Shown: one piece after another, positions 1 through 45,242 of the stretch
How the letters are laid out: each line of letters starts with the position of its first letter
Numbering within the stretch: position 1 is the stretch's first letter
Origin: Nemertoderma westbladi
Taxonomy: Eukaryota; Animalia; Xenacoelomorpha
DNA: 45,242 nucleotides
Direction of reading: 5' to 3'
Assembly (NCBI GenBank): GCA_032718475.1
Contig: JAUCBJ010001676.1
Coordinates: 1 to 45,242 of the forward strand
Notes under the pieces: model-generated
What the model was told of the DNA's origin: nothing
What the model saw: only the letters and a program-made list of their open reading frames with translations
Database searches by the model: none
Program-made: the position numbers and the translations under genes

Positions 1-154
1 GTTGTGTCATACTATACTATACTGCTATATATCTCAGACTATTATACCTTTATGCATATTACCGAACATCAGAACTCTTTTACCTTTCACACACGGCGGG
101 GACGCGTGGATAGAAAACCCAACGGATAAACCGGGATCCGTAGATCCCGTCACA
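1..154 (+). mobile_element. 3' end of an LTR (solo or 3' LTR) related to the BEL/Pao LTRs at 31825 and 44958, in the opposite orientation, within a DNAJC13 intron
   Basis: Reverse complement reads TGTGACGGGATC..GGATCCCGGTTTATCCG..CACGCGTCCCCGCCGTGTGTGAA.GTAAAAGAGTT, closely matching 31825-31920. Ends in ...GTCACA and is followed directly by the microsatellite, with no internal element sequence. Confidence 0.85.
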
Positions 155-650
155 CTTTACTTTACTTTACTTTACTTTACTTTACTTTACTTTACTTTAC
201 TTTACTTTACTTTACTTTACTTTACTTTACTTTACTTTATTTTACTTTACTTTACTTTACTTTACTTTACTTTACTTTACTTTACTTTACTTTACTTTAC
301 TTTACTTTACTTTACTTTCGTATACTTTACTTTACTTTACTTTATTTTACTTTACTTTACCTTACTTTACTTTACTTTACTTTACTTTACTTTACTTTAC
401 TTTACTTTACTTTACTTTACTTTACTTTACTTTACTTTACTTTACTTTATTTTACTTTACTTTACTTTACTTTACTTTATTTTACTTTACTTTACTTTAC
501 TTTACTTTACTTTACTTTACTTTACTTTACTTTACTTTACATTACTTTACTTTACTTTACTTTACTTTACTTTACTTTACTTTACTTTACATTACTTTAC
601 TTTACTTTACTTTACTTTACTTTACTTTACTTTACTTTACTTTACTTTAC
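155..650 (+). repeat. (TTTAC)n microsatellite, ~99 units, ending directly at the acceptor AG (651-652)
   Basis: Directly visible pentamer array; ...tttactttacAG|GCGGAG. Confidence 0.98.
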
Positions 651-652
651 AG

Positions 653-883
653 GCGGAGTACCTCCACTCTCTCCGGGCTCTGAACGCTGTACACAACGCG
701 AACCATTCCTCCCCCTCCCAATCTCGTGAACGTATCAACCGTGTAGAGATTGCCCTGTTGGCCTTAGTTAACGTTATAAAGAACAACGCCGGCACCGAGT
801 TACAATGTATCAGCCATTTCCGACTGCTATTCTCTTTGCTACAACTCGATGGTTGTGGGAAACTGCAGCAACGAGCGTTAGAT
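653..883 (+). CDS. DNAJC13: DNAJC13/RME-8 coding exon (AEYLHSL...QQRALD), phase 0-0; gene starts upstream of the window
   Basis: AG at 651-652, GTAAGT at 884; 231 nt; peptide resembles the RME-8 C-terminal armadillo-like region and splices in frame to the next exon. Confidence 0.9.
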
Positions 884-1254
884 GTAAGTGTTGGTGATTC
901 GCTAAATATATCATTTTATATGTATCATTTAAAGGATGTAAATTACCAGATTGCAAATAGTCAGCTTGGTTAAAAAAATCGTGTGGGAGTGGTACTGTCT
1001 AGTGGAAAGGTAAGAATGTGTTCTACAATATTCACTTTATATTACATTTACCAACTTAACTTAAATTGAAGGCCTCGCCTTATTACTATAAACACAATAC
1101 ATTACTTTATTTCCAAGTGAATAACGTAACATGCGCTGTAGTACCGGTAACATAAGCGAACGAAAATTAAAAAATACAACTTTTTATTAATAATTTTATC
1201 TCATACGTTTCTTTTTGGTTTCATAATCTTTAATATTTTTGTACTACATTACAG

Positions 1255-1429
1255 GTAATTGCATTAGTTACGGCTAACCATATGTGCATTACCAGTATTG
1301 CCGATTCCGCTGTTCTTCCATATTTACTGATGGTGACGGAAAGTTTGGTATCCAGTCGGTTGTCTGTTTTATCTGCATTACAAGCCCTCGCATCAAACAC
1401 TAAAATTATTAAGGAATCCGTTAATAAAG
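1255..1429 (+). CDS. DNAJC13: DNAJC13 exon (VIALVTANHMCITSIADS...ALASNTKIIKESVNK/G), phase 0-1
   Basis: tacAG acceptor, GTTAGC donor at 1430; 175 nt open frame; ALASNTKIIKE motif typical of RME-8. Not in the ORF track. Confidence 0.9.
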
Positions 1430-1451
1430 GTTAGCAATCTCTGCAATCTAA

Positions 1452-1696
1452 TTGTTTACCCTCGTTGCTAGGTACTCCCTTTTATTTGTTTATCTCCGTT
1501 GCTAGGTGCTCTAACTTACTTTGTTTACCCCCGTTGCTAGGAGATCTAGTTTACTTTGTTTACCCCCGTTGCTAGGTGCTCTAATTTACTTTGTTTACCC
1601 CCGTTGCTAGGTGCTCTAACTTACTTTGTTTACCCCCGTTGCTAGGTGATCTAGTTTACTTTGTTTACCCCCGTTGCTAGGTGCTCTAATTTACTT
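1452..1696 (+). repeat. 35-bp minisatellite, ~7 copies, spanning the intron/exon acceptor
   Basis: Unit TTGTTTACCCCCGTTGCTAG|GTGCTCTAATTTACT; AGs end at 1471, 1505, 1540, 1575, 1610, 1645 and 1680; only the last gives the open exon. Confidence 0.95.
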
Positions 1697-1881
1697 GCTC
1701 GATATGTTCTGTAACGCCACCATACCCCAGGTCCGCGAACTCACCGTAGAAGTTTTCTCCAAGTTTATGGCTGACAAACTCGTTGGTCCTAAAATTCGTA
1801 TATTATTAATGAAATTCTTGCCGCCGATATTTATGGACGCGATGAGGGACAGCGCTGCTACTGTGGTACATATGTTCGAAG
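1681..1881 (+). CDS. DNAJC13: DNAJC13 exon ([12 protein letters not shown]...[14 protein letters not shown]...HMFE/G), phase 1-1
   Basis: Highly conserved RME-8 motifs [34 protein letters not shown]; AG at 1679-1680, GTGAGT at 1882. Confidence 0.95.
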
Positions 1882-2000
1882 GTGAGTAGATAGTTTACAT
1901 TTCATTTCCCAGACGCCAGATTATCCATACAATCTGTATACTGGAAATGCCTATACGCAAAATATTTATAAGTATAGATTCAGGAAATATATTCGTCAAT

Positions 2001-2073
2001 GACGTCCAGGTGGGATCGAACTGGTGACCTCCGCATTGGAAGTCTGACGCTCTAACCATTCAGCTATCGGCTC
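2001..2073 (-). mobile_element. tRNA-derived SINE head or tRNA pseudogene
   Basis: Minus strand GAGCCGATAGCTGAATGGTTAGAGCG...CCAGTTCGATCCCACCTGG has Pol III A and B boxes, but acceptor and anticodon stems pair poorly. Confidence 0.65.
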
Positions 2074-2333
2074 TTATAAAAGATAGGCCTGAAAATAATA
2101 TTTGATACCTTGTATATCCGCAATTTACATCCTCATGGCCTCCCACCTGCCAATACCGTAATCTGCTAGCAACCATTATAGTGCTCAACCCTAACTGAAC
2201 TTGGCCGTCAATGAATAAATATGTTAAAAAATGTTAATATCCAAACTAATCTAACACTTAATAAGAATTGGCGTCATTATAGTTATTGATGATATATATT
2301 ATTTGTGTTTAAATATTTATTTAATTATTTTAG

Positions 2334-2424
2334 GTGTACACGAGAATCCTGAATTAATTTGGAAGGAAGAAGCCCGGGAGAAGGTCTGTACGGTAACGGC
2401 GAGAATGAAACAATCCTTCTGCAA
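2334..2424 (+). CDS. DNAJC13: DNAJC13 exon (GVHENPELIWKEEAREKV...SFC/K), phase 1-2
   Basis: HENPELIW motif; tttTAG acceptor, GTTAGT donor at 2425; phase matches the exon at 8222. Confidence 0.93.
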
Positions 2425-2607
2425 GTTAGTGTAACTCGCTCTAAATCACGAGAAGTTGCCGAATTTAAGTTAAATTTTAGTCAAATCATTGGAATTAGGT
2501 CTTTTCGAGTTGAACCCAACTGTTAATATAGTAGCAACCAATGTCAGTGTGAATTAATAGTGAGAGTCACGTCGTTAAAAAGTGTGGCACGACAAAGAAT
2601 ATTCAAC

Positions 2608-5600
2608 CTGTAATGTTTTTCTCTATCCATGCCCCTAATGTTATTGTCTGCCTCTGTAACGTTTTTCACTATCCATGCCCCTAATGTTATTGTCTGTCTC
2701 TGCAACGTTTTTGTCCATCCCTTTCCCTGTAACGTTTTTCTCTATCCATGCCCCTAATGTTATTGTCTGTCTCTGTAACGTTTTTGTCCATCCCTTTCTC
2801 TGTATAACGTTTTTCTCTATCCATGCCCCTGTAATGTCATTGTCTGTCTCTGTAACGTTTTTCTCTATCCATGCCCCTAATGTTATTGTCTGTCTCTGTA
2901 ACGTTTTTGTCCATCCCTTTCTCTGTATAACGTTTTTCTCTATCCATGCCCCTGTGATGTTATTGTCTGTCTCTGTAACGTTTTTCACTATCCATGCCCC
3001 TAATGTTATTGTCTGTCTCTGCAACGTTTTTGTCCATCCCTTTCTCTGTAACGTTTTTCTCTATCCATGCCCCTGTAATGTTATTGTCTGTCTCTGTAAC
3101 GTTTTTCTCTATCCATGCCCCTGTGATGTTATTGTCTGTCTCTGTAACGTTTTTGTCCATCCCTTTCTCTGTAACGTTTTTCTCTATCCATGCCCCTGTA
3201 ATGTTAATAATGTCTGTCTCTGTAACGTTTTTCTCTATCCATGCCCCTGTGATGTTATTGTCTGTCTCTGTAACGTTTTTCTCTACCCATGCCCCTGTAA
3301 TGTTATTGTTTGTCTCTGTAACGTTTTTCTCTATCCATGCCCCTGTAATGTTATTGTCTGTCTCTGTAACGTTTTTGTCCATCCCTTTCTCTGTATAACG
3401 TTTTTCTCTATCCATGCCCCTGTAATGTTATTGTCTGTCTCTGTAACGTTTTTCTCTATCCATGCCCCTAATGTTATTGTCTGTCTCTGTAACGTTTTTG
3501 TCCATCCCTTTCTCTGTATAACGTTTTTCTCTATCCATGCCCCTGTGATGTTATTGTCTATCTCTGTAACGTTTTTCACTATCCATGCCCCTAATGTTAT
3601 TGTCTGTCTCTGCAACGTTTTTGTCCATCCCTTTCTCTGTAACGTTTTTTCTACCCATGCCCCTGTAATGTTATTGTCTGTCTCTGTAACGTTTTTGTCC
3701 ATCCCTTTCTCTGTAACGTTTTTCTCTATCCATTCCCCTGTAATGTTATTGTCTGTCTCTGTAACGTTTTTCTCTATCCATGCCCCTGTAATGTTTTTGT
3801 TTGTCTCTGTAACGTTTTTTCTACCCATGCCCCTGTAATGTTATTGTCTGTCTCTGTAACGTTTTTGTCAATCCCTTTCCCTGTAACATTTTTCTCTATC
3901 CATGCCCCTGTAATGTTATTGTCTGTCTCTGTAACGTTTTTCTCTAGCCATGCCCCTGTAATGTTTTTCTCTATCCATGCCCCTAATGTTATTGTCTGTC
4001 TCTGTAACGTTTTTGTCCATCCCTTTCCCTGTAACGTTTTTCTCTATCCATGCCCCTAATGTTATTGTCTGTCTCTGCAACGTTTTTGTCCATCCCTTTC
4101 TCTGTAACGTTTTTCTCTATCTATGCCACTGTAATGTTATTGTCTGTCTCTGTAACGTTTTTGTCCATCCCTTTCTCTGTAACGTTTTTCTCTATCCATG
4201 CCCCTGTAATGTTATTGTCTGTCTCTGTAACGTTTTTCTCTAGCCATGCCCCTGTAATGTTATTGTTTGTCTCTGTAACGTTTTTTCTACCCATGCCCCT
4301 GTAATGTTATTGTCTGTCTCTGTAACGTTTTTGTCCATCCCTTTCTCTGTAACGTTTTTCTCTATCCATGCCCCTGTAATGTTATTGTCTGTCTCTGTAA
4401 CGTTTTGTCCATCCCTTTCTCTGTAACGTTTTTCTCTATCTATGCCACTGTAATGTTATTGCCTGTCTCTGTAACGTTTTTGTCCATCCCTTTCTCTGTA
4501 ACGTTTTTCTCTATCCATGCCCCTGTAATGTTATTGTCTGTCTCTGTAACGTTTTTGTCCATCCCTTTCTCTGTAACGTTTTTCTCTATCCATGCCCCTG
4601 TAATGTTATTGTCTGTCTCTGCAACGTTTTTCTCTATCCATGCCCCTGTAATGTTATTGTCTGTCTCTGTAACGTTTTTGTCCATCCCTTTCTCTGTAAC
4701 GTTTTTCTCTATCCATGCCCCTGTAATGTTATTGTCTGTCTCTGTAACGTTTTTCTCTAGCCATGCCCCTGTAATGTTATTGTTTGTCTCTGTAACGTTT
4801 TTTCTATCCATGCCCCTGTAATGTTATTGTCTGTCTCTGTAACGTTTTTGTCCATCCCTTTCTCTGTAACGTTTTTCTCTATCCATGCCCCTGTAATGTT
4901 ATTGTCTGTCTCTGTAACGTTTTGTCCATCCCTTTCTCTCTAACGTTTTTCTCTATCCATGCCCCTGTAATGTTATTGTCTGTCTCTGTAACGTTTTTGT
5001 CCATCCCTTTCTCTGTAACGTTTTACTCTATCCATGCCCCTGTAATGTTATTGTCTGTCTCTGTAACGTTTTTGTCCATCCCTTTCTCTGTAACGTTTTT
5101 CTCTATCCATGCCCCTGTAATGTTATTGTCTGTCTCTGTAACGTTTTTGTCCATCCCTTTCTCTGTAACGTTTTTCTCTATCCATGCCCCTAATGTTATT
5201 GTCTGTCTCTGTAACGTTTTTGTCCATCCCTTTCTCTGTAACGTTTTTCTCTATCCATGCCCCTGTAATGTTATTGTCTGTCTCTGTAACGTTTTTCTCT
5301 AGCCATGCCCCTGTAATGTTATTGTTTGTCTCTGTAACGTTTTTTCTATCCATGCCCCTGTAATGTTATTGTCTGTCTCTGTAACGTTTTTGTCCATCCC
5401 TTTCCCTGTAACGTTTTTCTCTATCCATGCCCCTGTAATGTTATTGTCTGTCTCTGTAACGTTTTTGTCCATCCCTTTCTCTGTAACGTTTTTCTCTATC
5501 CATGCCCCTGTAATGTTATTGTCTGTCTCTGTAACGTTTTTGTCCATCCCTTTCTCTGTAACGTTTTTCTCTATCCATGCCCCTGTAATGTTATTGTCTG

Positions 5601-7948
5601 TCTCTGTAACGTTTTTGTCCATCCCTTTCTCTGTAACGTTTTTCTCTATCCTGGCCCCTGTAATGTTATTGTCTGTCTCTGTAACGTTTTTCTCTATCCA
5701 TGCCCCTGTAATGTTATTGTCTGTCTCTGTAACGTTTTTGTCCATCCCTTTCTCTGTAACGTTTTTCTCTATCCATGCCCCTGTAATGTTATTGTCTGTC
5801 TCTGTAACGTTTTTGTCCATCCCTTTCTCTGTAACGTTTTTCTCTATCCATGCCCCTGTAATGTTATTGTCTGTCTCTGTAACGTTTTTCTCTAGCCATG
5901 CCCCTGTAATGTTATTGTTTGTCTCTGTAACGTTTTTTCTATCCATGCCCCTGTAATGTTATTGTCTGTCTCTGTAACGTTTTTGTCCATCCCTTTCTCT
6001 GTAACGTTTTTCTCTATCCATGCCCCTGTAATGTTATTGTCTGTCTCTGTAACGTTTTGTCCATCCCTTTCTCTGTAACGTTTTTCTCTATCTATGCCAC
6101 TGTAATGTTATTGCCTGTCTCTGTAACGTTTTTGTCCATCCCTTTCTCTGTAACGTTTTTCTCTATCCATGCCCCTGTAATGTTATTGTCTGTCTCTGTA
6201 ACGTTTTTGTCCATCCCTTTCTCTGTAACGTTTTTCTCTATCCATGCCCCTGTAATGTTATTGTCTGTCTCTGTAACGTTTTTGTCCATCCCTTTCTCTG
6301 TAACGTTTTTCTCTATCCATGCCCCTGTAATGTTATTGTCTGTCTCTGTAACGTTTTTGTCCATCCCTTTCTCTGTAACGTTTTTCTCTATCCTGGCCCC
6401 TGTAATGTTATTGTCTGTCTCTGTAACGTTTTTCTCTATCCATGCCCCTGTAATGTTATTGTCTGTCTCTGTAACGTTTTTGTCCATCCCTTTCTCTGTA
6501 ACGTTTTTCTCTATCCATGCCCCTGTAATGTTATTGTCTGTCTCTGTAACGTTTTTGTCCATCCCTTTCTCTGTAACGTTTTTCTCTATCCATGCCCCTG
6601 TAATGTTATTGTCTGTCTCTGTAACGTTTTTCTCTAGCCATGCCCCTGTAATGTTATTGTCTGTCTCTGTAACGTTTTTGTCCATCCCTTTCTCTGTAAC
6701 GTTTTTCTCTATCCATGCCCCTGTAATGTTCTTGTCTGTCTCTGTAACGTTTTTCTCTAGCCATGCCCCTGTAATGTTATTGTCTGTCTCTGTAACGTTT
6801 TTGTCCATCCCTTTCTCTGTAACGTTTTTCTCTATCCATGCCCCTGTAATGTTATTGTCTGTCTCTGTAACGTTTTTCTCTATCCATGCCCCTGTAATGT
6901 TATTGTCTGTCTCTGTAACGTTTTTCTCTATCCATGCCCCTGTAATGTTATTGTCTGCCTCTGTAACGTTTTTATCTATCCATGCCCCTGTAATGTTATT
7001 GTCTGTCTCTGTAACGTTTTTGTCCATCCCTTTCTCTGTAACGTTTTTCTCTATCCATGCCCCTGTAATGTTATTGTCTGTCTCTGTAACGTTTTTGTCC
7101 ATCCCTTTCTCCCGAACGTTTTTCTCTATCCATGCCCCTGTAATGTTATTGTCTGTCTCTGTATAACGTTTTTGTCCATCCCTTTCTCTGTAACGTTTTT
7201 CTCTATCCATGCCCCTGTAATGTTATTGTCTGTCTCTGTAACGTTTTGTCCATCCCTTTCTCTGTAACGTTTTTCTCTATCTATGCCACTGTAATGTTAT
7301 TGCCTGTCTCTGTAACGTTTTTGTCCATCCCTTTCTCTGTAACGTTTATCTCTATCCATGCCCCTGTAATGTTATTGTCTGTCTCTGTAACGTTTTTCTC
7401 TATCCATGCCCATGTAATGTTATTGTCTGTCTCTGTAACGTTTTTCTCTATCCATGCCCCTGTAATGTTATTGTCTGTCTCTGTAACGTTTTTGTCCATC
7501 CCTTTCTCTGTAACGTTTTTCTCTATCCATGCCCCTGTAATGTTATTGTCTGTCTCTGTAACGTTTTTGTCCATCCCTTTCTCCCGAACGTTTTTCTCTA
7601 TCCATGCCCCTGTAATGTTATTGTCTGTCTCTGTATAACGTTTTTGTCCATCCCTTTCTCTGTAACGTTTTTCTCTATCCATGCCCCTGTAATGTTATTG
7701 TCTGTCTCTGTAACGTTTTGTCCATCCCTTTCTCTGTAACGTTTTTCTCTATCTATGCCACTGTAATGTTATTGCCTGTCTCTGTAACGTTTTTGTCCAT
7801 CCCTTTCTCTGTAACGTTTATCTCTATCCATGCCCCTGTAATGTTATTGTCTGTCTCTGTAACGTTTTTCTCTATCCATGCCCCTGTAATGTTATTGTCT
7901 GTCTCTGTAACGTTTTTCTCTATACATGCCCCTGTAATGTTATTGTCT
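2608..7948. repeat. Composite intronic minisatellite of three related subunits (27+27+21 = 75 bp)
   Basis: Subunits CTGTAACGTTTTTGTCCATCCCTTTCT, CTGTAACGTTTTTCTCTATCCATGCCC and CTGTAATGTTATTGTCTGTCT in variable order. Confidence 0.97.
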
Positions 7949-8221
7949 TTGTCGGGTTGTCTATATCGGCTGTATGGCTTTTTTATCTATATAGTTATTA
8001 AGTATATACTCGAATATTAATTATAATATTAATTACGTTTTACGTTTTACGTTAAAATTTTGTCGTTTCTAATACAAAAGAGCCTATTTTTAATGTATTA
8101 CATTTATTTGGTATTGTTTAATAATAATGTAATAATATATTGTCACTTTATTTATTAATTAAGAAATTCGAAGCAGTTCATTTTGCTCAATGTTATTAAT
8201 TATTAAATATAATTTTCCCAG

Positions 8222-8429
8222 GGAGCAGAAAGCCAATCCAGATATAAATTGGCGTCTTCCGGAAGACTTCGCCGTAGTTTACGCTGATATTGAGGGAGAA
8301 TTAGTTATAGGGGGAGTTTATTTAAGATTGTACATCTCGCAACCGGCGTGGGTCCTACGGAAACCTAAAGAATTCCTTGTGGAAATATTAGATAAACTCA
8401 TTCAACTTAGCAGTTACCAAAACCCACAG
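8222..8429 (+). CDS. DNAJC13: DNAJC13 exon (EQKANPDINWRLPEDFAVVY...GGVYLRLYISQPAWVLRKPKEFL...NPQ), phase 2-0
   Basis: Conserved W.LPEDF and GGV.LR...QPAWVLRKP.EFL motifs; ttcccAG acceptor, CAG|GTAAGT donor at 8430. Confidence 0.95.
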
Positions 8430-11400
8430 GTAAGTGGGACCTGGAAATATTAGATAAACTCATTCAACTTAGCAGTTACCAAAACCCACAAGTAAGTGGG
8501 ACCTGGAAATATTAGATAAACTCATTCAACTTAGCAGCTACCAAAGCCCACAGGGAAGTGGGACCTGGAAATATTAGATAAACTCATTCAACTTAGCAGT
8601 TACCAAAACCCACAAGTAAGTGGGACCTGGAAATATTAGATAAACTCATTCAACTTAGCAGCTACCAAAGCCCACAGGTAAGTGGGACCTGGAAATATTA
8701 GATAAACTCATTCAACTTAGCAGTTACCAAAACCCATAGGTAAGTGGGACCTGGAAATATTAGATAAACTCATTCAACTTAGCAGTTACCAAAACCCACA
8801 GGGAAGTGGGACCTGGAAATATTAGATAAACTCATTCAACTTAGCAGCTACCAAAGCCCACAGGGAAGTGGGACCTGGAAATATTAGATAAACTCATTCA
8901 ACTTAGCAGTTACCAAAACCCATAGGTAAGTGGGACCTGGAAATATTAGATAAACTCATTCAACTTAGCAGCTACCAAAGCCCACAGGGAAGTGGGACCT
9001 GGAAATATTAGATAAACTCATTCAACTTAGCAGTTACCAAAACCCACAGGTAAGTGGGACCTGGAAATATTAGATAAATTCATTCAACTTAGCAGTTACC
9101 AAAACCCATAGGTAAGTGGTACCTGGAAATATTAGATAAACTCATTCAACTTAGCAGCTACCAAAGCCCACAGGGAAGTGGGACCTGGAAATATTAGATA
9201 AACTCATTCAACTTAGCAGTTACCAAAACCCACAGGTAAGTGGGACCTGGAAATATTAGATAAACTCATTCAACTTAGCAGCTACCAAAGCCCACAGGGA
9301 AGTGGGACCTAGAAATATTAGATAAACTCATTCAACTTAGCAGTAACCAAAACCCACAGGTAAGTGGGACCTGGAAATATTAGATAAATTCATTCAACTT
9401 AGCAGTTACCAAAACCCATAGGTAAGTGGTACCTGGAAATATTAGATAAACTCATTCAACTTAGCAGCTACCAAAGCCCACAGGGAAGTGGGACCTGGAA
9501 ATATTAGATAAACTCATTCAACTTAGCAGTTACCAAAACTCACAGGTAAGTGGGACCTGGAAATATTAGATAAACTCATTCAACTTAGCAGTTACCAAAG
9601 CCCACAGGGAAGTGGGACCTGGAAATATTAGATAAACTCATTCAACTTAGCAGTTACCAAAACCCACAGGTAAGTGGGACCTGGAAATATTAGATAAACT
9701 CATTCAACTTAGCAGTTACCAAAACCCACAGGTTAGTGCGACCTGGAAATATTAGATAAACTCATTCAACTTAGCAGCTACCAAAACCCACAGGGAAGTG
9801 GGACCTGGAAATATTAGATAAACTCATTCAACTTAGCAGTTACCAAAGCCCACAGGGAAGTGGGACCTGGAAATATTAGATAAACTCATTCAACTTAGCA
9901 GTTACCAAAACCCACAGGTAAGTGGGACCTGGAAATATTAGATAAACTCATTCAACTTAGCAGTTACCAAAACCCACAGGTTAGTGCGACCTGGAAATAT
10001 TAGATAAACTCATTCAACTTAGCAGCTACCAAAACCCACAGGGAAGTGGTACCTGGAAATATTAGATAAACTCATTCAACTTAGCAGCTACCAAAGCCCA
10101 CAGGGAAGTGGGACCTGGAAATATTAGATAAACTCATTCAACGCAGTTACCAAAACCCACAGGTAAGTGGGACCTGGAAATATTAGATAAACTCATTCAA
10201 CTTAGCAGTTACCAAAACCCACAGGGAAGTGGGACCTGGAAATATTAGATAAACTCATTCAACTTAGCAGCTACCAAAACCCACAGGGAAGTGGGACCTG
10301 GAAATATTAGATAAACTCATTCAACTTAGCAGTTACCAAAACCCACAGGTAAGTGGGACCTGGAAATATTAGATAAACTCATTCAACTTAGCATTTACCA
10401 AAACCCACAGGTAAGTGGGACCTGGAAATATTAGATAAACTCATTCAACTTAGCATTTACCAAAACCCACAGGTAAGTGGGACCTGGAAATATTAGATAA
10501 ACTCATTCAACTTAGCAGCTACCAAAGCCCACAGGGAAGTGGGACCTGGAAATATTAGATAAACTCATTCAACTTAGCAGTTACCAAAACCCACAGGGAA
10601 GTGGGACCTGGAAATATTAGATAAACTCATTCAACTTAGCAGTTACCAAAACCCACAGGGAAGTGGGACCTGGAAATATTAGATAAACTCATTCAACTTA
10701 GCAGCTATCAAAACCCATAGGTAAGTGGGACCTGGAAATATTAGATAAACTCATTCAACTTAGCAGTTACCAAAACCCACAGGGAAGTGGGACCTGGAAA
10801 TATTAGATAAACTCATTCAACTTAGCAGTTACCAAAACCCACAGGGAAGTGGGACCTGGAAATATTAGATAAACTCATTCAACTTAGCAGCTACCAAAAC
10901 CCATAGGTAAGTGGGACCTGGAAATATTAGATAAACTCATTCAACTTAGCAGCTACCAAAACCCATAGGTAAGTGGTACCTGGAAATATTAGATAAACTC
11001 ATTCAACTTAGCAGTTACCAAAACCCACAGGGAAGTGGGACCTGGAAATATTAGATAAACTCATTCAACTTAGCAGTTACCAAAACCCACAGGGAAGTGG
11101 GACCTGGAAATATTAGATAAACTCATTCAACTTAGCAGCTACCAAAACCCACAGGGAAGTGGTACCTGGAAATATTAGATAAACTCATTCAACTTAGCAG
11201 TTACCAAAACCCACAGGTAAGTGGGACCTGGAAATATTAGATAAACTCATTCAACTTAGCAGCTACCAAAACCCACAGGTAAATGGGACCTGGAAATATT
11301 AGATAAACTCATTCAACTTAGCAGTTACCAAAACCCACAGGGAAGTGGGACCTGGAAATATTAGATAAACTCATTCAACTTAGCAGTTACCAAAACCCAC

Positions 11401-14400
11401 AGGGAAGTGGGACCTGGAAATATTAGATAAACTCATTCAACTTAGCAGTTACCAAAACCCACAGGGAAGTGGGACCTGGAAATATTAGATAAACTCATTC
11501 AACTTAGCAGCTACCAAAACCCACAGGTAAGTGGGACCTGGAAATATTAGATAAACTCATTCAACTTAGCAGCTACCAAAACCCACAGGGAAGTGGGACC
11601 TGGAAATATTAGATAAACTCATTCAACTTAGCAGTTACCAAAACCCACAGGGAAGTGGGACCTGGAAATATTAGATAAACTCATTCAACTTAGCAGCTAC
11701 CAAAACCCACAGGGAAGTGGTACCGGGAAATATTAGATAAACTCATTCAACTTAGCAGTTACCAAAACCCACAGGTAAGTGGGACCTGGAAATATTAGAT
11801 AAACTCATTCAACTTAGCAGCTACCAAAACCCACAGGTAAGTGGGACCTGGAAATATTAGATAAACTCATTCAACTTAGCAGTTACCAAAACCCACAGGT
11901 AAGTGGGACCTGGAAATATTAGATAAACTCATTCAACTTAGCAGCTACCAAAACCCACAGGTAAGTGGGACCTGGAAATATTAGATAAACTCATTCAACT
12001 TAGCATTTACCAAAACCCACAGGTAAGTGGGACCTGGAAATATTAGATAAACTCATTCAACTTAGCAGCTACCAAAGCCCACAGGGAAGTGGGACCTGGA
12101 AATATTAGATAAACTCATTCAACTTAGCAGTTACCAAAACCCACAGGGAAGTGGGACCTGGAAATATTAGATAAACTCATTCAACTTAGCAGTTACCAAA
12201 ACCCACAGGGAAGTGGGACCTGGAAATATTAGATAAACTCATTCAACTTAGCAGCTACCAAAACCCATAGGTAAGTGGGACCTGGAAATATTAGATAAAC
12301 TCATTCAACTTAGCAGTTACCAAAACCCACAGGGAAGTGGGACCTGGAAATATTAGATAAACTCATTCAACTTAGCAGTTACCAAAACCCACAGGGAAGT
12401 GGGACCTGGAAATATTAGATAAACTCATTCAACTTAGCAGCTACCAAAACCCATAGGTAAGTGGGACCTGGAAATATTAGATAAACTCATTCAACTTAGC
12501 AGCTACCAAAACCCATAGGTAAGTGGGACCTAGAAATATTAGATAAACTCATTCAACTTAGCAGTTACCAAAACCCACAGGTAAGTGGGACCTGGAAATA
12601 TTAGATAAATTCATTCAACTTAGCAGTTACCAAAACCCATAGGTAAGTGGTACCTGGAAATATTAGATAAACTCATTCAACTTAGCAGCTACCAAAGCCC
12701 ACAGGGAAGTGGGACCTGGAAATATTAGATAAACTCATTCAACTTAGCAGTTACCAAAGCCCACAGGGAAGTGGGACCTGGAAATATTAGATAAACTCAT
12801 TCAACTTAGCAGCTACCAAAACCCATAGGTAAGTGGGACCTAGAAATATTAGATAAACTCATTCAACTTAGCAGTTACCAAAACCCACAGGTAAGTGGGA
12901 CCTGGAAATATTAGATAAACTCATTCAACTTAGCAGCTACCAAAACCCATAGGTAAGTGGGACCTAGAAATATTAGATAAACTCATTCAACTTAGCAGTT
13001 ACCAAAGCCCACAGGGAAGTGGGACCTGGAAATATTAGATAAACTCATTCAACTTAGCAGCTACCAAAACCCATAGGTAAGTGGGACCTAGAAATATTAG
13101 ATAAACTCATTCAACTTAGCAGTTACCAAAATCCACAGATAAGTGGGACCTGGAAATATTAGATAAATTCATTCAACTTAGCAGTTACCAAAACCCATAG
13201 GTAAGTGGTACCTGGAAATATTAGATAAACTCATTCAACTTAGCAGCTACCAAAGCCCACAGGGAAGTGGGACCTGGAAATATTAGATAAACTCATTCAA
13301 CTTAGCAGTTACCAAAGCCCACAGGGAAGTGGGACCTGGAAATATTAGATAAACTCATTCAAATGGGACCTGGAAATATTAGATAAACTCATTCAACTTA
13401 GCAGCTACCAAAACCCATAGGTAAGTGGGACCTAGAAATATTAGATAAACTCATTCAACTTAGCAGTTACCAAAACCCACAGGTAAGTGGGACCTGGAAA
13501 TATTAGATAAATTCATTCAACTTAGCAGTTACCAAAACCCATAGGTAAGTGGTACCTGGAAATATTAGATAAACTCATTCAACTTAGCAGCTACCAAAGC
13601 CCACAGGGAAGTGGGACCTGGAAATATTAGATAAACTCATTCAACTTAGCAGCTACCAAAACCCATAGGTAAGTGGGACCTGGAAATATTAGATAAACTC
13701 ATTCAACTTAGCAGCTACCAAAGCCCACAGGGAAGTGGGACCTGGAAATATTAGATAAACTCATTCAACTTAGCAGTTACCAAAGCCCACAGGGAAGTGG
13801 GACCTGGAAATATTAGATAAACTCATTCAAATGGGACCTGGAAATATTAGATAAACTCATTCAACTTAGCAGCTACCAAAACCCATAGGTAAGTGGGACC
13901 TGGAAATATTAGATAAACTCATTCAACTTAGCAGCTACCAAAACCCATAGGTAAGTGGGACCTGGAAATATTAGATAAACTCATTCAACTTAGCAGTTAC
14001 CAAAACCCACAGGGAAGTGGGACCTGGAAATATTAGATAAATTCATTCAACTTAGCAGCTACCAAAACCCATAGGTAAGTGGGACCTAGAAATATTAGAT
14101 AAACTCATTCAACTTAGCAGTTACCAAAACCCACAGGTAAGTGGGACCTGGAAATATTAGATAAATTCATTCAACTTAGCAGTTACCAAAACCCATAGGT
14201 AAGTGGTACCTGGAAATATTAGATAAACTCATTCAACTTAGCAGTTACCAAAACCCACAGGGAAGTGGGACCTGGAAATATTAGATAAATTCATTCAACT
14301 TAGCAGCTACCAAAACCCATAGGTAAGTGGGACCTAGAAATATTAGATAAACTCATTCAACTTAGCAGTTACCAAAACCCACAGGTAAGTGGGACCTGGA

Positions 14401-17400
14401 AATATTAGATAAATTCATTCAACTTAGCAGTTACCAAAACCCATAGGTAAGTGGTACCTGGAAATATTAGATAAACTCATTCAACTTAGCAGCTACCAAA
14501 GCCCACAGGGAAGTGGGACCTGGAAATATTAGATAAACTCATTCAACTTAGCAGCTACCAAAACCCATAGGTAAGTGGGACCTGGAAATATTAGATAAAC
14601 TCATTCAACTTAGCAGCTACCAAAGCCCACAGGGAAGTGGGACCTGGAAATATTAGATAAACTCATTCAACTTAGCAGTTACCAAAGCCCACAGGGAAGT
14701 GGGACCTGGAAATATTAGATAAACTCATTCAAATGGGACCTGGAAATATTAGATAAACTCATTCAACTTAGCAGCTACCAAAACCCATAGGTAAGTGGGA
14801 CCTGGAAATATTAGATAAACTCATTCAACTTAGCAGCTACCAAAACCCATAGGTAAGTGGGACCTGGAAATATTAGATAAACTCATTCAACTTAGCAGTT
14901 ACCAAAACCCACAGGGAAGTGGGACCTGGAAATATTAGATAAACTCATTCAACTTAGCAGCTACCAAAACCCATAGGTAAGTGGGACCTGGAAATATTAG
15001 ATAAACTCATTCAACTTAGCAGCTACCAAAACCCATAGGTAAGTGGGACCTGGAAATATTAGATAAACTCATTCAACTTAGCAGTTACCAAAACCCACAG
15101 GTAAGTGGGACCTGGAAATATTAGATAAATTCATTCAACTTAGCAGTTACCAAAACCCATAGGTTAGTGGTACCTGTAAATATTAGATAAACTCATTCAA
15201 CTTAGCAGCTACCAAAGCCCACAGGGAAGTGGGACCTGGAAATATTAGATAAACTCATTCAACTTAGCAGTTACCAAAGCCCACAGGGAAGTGGGACCTG
15301 GAAATATTAGATAAACTCATTCAACTTAGCAGCTACCAAAGCCCACAGGGAAGTGGGACCTGGAAATATTAGATAAACTCATTCAACTTAGCAGTTACCA
15401 AAGCCCACAGGGAAGTGGGACCTGGAAATATTAGATAAACTCATTCAACTTAGCAGTTACCAAAACCCACAGGTAAGTGGGACCTGGAAATATTAGATAA
15501 ACTCATTCAACGCAGTTACCAAAACCCACAGGTAAGTGGGACCTGGAAATATTAGATAAACTCATTCAACTTAGCAGTTACCAAAACTCACAGGGAAGTG
15601 GGACCTGGAAATATTAGATAAACTCATTCAACTTGCAGCTACCAAAACCCACAGGGAAGTGGGACCTGGAAATATTAGATAAACTCATTCAACTTAGCAG
15701 TTACCAAAACCCACAGGTAAGTGGGACCTGGAAATATTAGATAAACTCATTCAACTTAGCATTTACCAAAACCCACAGGTAAGTGGGACCTGGAAATATT
15801 AGATAAACTCATTCAACTTAGCATTTACCAAAACCCACAGGTAAGTGGGACCTGGAAATATTAGATAAACTCATTCAACTTAGCAGCTACCAAAGCCCAC
15901 AGGGAAGTGGGACCTGGAAATATTAGATAAACTCATTCAACTTAGCAGTTACCAAAACCCACAGGTAAGTGGGACCTGGAAATATTAGATAAACTCATTC
16001 AACTTAGCAGCTACCAAAGCCCACAGGGAAGTGGGACCTGGAAATATTAGATAAACTCATTCAACTTAGCAGTTACCAAAACCCACAGGGAAGTGGGACC
16101 TGAGATAAACTCATTCAACTTAGCAGTTACCAAAACCCACAGGGAAGTGGGACCTGGAAATATTAGATAAACTCATTCAACTTAGCAGCTACCAAAACCC
16201 ACAGGGAAGTGGGACCTGAAAATATTAGATAAACTCATTCAACTTAGCAGCTACCAAAACCCATAGGTAAGTGGGACCTGGAAATATTAGATAAACTCAT
16301 TCAACTTAGCAGTTACCAAAACCCACAGGGAAGTGGGACCTGGAAATATTAGATAAACTCATTCAACTTAGCAGTTACCAAAACCCACAGGGAAGTGGGA
16401 CCTGGAAATATTAGATAAACTCATTCAACTTAGCAGCTACCAAAACCCATAGGTAAGTGGGACCTGGAAATATTAGATAAACTCATTCAACTTAGCAGCT
16501 ACCAAAGCCCACAGGGAAGTGGGACCTGGAAATATTAGATAAACTCATTCAACGCAGTTACCAAAACCCACAGGTAAGTGGGACCTGGAAATATTAGATA
16601 AACTCATTCAACTTAGCAGTTACCAAAACCCACAGGGAAGTGGGACCTGGAAATATTAGATAAACTCATTCAACTTAGCAGTTACCAAAACCCACAGGGA
16701 AGTGGGACCTGGAAATATTAGATAAACTCATTCAACTTAGCAGCTACCAAAACCCATAGGTAAGTGGGACCTGGAAATATTAGATAAACTCATTCAACTT
16801 AGCAGCTACCAAAACCCATAGGTAAGTGGTACCTGGAAATATTAGATAAACTCATTCAACTTAGCAGTTACCAAAACCCACAGGGAAGTGGGACCTGGAA
16901 ATATTAGATAAACTCATTCAACTTAGCAGTTACCAAAACCCACAGGGAAGTGGGACCTGGAAATAGTAGATAAATTCATTCAACTTAGCAGCTACCAAAA
17001 CCCATAGGTAAGTGGTACCTGGAAATATTAGATAAACTCATTCAACTTAGCAGTTACCAAAACCCACAGGGAAGTGGGACCTGGAAATATTAGATAAACT
17101 CATTCAACTTAGCAGCTACCAAAACCCACAGGTAAGTGGGACCTGGAAATATTAGATAAACTCATTCAACTTAGCAGTTACCAAAACCCACAGGGAAGTG
17201 GGACCTGGAAATATTAGATAAACTCATTCAACTTAGCAGTTACCAAAACCCACAGGGAAGTGGGACCTGGAAATATTAGATAAACTCATTCAACTTAGCA
17301 GCTACCAAAACCCATAGGTAAGTGGGACCTGGAAATATTAGATAAACTCATTCAACTTAGCAGCTACCAAAACCCACAGGGAAGTGGGACCTGGAAATAT

Positions 17401-17840
17401 TAGATAAACTCATTCAACTTAGCAGTTACCAAAACCCACAGGGAAGTGGGACCTGGAAATATTAGATAAACTCATTCAACTTAGCAGCTACCAAAACCCA
17501 TAGGTAAGTGGGACCTGGAAATATTAGATAAACTCATTCAACTTAGCAGTTACCAAAACCCACAGGGAAGTGGGACCTGGAAATATTAGATAAACTCATT
17601 CAACTTAGCAGTTACCAAAACCCACAGGGAAGTGGGACCTGGAAATATTAGATAAACTCATTCAACTTAGCAGCTACCAAAACCCATAGGTAAGTGGTAC
17701 CTGGAAATATTAGATAAACTCATTCAACTTAGCAGTTACCAAAACCCACAGGGAAGTGGGACCTGGAAATATTAGATAAACTCATTCAACTTAGCAGTTA
17801 CCAAAGCCCACAGGGAAGTGGGACCTAGAAATATTAGATA
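8380..17840 (+). repeat. 62-bp minisatellite, ~150 copies, made of the last ~50 nt of the exon plus the 5' splice site
   Basis: Unit TGGAAATATTAGATAAACTCATTCAACTTAGCAGTTACCAAAACCCACAG|GTAAGTGGGACC; the first copy is the real exon end. Confidence 0.98.
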
Positions 17841-18029
17841 CAAATTTGTTATTCAACACGAATTTTGCATAATCACTTTTTGTGTCCGTATTTCTTCAAA
17901 CTGTCCGACTAAATAAATACGTACAGAAAGTAAAAAAAATACGCACAAAAAATAGTCCAAAGGTTCGGGATGAGTTATTTAAACTGACAAGTAAATTTAT
18001 TATGTTTTAATTCTATTTCATTTTACTAG

Positions 18030-18209
18030 GGGGAGGTTTTGGAGGCGGTTACCACAGCAACAGTGATGCTGCTCTCCAGCCACTCCCATCTGGGCGACAA
18101 CATACCGGCGTTGGGGCACCTCACACACCTTGTAAAGGCATTGGGATGTCGTAACGAGGCTGTTGTCAAGGCAATGACTAGAGTTATACATCAGATTTCA
18201 ACCAATGGG
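18030..18209 (+). CDS. DNAJC13: DNAJC13 exon (GEVLEAVTTA...IPALGHL...ISTNG), phase 0-0
   Basis: tacTAG acceptor, GTGAGT at 18210; 180 nt; D.IP.LGHL motif. Confidence 0.92.
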
Positions 18210-18379
18210 GTGAGTTTTCAGTGCAATACCTATCTGTATCTGATGTATTACGGGTGGTGTCGTAAGATCCTCTATTATAATGGCTCTGATCTTTTAGCAT
18301 GAGGTATATGGTTATGTTTTCTTTGCGGTCCGGCCGCTACTTCTTTAACATTGTTTTATTTACCGTGTATTTACCATCC

Positions 18380-18600
18380 TTGTTCCGCCTCCGCTTTGCA
18401 GGACATAGCTTTCGCCGTGAGGACCAGCCAGTGAATAATCTTGTACTTTGGCAGCCTCATGGAGTGAATAAGCATGGTGGACAGCCCATGACTTTCTTGA
18501 GACGCATCTTAAAGGACACTGGCCTTGAAGATGCGGATAATCTCGCGAAAGTCATTGGTGATAGGGAGTTGTGGCGGTGCAACTTTGTTGATCAGCCGGC
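18380..18600 (+). mobile_element. 3'-terminal fragment of a non-LTR retrotransposon ORF2 (RTE-like LINE)
   Basis: RLRFAGHSFRREDQPV..LVLWQP....G.P.TF...LKDTGL.....DRELWR matches the typical RTE ORF2 C-terminus; a (TAG)-like tract at ~18710-18740 may be its tail. Confidence 0.75.
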
Positions 18601-19134
18601 ATAGCATTCTTAATGCGCGCTGCATTGGGTTTGCCAATTGTGGATTGCATGGTGGTGTCAAAATGTTTTTGTTAAGCTGGCATAGCATCTCAATGTGCAG
18701 CGGACCGATTATAGTAGTTAGTATTAGTTATAGTAGTAGTGCCCTCCTACCCCTACCCGATGGTGGTGTTATTGCACATTCCCAGGTTCATTACGGGGGC
18801 CAATGTACTTGTACTTCCGTAATTGGTAATCTTGACTCTTAGACCCAGCGGTACAATAGGAAACTGGCTTCCGCGGGGAAGTAAAGAAAGAGTTGGTTGG
18901 TAACGGAGTCTTTAATATTGGGAGTTATAGTGGCGCCATACCTGCCTTTAAGGTAACCGCCAAGAGAGTGGAGACTTCGGGTTGTCTCCGCTTTGTCGCG
19001 TTTCCATTCATTTATCCCCTCTCATTTCTTGTCATTTTCTTTTCACCACCGTCATTGTTTCATAAACAATAAATTGTAGATTTGTATTTTAGTGTACTCA
19101 ACTGAGGCATTACTTTCATTATATCTTCATATAG

Positions 19135-19419
19135 GTCTGTGTGGAGAACATGTGCACTCAACAGTGCATCCCCCCGTTAATGGTCGCAATGAAGAAGAAT
19201 ACCGATTGCATAGTTTTAGTTTGCGAAACCTTGAACCGAATATTCTCTCGCCCTTCGACTGACCCACTCATTGGCCAAGCCATTGAGTGCGGGATTATAC
19301 CATACCTGTTGCTAATACTCGACAAACCTGTGTCGTCACTGCCTAATATCTCGGCCACAAAAGCGCAAGTAGTGAAAACGTTAAAGTCAATGTTGGAGAG
19401 TGAAAAATATGGGGAGCAG
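19135..19419 (+). CDS. DNAJC13: DNAJC13 exon (VCVENMCTQQCIPPLM...ATKAQVVKTLKSM...YGEQ), phase 0-0
   Basis: ATKAQ.VK.LK.M and YGEQ motifs; AG at 19133-19134, GT at 19420; 285 nt. Confidence 0.93.
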
Positions 19420-19460
19420 GTTTGTAAAAATATAACTTATCTATCTAATTGAAATCATAT

Positions 19461-20098
19461 AAGCCCGTGAAGCCAATTTTAAAAATCGCTTATACACATT
19501 TAATCTCAATAATTTCACACGTGGCTTAAATCAATTGAAAGCGGAGAGTCTTACACGTCTTTTGACACCACAATTAATTAAATTCAAGATGGGAAAGATT
19601 GTTGAAATTCTGTTCACAATTGCAAACTCTGCGGATTACCTGATCTGTATGCTAGCACTCAGCCCTTGCACTTGCAGCTTACACCATTTAAGTTGGGTTT
19701 ACCGGTGACTAGTGCACATTTTTAATATTCAAGTAGCCTTACCAATTATTATAGTACCGGCTGACCGGTATTAAAAGCTTTTTTAAATCTAACCTGTAGT
19801 CCTTTCCGTAATCAATACAGATTGGAATGTAGTACTGCTGCTGGAAACAGCATTTTATCAATGTTCATCATCATGAATTTATTTAATTGCCGTGTCAAAA
19901 GACGTGCAAGACTCCCCGCTTTCAATTGATTTAAGCCACGTGTGAAATGATTGAGATTATAAGTGTAGACCTACTTAAATGTATCTAAAATCACCCTCCA
20001 TAGAAACCAATATAAGAACTTATCTGAGCACTGCGTAGTGACGTCAAATATGTAGCAGCCAATCACAGCCGATTTTCAAAATTGGCCTCCCGGGCCTA
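19461..20098. mobile_element. Non-autonomous foldback/MITE-like DNA element
   Basis: Outer imperfect inverted repeats (AGCCCGTGAAGCCAATTTTAAAAATCG versus CGATTTTCAAAATTGGCCTCCCGGGCC) and inner ~100-bp inverted repeats (~19490-19590 versus ~19870-19968); possible TA TSD. Confidence 0.7.
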
Positions 20099-20208
20099 CT
20101 CAAACCCGCCATTTCGACCGTTTCCACGTGTTTTTACAAAAAAAACACACCGATACTCAAACCCGCCATTTCGACCGTTTCCACGTGTTTTTACAAAAAA
20201 AACACACC
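20097..20208. repeat. 57-bp tandem duplication
   Basis: TACTCAAACCCGCCATTTCGACCGTTTCCACGTGTTTTTACAAAAAAAACACACC occurs twice. Confidence 0.9.
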
Positions 20209-20425
20209 CCGCCACTGGATTCAGGGCACCTTGTTACCTCTTATTCGATTGTTTCTAGCCCAACAATTTTTTCGCGCACCAGCCCTAATGTAATTTATAA
20301 AAGTGGACTGTTATGAAATATTTTATCAACTATAGCAACGTGTATTAGGCTGATATAGTCCATTATACTATTTTATTGCGAGTCCAGTCCATGAATAACC
20401 TCATCTTTAATTTTGTTTGTTTTAG

Positions 20426-20525
20426 GTCAATGAACTTCTGCAGAAAAGTAGTGTTTGGGCGGAATACAGAGACCAGAAACACGATTTGTTTATAAAAGAT
20501 ACCCCAGTAGCTGGTTACTTAACTG
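20426..20525 (+). CDS. DNAJC13: DNAJC13 exon ([34 protein letters not shown]), phase 0-1
   Basis: Conserved [10 protein letters not shown] and AGYLTG motifs; tttAG acceptor, GTGAGT at 20526. Not in the ORF track. Confidence 0.95.
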
Positions 20526-23500
20526 GTGAGTTGATTTAACTATAACCCCAGTAGCGGGTTACTTAACTGGTGAGTTGATTTAACTATTTAACCCCAGTAG
20601 CGGGTTACTTAACTGGTGAGTTGATTTATCTATAACCACAGTAGCGGGTTACTTAACTGGTGAGTTGATTTAACTATAACCCCAGTAGCTGGTTACTTAA
20701 CTGGTGAGTTGATTTAACTATAACCCAGTAGCGGGTTACTTAACTGGTGAGTTGATTTAACTATAACACAGTAGCGGGTTACTTAACTGGTGAGTTGATT
20801 TAACTATAACCCCAGTAGCGGGTTACTTAACTGGTGAGTTGATTTAACTATAACCCCAGTAGCGGGTTACTTAACTGGTGAGTTGATTTAACTATAACCC
20901 CAGTAGCGGGTTACTTAACTGGTGAGTTGATTTAACTATAACCCCAGTAGCGGGTTACTTAACTGGTGAGTTGATTTAACTATAACCCCAGTAGCGGGTT
21001 ACTTAACTGGTGAGTTGATTTAACTATAACCCCAGTAGCGGGTTACTTAACTGGTGAGTTGATTTAACTATAACCCAGTAGCGGGTTACTTAACTGGTGA
21101 GTTGATTTAACTATAACCCCAGTAGCGGGTTACTTAACTGGTGAGTTGATTTAACTATAACTCCAGTAGCGGGTTACTTAACTGGTGAGTTGATTTAACT
21201 ATAACCCAGTAGCGGGTTACTTAACTGGTGAGTTGATTTAACTATAACCCCAGTAGCGGGTTACTTAACTGGTGAGTTGATTTAACTATAACCCCAGTAG
21301 CGGGTTACTTAACTGGTGAGTTGATTTAACTATAACCCAGTAGCGGGTTACTTAACTGGTGAGTTGATTTAACTATAACCCCAGTAGCGGGTTACTTAAC
21401 TGCTGAGTTGATTTAACTATAACACAGTAGCGGGTTACTTAACTGCTGAGTTGATTTAACTATAACCCCAGTAGCGGGTTACTTAACTGGTGAGTTGATT
21501 TAACTATAACCCCAGTAGCGGGTTACTTAACTGGTGAGTTGATTTAACTATAACCCCAGTAGCGGGTTACTTAACTGGTGAGTTGATTTAACTATAACCC
21601 CAGTAGCGGGTTACTTAACTGGTGAGTTGATTTAACTATAACCCAGTAGCGGGTTACTTAACTGGTGAGTTGATTTAACTATAACCCCAGTAGCGGGTTA
21701 CTTAACTGGTGAGTTGATTTAACTATAACCCAGTAGCGGGTTACTTAACTGGTGAGTTGATTTAACTATAACCCCAGTAGCGGGTTACTTAACTGGTGAG
21801 TTGATTTAACTATAACCCCAGTAGCGGGTTACTTAACTGGTGAGTTGATTTAACTATAACCCCAGTAGCGGGTTACTTAACTGGTGAGTTGATTTAACTA
21901 TAACCCCAGTAGCGGGTTACTTAACTGGTGAGTTGATTTAACTATAACCCCAGTAGCGGGTTACTTAACTGGTGAGTTGATTTAACTATAACCCCAGTAG
22001 CGGGTTACTTAACTGGTGAGTTGATTTAACTATAACCCAGTAGCGGGTTACTTAACTGGTGAGTTGATTTAACTATAACCCCAGTAGCGGGTTACTTAAC
22101 TGGTGAGTTGATTTAACTATAACCCCAGTAGCGGGTTACTTAACTGGTGAGTTGATTTAACTATAACCCCAGTAGCGGGTTACTTAACTGGTGAGTTGAT
22201 TTAACTATAACCCCAGTAGCGGGTTACTTAACTGGTGAGTTGATTTAACTATAACCCCAGTAGCGGGTTACTTAACTGGTGAGTTGATTTAACTATAACC
22301 CAGTAGCGGGTTACTTAACTGGTGAGTTGATTTAACTATAACCCCAGTAGCGGGTTACTTAACTGGTGAGTTGATTTAACTATAACCCCAGTAGCGGGTT
22401 ACTTAACTGGTGAGTTGATTTAACTATAACCCCAGTAGCGGGTTACTTAACTGGTGAGTTGATTTAACTATAACCCCAGTAGCGGGTTACTTAACTGGTG
22501 AGTTGATTTAACTATAACCCCAGTAGCGGGTTACTTAACTGGTGAGTTGATTTAACTATAACCCAGTAGCGGGTTACTTAACTGGTGAGTTGATTTAACT
22601 ATAACCCAGTAGCGGGTTACTTAACTGGTGAGTTGATTTAACTATAACCCCAGTAGCGGGTTACTTAACTGGTGAGTTGATTTAACTATAACCCCAGTAG
22701 CGGGTTACTTAACTGGTGAGTTGATTTAACTATAACCCCAGTAGCGGGTTACTTAACTGGTGAGTTGATTTAACTATAACCCCAGTAGCGGGTTACTTAA
22801 CTGGTGAGTTGATTTAACTATAACCCAGTAGCGGGTTACTTAACTGGTGAGTTGATTTAACTATAACCCAGTAGCGGGTTACTTAACTGGTGAGTTGATT
22901 TAACTATAACCCCAGTAGCGGGTTACTTAACTGGTGAGTTGATTTAACTATAACCCCAGTAGCGGGTTACTTAACTGGTGAGTTGATTTAACTATAACCC
23001 CAGTAGCGGGTTACTTAACTGGTGAGTTGATTTAACTATAACCCAGTAGCGGGTTACTTAACTGGTGAGTTGATTTAACTATAACCCAGTAGCGGGTTAC
23101 TTAACTGGTGAGTTGATTTAACTATAACCCCAGTAGCGGGTTACTTAACTGGTGAGTTGATTTAACTATAACCCCAGTAGCGGGTTACTTAACTGGTGAG
23201 TTGATTTAACTATTTAACCCCAGTAGCGGGTTACTTAACTGGTGAGTTGATTTAACTATAACCCCAGTAGCGGGTTACTTAACTGGTGAGTTGATTTAAC
23301 TATAACCCCAGTAGCGGGTTACTTAACTGGTGAGTTGATTTAACTATAACCCCAGTAGCGGGTAACTTAAATGGTGAGTTGATTTAACTATAACCCCAGT
23401 AGCGGGTTACTTAACTGGTGAGTTGATTTAACTATAACCCAGTAGCGGGTTACTTAACTGGTGAGTTGATTTAACTATAACCCAGTAGCGGGTTACTTAA

Positions 23501-23740
23501 CTGGTGAGTTGATTTAACTATAACCCCAGTAGCGGGTTACTTAACTGGTGAGTTGATTTAACTATAACCCCAGTAGTGGGTTACTTAACTGGTGAGTTGA
23601 TTTAACTATAACCCAGTAGCGGGTTACTTAACTGGTGAGTTGATTTAACTATAACACAGTAGCGGGTTTCTTAACTGGTGAGTTGATTTAACTATAACCC
23701 CAGTAGCGGGTTACTTAACTGGTGAGTTGATTTAACTATA
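20501..23740 (+). repeat. 43-44-bp minisatellite, ~74 copies, made of the last 25 nt of the exon plus the 5' splice site
   Basis: Unit ACCCCAGTAGCGGGTTACTTAACTG|GTGAGTTGATTTAACTATA; the first copy is the real exon end. Confidence 0.98.
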
Positions 23741-23859
23741 GATATTATTATTGAGCGATGTCTATCTAAAAGCGAACCACATAGTGAACCCGTTCTGACA
23801 ACCTCCCTTCCATAACAGTTTAAATTTTAACGTATTAATATTTTTTTCGCTGTGTTTAG

Positions 23860-23960
23860 GTCCGGGTGTCGCCGGATATCTAACCCAAGGAACCACACAC
23901 GGGACCCGCAATGCCCCACCACCAATAGCCGACCAAGATGGGGGTTTTACTAACAGCTGA
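23860..23960 (+). CDS. DNAJC13: DNAJC13 last coding exon (GPGVAGYLTQGT...APPPIADQDGGFTNS*)
   Basis: Completes AGYLTGPGVAGYLT...PPP, the characteristic DNAJC13 C-terminus; tttAG acceptor; TGA at 23958-23960. Confidence 0.93.
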
Positions 23961-24038
23961 TAGTATTTATTACCTTAGAGAGTTGGGTGTCTGTCTCTTA
24001 CAATCGCGAATTTATTATGTAACTCGAATTTATATGCA

Positions 24039-24044
24039 AATAAA
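24039..24044 (+). promoter_or_regulatory. Candidate polyadenylation signal for DNAJC13 (a second AATAAA lies at 24121-24126)
   Basis: AATAAA about 80 nt after the stop codon; AT-rich context, so chance occurrence is possible. Confidence 0.4.
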
Positions 24045-27000
24045 ATCTCTCTACTTCACTGGCTCTACTTCTCAAACACATATTTTATATATCAACTGAT
24101 TTATTTTTAGTAACTTGATTAATAAATTAACGTCTAAAATCAACGAGTAATTTGACTTGTTTTTTAGTAATCGATTTTTTGTTTTTCATTATAATTTTTT
24201 CATTATTATACAATATTATCAGTGAATGTCCAACTTTTACCAGTTTTGATTCCTAAAAGAATGTTATAATTTAACACAGTCTCCTCATATAAAACATTGT
24301 TGATTTGTGTTGCCTCTCTATTAGCTGGTCTAATACGCATCGACAGCCTCTTCTCCCAGCCTATATGGTCTGGCATTTACCTAATCAAATCAAATCCATT
24401 CATTGTTCGAGTGTTTATGTACAGTATAGGACCTACTGATATTATAAACAACAGCAGGAAATTATTTGAATATGTCGAAGATGGAAATTATTGAGTGGAA
24501 ATGGATCGCCTTTAGGTTTTTCCCACAGAATATCAGGTTTACGAAACTGATAAATTTGGCTGGAACGGGAGGTTTGGCATCTCAGAGTCACATATTTCAT
24601 ATTTTATTCGGTTGTTGAACTAACAGTATCATTAGTTTTTTTTATTATTATTTTATTTGATTAAATAATTAATTTACGCCTATCAAACACACCAATTAAA
24701 TTATTAAGGACTATTTGCCTCTCTTTAGATTAATTATTATTCCTGATATTTGTGGCTTCCTGATTGATAATGTAATCCGTGAATTATTTAAATAATTATG
24801 TGTAACGCCACATCACCACCCTTACCGCACCAAACTATACAGTATTATTAATAAATTAATGTTGTTATTAATAATAATAACTAAACTCTTGCTGTTTCTT
24901 TAGTTTCATTAAGTGCCCTCTAGAAAAAGGATGATTCGCACTTCCGTAATTAGAATAAAGTAAATGTAAGTCTTTTGCTACATTTAGGTAATAAAATTAA
25001 ATGATTAGCTTTAATAATTTGTTAGCAATCTCTTTATTTATTTCATTATATTTCATTCCTGAATCCGTTATAACCTTATAGGGTAGAACATATTATTTAC
25101 CTTAATAGCGATATAATGTAGACTTTACAGCTATTCGCGAATACTTTACAGTTAAACTGAAACTTGTAATTGATGTTCCGCTGTCATGTTTATTTTTCAC
25201 AGATCCTTGTCCTTATAATTTCCCCCTACCGACAGTTCAGGAGAGTGGCGTGGGTATCCTCTATCTGTCTCGTTATAGATAGTCAGCTGTTTAAGGGCAG
25301 GCGTTGTTGATAAATATTTATATAAATACTAGCTACGACCAATTAGCATACTGTACTGCGCTAAAATTTGCAATAACTTCTGACCCGGTGGGTGAAATTT
25401 GTTATTATAAGATGCAAAAACGTTTTCTATTTTGATTTTATATCAGAAATCGTTTCGTATCGTTACAATTTTGGAATAAATCTCGTGCATACTTGTTGCA
25501 AAGTACTTTACAGTGTTATGATTCTCGTTAACTTTTTTTTCACTCACTCACTACGTTTGTTCGTTTGACTCAACCGCTCGGGTCAATCAGCGTACTGTAA
25601 AGTCTTAGTTTATACGCAATGTATTTATATTGATTACTTTGGCTTCGTGTTATAATTCTAATGAATGTTTACCTGGTGCGATTAACTACGCTTCCTCGGG
25701 CTGCCAGATAATAATTGTTTGGTCGGAGCTACGCGTAGCTAAATATTATTATTAAGATTTGTGCTATTTTTCATAACTAATGCAAGTGTTATTAGATTAA
25801 TTACAATAATAATAATAATTTCAGTTGTATTGTATTATTTGTTTGTGTATGAAGTTGAATTATTTCGTTAATTTCTAAAATTTAATTTGGTTAATATATT
25901 TTGCAGTTTATATTTAGAAATTAGTGACTATTTTAATTAATTGGGTCTATAATTTTTTCTTAACTAATTGAACTTGGCTGCCGCATGACAATGTATAGTT
26001 CTCTCAGAATAGACCATGCCTCACGCAGCTATAGTGTAAGTGATTGGGGGCTGAGTGGTTATCTGAATCAATGGGTCTTTATTTCACTGATAGTCACTAT
26101 ATGACTAAGGTAATGGGTAGTATTTGTTACTAAAGAGTTATTTGAAAAACAGCCTCTTACATTAACGCCATTTTTCCATCAGGCCCCGTATGTTTATGAG
26201 GTATGAGGCTTGATTATAACAAACACAGTTTGCGAAACTCATTCAATTTATTTGTTCTTTAAAAGTTATGTAACTATTAGTCTCTCTAAGGGATCCTTGG
26301 GCAATCCTTCTCAACCTCTTCGGTAGAAAGTGATGAAAAACACTTAATGGGAACACTTAATAAAGGCCTAGGCCTAGGTTATAACCCCCTTTGCTCAAAT
26401 TTTGAAATTGTTGTTTCTTTATTTCGTCCAGAGCAGAATTTAATGAGGATTACAAATCTGAAAACCGCTTAGTGAGACCTGCTTTAGTTCTCGAGTTATA
26501 ACTGTTTTTACGTATGTCGGCCGACAAACAGACTAGATTCCCCCAAACATTAAAACTGACATCGGAAATGGAATCAGTGACCCCGAAAACCCCCGTAATA
26601 AAAGTTTTAGCTCGTTGGTGTGCATCCTTCGTACCAGAAATAATTAACCAACCAGAACACGGACAGTCACTTTTGGCGGGACGGTTTAAACTTTGAAGGG
26701 CATTTTCTCGGAATGACATTTTTCCTTTTTCTAATTTTCTACTCCTCCGTCATTTTTCAACCAATTTTCTTAGTTTTTGGCTCATTCGAACGAGCTTTGG
26801 AAGCTCTTTAAAAGTTATCGTAGGAATTTTGATAAATTTTACCATTTTGTGTAATTAGCCAATTTTAATTAAAAATATGGTAATTAATTAATTAATTAAT
26901 TCAAATAAAATAGGCTAATTAAAGATTATATTAGATAACTTTTGTAGAATCGATGACGCTAAGTCTAAAAAAGTTGGTTTCATGAAATTTGGACCAAGAT

Positions 27001-27144
27001 TGAGGGACTAGTAGCAATTTTAGTGAAATCTTTAATTCCACCGCCAGCCGCTAGGGGGAGGCTATTGTATTGTATTGTATTGTATTACCACAAAACTTAA
27101 TAACAGTTGAAGTACCGGCAAATACCGGACCAATAAAAATTGAA

Positions 27145-27470
27145 CCTTTTTATGATATAGTTAAAAGCATTTTCCGAGACAAAGTCCAGGATTTGCCGAC
27201 CAGGTCGAACAATGATATCTGGAGTTCTTCCTAATCTTATTAGCCCAGCAAATCCGACATTGCTTTTGCGGATTTATATACAAATACAATAAGTAGCCCT
27301 TTGTATCACATAGAAAGAATATAATGATACCGAAACGGGCGCGTTATATTCGAATAAATTGTTTGAAATGAAGCACCCCTTGATCAATAGGAGAGACTCA
27401 TCGAGAGAGAGTTCTTGCTCGGGAATGTAGATTCCACAGATTTTATGGAGTTCTTCAATGAAGTCAGTCA
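27145..27470 (-). pseudogene. piggyBac transposase relic, internally deleted (first catalytic-Asp region fused to the C-terminal Cys-rich domain)
   Basis: Minus strand reads YIPEQELSLDESLLLIKG, frameshift, LHFKQFIRI*RARFGIIIFFLCDTKGY, then directly PQKQCRICWANKIRKNSRYHCSTWSANPGLCLGKCF*LYHK. Confidence 0.85.
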
Positions 27471-27775
27471 GTCTCGACATTGTCGTCGAGTACTACCCGA
27501 CGGCCCGACTCGAGCTATTCGGCTCGTCCGTAAACGGCTTCGGATTCTGGCACTCGGACCTCGACATATGCATGACGATGTCGGACATTCCGGACGCCTC
27601 GGAGGTCCACCAAGAAGCCGTTATCGCCAACTGCCAACCTCGGGAAACAAATGCGGAATCTCCGGGAGGAGTTTGCTAACGTCTCCCCGATAACCTCCGC
27701 TAAGGTTCCCATCGTTATGTTCCTCCATCTCCCCTCCGACTCGAGGGCGATATCAGTCTCTAGTCTCTACAACAT
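27470..27775 (+). pseudogene. Fragment of a terminal uridylyltransferase (TUT4/TUT7-like) nucleotidyltransferase domain, frameshifted
   Basis: YPTARLELFGSSVNGFGFWHSDLDICMT (GS...DxD motif), then in another frame NVSPITSAKVPIVMFLHL...SLYN; more GC-rich than its flanks. Confidence 0.8.
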
Positions 27776-27798
27776 TCAGATATCGGACGAAGTTTCAC

Positions 27799-28467
27799 TA
27801 GGTCATAGAGCACTTCCACGCACTTTCATATGACCTAACAGTTAGGTCATAGAGCACTTCCACGCACTTTCACATGACCTAACAGTTAGGTCATAGAGCA
27901 CTTCCACGCACTTTCATATAACCTAACAGTTAGGTCATAGAGCACTTCCACACACTTTCATAAGACCTAACAGTTAGGTCATAGAGCACTTCCACGCACT
28001 TTCATATGACCTAACAGTTAGGTCATAGAGCACTTCCACGCACTTTCATATTACCTAACAGTTAGGTCATAGAGCACTTCCACGCACTTTCATATTACCT
28101 AACAGTTAGGTCATAGAGCACTTCCACGCACTTTCATATGACCTAACAGTTAGGTCATAGAGCACTTCCACGCACTTTCATATGACCTAACAGTTACGTC
28201 ATAGAGCACTTCCACGCACTTTCATATGACCTAACAGTTAGGTCATAGAGCACTTCCACGCACTTTCATATGACCTAACAGTTAGGTCATAGAGCACTTC
28301 CACGCACTTTCATATGACCTAACAGTTAGGTCATAGAGCACTTCCACGCACTTTCATATGACCTAACAGTTAGGTCATAGAGCACTTCCACGCACTTTCA
28401 TATGACCTAACAGTTAGGTCATAGAGCACTTCCACGCACTTTCATATGACCTAACAGTTAGGTCATA
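27799..28467. repeat. 44-bp tandem array, ~15 copies, each containing the palindrome TATGACCTAAC-A-GTTAGGTCATA
   Basis: Unit GGTCATAGAGCACTTCCACGCACTTTCATATGACCTAACAGTTA. Confidence 0.96.
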
Positions 28468-28483
28468 GGCGTCAAGGGGTTAA
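28468..28483 (-). mobile_element. piggyBac terminus with TTAA target site (TTAA|CCCCTTGACGCC on the minus strand)
   Basis: ...GGCGTCAAGGGG|TTAA at 28480-28483, on the 5' side of the minus-strand transposase relic. The matching other end was not identified. Confidence 0.7.
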
Positions 28484-28544
28484 GCAAGTCAAAAGTCGTA
28501 TATGTTTAAAGATGTTATATTATTCTGTGGTATTTTAGGTATCA

Positions 28545-28787
28545 AAAGCAAAGCAAAAAGCAAACAGTCAGCCGAAGCCGGAGGCGACCCGAAGGCTCCT
28601 CTTTCGATAGCTGCTACCCGAGAGGGTAGGGGTGGTCGCTACTCCTATCCCAAGATTTGCTCCCAGTTATTTAACTGGTACTCATTTTATCGACCCCAGT
28701 GGATGAAAGGCTGAGTGGACCCTGGCGGGCTGAATCTACAACCAATAGATTGCAGGCCCGGCGCTCAACCAACTGAGCTACCCCGCC
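28545..28787 (-). mobile_element. tRNA-derived SINE
   Basis: Minus strand begins GGCGGGGTAGCTCAGTTGGTTGAGCG (A box), followed by GGTCCACTCAGCCTTTCATCC...GGTCGATAAAATGAGTACCAG, a central segment I recognise from widespread metazoan SINEs, and ends in a (TTTGC)-like tail. Confidence 0.8.
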
Positions 28788-28873
28788 TACCCTCTTGAAA
28801 ATTAGTTACATTTCGTATTTAGCCGCCTTTCCCGTGTTATCTAACTGCAGTTAGGTGCAGCACATTTAAATTA

Positions 28874-29000
28874 GGAGTCCGGACAATTGCGACCCGGTCA
28901 ATTGCGATCCGGTCAATTTTTTCTAAAATCATGGTTCGCAATTATCCAGGTCGCAATTATCCAGGTCGCAATTGTCCAGGTCGCAATTGTCCTAACATCA
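28874..29000. mobile_element. 127-bp MITE with repeated subterminal motifs and 8-bp TSD TTAAATTA
   Basis: Left GGACAATTGCGACC-type motifs are inverted relative to right GGTCGCAATTGTCC-type motifs; TTAAATTA at 28866-28873 and 29001-29008. Confidence 0.7.
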
Positions 29001-29297
29001 TTAAATTAATAATTGTACTAATCCATGTATTATAGATAACCTACAACCTATTTCATTTAACTTGCCAAATTATTATCATATTATTGTATAATGATTATTA
29101 TTTCCATGGATTCATTTTATGTGCCAAACGCCAAAGATTTGTCGGTTTATAACGGGTCGGTTCGAAACAAACAATGGGAATTTATCTATCAAACACATTT
29201 GGTTCAAAAGGGCAATATATTTTAATTGTCATTTATTGATAGTAAATAGGCGAAAATATTGTTTATAAATCACTTTCCTGAAGTTTCACCAACCAAC

Positions 29298-30809
29298 ATG
29301 CTCCTTCAGATAGCAATAGGAGTTGGTACGTTTACACTGGTGGTCTACGTGGCGCGAACAATCCAATGGCGATTGAGATACAAGATGCCACCCGCGCCAC
29401 ACAGCTGGCCGTTACTAGGCAATGCATTTTCGGGACCGAAAAATAAAAAAATGTACCAAACACTAATGGAATGGAGTAAGGAATTCGGCCCGGTTATTAC
29501 ATTGTCTGTGGGTCCGTTTGTTAACGTTGTTACGCTAAACGATATCGAGTCAATTAGAGAAGCGTTCGTACGTAAAGGCAACGAATTCGCTGGGCGACCC
29601 AAGTTTTATTCCGCCGAAATAACAAGCGATAACTACAGCGACATCGCCGCCGCAGATTTCTCGCCACAGTGGAAGTTCCTAAGGAAAACCGCCGCGGGCG
29701 CTTTCAAACATTTTGCGTCGCGGAATCAGGTTGAGGAATTGTCAAGAAAATCCTTCAGGTCAATTACAAGTAGCATCGACCAAAAGGTGGTGGATAAAGA
29801 CGTCCAAAGACATGGGTTCGACCCTGAAGAGACTCTTGCATTACTTGTATTCAATACGGTTGCGGGGCTCTGTTTCAACAAGATCTATGATCCGCAAGAC
29901 AAGGTATTTCAACACATTCACCAACTCTTTGTAGACTTGATTAAAGTTGGCGGAAACGGACTTGTTGCCGATTATATACCGATATTTCGTTACTTTCCGA
30001 CGTCCACTGTGAGGATAATTAAAAGAGCCATGGAGGATTTCTTGGGGTTCATAGAGAAAGAGATCACTGAGCACAAAGAGGAGTTCGATGCTGATCATAT
30101 GAATGATCTCACAGACTACCTCATCTACGAACAGAAACAGTCTCTAGACCACCAAGGGCAACACGATTTCTCAGATTTGGTTCTCAAACATATCCTTTCG
30201 GATACATTTGGCGCCGGTATAGATACAACAAATCGATTGCTTTACTGGGGGCTAGCTTTAATGGCTACCAATCCAGATGTACAGGAACGTTGTGCTACTG
30301 AGTTAAATGAAGAAGTTGGACCCGAGGGGTTACCGGAACTTGGGCAGATGCCTCGATTACCGTACACGGTTGCCACAGTCCACGAGCTTCTACGCTACGC
30401 CACAGTGGCGCCGCTATCCGTTCCACATTCCACCACGCAGGACGTGGAACTACTGGGATATAAACTCCCAAAGGGCACCATGGTGCTCCCCAATCTGTAC
30501 GCGGTCCACTACGACGCCACGAGATGGACTAACCCGGAAGAGTTTAACCCGAATCGGTTTATCCTCAACGGAGAATTCGTTATGAGTTACTCCGAAGGTT
30601 TTCTGCCATTTTCTGCAGGTAGACGAGTCTGTCTAGGTGAAGCTGTTGCTAAACCCGAACTGTTTATCCTTTTCAGCTGTCTGGTACACACGTACGAGTT
30701 TTCTCCTGCTCCAGATAGCCCCCCACCCAATGTGTCTCCCTCGGAGGAAACTTCCGCATTCGAGTTTATGCCGCATCAATACAAAGTTGCGGTCCGGAGA
30801 CGATACTAA
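29298..30809 (+). CDS. Cytochrome P450, clan 2 (CYP17/CYP1/CYP2-like), intronless, 503 aa
   Basis: First ATG at 29298 (ccaacATG); N-terminal membrane anchor, PPAP..WPLLGN hinge, WxxxR, I-helix FGAGIDTT, ELLR, FNPNRF and heme motif FSAGRRVCLG; TAA at 30807-30809. Confidence 0.95.
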   Translation: MLLQIAIGVGTFTLVVYVARTIQWRLRYKMPPAPHSWPLLGNAFSGPKNKKMYQTLMEWSKEFGPVITLSVGPFVNVVTLNDIESIREAFVRKGNEFAGRPKFYSAEITSDNYSDIAAADFSPQWKFLRKTAAGAFKHFASRNQVEELSRKSFRSITSSIDQKVVDKDVQRHGFDPEETLALLVFNTVAGLCFNKIYDPQDKVFQHIHQLFVDLIKVGGNGLVADYIPIFRYFPTSTVRIIKRAMEDFLGFIEKEITEHKEEFDADHMNDLTDYLIYEQKQSLDHQGQHDFSDLVLKHILSDTFGAGIDTTNRLLYWGLALMATNPDVQERCATELNEEVGPEGLPELGQMPRLPYTVATVHELLRYATVAPLSVPHSTTQDVELLGYKLPKGTMVLPNLYAVHYDATRWTNPEEFNPNRFILNGEFVMSYSEGFLPFSAGRRVCLGEAVAKPELFILFSCLVHTYEFSPAPDSPPPNVSPSEETSAFEFMPHQYKVAVRRRY

Positions 30810-31824
30810 TGTAGATGTTCGTAATTATTTGGTGCCAACAATCAATTTAGTTGTGGAACTATATGCTACATAATTGCACGCCATTCCGATATCTGCTTGC
30901 GCATAGCACCCCACACACACAACGATCATAGGGAATACTCATGCAACAAATATATCAAACTAATCAAACAAACTTAGACTGCTTAAGTATTCATTACATA
31001 GTTAAAACTTTAGTTCTGGATAAAACAACACCCGATAACCAATTAATTCATAAAGAAGTACATTATTAATTTCTTAACTCATAATTTCAATATGAGCAAT
31101 TAATAATATTAATAATTTCTGAAACTTTCGAATGTTGTTACTAAGAAACCATGCGTCCTGGTATATTATCTTGTTATTTGGCCTAATTAATATCAAACCC
31201 TCGAAATAATGTTGTGTCTAGCCATTCCATTTCCATACTATGTCATGTGATGTCATGTTGTCTGTACCATAACGTGCCATGATGTAACATGCCAAGTCCT
31301 ACAAAGTTATTATCATCCTGTGACAGTAATGCCACAACAAATCGCCATGTGCCATGCCATGGATGTCATACCGTGTCAGAGCTGTGCTATCATATTAATT
31401 CATATGCCAATGCCATGGTGTGTCTGTTACGGACACACGTAATATGCCGACGTAAGATGGCGTATATTGTGCCATTTATAGCAATCCAGGCAACCACAAA
31501 GGCTGTGATTTCAGTGATTAAAGTTTAGTACCGTCCGACACCTGTAACGTCCGACACTATTATTATTATGTATTTAATGTTTAAATTGCAGTATATAGTG
31601 TAAAGGCATATTCCAGAACTATATTGTTCGTCTTCTTCTAACATTTATTTTATTCAACAAGAAAGCAATTGGACAACAAGCCAATATAGTGGCTTATGAG
31701 TGCCCGTTTGCCACTGTATTGTTTTTATATGCATGTAGGCCTACTACTAAATACTAGGCCCTAAAACATCAAATATCTTTGTCCATATGATTTTCAATAC
31801 TAAAATAAATAAATATATAAAAAT

Positions 31825-32369
31825 TGTGACGGGATCCAGATGGGATCCCGGTTTATCCGGTTTTGTCAGTTCACGCGTCCCTGCCGTGTGTGAAGAGTAA
31901 AAGAGTTTCGGTTGTTCGACGTGTATAATGTTTGGGTATATGGATATAGATACGGTATAATGGTGGATAAAGTTATTGCATATGGAAGGCGGGAGACGGT
32001 AATTGAAATCCCGGTACTTCCCTAACTAAACTATTGTAAGCTACAGTAACACCAGTAACTAGCACTGAGATAACTGAACTGATATGATTACAGGTTACTG
32101 GTTATATTGCACGGTGGCCTTATTGCTACTCAATCGATGCCTTTCCCCCCTCCTGATTGGTTGGAACCCTTGTTGGCGCCCTTTGGAGTGTTCCCGTTCA
32201 CTCCACCTGTTCTCTCTGGGTTAGGGGTTTGGCCCCTGACCCTCATTGTGTGTTTCCTTCCCATTCTTATTGGGATGGCACGAGTTGGTTAATTACCCAA
32301 TCTCGTGGCTCCCAATATTGTTTATCGGCTTAACTTTATGGGGTGTTAGCGGGATTGAATAAGGTAACA
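31825..32369 (-). repeat. 3' LTR, 545 bp, TG...CA
   Basis: TGTGAC...GTAACA; adjacent CTCCCCCCAT is the PPT (ATGGGGGGAG on minus); nearly identical to 44958-45242. Confidence 0.92.
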
Positions 32370-33012
32370 CTCCCCCCATGCTATCTTCCCGGTAAGAAGA
32401 TAGCATCAACCAAGAAAGTGCGCTACAATCCCACTGGATCCCGATCTAGTATCGGGTGTGGGGTGGAATTCTTTTCTCTCGGAGCCGGCTTTCCAGGCCG
32501 CTCCCTATGGGTATGATAACGCTACCCTGTGTGCCTGGCGTCTCATGTCGGGCCGATCGCGCTCACCTCTCACACGATTTTTGTTTCCCCAACACTTTCG
32601 CCCTATCTCTTCTCCACTCTCACCCTAACTCTCGCACACCCTCGGGCCTCCTCGTCCCTCACTCAGCCTCTTATTCCTCCCCCTCCACACTAGAATTGCA
32701 TCCGCACTCTGTCCGCGCTTCGCACTCTCACTCCGTCCCTCAACCCCACTTTGACTACCTCATCCCTTCTGACGAATCTCACCCCCCTCCCATGCCGTCG
32801 CACTCAAGAAGTGTGAAATCGTCTGGTGTCTCGTCCATAGTGCCATAGTCAGTTTACCCCCCAGTCCCAGTAGCTAATTGAGAAAGGTTGTATGACTATA
32901 GTACTTACTCCGAACGTATATATTTGTAGATTACTGATTGCTACGTACGTACATACAAATTGTACTTATATGATTATTCACATTAATTAAATTTGTACAT
33001 AGTTCGCACGTC

Positions 33013-34093
33013 TCACATGGCGCCTTCCAGGCGCACTACATCAAAGCCCCAGTCCATCCCTCCTTGGCGTCCGTGGTGTCCCCGAAAGTTGCACTTCGGA
33101 TATCGGTTCTGCAACCGTGGACATGCTCCCATCCTGTGGCTCGTCTCGTCGCAGTTGAGACAGCTGGTCCCTTTCTGGAACCGGTACAAGCAGCTCCTTT
33201 CCTGGTGGGTCTGTCTCCCACAGTAGCCGCAACCGAGTACCAATGTCTCTCGCCCCACGTCGTCTTTCATCCCAAGCGATCTCCGCGGTCTGTGGAGTCG
33301 CTGATAGGCGAATTTCTCCACGTTAGCGTCTCTGTCTACGTCGATCTCTCCGCCCCTCTTGGGCATCGTCTCCCCGAATACTACCCGTGGTGCCGTCCCC
33401 GGTTGCTTGCCCAACCTGATAGTGCTCCCCGCGAAATCCATCGCCGGCTCCTTGTGCACCCAGGCCCGCTTGCCGGGTTTGTCCCAGAAGGCTCTCGCCC
33501 CACTGGTCGTCACCACCCTCCCGCCAACCCAGTCCGTGTCCGAGTGGCCTATCCTCTCGATGGGTGGCATCTCTCCGAACTCGTCGTCGTCCTCATCCTC
33601 CTCTCGCAGTGGTTCCAACCCCGGTATCCCGGTGGACCCACTATGTCCCTTTCCACCTTGGTTCCTGCCCGTAACTCTCCATTCCTCAAGCTCCCCTAGC
33701 CTCCTTTGCGGTTGGTCGCCCTCGGCGCCCGCTGGTGTGGGAATCGCTTGCAATCCCGACGTCGACTGTTTCAGTGATCCCACCGTCCACCCTAGTTCTT
33801 TCCCTAGAGACTCCCCCGAACTCCCTGACGAAGCCCAACGAAGTTCGTCTAAGGCTGCTTGTTCCTCGAAGCCGTAGCTCTGCGCCCTAGCTTCCTCCTC
33901 CCTCTCCTCTGCTTCTCTCCTCTCTCACAAGTTTGCCTGCCATCTCGAACTCTGCCCGATCGCTCACCCGTAAGTGGTGCCTTGCCAAGGCGCAAACGTG
34001 ATGAGTGATGGGTTTAGGTGGTTTAAGCTCAGTTCGATGGCCTATCTCTTTCTGAATTTTCGAGTTATTGCCTATTCTTACTACTGTTACCAT
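33013..34093 (-). CDS. Accessory 3' ORF of the retrotransposon with tandem CCHC zinc knuckles (one frameshift near 33900-33925)
   Basis: ATG at 34093; the 33013 frame is open up to ~33924; contains CGYCGRQTHQERSC and CLNCDETSHRMGAC (both CX2CX4HX4C) plus degenerate YPKCNFRGHHGRQG. Confidence 0.7.
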
Positions 34094-34364
34094 AATTTGT
34101 TCCCCTTCTTAGCCCTATTCTTATTCTAATTTTATTTTGATTTTAATTTCAATCCCACTACCTTACTGTTTCCTATTACTTGCGACTGCCTATGGATTAT
34201 TCTATCTCCTAATCCACATTCTGGCCTACTCTGTGGGCCTGTGCAGTACAGTAGTATATGTCGCGCGGCCTACACGATCTATCCAACTGTACTCCTATGC
34301 CCCCCTCTTGCTACTAACTGCTAACTGATATCTATATCCTATATACCCTTCTACCTCTTACTCT

Positions 34365-35000
34365 TTCTCTAACTAACGGTACTACGTACCCTCTAACTCT
34401 CTACCTAACGGTACTACGTACCCTCTAACTCTTCTCTAACTAACGGTACTACGTACCCTCTAACTCTAACTCTTCTCTAACTAACGGTACTATGTACCCT
34501 CTAACTCTAACTCTTCTCTAACTAACGGTACTACGTACCCTCTAACTCTAACTCTTCTCTAACTAACGGTACTACGTACCCTCTAACTCTAACTCTTCTC
34601 TAACTAATGGTACTACGTACCCTCTAACTCTAACTCTTCTCTAACTAACGGTACTACGTACCCTCTAACTCTAACTCTTCTCTAACTAACGGTACTACGT
34701 ACCCTCTAACTCTAACTCTTCTCTAACTAACGGTACTACGTACCCTCTAACTCTCTAACTAACTAGTGGTACTACGTACCCTCTAACTCTAACTAACTAG
34801 TGGTACTACGTACCCTCTAACTCTAACTAACTAGTGGTACTACGTACCCTCTAACTCTAACTAATTAACTAGCGGTACTTACGTACCCTCTAACTCTAAC
34901 TAACTAGCGGTACTTACGTACCCTCTAACTCTAACTAACTAGCGGTACTACGTACCTTCTAACTAACTCTCTGACTAGGTACTACGTACCTCTTAACTAA
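34365..35000. repeat. 31-41-bp tandem array, ~17 copies, centred on the hairpin GGTAC-TAC-GTACC
   Basis: Typical unit CTAACGGTACTACGTACCCTCTAACTCTAACTCTTCTCTAA; lies between the pol stop and the accessory ORF. Confidence 0.93.
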
Positions 35001-35180
35001 CTTCTGCCTACTAACTGCATACCTACCATGTACTATTATTTTATTTTATTTTATTTTTTTTTTATTTTGTTTGTGGGAAGGGCGTCTCGCCCTCAATCCC
35101 ACCCCCCTCAGTCCAAAACTTGGACGACTAAACTTTTCTTTAACTCTACTAAGGTGCCCCTTCTAACAGACAGCATTTGC

Positions 35181-35642
35181 CTACAGCTCTCCTGTAGGTT
35201 TTTCTGTCCTTTCTATCTTTCCACCTATCCGCACTTCCACCGATCGGACTCTTCCGTCCTCGTCGGAGTAGGTGCCTACAACTCTCGCCAACCGCCATTG
35301 GTTGTTGATGATAGTATCATCCGTAACGATTACGAGATCTCCCTCTCTTATCTCCCTATTCGGCTTCCTCCACTTGCTTCTTTTATGGAGTGTGGGTAGG
35401 TATTCCTCGACCCACCTCCTCCAATACTCTGCGCTAATTGCTTTGGCGACTTTCCAACTTTGGCGGGAGTGTATGTCGTCTGGATCTACACCCCGCATGT
35501 CGATGGTCGCTGGCCTTTCCATCAGGAAATGGCTAGGCGTCAGCACGTCTAGTGACTCAGGGTCATCATTCTCCGGGTATAGCGGTCTGCTATTAATGAT
35601 CCCCTCGCACTTCGCAAGCACCGTCCGTAAGACATCTTCTGT
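35181..35642 (-). CDS. Integrase C-terminal part of the BEL/Pao polyprotein, separated by an insertion
   Basis: IINSRPL, LTPSHFL, WRRWVEEYL, WRLARV and DGRVRSVEVR motifs; joins in frame to ...HMVTEDV when the insert is removed. Confidence 0.9.
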   Translation of the reverse strand, partial: TEDVLRTVLAKCEGIINSRPLYPENDDPESLDVLTPSHFLMERPATIDMRGVDPDDIHSRQSWKVAKAISAEYWRRWVEEYLPTLHKRSKWRKPNREIREGDLVIVTDDTIINNQWRLARVVGTYSDEDGRVRSVEVRIGGKIERTEKPTGEL

Positions 35643-36834
35643 TCGCGCTTTCAGATCTTTGGCAGTTTAACCCGCCAAATTAGGATGTCTTCTAGATAAT
35701 AAATCACTTTTAGCCTCTGACAAGTATTTGATTCACTACACTAGTCGAAACCAATCGGTGCGCGATCATTCACCCGCTGGATATACCCGGGAGATTGGGT
35801 TCGACGGCTTAATCGTATTGCTATGTAAGCCTAATGTATTATTCGACTGACAGTATTATATAATCTCTGACAATATTATTCACCTTCGGGGAATATTAAC
35901 AGTTCCTTTAGGACGTGGCGCTCTATCTATAAAAACAGAGTTATGACTTAAACTACTCACAACGATATGGCTTAGTTACAATTCACATATATGGCGCATT
36001 CTTTAGGAAATGCTTCGTTATCAGTCTCACTCACACACAATGCTGCACAATACTGCACACTGATCTGCCGATCTTCACTGATTTTAGTCACATATAAAAG
36101 GAACACGGACCGAATCATGTAGGGTCTATCAAATAACATTAGATTCACTTCAAACCACTTTAACATAAGTCACAATCGTTATATGTAACCTTTCTCTCTT
36201 ACCTTCGGTATATCAAGAATATTGGGTTTCGGGGTTATTTATCGTTATTCCAAATATAATTCATCAACCATATTATGAAGGACCGACAGTAAATAGCAGT
36301 ATAACAATATAAAGTATGCACAGTGTTACACAGTATGCAGTGTCAGTAAGATATTAAATCAGATAACGGATATATGTCCTTATAATTAAGCCTACTAGTG
36401 TTAGGCTAAAACAGAAAAGCACAAATATTCCAGAAGCCGTTCTTTCCTGGCTCAGGACAGAATGTAAACACTGCCCATAACGCATTGAGTGATTTCTAGG
36501 AAATTTCTGTACAAGAGCCATAAAAATGCTCTGATTGGCTGACTGAACTGAGAGACGCCGTAGAACAAAGAAAATCAACACGTATGAATATCAGCTGTTA
36601 ACCGTCGTCATAGTAACTACTGTTCAAGAGTAGCTATCACCTTTTGCGTCACGGAATTGCCATAGAATCATCAACTATGCCTTTCACAGTACACATACGG
36701 AGGAAATAGGTCTTAGATCCTCTAAAAAACACCGATACAGCAATAATACGGTCTCTTACACCTATTAAATCAACTACAGAGTATTTTAATGTAAAAGATA
36801 ATAAAAATAACGAGGCAATTCAGCAAAGGCTTTT
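35643..36834. mobile_element. 1192-bp AT-rich insertion of unknown class flanked by 11-bp TSD ACATCTTCTGT
   Basis: Direct repeat at 35632-35642 and 36835-36845; removing the insert and one copy restores MVTEDVLRTVLAKCE. Confidence 0.85.
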
Positions 36835-39800
36835 ACATCTTCTGTGACCATGTGGGTGTTCATTAGCTTCGTCATTAGACGCTTTGAACTGCCCACCAGT
36901 CTCTCGACGCATCCTAGTGTATGTGGTGCATACGGCGTCCTCCTCTCCCACTTTACTTGTCGTCTTCTCATGGCTGCCCTGACTTCTTCTCCCTCCAAGA
37001 TGTCCAATGCCTCTGCCATCTCATTCTCTGCGCCCACAAAGTTGGTGCCGTTGTCGCTGTATATCACTGCGATCGTCCCACCTTTGCGGTCCCTAAACCT
37101 TTCTAAGGCATTAATGAATGCTGATGCGGTTGCATCTTGGGCGAGTTCTATCCCTACCGCCCGTGTGTTGTTGCATACGAAGATAATGCCGTAGCGTTTC
37201 TCCGTGTGTCGCATCACTTTGATCTTTATCGGCCCGAACATGTCCACATCGCAATGCGTAAATGGCGGGTCGTGCTGTCTTACCCTACTCGCCGGTAGTG
37301 GCGCCATCTCCTGTACGGCTCGCTCCTTCTTCGCTCGTCGGCAGGTCTGGCACTGCCCCACTACCGCTTTTACCTTCTTCCTCAATTGTTTGACCCAATA
37401 GGTCCTCCTTATCTCTGTGAGGGTTCGGTTGGTGCCCCCATGCAATATGGATTTGTGGGAGTCCCATATAATCTGATGGACTATCGGCGATCCTGTAGGA
37501 ATGATGATGGGTTTCGGTGGTACGACTATGCTGTTGTTGTATCCCACCCTAGAATTCATTACTAGAATCCCGTCGTCATTGAGTTGTGGTGACAGCGTAA
37601 TCAGCTCGCTGTCCCGTCGGAGGTGCTGTTGGTTACCGACGCGTTCCATCTCGTCGCCGTAGTTCTTCCGTTGTTCATAGCGGATCACTGCCTTGGCCGC
37701 TCCTTCCAGATCTATGGTTGTCCTGGTCTTCTTGTCCTTACCAACTCCCGCAAGGAAATTCCCGAAGGCTCTCCAGTACGCCACTAGTTTCTTGGTCTTA
37801 TACCAACTAGTACTGTAACTGAGGAGTTTATCTGTCAGATTATCGCACAGTTCTCGTCCTGGTTGCACGTCCCTAATCTCCCTCACCATCTGGGAGTATA
37901 TCTCTTCTCCCTCTGAATCTCCCTCTTCTCCTTCTGATACCACTTCTGAGCCCGGGTCCACCCTTCTCATCGGCGGCCAGGCCTCCTTATCGCTCAGAAA
38001 TTGTGGCCCATGCTGCCACAATACTTCCTTCTTCAGGAAAGTGTGGCGTTCTACGCCCCTCGACAGCAAGTCCGCTGGGTTCTCGTCTGTTGGGCAGTAG
38101 TGCCACCTTTCCAGTTCTGTGGTCGCCCTTATTTCGTCCACTCTATTTGCGACGAATATCGGGTATCTCGTCCTTTCGTTATGTAGCCAACCAAGCACTA
38201 CCATGGAGTCTGTCCAGTAGTGTGTCTCCACTATGTTGGGAATAGTATCCACTAGGTAGGCTGTGGCTCTAACTCCTAGTCTCGCAGCTGTCAATTCTAA
38301 CTTGGGAACTGATGCTGAATCTGGCGGCGTCGACTTTGCTTTACTAAAGGCTAGTCTGGGCTTATGAGCCCCCTCTCGTTGTACTAAATAGAGTGCCGCT
38401 CCGTACGCCTCCAACGACGCATCGGAGAACATGTGTAGGTCCAGACTCGTCATGTTCCCATCTGGGAAATACACTCGAGGCATGTTGTATGTTCCCATCT
38501 TCTCCAAGTCTCTTGTCCACTTGCTCCACTGTTTCTTGATTTCCGCTTGTACCTCTACGTCCCACTCATCCTTCAATTTGTATACTCTCTTGAGTATCTG
38601 TTTCCCCGTGACTAATAATGGGGATGCTAGGCCTAGGGGATCGTATATCCTTGCTATATACGATACATAGCCCCTCTTCGTGTGGATGTCTGCGCCCTCC
38701 TGGCTCAGCTGATACTTCAGTTCGTCTGTCTCTCTATCCCACACGATTCCCAATGCCTTCTGCTGGGATTCCGTTCTCTTAATCGCCATGTCCTGCCCTT
38801 TGGCTGTTGTGGGATTATCCATGGTCGATTCTGGTTTCCTGTCCTCTATGGCTTTGATAAATTCTTCCGAACTGGATTGGAATTTGGTCAGGTTAAAGCC
38901 GGATCCCTTTAGGATGTCGCGAACCTCGCGCCCTGTATCCAGTATCTCCTTAACCGTATTTCCAGACTCCATTCCGTCGTCTACGTAGAAGCCGCGTCGA
39001 ATCATATCGACGGCCCTACTGCTGTATCTATCTTCCTTCCCCTTTACTGTGTCTCTCACTGCCATAGTCGTCGTAAATGAAGACGACTTGGCCCCCATGT
39101 TCTGTACTACCATCTTATATGCCGGTATTATCGACGGTTCTTCCTCGCCGTTATACCATAAGAAGCGCTGACTGTCGCTATCTTCTTCCGTTACACGGAC
39201 TTGGTTGAACATGCCTTCTATGTCACACGTGAAGGCGTGTTTCCCATTTCTAAATCTAAGTAACACCTCTATGCCCGAATTGTATATGTTTGGGCCTTCT
39301 AACAGGTAGTCGTTTAAGCACTTTCCGTCGGTCTTTGCCGATGCGTCGACTACCATCCTTAGTTTACCTTTCTTTGGATCTAAAGCCACGTGCAGTGGCA
39401 GGTAATATGTCCTATCCGTGTTCGGCTCGTCGACCGGTAACTCCACGGCCCATCCTTTCTCGACGTACTTCTTAATTGTTCTGTGAATGTACTCATTCTT
39501 CTCGGGCCTCCGTTTTAGTGTTTGTTTCAGTTTGCGGAGTCTCGTGAGTACCATCCCCCTATTGTCGGGCAGCGGTATCTTCGGTAGTTTCCATACCATT
39601 CCTATAGTATACCGTCCCTCATCGCATGTCATTGATTCCTCCACGCTTTGTAAAGCCTGCTTGTCTTCTACTGAGGTCCCGACTCCGGTTTCTTTCAGTC
39701 CCTCGAAATCCTGTCTGAGCAGTCTTTTAAGCTGCTCCTCTGCTCCCTCGTCACCCATTTCCTGCATTGTTCCCGCGAACATGCATCCTGATGTCTCCGA

Positions 39801-41741
39801 CATCCTAAATGGTATCTTGCTCTTAATTGGACCACTCAGCGTCCACCCGAATGGTGTTAATATGGCCACCGGGTCACTCTGCTTGTCTTCGCCGAAGACC
39901 GTTTGCATTCTTTCGTGGGCCGTTGGGCAGTCCATGCCTACTATGATGGACACCTTCCTAACGTCCACGTCTGGGATTGAGAAGTCAATGTCGTCCAGGA
40001 ATTTATACTGCTCGACCTCGATGTTGGTTGGTCGCCTGGCATTAATATTAATTGACTCTATCACCTGGATGGGGTCGATGGTTGCCCCATAGTCGCATCC
40101 TGGTGCCATTGCTGCAATTGCGCACCGTCCTGTTCTCATCTCTAGGATATCATCTTTGCTAGAGATGGTTGTTACCGCCATCCTGCTTGGCCTCGTTCTC
40201 AATCCTATCTCTTCGGCCACCCATTCCTCGACTAATGTGAAGGCAGCTCCACTATCAACCAGCATTAATGTTGTTATTGATCGATTGCCTTCCCCAATCA
40301 CTCGCACGGGTACTACTCCAAGTAGCACCGTTCCTCTCTTCTTCGCCCCTACTGTGCTCGTCGCCATCGTTTGGCCTCTCCTTTGACCAAACTTGACCAG
40401 CTTCTCCTTGCACTCCCTTGCTCTATGTCCACTCATTACACATCGTGAGCAGATTTTGTTGCTGAACGCATAATCTATCTGATCTTGCCTAGGTAGCGCC
40501 TGCCAGTACCTGCAGTTCATGGTTTGATGAAGCGCATTTGCGTGTAGCTGGCATTTGCTCTTTGGGTCGTAGCCCTCTTTATACAGCGCATTGCGTATCA
40601 CAGTTGCGTTTGTACCAAAGTCCCTACTATTCTTATTGTTTGGATTCGGCCTACTGGACGTACTGGGGTTATGTTTATTCGTGTTGTTATTGTTCCCCTG
40701 TCCGTTCCATGGTGTGGTCTCATCTTCGGCTAGCTGTGGACTTGCAGTCCCCTGTGTCGCTGCATATGGCAATGATTGCCTGAGTCTCGGTAATGCGTTT
40801 GATGTATTGTGCTCTGGTTTCGGTCTATGGTAGTCTATCTTCGGTCCCTTTCCCAGGCTATCTTCACTATAGACTGGGTCAGTTATTAGCTCAGCCTCGT
40901 AGTTTAAGAAGTTTGACATTTCTTCTAAATCAGGTTCCACACCCTTCTTATCCCGAGTGGAGAAGGCGATTTTTCTCCACTTGTTGCGCAGCCAGTTTGG
41001 TAGTGCCTGCGCTATCGTGGTGATGTTGTTGGACGCATTGAGCTCGTATGGCGCGTCTAGCGTCTTCAGGACGATTAGCGCCTTTTCGACTTTGTTAGCG
41101 AACGTCTTAATGCTAACGGGATTATCCTGTAGGCCACCCGATGTTATGCCTCTCAGCGTCTGCCTGATGATCTTGGCCGGGTGCCCGTATTCCCTATCCA
41201 GTGCCCGCCATGCTGTCGTGAAGCCGCCCTCTATTCCTTGATATTGCCTCACGATATCGTATGCTGGGCCTCCCGTGTACACTTGCAGATACTTTAAGCA
41301 CTCCGCCTGCGTCAAGTTTTTTGTTAGTATTTCGTTACTATACATGCGCCGAAACTGTAGATATTCTTCCGGCCTGCTCCCATCGAATTTGAATGGTTCC
41401 ACGGGTGGTAGCTCGATCCTCGTTTTCAACGCATCGATCAACGTGGCCATCCCCATCGCCTGCGCTTCCAATGGATTCGACGGGTGCTGTATAGTTTCCC
41501 CTGTCTGGTGCGGTTCGTCTGTCCTATTTCTTGATCTTCTCTGACTTGGGTATGTCATCGGGGGTAGCGGCCCCCTCCATATGTCCGTATCACACGACCT
41601 ATTCTCATCCAAGGGTCTCGTTGTTCTTGCTCCTATCGGGGTATATTGTTGATATTGTGATGGGGGAATGTCACCCTGTCCCCCCCCCCCACCGGTATGT
41701 TTGGTACTGGGGTTGATGTTAATATGTTGGGGCCCATACAC
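36835..41741 (-). CDS. BEL/Pao gag-pol core (gag, zinc knuckles, protease, RT, RNase H, integrase)
   Basis: FDGS..EY..F gag, CSRCVMSGHRAREC, LVDSGA, YLPLH..LRMVVDAS, FYVDD, YDPLG, LHMFSDAS, PKLELTAA, NPADLLSRG, HGG/CQTC, DMFGP and SDNGTNF motifs. Confidence 0.96.
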
Positions 41742-44700
41742 CTATTCGCAATAATTCCCCCCTCCCCTGGGTATATGTTATGTCCCTGCATGCTGTAGTC
41801 ATACTGCTGTACTGGTACCAGTATAGGCCTATCAGCTTCTGGCCTACTCGCCGGTATGTATTCCGCGACTTCCGGGTTTAATCCCGTTGTCCACGCTATC
41901 CTATCGCCTACATTGCCTCTCTCAGTATGGCCTATGGTATGTGCAGTAAGGCCTATAGTATGTCCTACAGTCTGCATGTGTCGCTCGGGATCGAAGTTTA
42001 TCCTTCTCGAGTAGTCCCCCCCGCGGCTACCGTATTTTCGATCGGTAGGTATATTCCGTCGGAAAGTTTCTCTTCGACCCCCCTCTCTACTGTTCTCATC
42101 TTCGTACCGGTACATCGCGTACCCCTCTCTCGGCGCGTAGTGCGCCTCGCCGGGTCGCATCTCTCCGGGGCGACGGCAATCTCCCGGAGTCCGACCCCAC
42201 TGACTCTCTGTTCTCATCTCGACTACCGACGGCTCGCTATCCGTCCTCGCTCTTCTATCGTTTGCGGCGATACTTCTACTACTGTCTTCTCTTCTTCTCC
42301 TTTCAGTGGAGTATTCCCGCTCGTGAGATCTCTCGTCGACCTCCCGGTTAAACCCCACTGTTCTTCTTCCCTCTTCTGATCGGGCTCGACGCTTTGTCCG
42401 CCCTCTCACGACGTCAACCTGTCTCTCTCTGCTCGGTCGCACGCCGCTGGGGATACTCGCAATCCCCCTACTACTTTCCGTCGCTGGTTGTTGCGGTTTA
42501 CCTATTTCGGCCCGCGCATTATCCACTGACGGCTGTGGGACACTCTCTGCCCCCCCCCCCCCTTTCGCCGCTAACTCGCTGTTGTGGGGCCCCTGTAGCC
42601 CCCCCCCCCCTTTCGCCACATCCAACTTCGCTATCCCTCACCCCGCTACTATATCCCTCTCTAGTCGACACATCAACCCTACCGCGGTCGGGTCTATTCA
42701 CCCCCGCCTCTCCCTCTGCTATTGCGTGGCCTACCAGGCCCTCTGCACCCTGCCTACCAACTATGTGGCCTACCAGGCCCTCGCTGGGTCTATTCAACCC
42801 AGCCACCCCCTGCCTACCAACTACGTGGCCTACCAGGCCCTCGCTCGGTCTACCTAACCCAGCTACTCCCTGCCTACCAACTACGTGGCCTACCAGGCCC
42901 TCGTTTGTCTGGCTATACACGCCCGACGTGTTTACGTTAATAGCACCCATATCGGAAACGGAATTAATTTGTTCGTTCGAAATAAAATCATTTGAATTAT
43001 TTTGTGCGACTACACTATCTGAATTATTTTGTAAATTCGGGCTCGGATTATTATTTAAGTTATTTTGATTATTTTGTGTAATTACGTTACTTAAATTATT
43101 TTGTAAGTTCGAATTTGGGTTATTACTTTGATTACTTGGATTATTTTGCGTAGCTACGTTAATATTAGAATTATTTTCTACATTAATAATAGAATTATTT
43201 TCTACATTAATATTAGGATTGTTCTGATTTAAATTTAAATTACTACCACTAGGCAAAGTATTTCCTGCAATAAAGGTTTGATTAGAATTATCCCATACGG
43301 TACTATTAATATTAACCACGTCTACTGTACCATTATCATTATTACCCCCCCCGCCCATACGGTCACACCAGTTTTGGGTCTGTCGTGCGGTCCAAGTGGG
43401 GTATTAATAAATGTATCCACGGCCCCTGGCTCCCCTAGAATACTCGAGCCAGTCCCGCTCTCAGACGTCCCCGCCCGCTCCAGTTGCAGCTCGTGCATGC
43501 GTCTAATCCTATGTTCCCCAAGCTCACTTTGGCGTCTCTTTAGTTCCTTTTGCTCTCGCTCAGCTTCTACCATTCTCCTCTCACATTCCCGCGCGTCCCG
43601 CTGAGCCAGCTCTGCTATTTTTCTAGTGCTCTCCCTTCGCCTCGCTTCACGCTCCTTACGTTTACTTTCCTTTCTCGCCTCATACTCCTTGCGTTCCGCC
43701 TCACGCTCCTTGCGTTCCTTTTCCTCTCTCGCCTCACGCTCCTTGCGTTCCCTTTCCTCTCTCGCCTCACGCTCCCTACACTCCTTTTCCTCTATTTCCT
43801 CATACTCCCTAAGGCTTCTCAAAGCCCTTTCGGCCTTCTCTCCGGTTTCTCTAATCAATGCCGCTTCCCTCTCTAGCCGCATTCTCCCCTCCTCCAGCCG
43901 TTCATCCATTTCCTTCTGACCTTGCTCTATCAGCTCGAGACGGTACGCGGCACCTACCTCTCTCACCCGTCTTCCTTTCGCAGAGGATGTAGCGGACTTA
44001 TCGGTTACGACGGACTCCCTCCGCCTTCCCGATCTACTATCTTTCCCCCGCTTCCCGGAACTTCCTCCGACCGACGAGGCCGAATCCTCGGGGTTAACCT
44101 CGGATTCGCCCCCTTCAGGTCCCCTCCAGCCCACTAATTTTACTCCCCGGGCATCGACCAAGTATGGCCCTATGTACACTGACGCTACGCTAGGTTCCAT
44201 ACTCCCACATTCCCATAGTTCGAACAGTTCACTGGCAACCCCTTTCACTCTCTCCTCGGCTAGTTCTCTCTGCCCAAAACGCATTAGGTAATTAAAGTGT
44301 CTATCCGACTCACCTAGTCGTTTCCTCAGTCTCACCTCGTCTATCTTCGCCCCTTCCTTCTTAGCGTCCTTTAGTAGTCTCTGGGTCGCGTTGTAGGCCC
44401 GTCGAAGTCGATCAGAAACCCCGACGTCCTCGTCGCCGACCTCTCTTCCGTCTCTCCGGGTCCGACGTCGTACCGGCGGCCCCACCGTCGCCGTTCCGGC
44501 GGGCCGTCTGTCGCCCTCGGCCTGTGGCTGGCCGGCGACATCGGTACCGATATCTCTTTTGTCTCTCTGCGTCCGGGGCCGCACCGTCGGCCCCACCGTC
44601 GCCGTTTCGGTGGGCCGCTCGTCGCCCTCGGCCTGTGGCTGGCCGGCGACATCGGTGCGCCGACCCCCGTCCCGTGTCGACTCATCTCCTTCTCCCTCCG

Positions 44701-44885
44701 TCTCGCTCTCTCTTCCTCTCGGCTCGACCTCGGGTTCCAGGCCCCCCCCCATCCTGAACTGCCGGATGACCCGTTACCGATGGGTCCGGCGTTGTGGGCC
44801 TGTATCGCCTGGTTGCAGCCTCGCGGATCTTTAATTCTTCTTCGTCCGGGGTCCGCGTCGGCGTTGTCTCTCCCGACTGACTCAT
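41680..44885 (-). CDS. Probable N-terminal extension of the polyprotein (charged coiled-coil, Asn-rich, repeat-rich), broken by frameshifts at poly-G runs
   Basis: Four overlapping ORFs tile the region from ATG 44885 to the gag core, and every overlap contains a C8-C13 run. Confidence 0.7.
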
Positions 44886-44957
44886 CTCGTTTGGTGATTG
44901 GTTGCTGGTAGTCACTGAGTTTTAGTTAGTTAGGGCGGCAGCTCTGAGTTCAATTAC

Positions 44958-45242
44958 TGTGACGGGATCCAGATGGGATCCCGGTTTATCCGGTTTTGTC
45001 AGTTCACGCGTCCCCGCCGTGTGTGAAGAGTAAAAGAGTTTCGGTTGTTCGACGTGTATAATGTTTGGGTATATGGATATAGATACGGTATAATGGTGGA
45101 TAAAGTTATTGCATATGGAAGGCGGGAGGCGGGAGACGGTAATTGAAATCCCGGTACTTCCCTAACTAAACTATTGTAAGCTACAGTAACACCAGTAACT
45201 AGCACTGAGATAACTGAACTGATATGATTACAGGTTACTGGT
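44958..45242 (-). repeat. 5' LTR (partial, truncated by the window end)
   Basis: Matches 31825-32102 apart from one substitution and a 7-bp duplication that I could see by eye. Confidence 0.95.

Follow-up and report, generated by a model that had tools for sequence, protein, structure and literature searches.

RESULTS

Structure of the Locus

The window, which is the whole 45,242-nucleotide stretch of Nemertoderma westbladi DNA analysed here, contains the last nine exons of DNAJC13 on the forward strand, separated by GT-AG introns and joining into an open frame of 523 amino acids. The visible product aligns with a full-length RME-8 protein with 52% identity over 514 residues. Visible exon 1 (653–883) is placed by homology and by an RNA contig joint from 883 to 1255, exon 2 (1255–1429) by homology and RNA contig joints, exon 3 (1681–1881) by homology and RNA contigs, and exon 5 (8222–8429, 208 nt) by homology and the letter count of an RNA contig. 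Exons 4 (2334–2424), 6 (18030–18209), and 7 (19135–19419) are placed by RNA joints at which 452, 925, and 1006 nt, respectively, are skipped, and exon 8 (20426–20525) by an RNA contig piece covering 20424–20527 that terminates at the first donor. The last coding exon (23860–23960), which ends in a TGA stop, is placed by the open frame and homology, and its acceptor was positioned without an RNA contig. The RNA contigs come from a single run, X4, of a sample (S3) other than that of the window; five GT-AG introns are missing from the contigs of this run, which also do not cover unique intron DNA, and it was therefore judged to be RNA. A homolog search with exon 7 alone was empty for targets of up to 2000 amino acids, a limit that excludes full DNAJC13; no Pfam family was found for any of the five single exons searched, and exon 3 had no match among solved structures.

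The window opens with the cut end of a Bel/Pao-type LTR (1–154, forward strand), the reverse complement of which matches the LTR located at 31825 in a Bel/Pao element with the Pfam domains Peptidase_A17, DUF1759, and DUF5641. This LTR end adjoins a (TTTAC)n microsatellite of about 99 units (about 154–652, forward strand), a pyrimidine tract that runs up to the acceptor AG at 651–652; the RNA contig match at this acceptor starts only at 653, with no bridging. A further repeat is located at 18380–18700. A neighbouring P450 has only 36% identity to its Branchiostoma matches, and a tRNA gene search of the window DNA found none.

Tandem Arrays

Tandem arrays account for 18,783 of the 23,807 bases of the gene region (79%), in the places and in about the amount (18.8 of 24 kb) that a sequence-only reading of this DNA had given, and for 2,205 of the 21,282 bases of the window outside the gene. 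Three of the arrays, all on the forward strand, are composed of units that span an exon-intron boundary set by RNA contigs. The 35-bp acceptor array (1452–1696) has seven copies of a unit that combines the last 20 nt of the intron with the first 15 nt of exon 3, and the intron that holds it, 251 nt long and mostly array, would measure 42 nt if collapsed. The 62-bp donor array (8380–17840) has 154 units, each comprising the last 50 nt of exon 5 and the first 12 nt of the intron, and the 44-bp donor array (20501–23740) has 74 units comprising the last 25 nt of exon 8 and the first 19 nt of the intron. The longest word common to the three units is at most 6 nt. The earlier statements that the units include exon sequence and that they are unrelated, with independent origins, are thus borne out; that the arrays extend into the introns is also true, but geometry forces it and it is not separate evidence.

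Tandem copies of exon-intron boundaries, of both donor and acceptor types, are known from lancelets as "mirage" minisatellites (PMC3087553, PMC3902484), and the three DNAJC13 arrays are of the same kind. The (TTTAC)n tract, which has a single AG and a unit with no exon sequence, is not, nor is the complex minisatellite in the middle of intron 4 (2608–7948, forward strand), a 5.3-kb array of 21–29-nt subunits with periods of 48, 75, and 123 that touches no junction in an intron with no junction copy. Of the four arrays originally described as anchored on a junction, therefore, three stand, and the (TTTAC)n tract, which lacks exon sequence and adjoins an LTR, does not.

The three arrays hold 232 junction copies (seven acceptors in the 35-bp array, and 151 and 74 donor positions in the 62- and 44-bp arrays, respectively), and the AG or GT is intact in 155 of them (7/7, 76/151, and 72/74, respectively), in agreement with the claim that more than 200 boundary copies, many of them intact, are tolerated. 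Many units, but not all, thus keep the splice dinucleotide, as in the lancelet mirages, in which regular splicing is also apparently unaffected in the passages cited (PMC3087553, PMC3902484). In the 62-bp array the donor is GT in 76 units, GG in 74, and AT in one, and three short units have no site; more than 30 unit types are present, in recurring runs. The diverged members of the 35-bp array are the distal copies 1 and 2, and the exonic copy of the 44-bp unit differs by one base from 72 of the 74 units, the mirage pattern of concerted evolution that bypasses the copies at the edges. At the other 13 junctions of the eight whole introns, no copy in the junction's own intron was better than 14 of 24 nt. 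The 62-bp array closes in a 15-nt part-unit and the other arrays have only 3–7-nt overlaps; shared breakpoint microhomology was rejected as inconsistent across arrays.

Splice Site Use

At all three junction arrays the run X4 contigs use the exon-proximal site, as had been proposed, and the spare sites do not prevent the formation of regular mRNA; these contigs represent the dominant forms in one run, with rare forms invisible, and S3 may carry other array alleles than the window. At the 35-bp array the contig skips 251 nt and joins at the last AG, at 1680. A 2,143-nt contig carries window position 18028 at letter 1711 and position 2425 at letter 1917, with exactly 208 nt between; it leaves exactly exon 5 between exons 4 and 6, so that the first 62-bp donor is used. 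Similarly, the exon 8 piece stops at 20527, which identifies the first 44-bp donor as the one used. That the seventh and last AG is chosen at the 35-bp array is the opposite of simple first-AG scanning, and the explanation for it given below is our inference.

All spare sites lead to a stop codon: nine of nine other AGs, all other sites of the 62-bp array, and 73 of 73 in the 44-bp array. The exon-proximal copy had been described as the only one that keeps the frame. As worded this fails, since some copies lie at multiples of three (+105 and +186 nt), yet a stop is reached in all of these as well, and the exon-proximal copy is the sole one that keeps the frame open. Strict site choice and clean-up by decay cannot be told apart with the run X4 contigs, from which rare forms are dropped, and we only infer that NMD backs the choice. 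Stops closer than 50–55 nt to the last junction escape NMD; the stop reached from the second 44-bp donor is 30 nt before the last junction, and use of this donor would therefore be missed by NMD.

DISCUSSION

Comparison with Known Systems

The arrays of DNAJC13 are mirages, a type of repeat already described in lancelets and human genes, although their size and density are unusual. The sequence-only reading knew of no description of the phenomenon as a genome-wide system, but it has a name, and the suggestion has been made that in lancelets it may be general (PMC3087553). The lancelet cases are Adh3, the globins BflGb6 and BflGb9, troponin C, and PGBD5, the last with two arrays, so that more than one array per gene is shared with DNAJC13 (PMC3087553, PMC3902484). 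Copy numbers differ, reaching 74 and 154 (3.2 and 9.5 kb) in DNAJC13 as compared with 2–7 in the lancelet globin and PGBD5 cases as cited. The Adh3 mirage is reportedly subject to somatic instability.

Donor-spanning VNTRs are known in human F7 intron 7 (37 bp), IFI6/6-16, CBS intron 13, LMNB2, and PDGFA, where the first unit lies over the exon-intron border and spare donors follow, as in the DNAJC13 donor arrays (PMC1557585). The most upstream donor is used in F7, LMNB2, and PDGFA, and the 62- and 44-bp arrays likewise have the true donor in the first monomer and use the most upstream one. In contrast to DNAJC13, the human arrays have 5 to about 25 copies, involve donors only, and number one per gene as cited; in CBS and IFI6, two spare sites are used as well (PMC1557585), a kind of use that would be invisible in the DNAJC13 contigs. 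In arrays of the F7 type, mutation of the first donor leads to its replacement by the next one (oriented scanning). Human cells take the first of many identical donors (PMC1557585), and the special spliceosome that had been offered as an explanation is unsupported; none is needed to tolerate the arrays.

In young paralogs, internal tandem repeats at exon-intron boundaries are also reported to create introns or to alter exons (PMC2812944). Those repeats are minisatellite-sized, like the DNAJC13 units, but the DNAJC13 mRNA examined is unchanged, and the RNA contigs show none of the added pieces that intron gain by tandem duplication would produce. The (TTTAC)n tract resembles microsatellites at 3' splice sites, such as the (TG)n of CFTR (PMC10078293), in being a short repeat that reaches an acceptor; it differs from the CFTR tract, as cited, in its motif and its length of about 500 nt, and is known here by sequence alone.

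DNAJC13 provides a large natural example, within one conserved gene, of a spliceosome choosing the exon-proximal site in the presence of as many as about 75 other intact donors and six spare acceptors, and it extends mirages to another animal. Arrays of this kind at junctions can mislead gene prediction.

Origin of the Arrays

We consider it probable (about 0.8) that three introns of a transcribed and correctly spliced DNAJC13 hold mirages that began as small local duplications spanning a junction and were then enlarged by ordinary minisatellite turnover. A duplication over one junction would damage neither the exon nor the site nearest to it and so be close to neutral, whereas one within an exon would be removed; if the ancestral introns were as short as the collapsed ones (about 42, 140, and 220 nt), junction-spanning seeds could be a sizeable share of the survivors. 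Slippage and unequal exchange would then enlarge and homogenise the array, a step that fits the way in which variant units recur in runs along the 62-bp array, as well as the decay of the distal 35-bp copies. An ordinary spliceosome would pair sites across the exon and pick the nearest, and rare use of spare sites would give premature stops that are mostly removed by decay. Arrays that lie away from junctions, namely the mid-intron array and those outside the gene, support this account.

Survivorship alone may not be sufficient to explain the density at junctions, because three of the four long arrays in the gene are on junctions, above the expected junction-spanning share of 10–33% calculated for this gene from collapsed intron lengths. 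A rough null for junction hits among arrays, covering one gene that was selected post hoc in a very large scan and giving uncorrected values, yields P = 0.012–0.059 for three of four arrays and P = 0.029–0.131 for three of five if a 57-bp duplication is counted as an array. The process of boundary amplification that the sequence-only reading had suggested is therefore not shown by these values (P = 0.01–0.13, uncorrected for the choice of window). It is nevertheless conceivable, if rather unlikely, that duplications in this lineage are seeded at splice junctions above chance, through breaks or slippage linked to transcription or splicing, which would add to the turnover account rather than replace it. 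The excess at junctions favours such a bias, as does the description of mirage origin as unclear, and of mirages as possibly general in lancelets, in the cited text of Ebner et al. (PMC3087553), but the post hoc choice of a single gene, the higher P with the 57-bp duplication, and the lack of a common breakpoint rule among the arrays count against it. A literature search, mostly of open-access texts, found no study in which the enrichment of arrays at junctions was tested genome-wide.

Comparing collapsed with present lengths, the introns with the 62- and 44-bp arrays would have grown from about 220 nt to 9.6 kb and from about 140 nt to 3.3 kb, respectively. As a speculation that we regard as doubtful, here and perhaps in many invertebrates and sharks minisatellites might be born at junctions much beyond what survival explains, as a footprint of splicing or transcription on DNA, and boundary copying might be a main driver of intron growth. 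If so, mirages would be a measurable genome-wide process and more than a few oddities; a genome-wide junction excess would bear on intron lengthening and on how mirages arise, a point described as unclear by Ebner et al. (PMC3087553).

Less likely still is that selection acts on the spare sites, whether by weakening them, which would protect splicing, or by retaining them as decoys through which DNAJC13 output is tuned. The GT is lost in 75 of the 151 donors of the 62-bp array, copies 2–4 of which are weakened without exception, and its donor is variable at 6 of 9 positions as compared with 14 of 53 elsewhere (Fisher P = 0.026); for human CBS, the second repeat reportedly carries a protective change, according to a title among the references of PMC1557585. 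However, other 9-nt windows of the 62-bp unit also have six variable positions, restricting the comparison to variants found at least two and at least five times raises P to 0.06 and 0.33, respectively, 72 of 74 donors are kept in the 44-bp array without an excess of donor variation (P = 0.6), and a single founding change can spread through turnover. Selection against spare donors thus has weak support and was not accepted. The idea that an upstream AG of the 35-bp array is used first and the junction then re-spliced to the same final mRNA, routes that a mature RNA contig cannot distinguish and for which six of the seven copies have an AG followed by a GT, is highly improbable, as the regenerated donors fit the consensus poorly past the GT and the scheme is inapplicable to the two donor arrays, whose units have no pyrimidine tract before an AG.

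Variation between Samples

The arrays might also be assembly artefacts, which would refute the sequence-only reading, or be far shorter than shown, but the chance of either appears very small. None of the listed reads or contigs extends across an array (contigs linking the final 62-bp copy with unique intron sequence carry 29–30 letters on the array side, below the 31-letter bar), and the depth ratios of the 62- and 44-bp units are far lower in a second sample, S2, than in run X1, but the lower depth in S2 is equally compatible with shorter alleles. In short-read contigs of S2, a sample with many differences from the window at unique sites, depths are 123–927 for 62-bp units (22–37 for comparison), 635–665 for 44-bp units (21–30), and up to 83 and 693 for 35-bp units (23–42); these depths are not copy numbers and differ between the two S2 runs. 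The raised depth in S2 indicates that the arrays are not an invention of the assembly, their lengths being given as assembled. The units are at raised depth in two samples; run X1 has no differences from the window in unique DNA, may be its source, and is not counted as independent. The many unit types of the 62-bp array, in their recurring runs, also argue against an artefact, as does a 43-nt variant of the 44-bp unit that is present in contigs of both X1 and X2. The 35-bp array occurs in two versions in S2, which likewise argues against an artefact. These versions, and the depth ratios of the units, which differ between the samples but again are not copy numbers, bear on the length instability between alleles that is a feature of mirages.

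Structure of the DNAJC13 Gene and Its Arrays

The window is free of Ns and begins within an intron of DNAJC13, the last nine exons of which lie on the plus strand in a model with GT-AG ends at every intron (exon 1, 653–883; exon 2, 1255–1429; exon 3, 1681–1881; exon 4, 2334–2424; exon 5, 8222–8429; exon 6, 18030–18209; exon 7, 19135–19419; exon 8, 20426–20525; exon 9, the last, 23860–23960). The joined exons give an open frame of 523 residues. A homology search with exon 3 returned 223 relatives (E up to 0.001), one of which, P0194, bears the name dnaJ homolog subfamily C member 13. A full-length relative with RME-8_N, GYF_2, and DnaJ domains (P0130) aligns to the model with 52% identity across 514 residues (7 gap positions; P0130 residues 1712–2219) and, used as a tblastn query, matched all nine exons.

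Five arrays identified by Tandem Repeats Finder occupy 18,783 of 23,807 bases of the gene, as estimated previously (about 18.8 of 24 kb); their lengths are as assembled, and no contig piece from the sequencing runs spans any of them. Three have units that span a splice junction. The 35-bp unit comprises 20 nt of the intron end and 15 nt of exon 3, in seven copies that all contain the AG; the 62-bp unit comprises 50 nt of exon 5 and 12 nt of intron, in 154 units of which 151 have a donor site (GT in 76, GG in 74, AT in 1); and the 44-bp unit comprises 25 nt of exon 8 and 19 nt of intron, in 74 units, 72 with GT. The longest word common to these three units is at most 6 nt, and separate origins therefore follow, as the sequence-only reading had claimed. 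The eight whole introns have 13 further junctions, and at none of these does a copy match better than 14/24 nt. With the 35-bp array reduced to a single unit, its intron would measure 42 nt (window 1430–1471), which suggests either that this animal has a class of very short introns or that intron sequence was lost as the array expanded.

The mid-intron array of intron 4 (2608–7948; 5.3 kb) contacts no junction. The (TTTAC)n tract (155–652) before the exon 1 acceptor contains no exon part, and its sole AG is the final one; it is directly preceded, within the same intron, by a diverged LTR end (1–154) related to the downstream Bel/Pao element and in the opposite orientation to it. This tract is a microsatellite pyrimidine tract of a different class from the junction-spanning arrays, so that of four arrays thought to be anchored on junctions the three minisatellites stand.

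Splice Site Use in RNA Contigs

Contigs from four (X1–X4) of six listed sequencing runs, none recorded as RNA, were compared with the window. X4 contigs (sample S3) are read as RNA because they lack five introns (371, 251, 452, 925, and 1006 nt), each with GT-AG ends, and because unique intron DNA has no X4 coverage. At the 35-bp array, the acceptor of the 251-nt skip is the seventh and last AG. In an X4 contig of 2,143 nt, window position 2425 falls at letter 1917 and position 18028 at letter 1711, so that precisely the 208 nt of exon 5 fit between them; the first 62-bp donor was therefore used. The exon 8 piece of this contig ends at 20527, two letters beyond the first 44-bp donor, and these letters are the same as the start of the last exon. 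The exon-proximal site is used at all three arrays in the dominant RNA of this one run and sample, where array alleles may differ and contigs drop rare forms.

A stop codon lies behind every spare site, as compared with the full 523 residues: at residues 143–169 when one of the nine other intron 2 AGs is used, at 309 for spare 62-bp donors, and at 494 for spare 44-bp donors. Because some spare sites lie at multiples of three, loss of frame alone does not account for their closure, whereas the stops do; the proposal that only the exon-proximal copy keeps the frame holds in that only this copy avoids a stop. Decay (NMD) follows a 50–55-nt rule in mammals, under which the product of the second 44-bp donor would escape because its stop is only 30 nt upstream of the last junction.

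Arrays in a Second Sample

X1 shows no differences from the window in unique DNA and may be the source of its sequence. X2 and X3 (sample S2) differ from the window at many unique sites and thus count as independent. Unit depths in S2, which according to the tool are not copy numbers and which disagree in size between X2 and X3, were 509–927 (X2) and 123–137 (X3) for the 62-bp unit versus 22–37 flanking, 635 and 665 for the 44-bp unit versus 21–30, and up to 83 and 693 for the 35-bp unit versus 23–42. More than one animal thus carries the arrays. The 35-bp array has two versions in S2, one identical to the window across 1432–1525 and another that departs from it by 15 changes and 4 gap letters.

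Origin of the Junction Arrays

The junction arrays belong to a class already described. In the parts available of the sources cited here, lancelet mirage minisatellites, whose units join an exon edge to its splice signal, provide the precedent (Ebner et al., PMC3087553); PGBD5 data add two arrays in one gene, plus troponin C (PMC3902484); Borensztajn et al. 2006 (PMC1557585) list arrays in F7, IFI6, CBS, LMNB2, and PDGFA and report, on the basis of 50 constructs, that splicing takes the most upstream donor; and boundary tandem repeats (PMC2812944) and 3' splice site microsatellites (PMC10078293) are further comparison systems. Our three arrays share the defining mirage features on which the data give a clear answer, and length instability may apply to them as well; copy numbers are higher than in these cases as far as those parts report, and three in one gene is notable. 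The earlier observation is thus borne out with small corrections, and its interpretation survives as to separate origins and proximal site use; the arrays are not an undescribed phenomenon, lancelet and human precedents having been published.

To the observed anatomy, independence, proximal site use, and stops, our main reading (probability about 0.8 as a whole) adds steps that we infer. A small tandem duplication that spans a single junction would arise and survive because the exon and nearest site stay intact; the extra copies would land in the intron by geometry alone, turnover would enlarge their number, and the ordinary spliceosome would define the exon and take the nearest site. Use of the last of seven AGs runs opposite to first-AG scanning and would fit pairing of sites across exon 3. 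For the 35-bp array, a minor alternative is that inner AG-GT points are spliced again.

Duplications might in addition be born preferentially at junctions. For the null, arrays were collapsed to one unit and placed randomly, seeds wholly within exons were dropped, and spans of one junction were counted, giving a chance per array of 0.11–0.33 according to unit length and removal of interspersed repeats. In this window, picked as the most striking of a very large scan, the P values, which carry no correction for that choice, were 0.012–0.059 with three of the four long arrays at junctions and 0.029–0.131 for three of five when a 57-bp duplication in intron 7 was included; an excess beyond chance in this gene is suggestive. 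Outside the gene, tandem arrays cover 2,205 of 21,282 bases (ten Tandem Repeats Finder intervals), and a 41/34-bp minisatellite (34344–34964) lies inside the Bel/Pao element, so arrays form in non-genic DNA too. Genome-wide seeding at junctions above the survivorship of near-neutral duplications seems unlikely; the literature searched, with most subscription papers outside it, contained no genome-wide test of junction enrichment for such arrays. Weakening of spare donors in the 62-bp array (6 of 9 donor signal positions variable versus 14 of 53 others, P 0.026) was not accepted, as P rose to 0.06 and 0.33 under stricter thresholds, other 9-nt windows were equally variable, and the 44-bp array showed no excess donor variability.

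Mobile Elements and Other Repeats

The Bel/Pao LTR retrotransposon (31825–45242, minus strand), identified from LTRs, frames, and Pfam, has two near-identical LTRs, which differ over 277 nt by 1 substitution and a 7-nt insertion; the right LTR is cut by the window end. Its 1,651-aa gag-pol frame matches DUF1759, protease, RT, Peptidase_A17, and integrase; DUF5641 lies in another frame, and a further frame of 303 aa has no Pfam match. An intronless CYP17/CYP1/CYP2-like cytochrome P450 (29301–30809; PF00067, E 1e-101) has its best named relatives, at identities up to 40%, in lancelets, echinoderms, acorn worms, and molluscs, a pattern pointing to an invertebrate host with no closely related annotated species. 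A broken, intronless terminal nucleotidyltransferase-like fragment (27340–27790; MTPAP-like central domain, E 4.5e-10) is likely a retrocopy.

High-copy interspersed repeats in introns 3 (1991–2160), 6 (18385–18700), and 7 (19460–20290) have summed depths thousands-fold above their flanks. The first looks tRNA-derived by eye, with no ARAGORN match, and the last, with its nested inverted repeats (122 and 29 nt), is MITE-like. A 15-copy, 44-bp minisatellite (27799–28490), off splice junctions and separate from the exon 8 array, carries a 23-nt near-palindrome in each copy and ends beside a TTAA-CCC motif that presumably recalls a piggyBac end. Two mutually inverted 15-bp mini-arrays lie at 28881–28992.

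Follow-up and report, generated by a model that had tools for sequence, protein, structure and literature searches.

A 154-unit minisatellite spanning an exon-intron junction of the DNAJC13 gene in Nemertoderma westbladi

The DNAJC13 locus

The window, a 45,242-nt stretch of Nemertoderma westbladi DNA (contig JAUCBJ010001676.1), carries nine DNAJC13 exons between positions 653 and 23960. Joined, these give 523 codons in which the terminal stop is the only stop. The product shows 54% identity across 520 columns to P0001, a named DNAJC13 from a snake, which is the reference for the identity figures listed below. Identification as DNAJC13 comes from sequence comparison with homologs; the Pfam and PDB searches gave no support, as the DNAJC13 family was not found by Pfam on 4 of 4 single exons and one exon tried against PDB sequences gave 0 matches. 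An exon search of 1.84 billion representative proteins yielded none from N. westbladi itself, with a best match of 68% identity. Tandem repeats make up 79% of positions 1-23960, and three of the arrays (154, 74, and 7 copies) are situated at splice junctions, an unusual load for one gene. Arrays at junctions number 3 of 6 (P = 0.07), a figure that does not establish enrichment. Features are given here with a slash marking the junction in splice site motifs.

1452..1696, + strand: acceptor array (acceptor and start of exon), 7 copies of a 35-bp unit, CTAG/G; AG kept in 7/7
8222..8429, + strand: DNAJC13 coding exon, 208 nt; 63% identity to P0001 residues 1632-1699
8380..17840, + strand: junction-spanning minisatellite, 154 units of ~62 bp; GT kept in 76 (75 downstream decoys), 78 without GT
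8442..8627, + strand: copies 2-4 of the minisatellite, all weakened (CAA/GT, CAG/GG, CAA/GT)
8451..8453, + strand: TAG in frame, reached in every transcript that uses a downstream donor; 221 C-terminal codons lost
17826..17840, + strand: incomplete terminal unit, 14/15 identical to exon positions 8380-8394
18030..18209, + strand: following DNAJC13 exon of 180 nt, both ends in phase 0; 47% identity to P0001 1700-1758
20501..23740, + strand: second donor array of the gene, last intron; 44-bp unit, 74 copies, CTG/GTGAGT; GT kept in 72/74

The last 50 nt of the exon at 8222..8429 form the exon part of the repeat unit, and the authentic donor, CAG/GTAAGT, is at 8429/8430. The junction between this first donor and position 18030 aligns without a gap to 3 of the 5 homologs checked, the other 2 being gapped there themselves. 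Splicing from the first donor alone keeps the frame open, and intact protein is accordingly predicted to be made via that donor only. The initial annotation placed a TAG seven codons past the first donor and stated that with any downstream donor translation would stop prematurely. Both statements hold; the TAG is found at 8451, with the loss of 221 codons. At least three junctions lie further downstream of this TAG, i.e. the premature stop is well upstream of a junction, as regulated unproductive splicing requires. As the exon at 18030..18209 is phase 0 at both ends, its skipping would keep the frame.

Anatomy of the array

Tandem Repeats Finder gives a 62-bp period for 8380..17840 (+ strand). 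Parsing of this segment yields 154 units and a terminal partial unit of 15 nt, in agreement with the initial description of a 9.5-kb array with about 150 copies of an exon end plus donor. The ~62-bp unit consists of the final 50 bases of the DNAJC13 exon and 12 intron bases. Units of 62 nt predominate (n = 145), and there are also units of 59 nt (n = 3), 34 nt (n = 3), and 61 nt (n = 1) and one 116-nt piece (62 + 54). The first unit, 8380-8441, lies across the real exon-intron boundary, and the donor is repeated from there head to tail into the intron, with GT present in 75 downstream copies.

Donor counts were taken over the 151 of 154 units that have a donor position, a 28-nt deletion having removed the donor in 3 units. 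The count of unit variants proposed in the initial annotation gives CAG/GGAAGT in 74/151, TAG/GTAAGT in 37/151, CAG/GTAAGT in 33/151 (the authentic donor among them), and CAG/ATAAGT in 1/151. The remaining 6/151 are other GT forms, namely CAA/GTAAGT (n = 2), CAG/GTTAGT (n = 2), TAG/GTTAGT (n = 1), and CAG/GTAAAT (n = 1). The proportion of GT-destroyed copies had been put at very roughly half, which is what these counts show (74/151 with CAG/GG; 78/154 units without GT). Strong decoys, i.e. CAG or TAG/GTAAGT, number 69 among the downstream copies, and the exact authentic 9-mer is kept in just 32 of 153 of them.

If the order of copies were random, the weakening of all of copies 2-4 would have P = 0.16. 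Only copies 2 and 4 have the -1 G>A change; as these two copies are identical, they probably represent one event. The first strong decoy is in copy 5, at 8677, and its use would produce an exon of 456 nt, compared with exon lengths of 91-285 nt in this DNAJC13 gene. Copy 5 (8628-8689) is also the sole unit that combines the -8 variant with an intact GT (1/31), a combination that likely came from conversion or crossover within the unit.

Several other properties of the array were looked at. A coding repeat was rejected, as no stretch of the array free of stops exceeds 40-41 codons on either strand. Premature polyadenylation is unsupported, with AATAAA and ATTAAA absent from the array, and a special folding of the unit was rejected with z-scores of -0.4 to -1.1. 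A 23-base piece of the unit gave 0 matches to metagenome contigs. Judged from the recurrence of substitutions and the block structure, an assembly artefact appears unlikely as the source of the array.

Origin and turnover

Similarity to the exon ends at the incomplete terminal unit, as the next 6 bases match at 1/6 and the upstream 10 bases at 2/10. The 15-nt terminal unit is likely to be the short direct repeat from which the first duplication started, to judge from the sequence match. An incomplete terminal unit together with short flanking direct repeats are marks of two models of minisatellite birth, as reviewed in PMC3389668. The terminal partial unit is thus compatible with birth from short direct repeats but does not constitute proof of such an origin.

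The mean pairwise difference among units is 4.0%. One 10-unit block recurs inside the array, and the 34-nt and 59-nt deletion units have three occurrences each. Units found in repeated blocks of at least 5 number 32/154, whereas 300 shuffles gave a mean of 0.55 and a maximum of 12. The later growth of the array was by blocks, and copy counts therefore do not represent independent events.

Other junction arrays in the gene

The array in the last intron (20501..23740) also consists of repeated donors, with GT retained in its copies 2-4. In 72/74 of its copies a variant outside the donor, at -14, is present; thus high frequencies need no donor effect. Read-through into this array meets a stop after 5 codons, with which the conserved GPGVAGYLT motif would be lost. 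As a control the array is imperfect, being younger, with a weaker donor, in the last intron and with 33 codons at stake. In the acceptor array at 1452..1696 the frame is open via the last copy (1681) only, and 6/6 upstream copies lead to a stop.

Two further repeats were noted in the introns. At 154-650, ~99 copies of a 5-bp unit abut the acceptor at 653 and supply its entire pyrimidine tract. At 2608-7948 there is a 5.3-kb compound repeat with periods of 21-123 that touches no splice junction.

Variant spectrum and selection on the donor GT

The initial annotation suggested that the frequent variant at the invariant +2 position may reflect selection against decoys. A weak purifying selection of this type would act where leaky splicing wastes transcript, favouring alleles in which copies, the nearest above all, have a weakened donor. 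The +2 change is the commonest of 21 substitutions, and the third-ranked variant is at -3. Given the spectrum, the chance of the top variant falling on GT is 0.032, or 0.064 for either of the top two, values that pertain to a feature picked after the fact. Variable positions comprise 6/9 of the donor and 14/53 elsewhere (P = 0.025; 0.026 when stratified by base type). A further point is the weakening of each of copies 2-4; the -1 G>A change, limited to copies 2 and 4, lowers the predicted U1 pairing from -13.2 to -6.7 kcal/mol, as determined with the known end of U1.

However, the suggestion is only weakly supported. While the +2 variant ranks first, it is rivalled by a variant 16 bases upstream (-16), found in 63/151 copies, and with 45 vs 34 discordant units (sign test P = 0.26, the copies being non-independent) it is not clearly commoner than this variant of the same unit. 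The array was chosen for the very coincidence under evaluation, and with 15 arrays the probability of encountering one at P = 0.032 is 0.39; the odds favouring selection are discounted for that reason. Dead copies show no gradient along the array (Mann-Whitney P = 0.25), with 13/30 dead in the first fifth and 20/31 in the last fifth, and no spacing pattern (82 runs vs a shuffled mean of 76.6, P = 0.21), and the 69 strong decoys remain. Furthermore, GT in the second donor array and AG in the acceptor array are essentially intact.

Variable sites also favour G/C (13/24 vs 7/38, P = 0.005), and they are concentrated within a hairpin of 5 bp predicted around the donor, with stem arms CCCAC and GTGGG (10/16 positions, P = 0.004, the hairpin window being likewise chosen post hoc). 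The prediction of this hairpin holds for live as well as dead copies. Its non-donor stem positions vary at 4/7 and the donor positions at 6/9, and this equal variability of positions outside the donor also speaks against decoy selection. Taken together, selection against decoys appears rather unlikely.

Three neutral growth simulations placed the top variant on GT with a frequency of 0.006-0.009, a result on the side of selection that counts only runs with 15-27 variants (572, 1146, and 712 of 1500 each). In these simulations it is uncommon (4-7%) for a second variant to reach at least 40%, and thus they fit the array poorly. With a simple neutral spectrum, 1.5 variants are expected at 40-60% and 2 are observed. 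No published test of selection on dead copies was found in literature searches that were aimed mainly at other points and covered few subscription journals.

Comparison with known junction arrays

The DNAJC13 array is a further case of the known junction-spanning minisatellites, of the F7 type or the amphioxus "mirage" type. In the human F7 intron 7 37-bp VNTR, the most upstream of 5-9 identical donor sites alone is used (PMC1557585). The same source describes CBS and 6-16 arrays that leak to the next one or two donors, and LMNB2 and PDGF arrays in which the authentic site only is used. As in DNAJC13, the first F7 unit lies across the exon-intron boundary, with further copies of the donor following in the intron. 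Arrays of this type differ in unit number, 5-26 compared with 154 in DNAJC13. The F7 pseudo-sites are identical and sub-optimal, whereas half of the DNAJC13 copies are GT-dead and the rest are near the perfect consensus; the DNAJC13 array is in an invertebrate-like gene.

The human ABCA7 intron 18 25-bp VNTR is comparable in scale, with alleles up to 10,678 bp (~427 units). Its unit also contains the donor, and use of the second donor also results in a premature stop, followed in ABCA7 by decay. There, second-unit donor use was unaffected by array size, whereas larger arrays had more skipping of the next exon (PMC5954066). The ABCA7 unit starts at GT and includes little exon, whereas the DNAJC13 unit carries 50 exon bases. 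Length polymorphism and splicing have been measured for ABCA7; DNAJC13 is represented by one haplotype.

In amphioxus, boundary duplications termed mirages (Adh3, the globins BflGb6/9, TnC, PGBD5) leave splicing undisturbed (PMC3087553, PMC3902484). These too are tandem copies of donor and acceptor boundaries in an invertebrate, with several per genome, with "many, but not all" copies keeping their signals and with concerted evolution. The amphioxus globin clusters have 2-6 units, compared with the three arrays of 154, 74, and 7 in the one DNAJC13 gene.

Donor use and interpretation

The explanation preferred here, with a probability of about 0.7, is that the minisatellite arose by slippage between short direct repeats, that the first donor is used almost exclusively, and that the GT-dead variant spread neutrally. 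Slippage between two short direct repeats would have copied the end of the exon, along with its donor, into the intron that follows. The donor that comes first after the acceptor of the exon would likely be committed and the remaining donors ignored, with priority given either by 5′-to-3′ scanning or by exon definition, as the mammalian and amphioxus precedents suggest. Leak to nearby copies would be at most a few percent and would be removed by nonsense-mediated decay. The GT-destroying variant likely reached half of the copies through the neutral spread of one early mutation.

Use of the first donor is favoured because only that donor gives an open frame, with homologs aligning across its junction. 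The neutral reading of the dead copies is supported by the second array and the acceptor array, which keep GT in 72/74 and AG in 7/7, and by the lack of gradient or spacing among dead copies with the persistence of so many strong decoys. Counted against it are the rank of the +2 variant, the variability of the donor positions, the small share of downstream copies with the exact authentic 9-mer, and the weakening of copies 2-4. Counted against first-donor priority is the F7 minigene, where pseudo-sites of perfect consensus drew 70-90% of the splicing away from a first site that was weaker (PMC1557585). The DNAJC13 decoys are of perfect consensus like those competing pseudo-sites, but the first DNAJC13 site is equally perfect.

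The initial annotation also proposed that the live:dead ratio could tune productive splicing, i.e. that it sets the share of transcript sent to decay and thereby the DNAJC13 dose. The premature-stop logic of this proposal stands, as every downstream donor leads to the stop at 8451, beyond which lie at least three junctions. However, neither order nor conservation is apparent. Moreover, the sites that have an effect in F7 and ABCA7 are just the first one or two, and in ABCA7 the one-unit isoform is constant across array sizes and decay inhibition is unrelated to size (PMC5954066). Such tuning is very improbable. A combined form, in which GT-dead-rich alleles with copies 2-4 silenced are favoured since perfect-consensus decoys steal splicing and the live:dead mix sets DNAJC13 output via decay, is improbable. 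If true, selection on array make-up would be a general heritable splicing dial in a genome rich in junction arrays.

A different possibility is that array length, or the load of U1-binding or G-run-binding sequence, alters skipping of the exon at 18030-18209 regardless of GT. Even the dead copies retain predicted pairing with U1, at -9.1 kcal/mol, which falls within the -3.6 to -13.2 of the authentic donors of the gene, and therefore such an effect would be independent of GT. Each unit with the +2 change gains a second GGG run, and in ABCA7 the skipping of a downstream in-frame exon rose with length (PMC5954066). The case is one of analogy only, however, and leaves the spread of the +2 variant unexplained; this possibility is highly improbable.

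Recursive splice sites have a strong AG-free pyrimidine tract before the site. The motif YAG/GTAAGT occurs in 70 units, and a live CAG/GTAAGT could in principle serve as acceptor and then donor, with the intron removed stepwise. However, the 20 nt before the 5 AGs of one unit contain 3-6 T and 1-2 other AGs, whereas the authentic acceptors (9/9) have 9-13 T and no AG. Because the T-rich tract seen before all 9 real acceptors is missing from the array AGs, recursive splicing has next to no probability.

The preferred reading, a neutral array with use of the first donor, leaves DNAJC13 as it stands a large example of a known oddity. It also provides a test bed, in which one exon is followed by 69 near-perfect decoy donors and another by 72, and a third is preceded by 6 decoy acceptors. 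Three arrays in one intact gene allow first-donor priority to be tested outside mammals and beyond the F7 scale. Were donor-killing variants enriched across many arrays, selection would be seen to shape the internal make-up of a minisatellite through splicing.

Other features in the window

An intronless cytochrome P450 open reading frame of 503 aa is found at 29298-30806 (+ strand; Pfam p450 E-value = 1e-101). It has no close relative, the best identities being 35-40% to echinoderm, hemichordate, and mollusc proteins. Long open reading frames of 1651, 334, 294, and 483 aa at 35181-44773 (- strand) resemble a BEL/Pao LTR retrotransposon. Open reading frames at 31747-32025 and 44922-45161 have translated text in common and may mark terminal repeats.

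At 19470-19990, two arms of ~100 bp near 19480-19570 and 19890-19970 resemble inverted repeats by eye and may belong to a small intronic transposon of the non-autonomous kind. Short open reading frame pieces at 27161-27679 resemble a transposase of the piggyBac type on the - strand and, on the + strand, a terminal nucleotidyltransferase. A 15-copy array of a 44-bp unit, 27799-28468, adjoins these pieces.

Follow-up and report, generated by a model that had tools for sequence, protein, structure and literature searches.

The window analyzed here, the whole 45,242-nt stretch of Nemertoderma westbladi DNA (GCA_032718475.1, contig JAUCBJ010001676.1, positions 1 to 45,242, forward strand), contains between 653 and 23960 nine exons separated by eight introns, all of the GT..AG type (8/8), whose splicing yields a 523-residue open frame closed by a stop codon. 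The last intron of this gene is filled almost completely by a 44-bp tandem repeat that starts within the preceding exon and spans its splice donor. Four sequencing runs (X1–X4, the four among six listed runs that contain the stretch), none recorded as RNA, were examined; X4 yielded a spliced contig that supports part of the exon model. The features of the gene are as follows.

653-19419, plus strand: seven upstream exons (653-883, 1255-1429, 1681-1881, 2334-2424, 8222-8429, 18030-18209, and 19135-19419), from the spliced open frame and homology
1452-1696, plus strand: sister array spanning an acceptor, 35 bp, 7 copies, from Tandem Repeats Finder and the frame
8380-17840, plus strand: sister array spanning a donor, 62 bp, about 150 copies, from Tandem Repeats Finder and unit matching
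20426-20525, plus strand: penultimate coding exon, 100 nt, with the first YLT motif at its end, from the open spliced frame and the X4 contig (20424-20527, 0 differences)
20501-23740, plus strand: 44-bp minisatellite, 74.0 copies with 98% matches by Tandem Repeats Finder
20526-20531, plus strand: authentic 5' splice site GTGAGT, the donor used in the spliced X4 contig
20526-23859, plus strand: last intron, 3334 nt, GT..AG, about 96% array, from the spliced contig and the exon model
20660-20703, plus strand: sole intronic unit retaining the GCT codon of the exon (at 20688), from codon comparison of the units
21403-21451, plus strand: two adjoining donor positions broken at +1 (CTGAGT at 21403 and 21446), from splitting the array at the donor
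23860-25011, plus strand: last exon, coding at 23860-23960 (second YLT motif, PPP tail, and stop) and then 3' UTR, from the X4 contig and the exon model

The gene and its surroundings

Judged from its sequence, the array-bearing gene is DNAJC13/RME-8, because the spliced product is homologous to P0002, the best full-length protein among the matches listed (52% identity, 514 aa, E 3.6e-179 when 161 proteins were searched locally), and because RME-8_N, GYF_2, and DnaJ domains are present in all four full-length matches scanned (4/4, P0002 included). These matches come from a search with one exon against 1.84 billion representatives, which gave 486 matches at E up to 0.001, the best 150 being listed. 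The start of the gene lies beyond the window, and its own RME-8_N, GYF_2, and DnaJ parts lie upstream. Three other searches were empty within their scope: a PDB sequence search with the exon 19135-19419 (0 matches), a word-index protein search with the same exon (none of 35 candidates, in proteins of 168-2000 residues, as against the roughly 2200 residues of the full-length homologues), and a Pfam scan of five single exons. The 3' UTR of the last exon reaches at least to the end of the X4 contig, with AATAAA at 24954 and 24990. More X4 contigs (depths 40-169) cover 24982-25300, beyond the end of the spliced contig, and may represent an extension of the 3' UTR, a separate transcript, or repeat sequence. 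At 23861, the second base of the last exon, sample S2 (runs X2 and X3) shows a T>A change, which is synonymous in a split Gly codon.

Four large tandem arrays make up 78% of the 23.3-kb stretch 653-23960. Three of the four span a splice site, for which the chance is about 0.01-0.02 under a uniform seed model (post hoc, n = 4). The complex array at 2608-7948 (5.3 kb; sub-units of 21, 27, and 29 nt) is wholly intronic and spans no splice site. In the 35-bp array, GCTAG is present in all seven copies, and the last copy alone runs into a frame-keeping exon (start 1681). Ahead of the acceptor at 651-652, about 99 copies of ACTTT (154-650) form a 500-nt pyrimidine-rich tract. In the penultimate intron, 19492-20287 contains one or more abundant dispersed repeats that include inverted parts and reach very high contig depth in each of the four runs (4/4), possibly a non-autonomous DNA transposon. 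Downstream of the gene lie a second, unrelated 44-bp array (27799-28468; 15 copies, 98% matches) whose unit contains the internal inverted repeat TAGGTCATA...TATGACCTA; an intronless cytochrome P450 open reading frame (29298-30809; 503 aa, PF00067), with relatives of 43% identity or less, the best named ones being CYP17-, CYP1-, and CYP2-like and the best full-length ones being found in echinoderms, hemichordates, and molluscs; and, on the minus strand, an LTR retrotransposon (31825-45242) with direct repeats 97% identical to each other (31825-32102 and 44958-45242, the latter truncated where the window stops) and an internal part that looks Bel/Pao-like by eye.

Structure and variation of the 44-bp array

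Each unit combines the last 25 nt of the penultimate exon (20501-20525) with the first 19 nt of the intron (20526-20544), so that the end of the exon is itself the first part-unit of a head-to-tail array whose terminal unit crosses the authentic boundary, a boundary confirmed by the spliced contig, and the splice signal is reiterated within the intron. Splitting the array at the donor gives 74 donor positions, 72 with GTGAGT and two with CTGAGT; besides the authentic site at 20526 there are thus 71 intact intronic copies, identical to the authentic donor over -3..+8 and, like it, matching the donor consensus at 7 of 11 positions. Around the boundary (marked by a slash), 71 of the 72 intact sites read CTG/GTGAGT and one reads ATG/GTGAGT. 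The initial annotation had described about 74 GTGAGT donors behind a 100-nt exon, nearly all of them intact and in the CTG/GTGAGT context, with two GCTGAG variants near 21400-21450, and these counts bear the description out. The 73 full units comprise 45 of the 44-nt consensus, 17 lacking one C, and 11 rarer variants; in every one (73/73) a CAG lies exactly 18 nt 5' of the next donor position. Elsewhere in the window the unit was not found, the best outside matches being 11-12 nt, and RNA folding of 20426-20700 (z = -0.46) indicated no special structure that would mask or expose a donor.

The pattern of variation is that expected of concerted evolution with less homogenized edges: two unit types account for 45 + 17 of the 73 units, and of the 11 rare-variant units, 7 fall among the outermost 20 of the 73 (Fisher p = 0.007, post hoc). 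Selection keeping the donors intact was considered and rejected, since they show no excess conservation; 2 of the 13 substitutions in the 73 units hit the donor G, one of the more often altered positions of the unit. It had also been proposed that the array was homogenized apart from the exon copy. The Ala codon is GCG in 71 copies and GTG in one; the two copies with GCT are that of the exon (20510) and that of one intronic unit (20688). The proposal is supported, the separation depending on one base and fitting an ordinary edge effect; GCT is not exclusive to the exon.

The sister 62-bp array offers a comparison within the same gene. GT is kept in 75 of its 146 matched units, while 71 of the 146 have GGAAGT and are interspersed with the intact units, in agreement with the earlier statement that this array is less intact than the 44-bp one; read-through there meets a stop after seven codons.

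The amplified segment encodes VAGYLT, and, as had been pointed out, the motif occurs again in the next exon (23868-23885 in the last exon). A link between this duplication and the array was rejected: the two copies agree at 12 of 18 nt, and each of the six codons shows a synonymous difference. In the spliced product, YLT1 and YLT2 stand nine residues apart (VAGYLTGPGVAGYLT), a spacing matching that of Y2206 and Y2215 in human DNAJC13 (PMC12404652). Among the 57 homologues whose alignment reaches the motif region, YLT-type motifs number two in 16 (several of them from one cluster), one in 11, none by pattern in 30, and three in 0. The double YLT is thus ancient and independent of the array.

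The array is present in two samples and is no assembly artefact. High-depth contigs of the 44-bp unit were found in X1, X2, and X3, and X3 contains, at a depth of 557, a joint that goes back by 44. X2 and X3 derive from a single sample, and many SNPs and indels distinguish its flank from the window; X1 matches the window almost exactly, may be its source, and is not independent. That the repeat is a product of assembly, or an expansion private to the sequenced individual, is accordingly extremely improbable. Depth ratios below the assembled count would favor it: in X1 the unit-to-flank depth is about 41-50, for words that the window contains 64-69 times; in X2/X3 it is about 21-30, or 47 if the lowest normalizer is taken. 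The tandem joint and the high-depth unit contigs in a second sample with divergent flanks, together with the structured variation among units, speak against it. As depth is not copy number, these ratios give a weak hint of array length variation between individuals.

Donor usage and the products of other donors

Donor use can be read from X4, where one spliced contig (2143 nt, depth 88.4) aligns with 0 differences to 19134-19417 and, starting at the neighboring contig position, to 20424-20527, and then extends into 23859-25011 across a GT..AG joint. Its joints run from 19419 to 20426 and from 20525 to 23860 with no extra base. By position arithmetic, contig positions 1145 and 1144 correspond to 20525 and 23860 of the window, leaving no room for a unit or a microexon. 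The contig shows 0 differences from the exon and one difference from the GCG last unit, and its loose end is true exon sequence; it therefore carries the GCT version of the exon. The depth of X4 on the repeat bins (12.6 and 38.6) is wholly explained by this single contig, and no other X4 contig bears the repeat unit, as far as contigs, which drop rare variants, can tell. X4 is labelled 'DNA?' and was judged to be transcript-derived since the contig is spliced and unique intron sequence is without cover; the contig could also be a retrocopy, in which case it would still reflect an mRNA that had been spliced. Gaps in X4 cover (repeat and unique intron bins) and a hole in X1 (20325-20471) were not counted as absence. 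The evidence is one assembled contig from one run, from an individual that may or may not carry the array.

Within this scope, the first donor (20526) is used in the dominant contig of one run, giving mRNA from the authentic site through the joint 20525-23860. Exclusive use of the first donor, the outcome that the initial annotation had set against its own proposal, thus holds for that dominant contig of one run, and low-level use of donor 2, or of a microexon, alongside the first donor would be compatible with the contigs. Since the single spliced sequence recovered takes the first donor, the copies behind it are probably not in use.

The products of the remaining donors can be predicted. Translation from the donors 20570, 20616, 20660, 20704, and 23722, and of the read-through, always gives the same truncated tail, …YLTGELI-stop, because the stop sits within the first unit, ending 14 nt into the intron. 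The statement made earlier that read-through would delete the GPGVAGYLT...PPP tail is supported by these translations, and use of a downstream donor would remove the tail as well. The stop ends 30 nt before the junction when donor 2 is used and at least 76 nt before it when a later one is used. The 50-55-nt rule for decay derives mainly from vertebrates; given that rule, donor 2 alone would likely escape decay, and transcripts from donor 3 onward would likely be degraded. The truncated form keeps YLT1 and loses YLT2. In human cells, mutation of YLT1 increased endosomal localization, mutation of YLT2 had no overt phenotype, and removal of the whole tail had a stronger effect than mutation of YLT1 (PMC12404652). 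Because whole-tail removal outweighs the YLT1 mutation there (PMC12404652), loss of the distal tail in the truncated form may, by analogy, not be silent.

In line with the initial annotation, a leaky series of donors can be envisaged, in which the nearest one or two copies are used measurably, giving the …YLTGELI-stop protein or a decayed mRNA, and the array length tunes the level of the full-length product. Such leakage is unlikely, although several facts are compatible with it: the copies equal the real donor over -3..+8, the stop from donor 2 lies close enough to the junction for probable escape from decay, two extra donors are used in human 6-16 and CBS, as summarized in PMC1557585, and loss of the C-terminus alters DNAJC13 localization in human cells (PMC12404652). 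Against them, the dominant contig uses donor 1 and no further X4 contig contains repeat sequence, and the truncated form would retain YLT1, the motif whose mutation has an effect, while dropping YLT2, whose mutation has no overt one (PMC12404652). Moreover, every downstream donor gives the same protein, and therefore the length could not grade the product.

A second possibility concerns the CAG of each unit, which could serve as an acceptor and, with the next GT as a donor, define in-frame 18-nt exons, each adding a copy of VAGYLT, that is, of the autoinhibitory YLT1. The array would then be a bank of 73 in-frame microexons, 70 of them with VAGYLT, from which splicing and array length would set the number of brakes in the DNAJC13 tail and hence endosome binding. 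We consider this very improbable. In its favor are the constant position of the CAG (73/73 at 18 nt before the donor) with 70 units encoding VAGYLT in frame and the tail left intact, a branch-like word TACTTAAC about 30 nt upstream of each CAG, and the tested role of YLT1 as a negative regulator of endosome binding in human DNAJC13 (PMC12404652). On the other hand, no insert is present in the spliced contig, and each CAG has a weak pyrimidine tract (0.53 in the variant unit and 10/17 in the consensus unit, versus 0.59-0.76 in the real acceptors). A donor also separates the branch-like word from the AG, one length in three would be in frame by chance, and more than two such motifs occur in none of the 57 homologues.

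Two further candidates were rejected. In a chain of recursive splice sites, an acceptor AG is directly followed by a donor GT; here 18 nt separate the internal AG from the GT that follows it in every unit (73/73). A 26-nt GT..AG mini-intron in each unit was ruled out as well, 26 nt being too short for an intron.

Origin of the array and comparison with known boundary repeats

By far the most probable reading is that the repeat has grown from the terminal 25 bases of the exon together with the initial 19 of the last intron, that the first donor is used, and that the 71 intact copies behind it are likely not used but carried along as passengers in a minisatellite that is probably neutral. A local duplication across the exon-intron boundary may have provided the seed, and a 3-nt ATA microhomology found at both ends of the array may be related to this event. 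Slippage or unequal exchange would then have expanded and homogenized the units, leaving odd ones at the edges. Of the donors behind the 100-nt exon, the spliceosome likely picks the one furthest upstream, as in experiments on human F7. If donor 2 were used on rare occasions, the tail would end in YLTGELI-stop; from donor 3 on, the stop would be unchanged but would lie at least 76 nt before the junction, and the transcripts would likely be degraded if the 50-55-nt rule applies.

The spliced X4 contig, the lack of special conservation of the donors, the edge-biased variants, and the loss of GT in the sister array (71/146) all point toward neutral passengers. Published precedents agree: only the most upstream donor is used in F7, LMNB2, and PDGF (PMC1557585), and the lancelet boundary repeats called 'mirages' persist without apparent disturbance of splicing (PMC3087553). 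Weighing against the passenger reading are the restriction of the RNA evidence to one contig, the copies being as consensus-like as the real donor (7/11 each), and the use of two nearby pseudo-donors in human 6-16 and CBS (PMC1557585). The neutral model does not by itself explain why three of the four large arrays span a splice site. A functional role of the extra donors, as initially suggested, is not supported: the sole spliced sequence found uses the first donor, and donor integrity merely tracks array uniformity.

Seen in this light, the array is one more splice-boundary minisatellite, unusually long, and matters little as such. It does illustrate that 71 perfect decoy donors need not block normal mRNA production, and it provides a natural test substrate, for the GCT/GCG difference marks the donor used by a read and makes leakage countable. 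The same gene carries two more boundary arrays for comparison, one at a donor with about half of its donors lost and one at an acceptor. Should the microexon reading be true, it would amount to a repeat-encoded control of regulatory-motif copy number, which would be surprising.

The array is worth comparing with the boundary minisatellites already described, a known class ('mirage' or F7 IVS7 type) to which it belongs. In a weak literature search, none of the best 10 of 678 papers joined DNAJC13/RME-8 with a repeat. The closest counterpart is the VNTR in intron 7 of human F7 (Borensztajn et al. 2006, PMC1557585), a 37-bp repeat whose first unit also lies across the boundary and whose intronic donor copies are identical to the authentic one; these pseudo-donors are functional yet unused unless the upstream donor is mutated, so that the most upstream donor is used in both cases. 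In contrast to F7, with 5-9 copies and 4 exonic nt per unit, the present array has 74 copies and 25 exonic nt per unit, resides in the last intron of an invertebrate gene, and contains an exon-derived AG in each unit (PMC1557585). Use of the first donor is deduced here from one contig, whereas in F7 it was demonstrated by mutation (PMC1557585).

The lancelet mirages in Adh3 and the globins BflGb6/BflGb9 (Ebner et al. 2010, PMC3087553) likewise are tandem boundary duplications at donors and acceptors in a marine invertebrate, with length instability and with concerted evolution that spares the cluster edges, and with splicing apparently unaffected, as appears to be the case here. They have fewer copies than the present array (3-6 in BflGb6 versus 74) and lower uniformity (81-100% versus 98%). 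The model proposed for them holds that the exonic part of a unit could turn into a new exon (PMC3087553). Finally, 6-16 intron 2, CBS intron 13, LMNB2, and PDGF intron 4 in human also repeat the donor behind the authentic one, 10-25 times (PMC1557585). Two extra donors are used in 6-16 and CBS and the authentic donor only in LMNB2 and PDGF (PMC1557585); unlike in 6-16 and CBS, use of extra donors was not seen in the contigs examined here. With its 74 copies, the array in the last intron of the N. westbladi gene is longer than the published cases compared, which have at most about 25.

Follow-up and report, generated by a model that had tools for sequence, protein, structure and literature searches.

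The stretch of DNA analysed here, which we call the window, comprises 45,242 nucleotides of the Nemertoderma westbladi contig JAUCBJ010001676.1. Read on the minus strand, its positions 27145-28483 carry a TTAA end, a 44-bp array, a piece of a TUT4/7 gene that itself lies on the plus strand, and the relic of a piggyBac transposase, in this order (Table 1). An earlier sequence-only reading had proposed these four pieces and their order, and we found all of them in the window where it had placed them; it did not mention a 27-nt stub between TUT piece and array or the lack of a partner terminus. For comparison we used contigs of four DNA runs (X1-X4), which come from three samples and three studies. 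X1 is identical to the window over several long pieces and is not independent, because it may be the window's source.

Table 1. Parts of the chimeric element in the window and the basis on which each was assigned.
Positions	Strand	Feature	Basis
27090..27140	-	Last part of the transposase frame plus a short 3' remnant; element truncated, no 3' terminal repeat	Contigs; partner-end search
27131..27274	-	Decayed zinc finger of the cysteine-rich piggyBac C-terminus, with one stop and one lost Cys	Pfam zf-Tnp_2; piggyBat 537-574
27275..27379	-	DDE-domain piece fused to the zinc finger via internal deletion	Pfam DDE_Tnp_1_7 141-174; piggyBat 254-284, weak
27370..27472	-	Upstream DDE piece with SLDES motif	Translation; no database match alone
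27473..27773	+	301 nt of captured TUT4/7 coding sequence from the N-terminal lobe of the catalytic domain	Pfam; PDB; contig breakpoints
27774..27800	-	27-nt stub, non-TUT element DNA between cargo and array	Present in X1, X3 and X4 contigs
27799..28468	.	Subterminal array, 15.2 x 44 bp	23-nt palindrome per unit; left start in mid-palindrome
28468..28479	-	Candidate 5' terminal repeat CCCCTTGACGCC	Sequence; no partner end found
28480..28483	.	TTAA target site	Sequence

The C-terminal cysteine-rich domain of the transposase relic is detected by Pfam zf-Tnp_2 with E 1.3e-6 (29.2 bits, cut-off 24), and the adjoining DDE piece aligns with DDE_Tnp_1_7 at E 0.086 and 12.6 bits, which is below the cut-off of 22.4 and statistically weak. 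The sole PDB match of the relic is the piggyBat transposase (E 0.17). Because this match ends at residue 284 and resumes at 537, about 250 codons are missing between the relic's pieces. The fused DDE/zinc-finger form is spanned without any joint by two further contigs (X3 record 9 and X4 record 17). The first 35 codons of the relic (27370-27474) gave no match when searched alone; their SLDES motif is presumably that of the first catalytic Asp. The X1, X3 and X4 contigs show one extra base at 27370, with which the upstream DDE piece is in frame with the next piece. An intact transposase was not found in protein searches, and 25499-27091 gave no transposase or other Pfam match of note.

An unrelated common repeat interrupts the element on its 3' side, near 27090-27100. 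Related contigs, whose alignment starts at 27100, extend for another 1233 nt (X1 record 1) or 1245 nt (X4 record 17) in DNA that lies off the window. A TTAA is present at 27097-27100 with no terminal repeat after it, and the element's left end, in window coordinates, is cut off. The repeat that cuts the relic's 3' side (26340-27086) is non-coding and very common (thousands-fold summed contig depth), ends in a TATTG microsatellite and has no Pfam match of note. It is flanked by ACTTAATAA (26355-26363 and 27095-27103), a possible target-site duplication. Further to the left, a short, extremely common repeat (25475-25569) stands amid low-copy flank.

At the opposite end, TTAACCCCTT in the CCCCTTGACGCC end occurs nowhere else on either strand of the whole window, and no partner terminus was found in the window with up to six mismatches in 23 nt. 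Paired short terminal inverted repeats are missing from the window copy; as the related contigs run 1.2 kb further 3', this lack concerns the one copy and not the family. Directly inside the terminus lie subterminal palindromic and direct repeats, which are common, though not obligatory, in piggyBac-like elements. The array copies are 98% alike, and the palindrome in each unit is near-perfect. Array and TTAA end sit 5' of the transposase strand, an orientation that fits. The array palindrome had no match in metagenome contigs. The description of piggyBat from Myotis lucifugus gives a left end of three motif-plus-palindrome units, 44 bp apart (PMC11707139). The window element shares with piggyBat the TTAA site, a short terminal repeat, the 44-bp left-end units and the C-terminal cysteine-rich domain, and its end likewise resembles piggyBac-like elements described with palindromic direct repeats (PMC5381638). 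Unlike piggyBat as presented there, it carries 15 near-identical units instead of three, with a different unit sequence, and its transposase is deleted twice, dead and only weakly matched at the protein level. Most likely the array arose by expansion of transposase-binding units at the left end. The common 44-bp period hints at a fixed transposase-binding spacing that may be expandable into arrays.

The TUT cargo runs antisense to the transposase strand and is spread over three frames by three frameshifts, with no intron. It matches Pfam MTPAP-like_central with E 1.3e-9. The best of its 29 PDB matches are TUT4 (E 5.2e-11) and TUT7 (1.7e-10), with GLD2 at 1.1e-4; all TUT4/7 matches fall between 5e-11 and 5e-7, and all others (GLD2, TUT1, mitochondrial PAP, Cid1) are at 4.5e-5 or weaker. 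A second frame of the cargo also matches TUT7 (E 0.0035). Its GC content of 0.56 exceeds that of the transposase pieces (0.37-0.39). Like metazoan TUT4/TUT7 (TENT3), the cargo holds the FGSS, DxD and third-Asp motifs of the second, catalytic nucleotidyltransferase domain, and for most of its long database relatives the match falls into two stretches, as is the case for TUT4/7. Unlike TUT4/TUT7, it amounts to about 95 codons of a 1000-2000-residue protein, is frameshifted and lacks the PAP-associated lobe; it is not a gene. Beyond the animal, two weak loci matched the TUT piece in metagenome contigs, one of them (L001) apparently GC-rich DNA of bacteria and unrelated, and viral contigs gave no match to it.

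The three contigs bridging the right junction all carry the 1-nt loss at 27739, and X2 record 16, X3 record 13 and X4 record 19 run through the tandem 7-mer near 27626-27639 without a gap; a second 7-mer duplication (27755-27768) occurs in the window and X1 only. Shared among the samples are thus the DDE/zinc-finger deletion, the loss at 27739 and the 7-mer near 27630, and from the shared cargo lesions we can conclude that the cargo was broken before the copies diverged. We reject a coding role for the cargo, because two frameshifts are common to the copies. The distance from DxD to AKVP is 142 nt, which equals 45 codons if one allows for the tandem 7-mer; homologues have 41-47. We compared the homologues for introns in a set of 152 proteins, minus P0152 and 13 proteins of intermediate length. 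Among the short database ORFs with the motif, 59 of 64 stop before AKVP. A Val, whose codon would supply a GT donor, stands 14-16 residues past the DxD in 38 of 59 short ORFs, compared to 7 of 54 long proteins. Judged from these sequences, the Val pattern in the short ORFs appears to be an intron donor common in the relatives.

The left junction of the cargo (27472/3) is bridged with at least 31 letters on each side by X2 record 15, X3 record 10 and X1 record 6, which means by two studies besides X1; for X4 record 18 and X3 record 12 the crossing amounts to no more than 22 and 25 letters, and we did not count them. Bridges over the right junction (27773/4) come from X1 record 8, X3 record 16 and X4 record 23. 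The chimera of piggyBac transposase relic and TUT4/7 piece is real. It is not an assembly artefact, because both junctions are bridged in other samples, and an assembly chimera at the transposase/TUT junction in particular is ruled out by the bridges from two other studies. The TUT piece is not an exon of a neighbouring gene either, a possibility that the sequence-only reading had listed among the signs of an independent insertion: the neighbour is an uninterrupted cytochrome P450 ORF. This P450 frame (29250-30809, plus strand) has 519 codons, reaches a Pfam E of 1.6e-101 and starts about 770 nt from the TTAA end. Between the two we noticed, by eye, a SINE-like repeat at 28550-28790, with similar letters left of 27100 in one X3 contig. 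A small MITE-like inverted-repeat element follows at 28879-28992, with 15-nt units and 38-nt arms that are 84% complementary; its weak Rfam microRNA matches are likely due to chance, and Rfam over 24000-32000 gave three weak chance matches.

Contigs with a longer TUT sequence depart from the window at 27473 in X3 (one of three runs) and at 27759 in X1, X3 and X4 (three of three). The loose letters keep the TUT frame, with profile scores of 8.1 bits upstream and 3.4 bits downstream, compared to -29.6 and -24.7 for the window's own letters. The profile was built on 54 of 71 long homologues. Against 20000 random window translations, a lenient null since it includes stops, none reached the upstream score and about 4 (fraction 0.0002) the downstream one. 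Because the TUT frame continues in the loose letters, the cargo bounds are 27473-27773. The longer copy is 94-98% alike over an overlap of 72-124 nt: its differences from the window amount to 7 letters and 1 gap over 27636-27759 in X1, 6 letters and 1 gap over 27660-27759 in X4, and 1 letter and 1 gap over 27688-27759 in X3. In X3 it is a 2432-nt contig (record 15) which overlaps 27688-27759 and runs on for 2.36 kb, with no intron at the breakpoint. By its likeness and frame, this longer intron-free TUT copy is likely the donor, and the donor may be a retrocopy or an intron-poor gene. Exact microhomology is absent from the left junction; at the right junction 4 of the 6 next letters are alike. 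Protein searches did not return the donor protein: the best long matches were 55% and 71% over part of the query, and another lay at E 7. The top representative match, P0003, was rejected as a repeat-protein artefact. X3 record 15 may represent a TUT4/7 gene or retrocopy free of introns, which would be unusual for the working gene, and together with the uninterrupted P450 frame the intron-free TUT donor raises the question whether the lineage is intron-poor or rich in retrocopies.

Past the cargo, the contigs that cover 27769-27800 continue in all three runs into DNA absent from the window, for 347 nt in X1, 233 in X3 and 38 in X4, and cargo and array are linked only by the window itself. Since the contigs leave at 27800 for other DNA, the array joint in the window probably stems from a later deletion; it shows a 2-nt TA overlap with the array begun in mid-palindrome. 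The other copies continue past the stub, and therefore the cargo likely sits inside the transposase gene. In one minus-strand frame each, the stub reads SETSSDI and the loose letters DNDGSSFRG, both rich in Asp and Ser. The stub is possibly a piece of an acidic transposase N-terminus, a guess from composition. Such a composition would fit the disordered N-terminus with kinase sites that is described for piggyBac-type transposases. Coming from the left, 27801-27816 is uncovered by the X1, X3 and X4 contigs, and the bin depths are 7/23 of the contigs leaving at 27800. However, absence in the contigs does not prove the window joint false, as the filter drops records. A rough depth sum for X1 record 8 (57x shared, 19x beyond) gives 26.7 versus 27.2 seen and would fit a pruned branch, with the proviso that contig depth does not measure copy number. 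X3 leaves 25950-26329 uncovered and shows hardly any of the array unit, and 27094-27099 is uncovered in both X3 and X4; these gaps were not used as evidence.

The number of copies was judged from the sequence types. X1 shows four types over 27107-27232 and X3 three types beside the left junction. These are more types than one diploid locus allows, which suggests several loci if each run represents one animal; pooled animals in a run would give many types as well. Compared to the window, the transposase part differs in X4 by 21 of 301 letters, with 10/450 and 12/about 880 in the flank (left flank 1.4-2.2%), and in X3 by 11 of 301 letters, with 0/452 and 0/288 in the flank. The TUT piece varies by 2-3% among the samples (X2 4/156 and 6/216, X4 3/144, X3 3/157), which is within the flank range of 1.3-3.1% (X2, X4). 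To the left of 27100 there are three different sequences, and one more is found to the left of 27107. On these sequence comparisons the copies of the chimera probably form a small family at several loci.

The reading that we hold to be moderately probable is a gap-filling capture from the intron-free TUT copy, followed by passive spread to a few loci. A break inside a piggyBac copy would have been repaired by a template switch to the TUT copy and back, so that one gap-filling event would replace part of the first third of the transposase with 301 nt of antisense TUT. The fusion of DDE piece and zinc finger may then have come from a further internal deletion that predates the divergence of the copies. 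Each copy would be a locus of its own, mobilised in trans by some intact transposase, with the TUT piece as passive cargo. The window copy would finally have lost at least 347 nt between stub and array, across the TA overlap, and also its 3' end; with these losses it would be immobile now. Gap filling and template switching with later transposition are two Pack-TIR routes proposed by Tan et al. (PMC8277862).

The capture could alternatively have happened at a single locus, where gap filling took place in an element that was dead by then; the types would be old alleles or local duplications. Single-copy capture is the usual case for animal Pack-TIRs (PMC8277862), the cargo divergence among samples lies in the allelic range and the contigs gave no target-site duplication. 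We nevertheless regard a single locus as unlikely in view of the four types in X1 and three in X3, of transposase pieces that differ by 4-7% next to flanks that differ by 0-3%, and of the different sequences to the left of 27100 and 27107. Still less probable, in our estimate, is that a retrotransposon put a processed TUT4/7 mRNA into the transposase gene and that deletions trimmed the insert to 301 nt, in which case the rightward-continuing long TUT contigs could be a less-trimmed insert. The cargo is indeed without an intron where many relatives appear to have one, just as the sequence-only reading had wanted checked, but the longer DNA copy is uninterrupted at both breakpoints too, and for this reason the lack of introns in the cargo does not show capture from RNA. 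Of the hallmarks of a retrocopy (poly(A), target-site duplication, mRNA 3' end) none is present, and both cargo ends lie inside coding sequence; the fragment's own target-site duplication, which would have meant an independent insertion, was looked for and none was seen. Furthermore, the intron-free DNA copy is in frame on both sides (on the left side in X3 only), and at least one additional deletion would be needed.

The array and TTAA end may belong to something else, being half of another, common non-autonomous piggyBac that was joined at 27800 by deletion or assembly collapse. All contigs listed that reach 27800 continue into other DNA, contigs with the array unit are many in X1, X2 and X4, so the unit is common, and the array begins in mid-palindrome. 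We consider a foreign terminus improbable all the same, since side and strand of the end are right for the relic's transposase and its 44-bp period is also found at the left end of piggyBat, the only PDB match of the relic. On this basis of side, strand and period we infer that terminus and array belong to the same element as the cargo. A foreign terminus would in any case be compatible with the capture itself. The sequence-only reading had also speculated on a defence gene as target, and one could imagine that the cargo was kept because antisense RNA of the element lowers TUT4/7 and thereby weakens RNA defence. The cargo does run antisense to the transposase strand, with 94-98% likeness to the long copy, TUT4/7 restrict LINE-1 and RNA viruses (PMC7988573), and such cross-talk has been reported in maize (10.1101/777037). 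Yet the orientation is a matter of chance, one of two, the family looks small and decayed, and the window copy is without the DNA where the promoter of the element would likely lie. The targets cited for TUT4/7 are LINE-1 and RNA viruses (PMC7988573), not DNA transposons, and hence the carrier has no clear gain. Retention for such a benefit therefore appears to us extremely improbable, and silencing of a defence gene by the element is unlikely. Hardly more credible is the combined scenario of a mobile piggyBac family that spread the antisense TUT4/7 piece, with small RNAs from silenced copies hitting TUT4/7 and dampening RNA defence, and with a left end grown to 15 transposase-binding units. 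Most likely the cargo does nothing, or at most feeds TUT-matching small RNAs if a copy is silenced; it looks like decaying junk.

The sequence-only reading is supported in part. Capture gains from the junctions bridged elsewhere, the donor-like longer TUT copy, the lack of an own target-site duplication or poly(A) and the coding-internal ends, but the adjacency of cargo and array that was part of the proposal is absent from the other copies seen. To the left of the cargo lies the transposase relic, and to its right the 27-nt stub plus unplaced DNA in the other copies or the piggyBac-type end in the window copy. A parental copy exists outside the element, in that the longer in-frame TUT contigs leave it at both breakpoints. 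Two intact termini around the cargo, however, are not found in the window copy, in which the 3' end is gone, and full Pack-TIR membership therefore goes beyond the evidence. The window copy works like a Pack-TIR and most likely descends from one. It is well supported that an animal DNA transposon has here captured a gene fragment once more. Among twelve loose contig ends, none leaves at 27472 into uninterrupted transposase, so that a cargo-free relative is absent from this set, an absence only.

The assembly name strPur2, which appears in the following comparison, we take to be that of sea urchin. Tan et al. (2021, PMC8277862) list 370 animal Pack-TIRs, of which 8 are PiggyBac (2 in medaka, 5 in assembly strPur2, 1 in zebrafish); the five rows are labelled Squirrel yet carry the assembly name strPur2. 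Pack-type capture by piggyBac, which the sequence-only reading had called less well known, thus already has catalogued cases in animals. Multicopy animal Pack-TIRs number four there (1.4%), in frog and alligator, the named one being a hAT element, most others are single-copy, and the sections consulted describe no multicopy piggyBac Pack-TIR (PMC8277862). The element in the window resembles the animal Pack-TIRs in that host DNA lies in a cut-and-paste element with internal breakpoints, in a cargo of about 300 nt and in the gap filling or template switching proposed (PMC8277862). It differs from the piggyBac Pack-TIRs listed there, whose carriers are short non-autonomous families with a consensus of 188-1010 bp (PMC8277862): here the cargo sits inside transposase-coding remnants and is derived from the coding sequence of an RNA-tailing enzyme, and only one terminus is present. 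In the literature outside subscription papers and preprint supplements we found no report of TUT4/7 capture by a transposon. For a superfamily with so few listed captures, a donor-like copy and both breakpoints are resolved here to the single base. Should several TTAA-bounded loci be confirmed, piggyBac would join the short list of multicopy animal Pack-TIRs. Because the copies differ among samples, they also offer a natural test of silencing spill-over onto a host RNA-defence gene.

The rest of the window is rich in repeats. A complex 48/75/123-bp satellite array occupies 2608-7948, a 62-bp satellite of about 150 copies follows at 8380-17840, and 20501-23740 holds a second 44-bp array with 74 copies, which is unrelated to the piggyBac array. 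On the minus strand at 36786-41741 we found an open 1651-codon frame of a BEL/Pao LTR retrotransposon with protease, RT, peptidase A17 and integrase matches, and a further Pao-like piece is apparent by eye near 35180-35670.

Follow-up and report, generated by a model that had tools for sequence, protein, structure and literature searches.

A BEL/Pao retrotransposon in the analysed contig

The window, that is the whole stretch of 45,242 nucleotides from Nemertoderma westbladi that was analysed (assembly GCA_032718475.1, contig JAUCBJ010001676.1), carries a BEL/Pao retrotransposon of at least 13.4 kb on its minus strand, with Pfam matches to Peptidase_A17 (E 4e-40), DUF1759 and DUF5641. Its parts, read in the direction of the element, are:

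44958–45242, minus strand: 5' LTR, last 285 bases only (self-BLAST, 97% to 31825–32102); the remainder lies beyond the window end
41633–44773, minus strand: low-complexity sequence preceding the main ORF and spread over three frames (44773–43322, 43403–42519, 42637–41633), no Pfam match
36786–41741, minus strand: gag-pol main ORF of 1651 codons with DUF1759, two knuckles, protease, RT, RNase H (Peptidase_A17) and the beginning of the integrase (Pfam)
35643–36834, strand unassigned: AT-rich nested insert, about 1.19 kb long, that interrupts the integrase and lies between the two copies of an 11-base duplication (36845–36835 and 35642–35632)
35181–35642, minus strand: integrase tail with DUF5641 (Pfam, E 2e-24); pol stop at 35181
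34344–34964, strand unassigned: tandem array of 34–41-base units within the pol–ORF3 spacer (repeat scan)
33013–33924, minus strand: extra ORF (ORF3), 303 codons stop to stop, with a predicted N-terminal helix, an acidic patch, a basic middle part and a knuckle array
31825–33017, minus strand: 3' LTR; the end at 31825 is firm, while four candidates exist for the start, 33017 among them, each with a 5-base inverted match to that end

The protease-RT-RNase H-integrase arrangement of pol, whose domains are of the Pao type, is that of the Belpaoviridae (BEL/Pao), and together with the LTR pair it confirms the assignment made in a first-pass annotation of this DNA. The 3' ends of the two LTRs, at 44958 and 31825, match over 285 bases (277 identities in 278 aligned bases and one 7-base gap), with the LTR start and the target duplication falling outside the window. 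Self-BLAST gave no further LTR pair within the element, and there were no Rfam or tRNA matches. The sequence following the 5' LTR (44957–44935) begins without TGG, and no standard primer-binding site is evident; in BEL/Pao, one for tRNA-Arg/Gly would be expected, along with a polypurine tract ahead of the 3' LTR. The copy in the window is defective, since the 1.19-kb insertion interrupts its integrase and the stretch preceding the main ORF is spread over three frames. The insertion itself shows an 11-base target duplication, no obvious terminal inverted repeats and no long ORF, and its class is unassigned.

The boundary of the 3' LTR bears on the nature of ORF3. A gene encoded in U3 is known from MMTV (sag), and ORF3 might similarly lie inside a very long 3' LTR that starts near a G-rich tract following pol at about 35105. 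The truncation of the 5' LTR by the window end would leave room for such an arrangement, and no clear polypurine tract precedes any of the candidate 3' LTR starts, 33017 included. However, an LTR of about 3.3 kb would be needed, compared to 0.2–1.2 kb for the family (PMC8742986), and an LTR beginning at the candidate 33017, where five bases match the LTR end in inverted orientation, would measure 1.19 kb. We regard a location of ORF3 within the LTR as quite improbable and treat ORF3 as a gene between pol and the 3' LTR.

Elsewhere in the window, a related LTR 3' end (63–154, plus strand) is 80% identical and has the same terminal bases; directly after it follow about 99 copies of a 5-base repeat (154–650). 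An intact, intronless cytochrome P450 ORF of 519 codons (29250–30809, E 2e-101) lies at a distance of about 1 kb from the end of the 3' LTR. Satellite arrays at 2608–7948, 8380–17840, 20501–23740 and 27799–28468, with units of 75/123, 62, 44 and 44 bases, respectively, make up about 40% of the window. A MITE-like inverted repeat of 122 bases, 87% complementary with its arms 231 bases apart, is found at 19493–19967.

The gag-pol region and its relatives

The first-pass annotation stated that the element already has gag knuckles. These are present, but as one His-variant (40553) and one perfect knuckle (40451) instead of the usual three. A triple Cys-His box is named as a hallmark of BEL/Pao in the available portions of two sources (PMC554778; 10.64898/2026.03.22.711591), the former of which describes Tas as likewise lacking it. 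The third box, absent here, is present in most of the full-length top relatives. Between knuckles and protease, gag has a short linker (40553–40410).

The region upstream of the main ORF spans about 3.1 kb and is coding-like, of low complexity, with in-frame internal repeats. Based on a known BEL motif and a coiled-coil-like stretch, it is likely to be the N-terminus of gag, broken by three frame changes. If so, gag-pol would comprise nearly 2800 residues, compared to at most about 2140 in the env-less relatives listed.

All 120 pol relatives listed from a set of 5.8 billion sequences carry the Pao domain (PF05380), and none exceeds 37% identity; no pol homologues were found in metagenome contigs. 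In a tree of 56 sequences, built from all 20 labelled hits passing the length filter and the best 35 unlabelled ones without clade references or an outgroup, the RT/RNase H forms a long lone branch. It possibly represents an unsampled BEL/Pao lineage.

Features of ORF3 in the window copy

ORF3 contains or adjoins the following features:

33890–34093, minus strand: upstream frame of 68 codons from an ATG at 34093; candidate only, with low sibling cover over 33922–34115 and no family match
33924–33925, minus strand: junction 1, with loose contig ends in X2 (3) and X3 (5); siblings differ above it
33571–33609, minus strand: acidic patch, aa 106–118, 9/13 D/E (composition)
33190–33231, minus strand: knuckle 1, CX2CX4HX4C (motif); ligand codons without variants
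33121–33162, minus strand: knuckle 2, CX2CX4HX4C (motif); ligand codons without variants
33061–33102, minus strand: knuckle 3, 2/4 ligands in the window copy, cut by junction 2 at 33064/33065

Several elements of the first description of this ORF stand. It runs in the sense direction between pol and the 3' LTR and is open for 303 codons from 33924 to 33013; the acidic patch is present, and so are the two perfect knuckles, beginning at 33231 and 33162, a pair that did not arise in any of 100000 shuffles of ORF3. The hydropathy of the window copy's frames reaches at most 0.22 and −0.14 over 19 residues, which gives no membrane or signal segment and agrees with the view that the protein is not env-like. 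The charged N-terminal stretch is predicted to be helical and is the only part of the structural model with a pLDDT above 60.

Sibling copies and the native form of the gene

Evidence on sibling copies came from short contigs. Seven sequencing runs were listed, none of them marked as RNA, and three contain at least half of the words. Contigs of X1, X2, X3 and X5 were aligned to 31400–34300; these represent three samples at most, as X1 and X3 stem from one sample, and X5, which may be an RNA run, yielded 10 contigs only and is not counted as evidence. The summed contig depth, which is not a copy number, was 1e4–1e5 over ORF3 compared to 28–78 for unchanged flank contigs. The family is clearly abundant. 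The spacer above ORF3, ORF3 itself and the LTR-side sequence below it were all high-copy in the same runs, and among the 62 indels in 31400–34300, all 12 that were listed lie outside ORF3. None of the siblings' short contigs joins ORF3 with pol or, at a 31-base standard, with the LTR. We consider it probable that ORF3 is a regular part of the window's BEL/Pao family.

The siblings also change the picture of the gene's ends. The ORF had been described as about 360 codons with one frameshift, but the site of the supposed frameshift coincides with 33924/33925, where contigs of X2 and X3 depart from the window and cover decreases about tenfold (33922–34115). As far as the loose letters beyond 33924 could be read by eye, the frame stays open for the few codons visible. 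The sequence at this site more likely reflects a deletion or replacement junction than a frameshift. Consequently, 360 codons is not the native length: 303 codons are open, and the 68-codon piece across the junction is only a candidate for the N-terminus.

At the other end, the third knuckle had been called degenerate, which holds for the sub-lineage of the window copy and not for the family. Two of its ligand positions are non-canonical in the window. More than 99% of the aligned depth disagrees with the window at one of them; for the other, loose ends in X2 (7 and 1 contigs, two variants) read the canonical ligand, and at junction 2 (33064/33065) sibling contigs depart from the window on both sides. 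As siblings differ from the window at both positions in this way, the family appears to have three full knuckles, followed by a longer C-terminus. The end of the ORF is variable, with about 70% of the depth at codon 292 reading a stop there, and contigs with the window copy's tail reach about 5–14 times the flank depth. The tail thus belongs to a small sub-lineage, most copies stopping near codon 292. From the contigs at both junctions, the apparent frameshift and the degenerate knuckle are more likely damage within a sub-lineage than features of the gene.

Selection on ORF3

For the analysis of selection, X1–X3 contigs were aligned to 32965–33420, for which 40 of the 41 variant rows at 8% or more were listed. 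The tested region (33061–33420) comprises 360 bases or about 120 codons, with one reference copy and summed contig depth, and its variants may stem from few subfamilies. It contained 37 variants, 29 of which had a pooled share below 0.95 and were thus polymorphic among siblings. Among these 29, 17 were synonymous, compared to an expected fraction of 0.22–0.31 (p 3e-5 to 2e-3), which corresponds to an omega of about 0.2–0.3, and 19 fell on third positions (p 4e-4). The excess persisted when multiply hit codons were dropped (11/15 synonymous, p 7e-4). Four other frames showed no excess of synonymous variants; the antisense frame with the same third positions gives a similar score, but is interrupted by three stops there. 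No indels at 8% or more occurred in the ORF part of 32965–33420. The eight ligand codons were hit by none of the 37 variants, which is not significant alone (about 2.5 hits expected).

The differences private to the window copy look neutral. Within 33061–33420, 2 of its 8 near-fixed differences are synonymous, and in a wider near-fixed set, a share-ranked subset of 16 out of 306 sites, 3 of 16 are, unlike in the siblings (Fisher p 0.013); for the 8 sites alone the contrast is not significant (2/8, p 0.12).

This private pattern is what a captured fragment decaying without constraint would show. The first-pass annotation had set absence or neutral decay of the ORF in sibling copies against its own reading; the siblings instead display the synonymous and third-position excess and no common indel, which largely refutes neutral decay and leaves it with very little probability. 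The pattern of substitutions indicates that ORF3 is very probably a real gene under selection.

Homologue and structure searches

HMM and structure searches had been proposed along with the first description, and they returned knuckle-type matches and nothing beyond generic knuckles. ORF3 matched no Pfam or PHROG family, except weakly zf-CCHC_4 (E 0.03). In the 5.8-billion set it had no homologues of similar or smaller length, and metagenome and viral contigs gave no match. Against 1.84 billion representatives, three weak hits were obtained: two knuckle-only proteins, one of them from a plant, and one bacterial repeat protein, whose similarity we judged to be due to chance. The predicted folds are of low confidence (pLDDT 41 and 43).

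By-eye inspection of the middle part had suggested a resemblance to a cold-shock domain, which profile, hhalign and fold comparisons all failed to support. With a profile of eight bacterial proteins, the ORF3 region scored below 1305 of the 1445 scored shuffles, hhalign gave a probability of 0.2%, and the third-ranked hit for the pLDDT-43 model, a cold-shock protein (E 6.5), was not counted. A match to an AAV capsid (E 0.44) was likewise taken as chance.

The best PDB matches were retroviral nucleocapsids (E 0.0017), and LIN28 knuckles followed without significance (E 2.7–2.9). The former could point to a second nucleocapsid, that is a separately made, co-packaged knuckle protein compensating for a two-knuckle gag, and the window copy's gag indeed has no third Cys-His box. 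Yet any CCHC pair matches retroviral nucleocapsid, and the two-knuckle gag is known from the window copy alone. We regard this role as rather improbable.

A derivation of ORF3 from gag was considered from two sides. It had no BLAST match to 120 BEL polyproteins, and its knuckle spacing is unlike that of the BEL triple box; hence, it is not a copy of a BEL gag. Of 100 BEL polyproteins whose tail was matched, none showed a fused form with a knuckle behind it. ORF3 might instead be the gag or ORF1 end of a different high-copy element. In that case the locus or its sub-lineage would be chimeric and the observed selection would belong to the other element. Non-LTR ORF1 proteins carry three CCHC knuckles behind a coiled coil, which the knuckle array of ORF3 recalls. 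The weak zf-CCHC_4 match, the junctions on both sides of ORF3, the nested insertions that the element takes and the missing contigs to pol would also be in line with a foreign origin. Against it, neither Pfam nor BLAST gave a match to a capsid, RRM, protease or RT within ORF3 or next to it; a gag nucleocapsid fragment would be expected to have a capsid domain upstream and a protease downstream of its knuckles. Moreover, the element contains no second LTR pair, ORF3 is high-copy in the same runs as the sequences above and below it, and it occupies the usual third-gene slot in sense orientation. A nested fragment of another element's gag, which the first-pass annotation had named as an objection, is weakened but keeps some probability, as the sibling contigs are too short to connect ORF3 with pol. 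We consider such an origin unlikely and a gene proper to the BEL/Pao family the better reading.

Putative function of ORF3

CCHC knuckles are established as binding zinc and single-stranded RNA, and the motif suggests the same for ORF3. By analogy with CERV and Rev, we tentatively propose, at somewhat less than even probability, that ORF3 encodes a trans-acting, RNA-binding accessory protein that exports or stabilises the genomic RNA of the element. With its three CCHC knuckles, the protein would bind unspliced genomic RNA from the element itself and so aid its export or its stabilisation for packaging. The charged N-terminal helix may mediate self-association. The protein might be translated from a separate message, spliced or internally started, given that the pol stop lies 1.1 kb upstream and that splicing is typical of third ORFs in LTR elements according to the accessible part of PMC5408684.

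Action in trans is suggested by the sub-lineage in the window, which appears to have inserted recently, as judged from its nearly identical LTR ends, with an already damaged ORF3. The low synonymous share of its private differences (3 of 16), unlike that of the siblings, points the same way. All 1651 pol codons are open where 3–5 stops would be expected at the decay of ORF3 (P0 0.006–0.04), an expectation that assumes an even rate and no recombination. Nevertheless, the split integrase and the upstream frame changes weaken this argument for ORF3 in particular, as all proteins of this copy may come in trans.

An anti-silencing factor would also employ RNA-binding knuckles. In that role they would bind small RNAs, their precursors or partners of the TUTase/TRAMP type and thereby blunt piRNA/siRNA control by the host, and the product would be a public good, which cheater copies could afford to lose. 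The very high family copy number and the loss of ORF3 in a recently mobile sub-lineage would fit, as would the LIN28 knuckles among the non-significant PDB matches and, as far as the available text of PMC5408684 goes, the DEDDy exonucleases acting on RNA 3' ends among bdelloid ORF3s. No silencing-linked domain was found, though, and the LIN28-like cold-shock idea failed. We consider this function unlikely, too. That ORF3 serves in export or as a chaperone, rather than in anti-silencing or as a second nucleocapsid, is about an even call.

Taken further, it may be speculated, with low confidence, that a deep lineage of the Belpaoviridae has become a 'complex' retroelement in which a triple-knuckle regulator stands in place of env and acts in trans on the element's own RNA or on host small-RNA silencing. 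This gene would have driven the very-high-copy burst and would now be disappearing from cheater sub-lineages, with gag having lost a knuckle of its own. Intact and ORF3-damaged sub-lineages within one genome would offer a natural comparison of cis and trans action.

Comparison with known systems

The element resembles the Belpaoviridae (BEL/Pao, Semotivirus) in its LTRs, the PR-RT-RH-IN order and the presence of DUF1759, Peptidase_A17 and DUF5641. It differs in length (at least 13.4 kb compared to 4.2–10 kb; PMC8742986), in the two knuckles of gag instead of three, and in an RT/RNase H at most 37% identical to the relatives listed. Above all, the third gene described for this family is env or env-like (PMC8742986 and the available part of PMC3118150), whereas the window element encodes a predicted soluble knuckle protein. 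No description of a knuckle-type third ORF in BEL/Pao was found in the literature searched, which included the accessible portions of PMC6338049, PMC2774666, PMC8220671, PMC12451622 and PMC12440569, with most subscription journals, Repbase entries and supplements (including the element set of PMC3118150) outside its scope. Thus, extra ORFs in LTR elements are already established, and the knuckle type in BEL/Pao seems to be undescribed. The replication of BEL/Pao is described as poorly understood (PMC8742986). A selected, non-env RNA-binding gene would, if true, provide a candidate route by which unspliced RNA leaves the nucleus or escapes silencing in this family.

With retroviral nucleocapsid and with LIN28, CNBP, Air1/2 and ZCCHC3, ORF3 shares tandem CX2CX4HX4C knuckles joined by short basic linkers. 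This similarity is confined to the motif, as ORF3 has neither a capsid upstream nor a detected cold-shock domain. In position, it resembles the non-env ORF3s of bdelloids (PMC5408684) and the additional ORFs of plants (PMC7264820), which are family-specific, located between pol and the 3' LTR and typically expressed separately. Within the accessible text of both sources, these encode DEDDy, GDSL, coiled-coil, transmembrane or antisense proteins, the latter of no assigned type, and none of the triple-CCHC type.

The functional analogy is with CERV of the Caenorhabditis elegans element Cer1, a non-env protein that derives partly from the third-ORF slot. In the available part of its description (PMC10309623), CERV combines a zipper-like part with a Cys-rich finger and is required for the export of unspliced genomic RNA. 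The two proteins are likened by description; CERV is reported in the same portion to have a possible C4 finger and a ring-forming domain, in contrast to the CCHC knuckles of ORF3. If the proposed function is true, the Rev/CERV pattern would extend to a further family of reverse-transcribing elements. Cer1 itself is a Gypsy-class element, and an extra ORF has reportedly been described for Cer7 in one paper.
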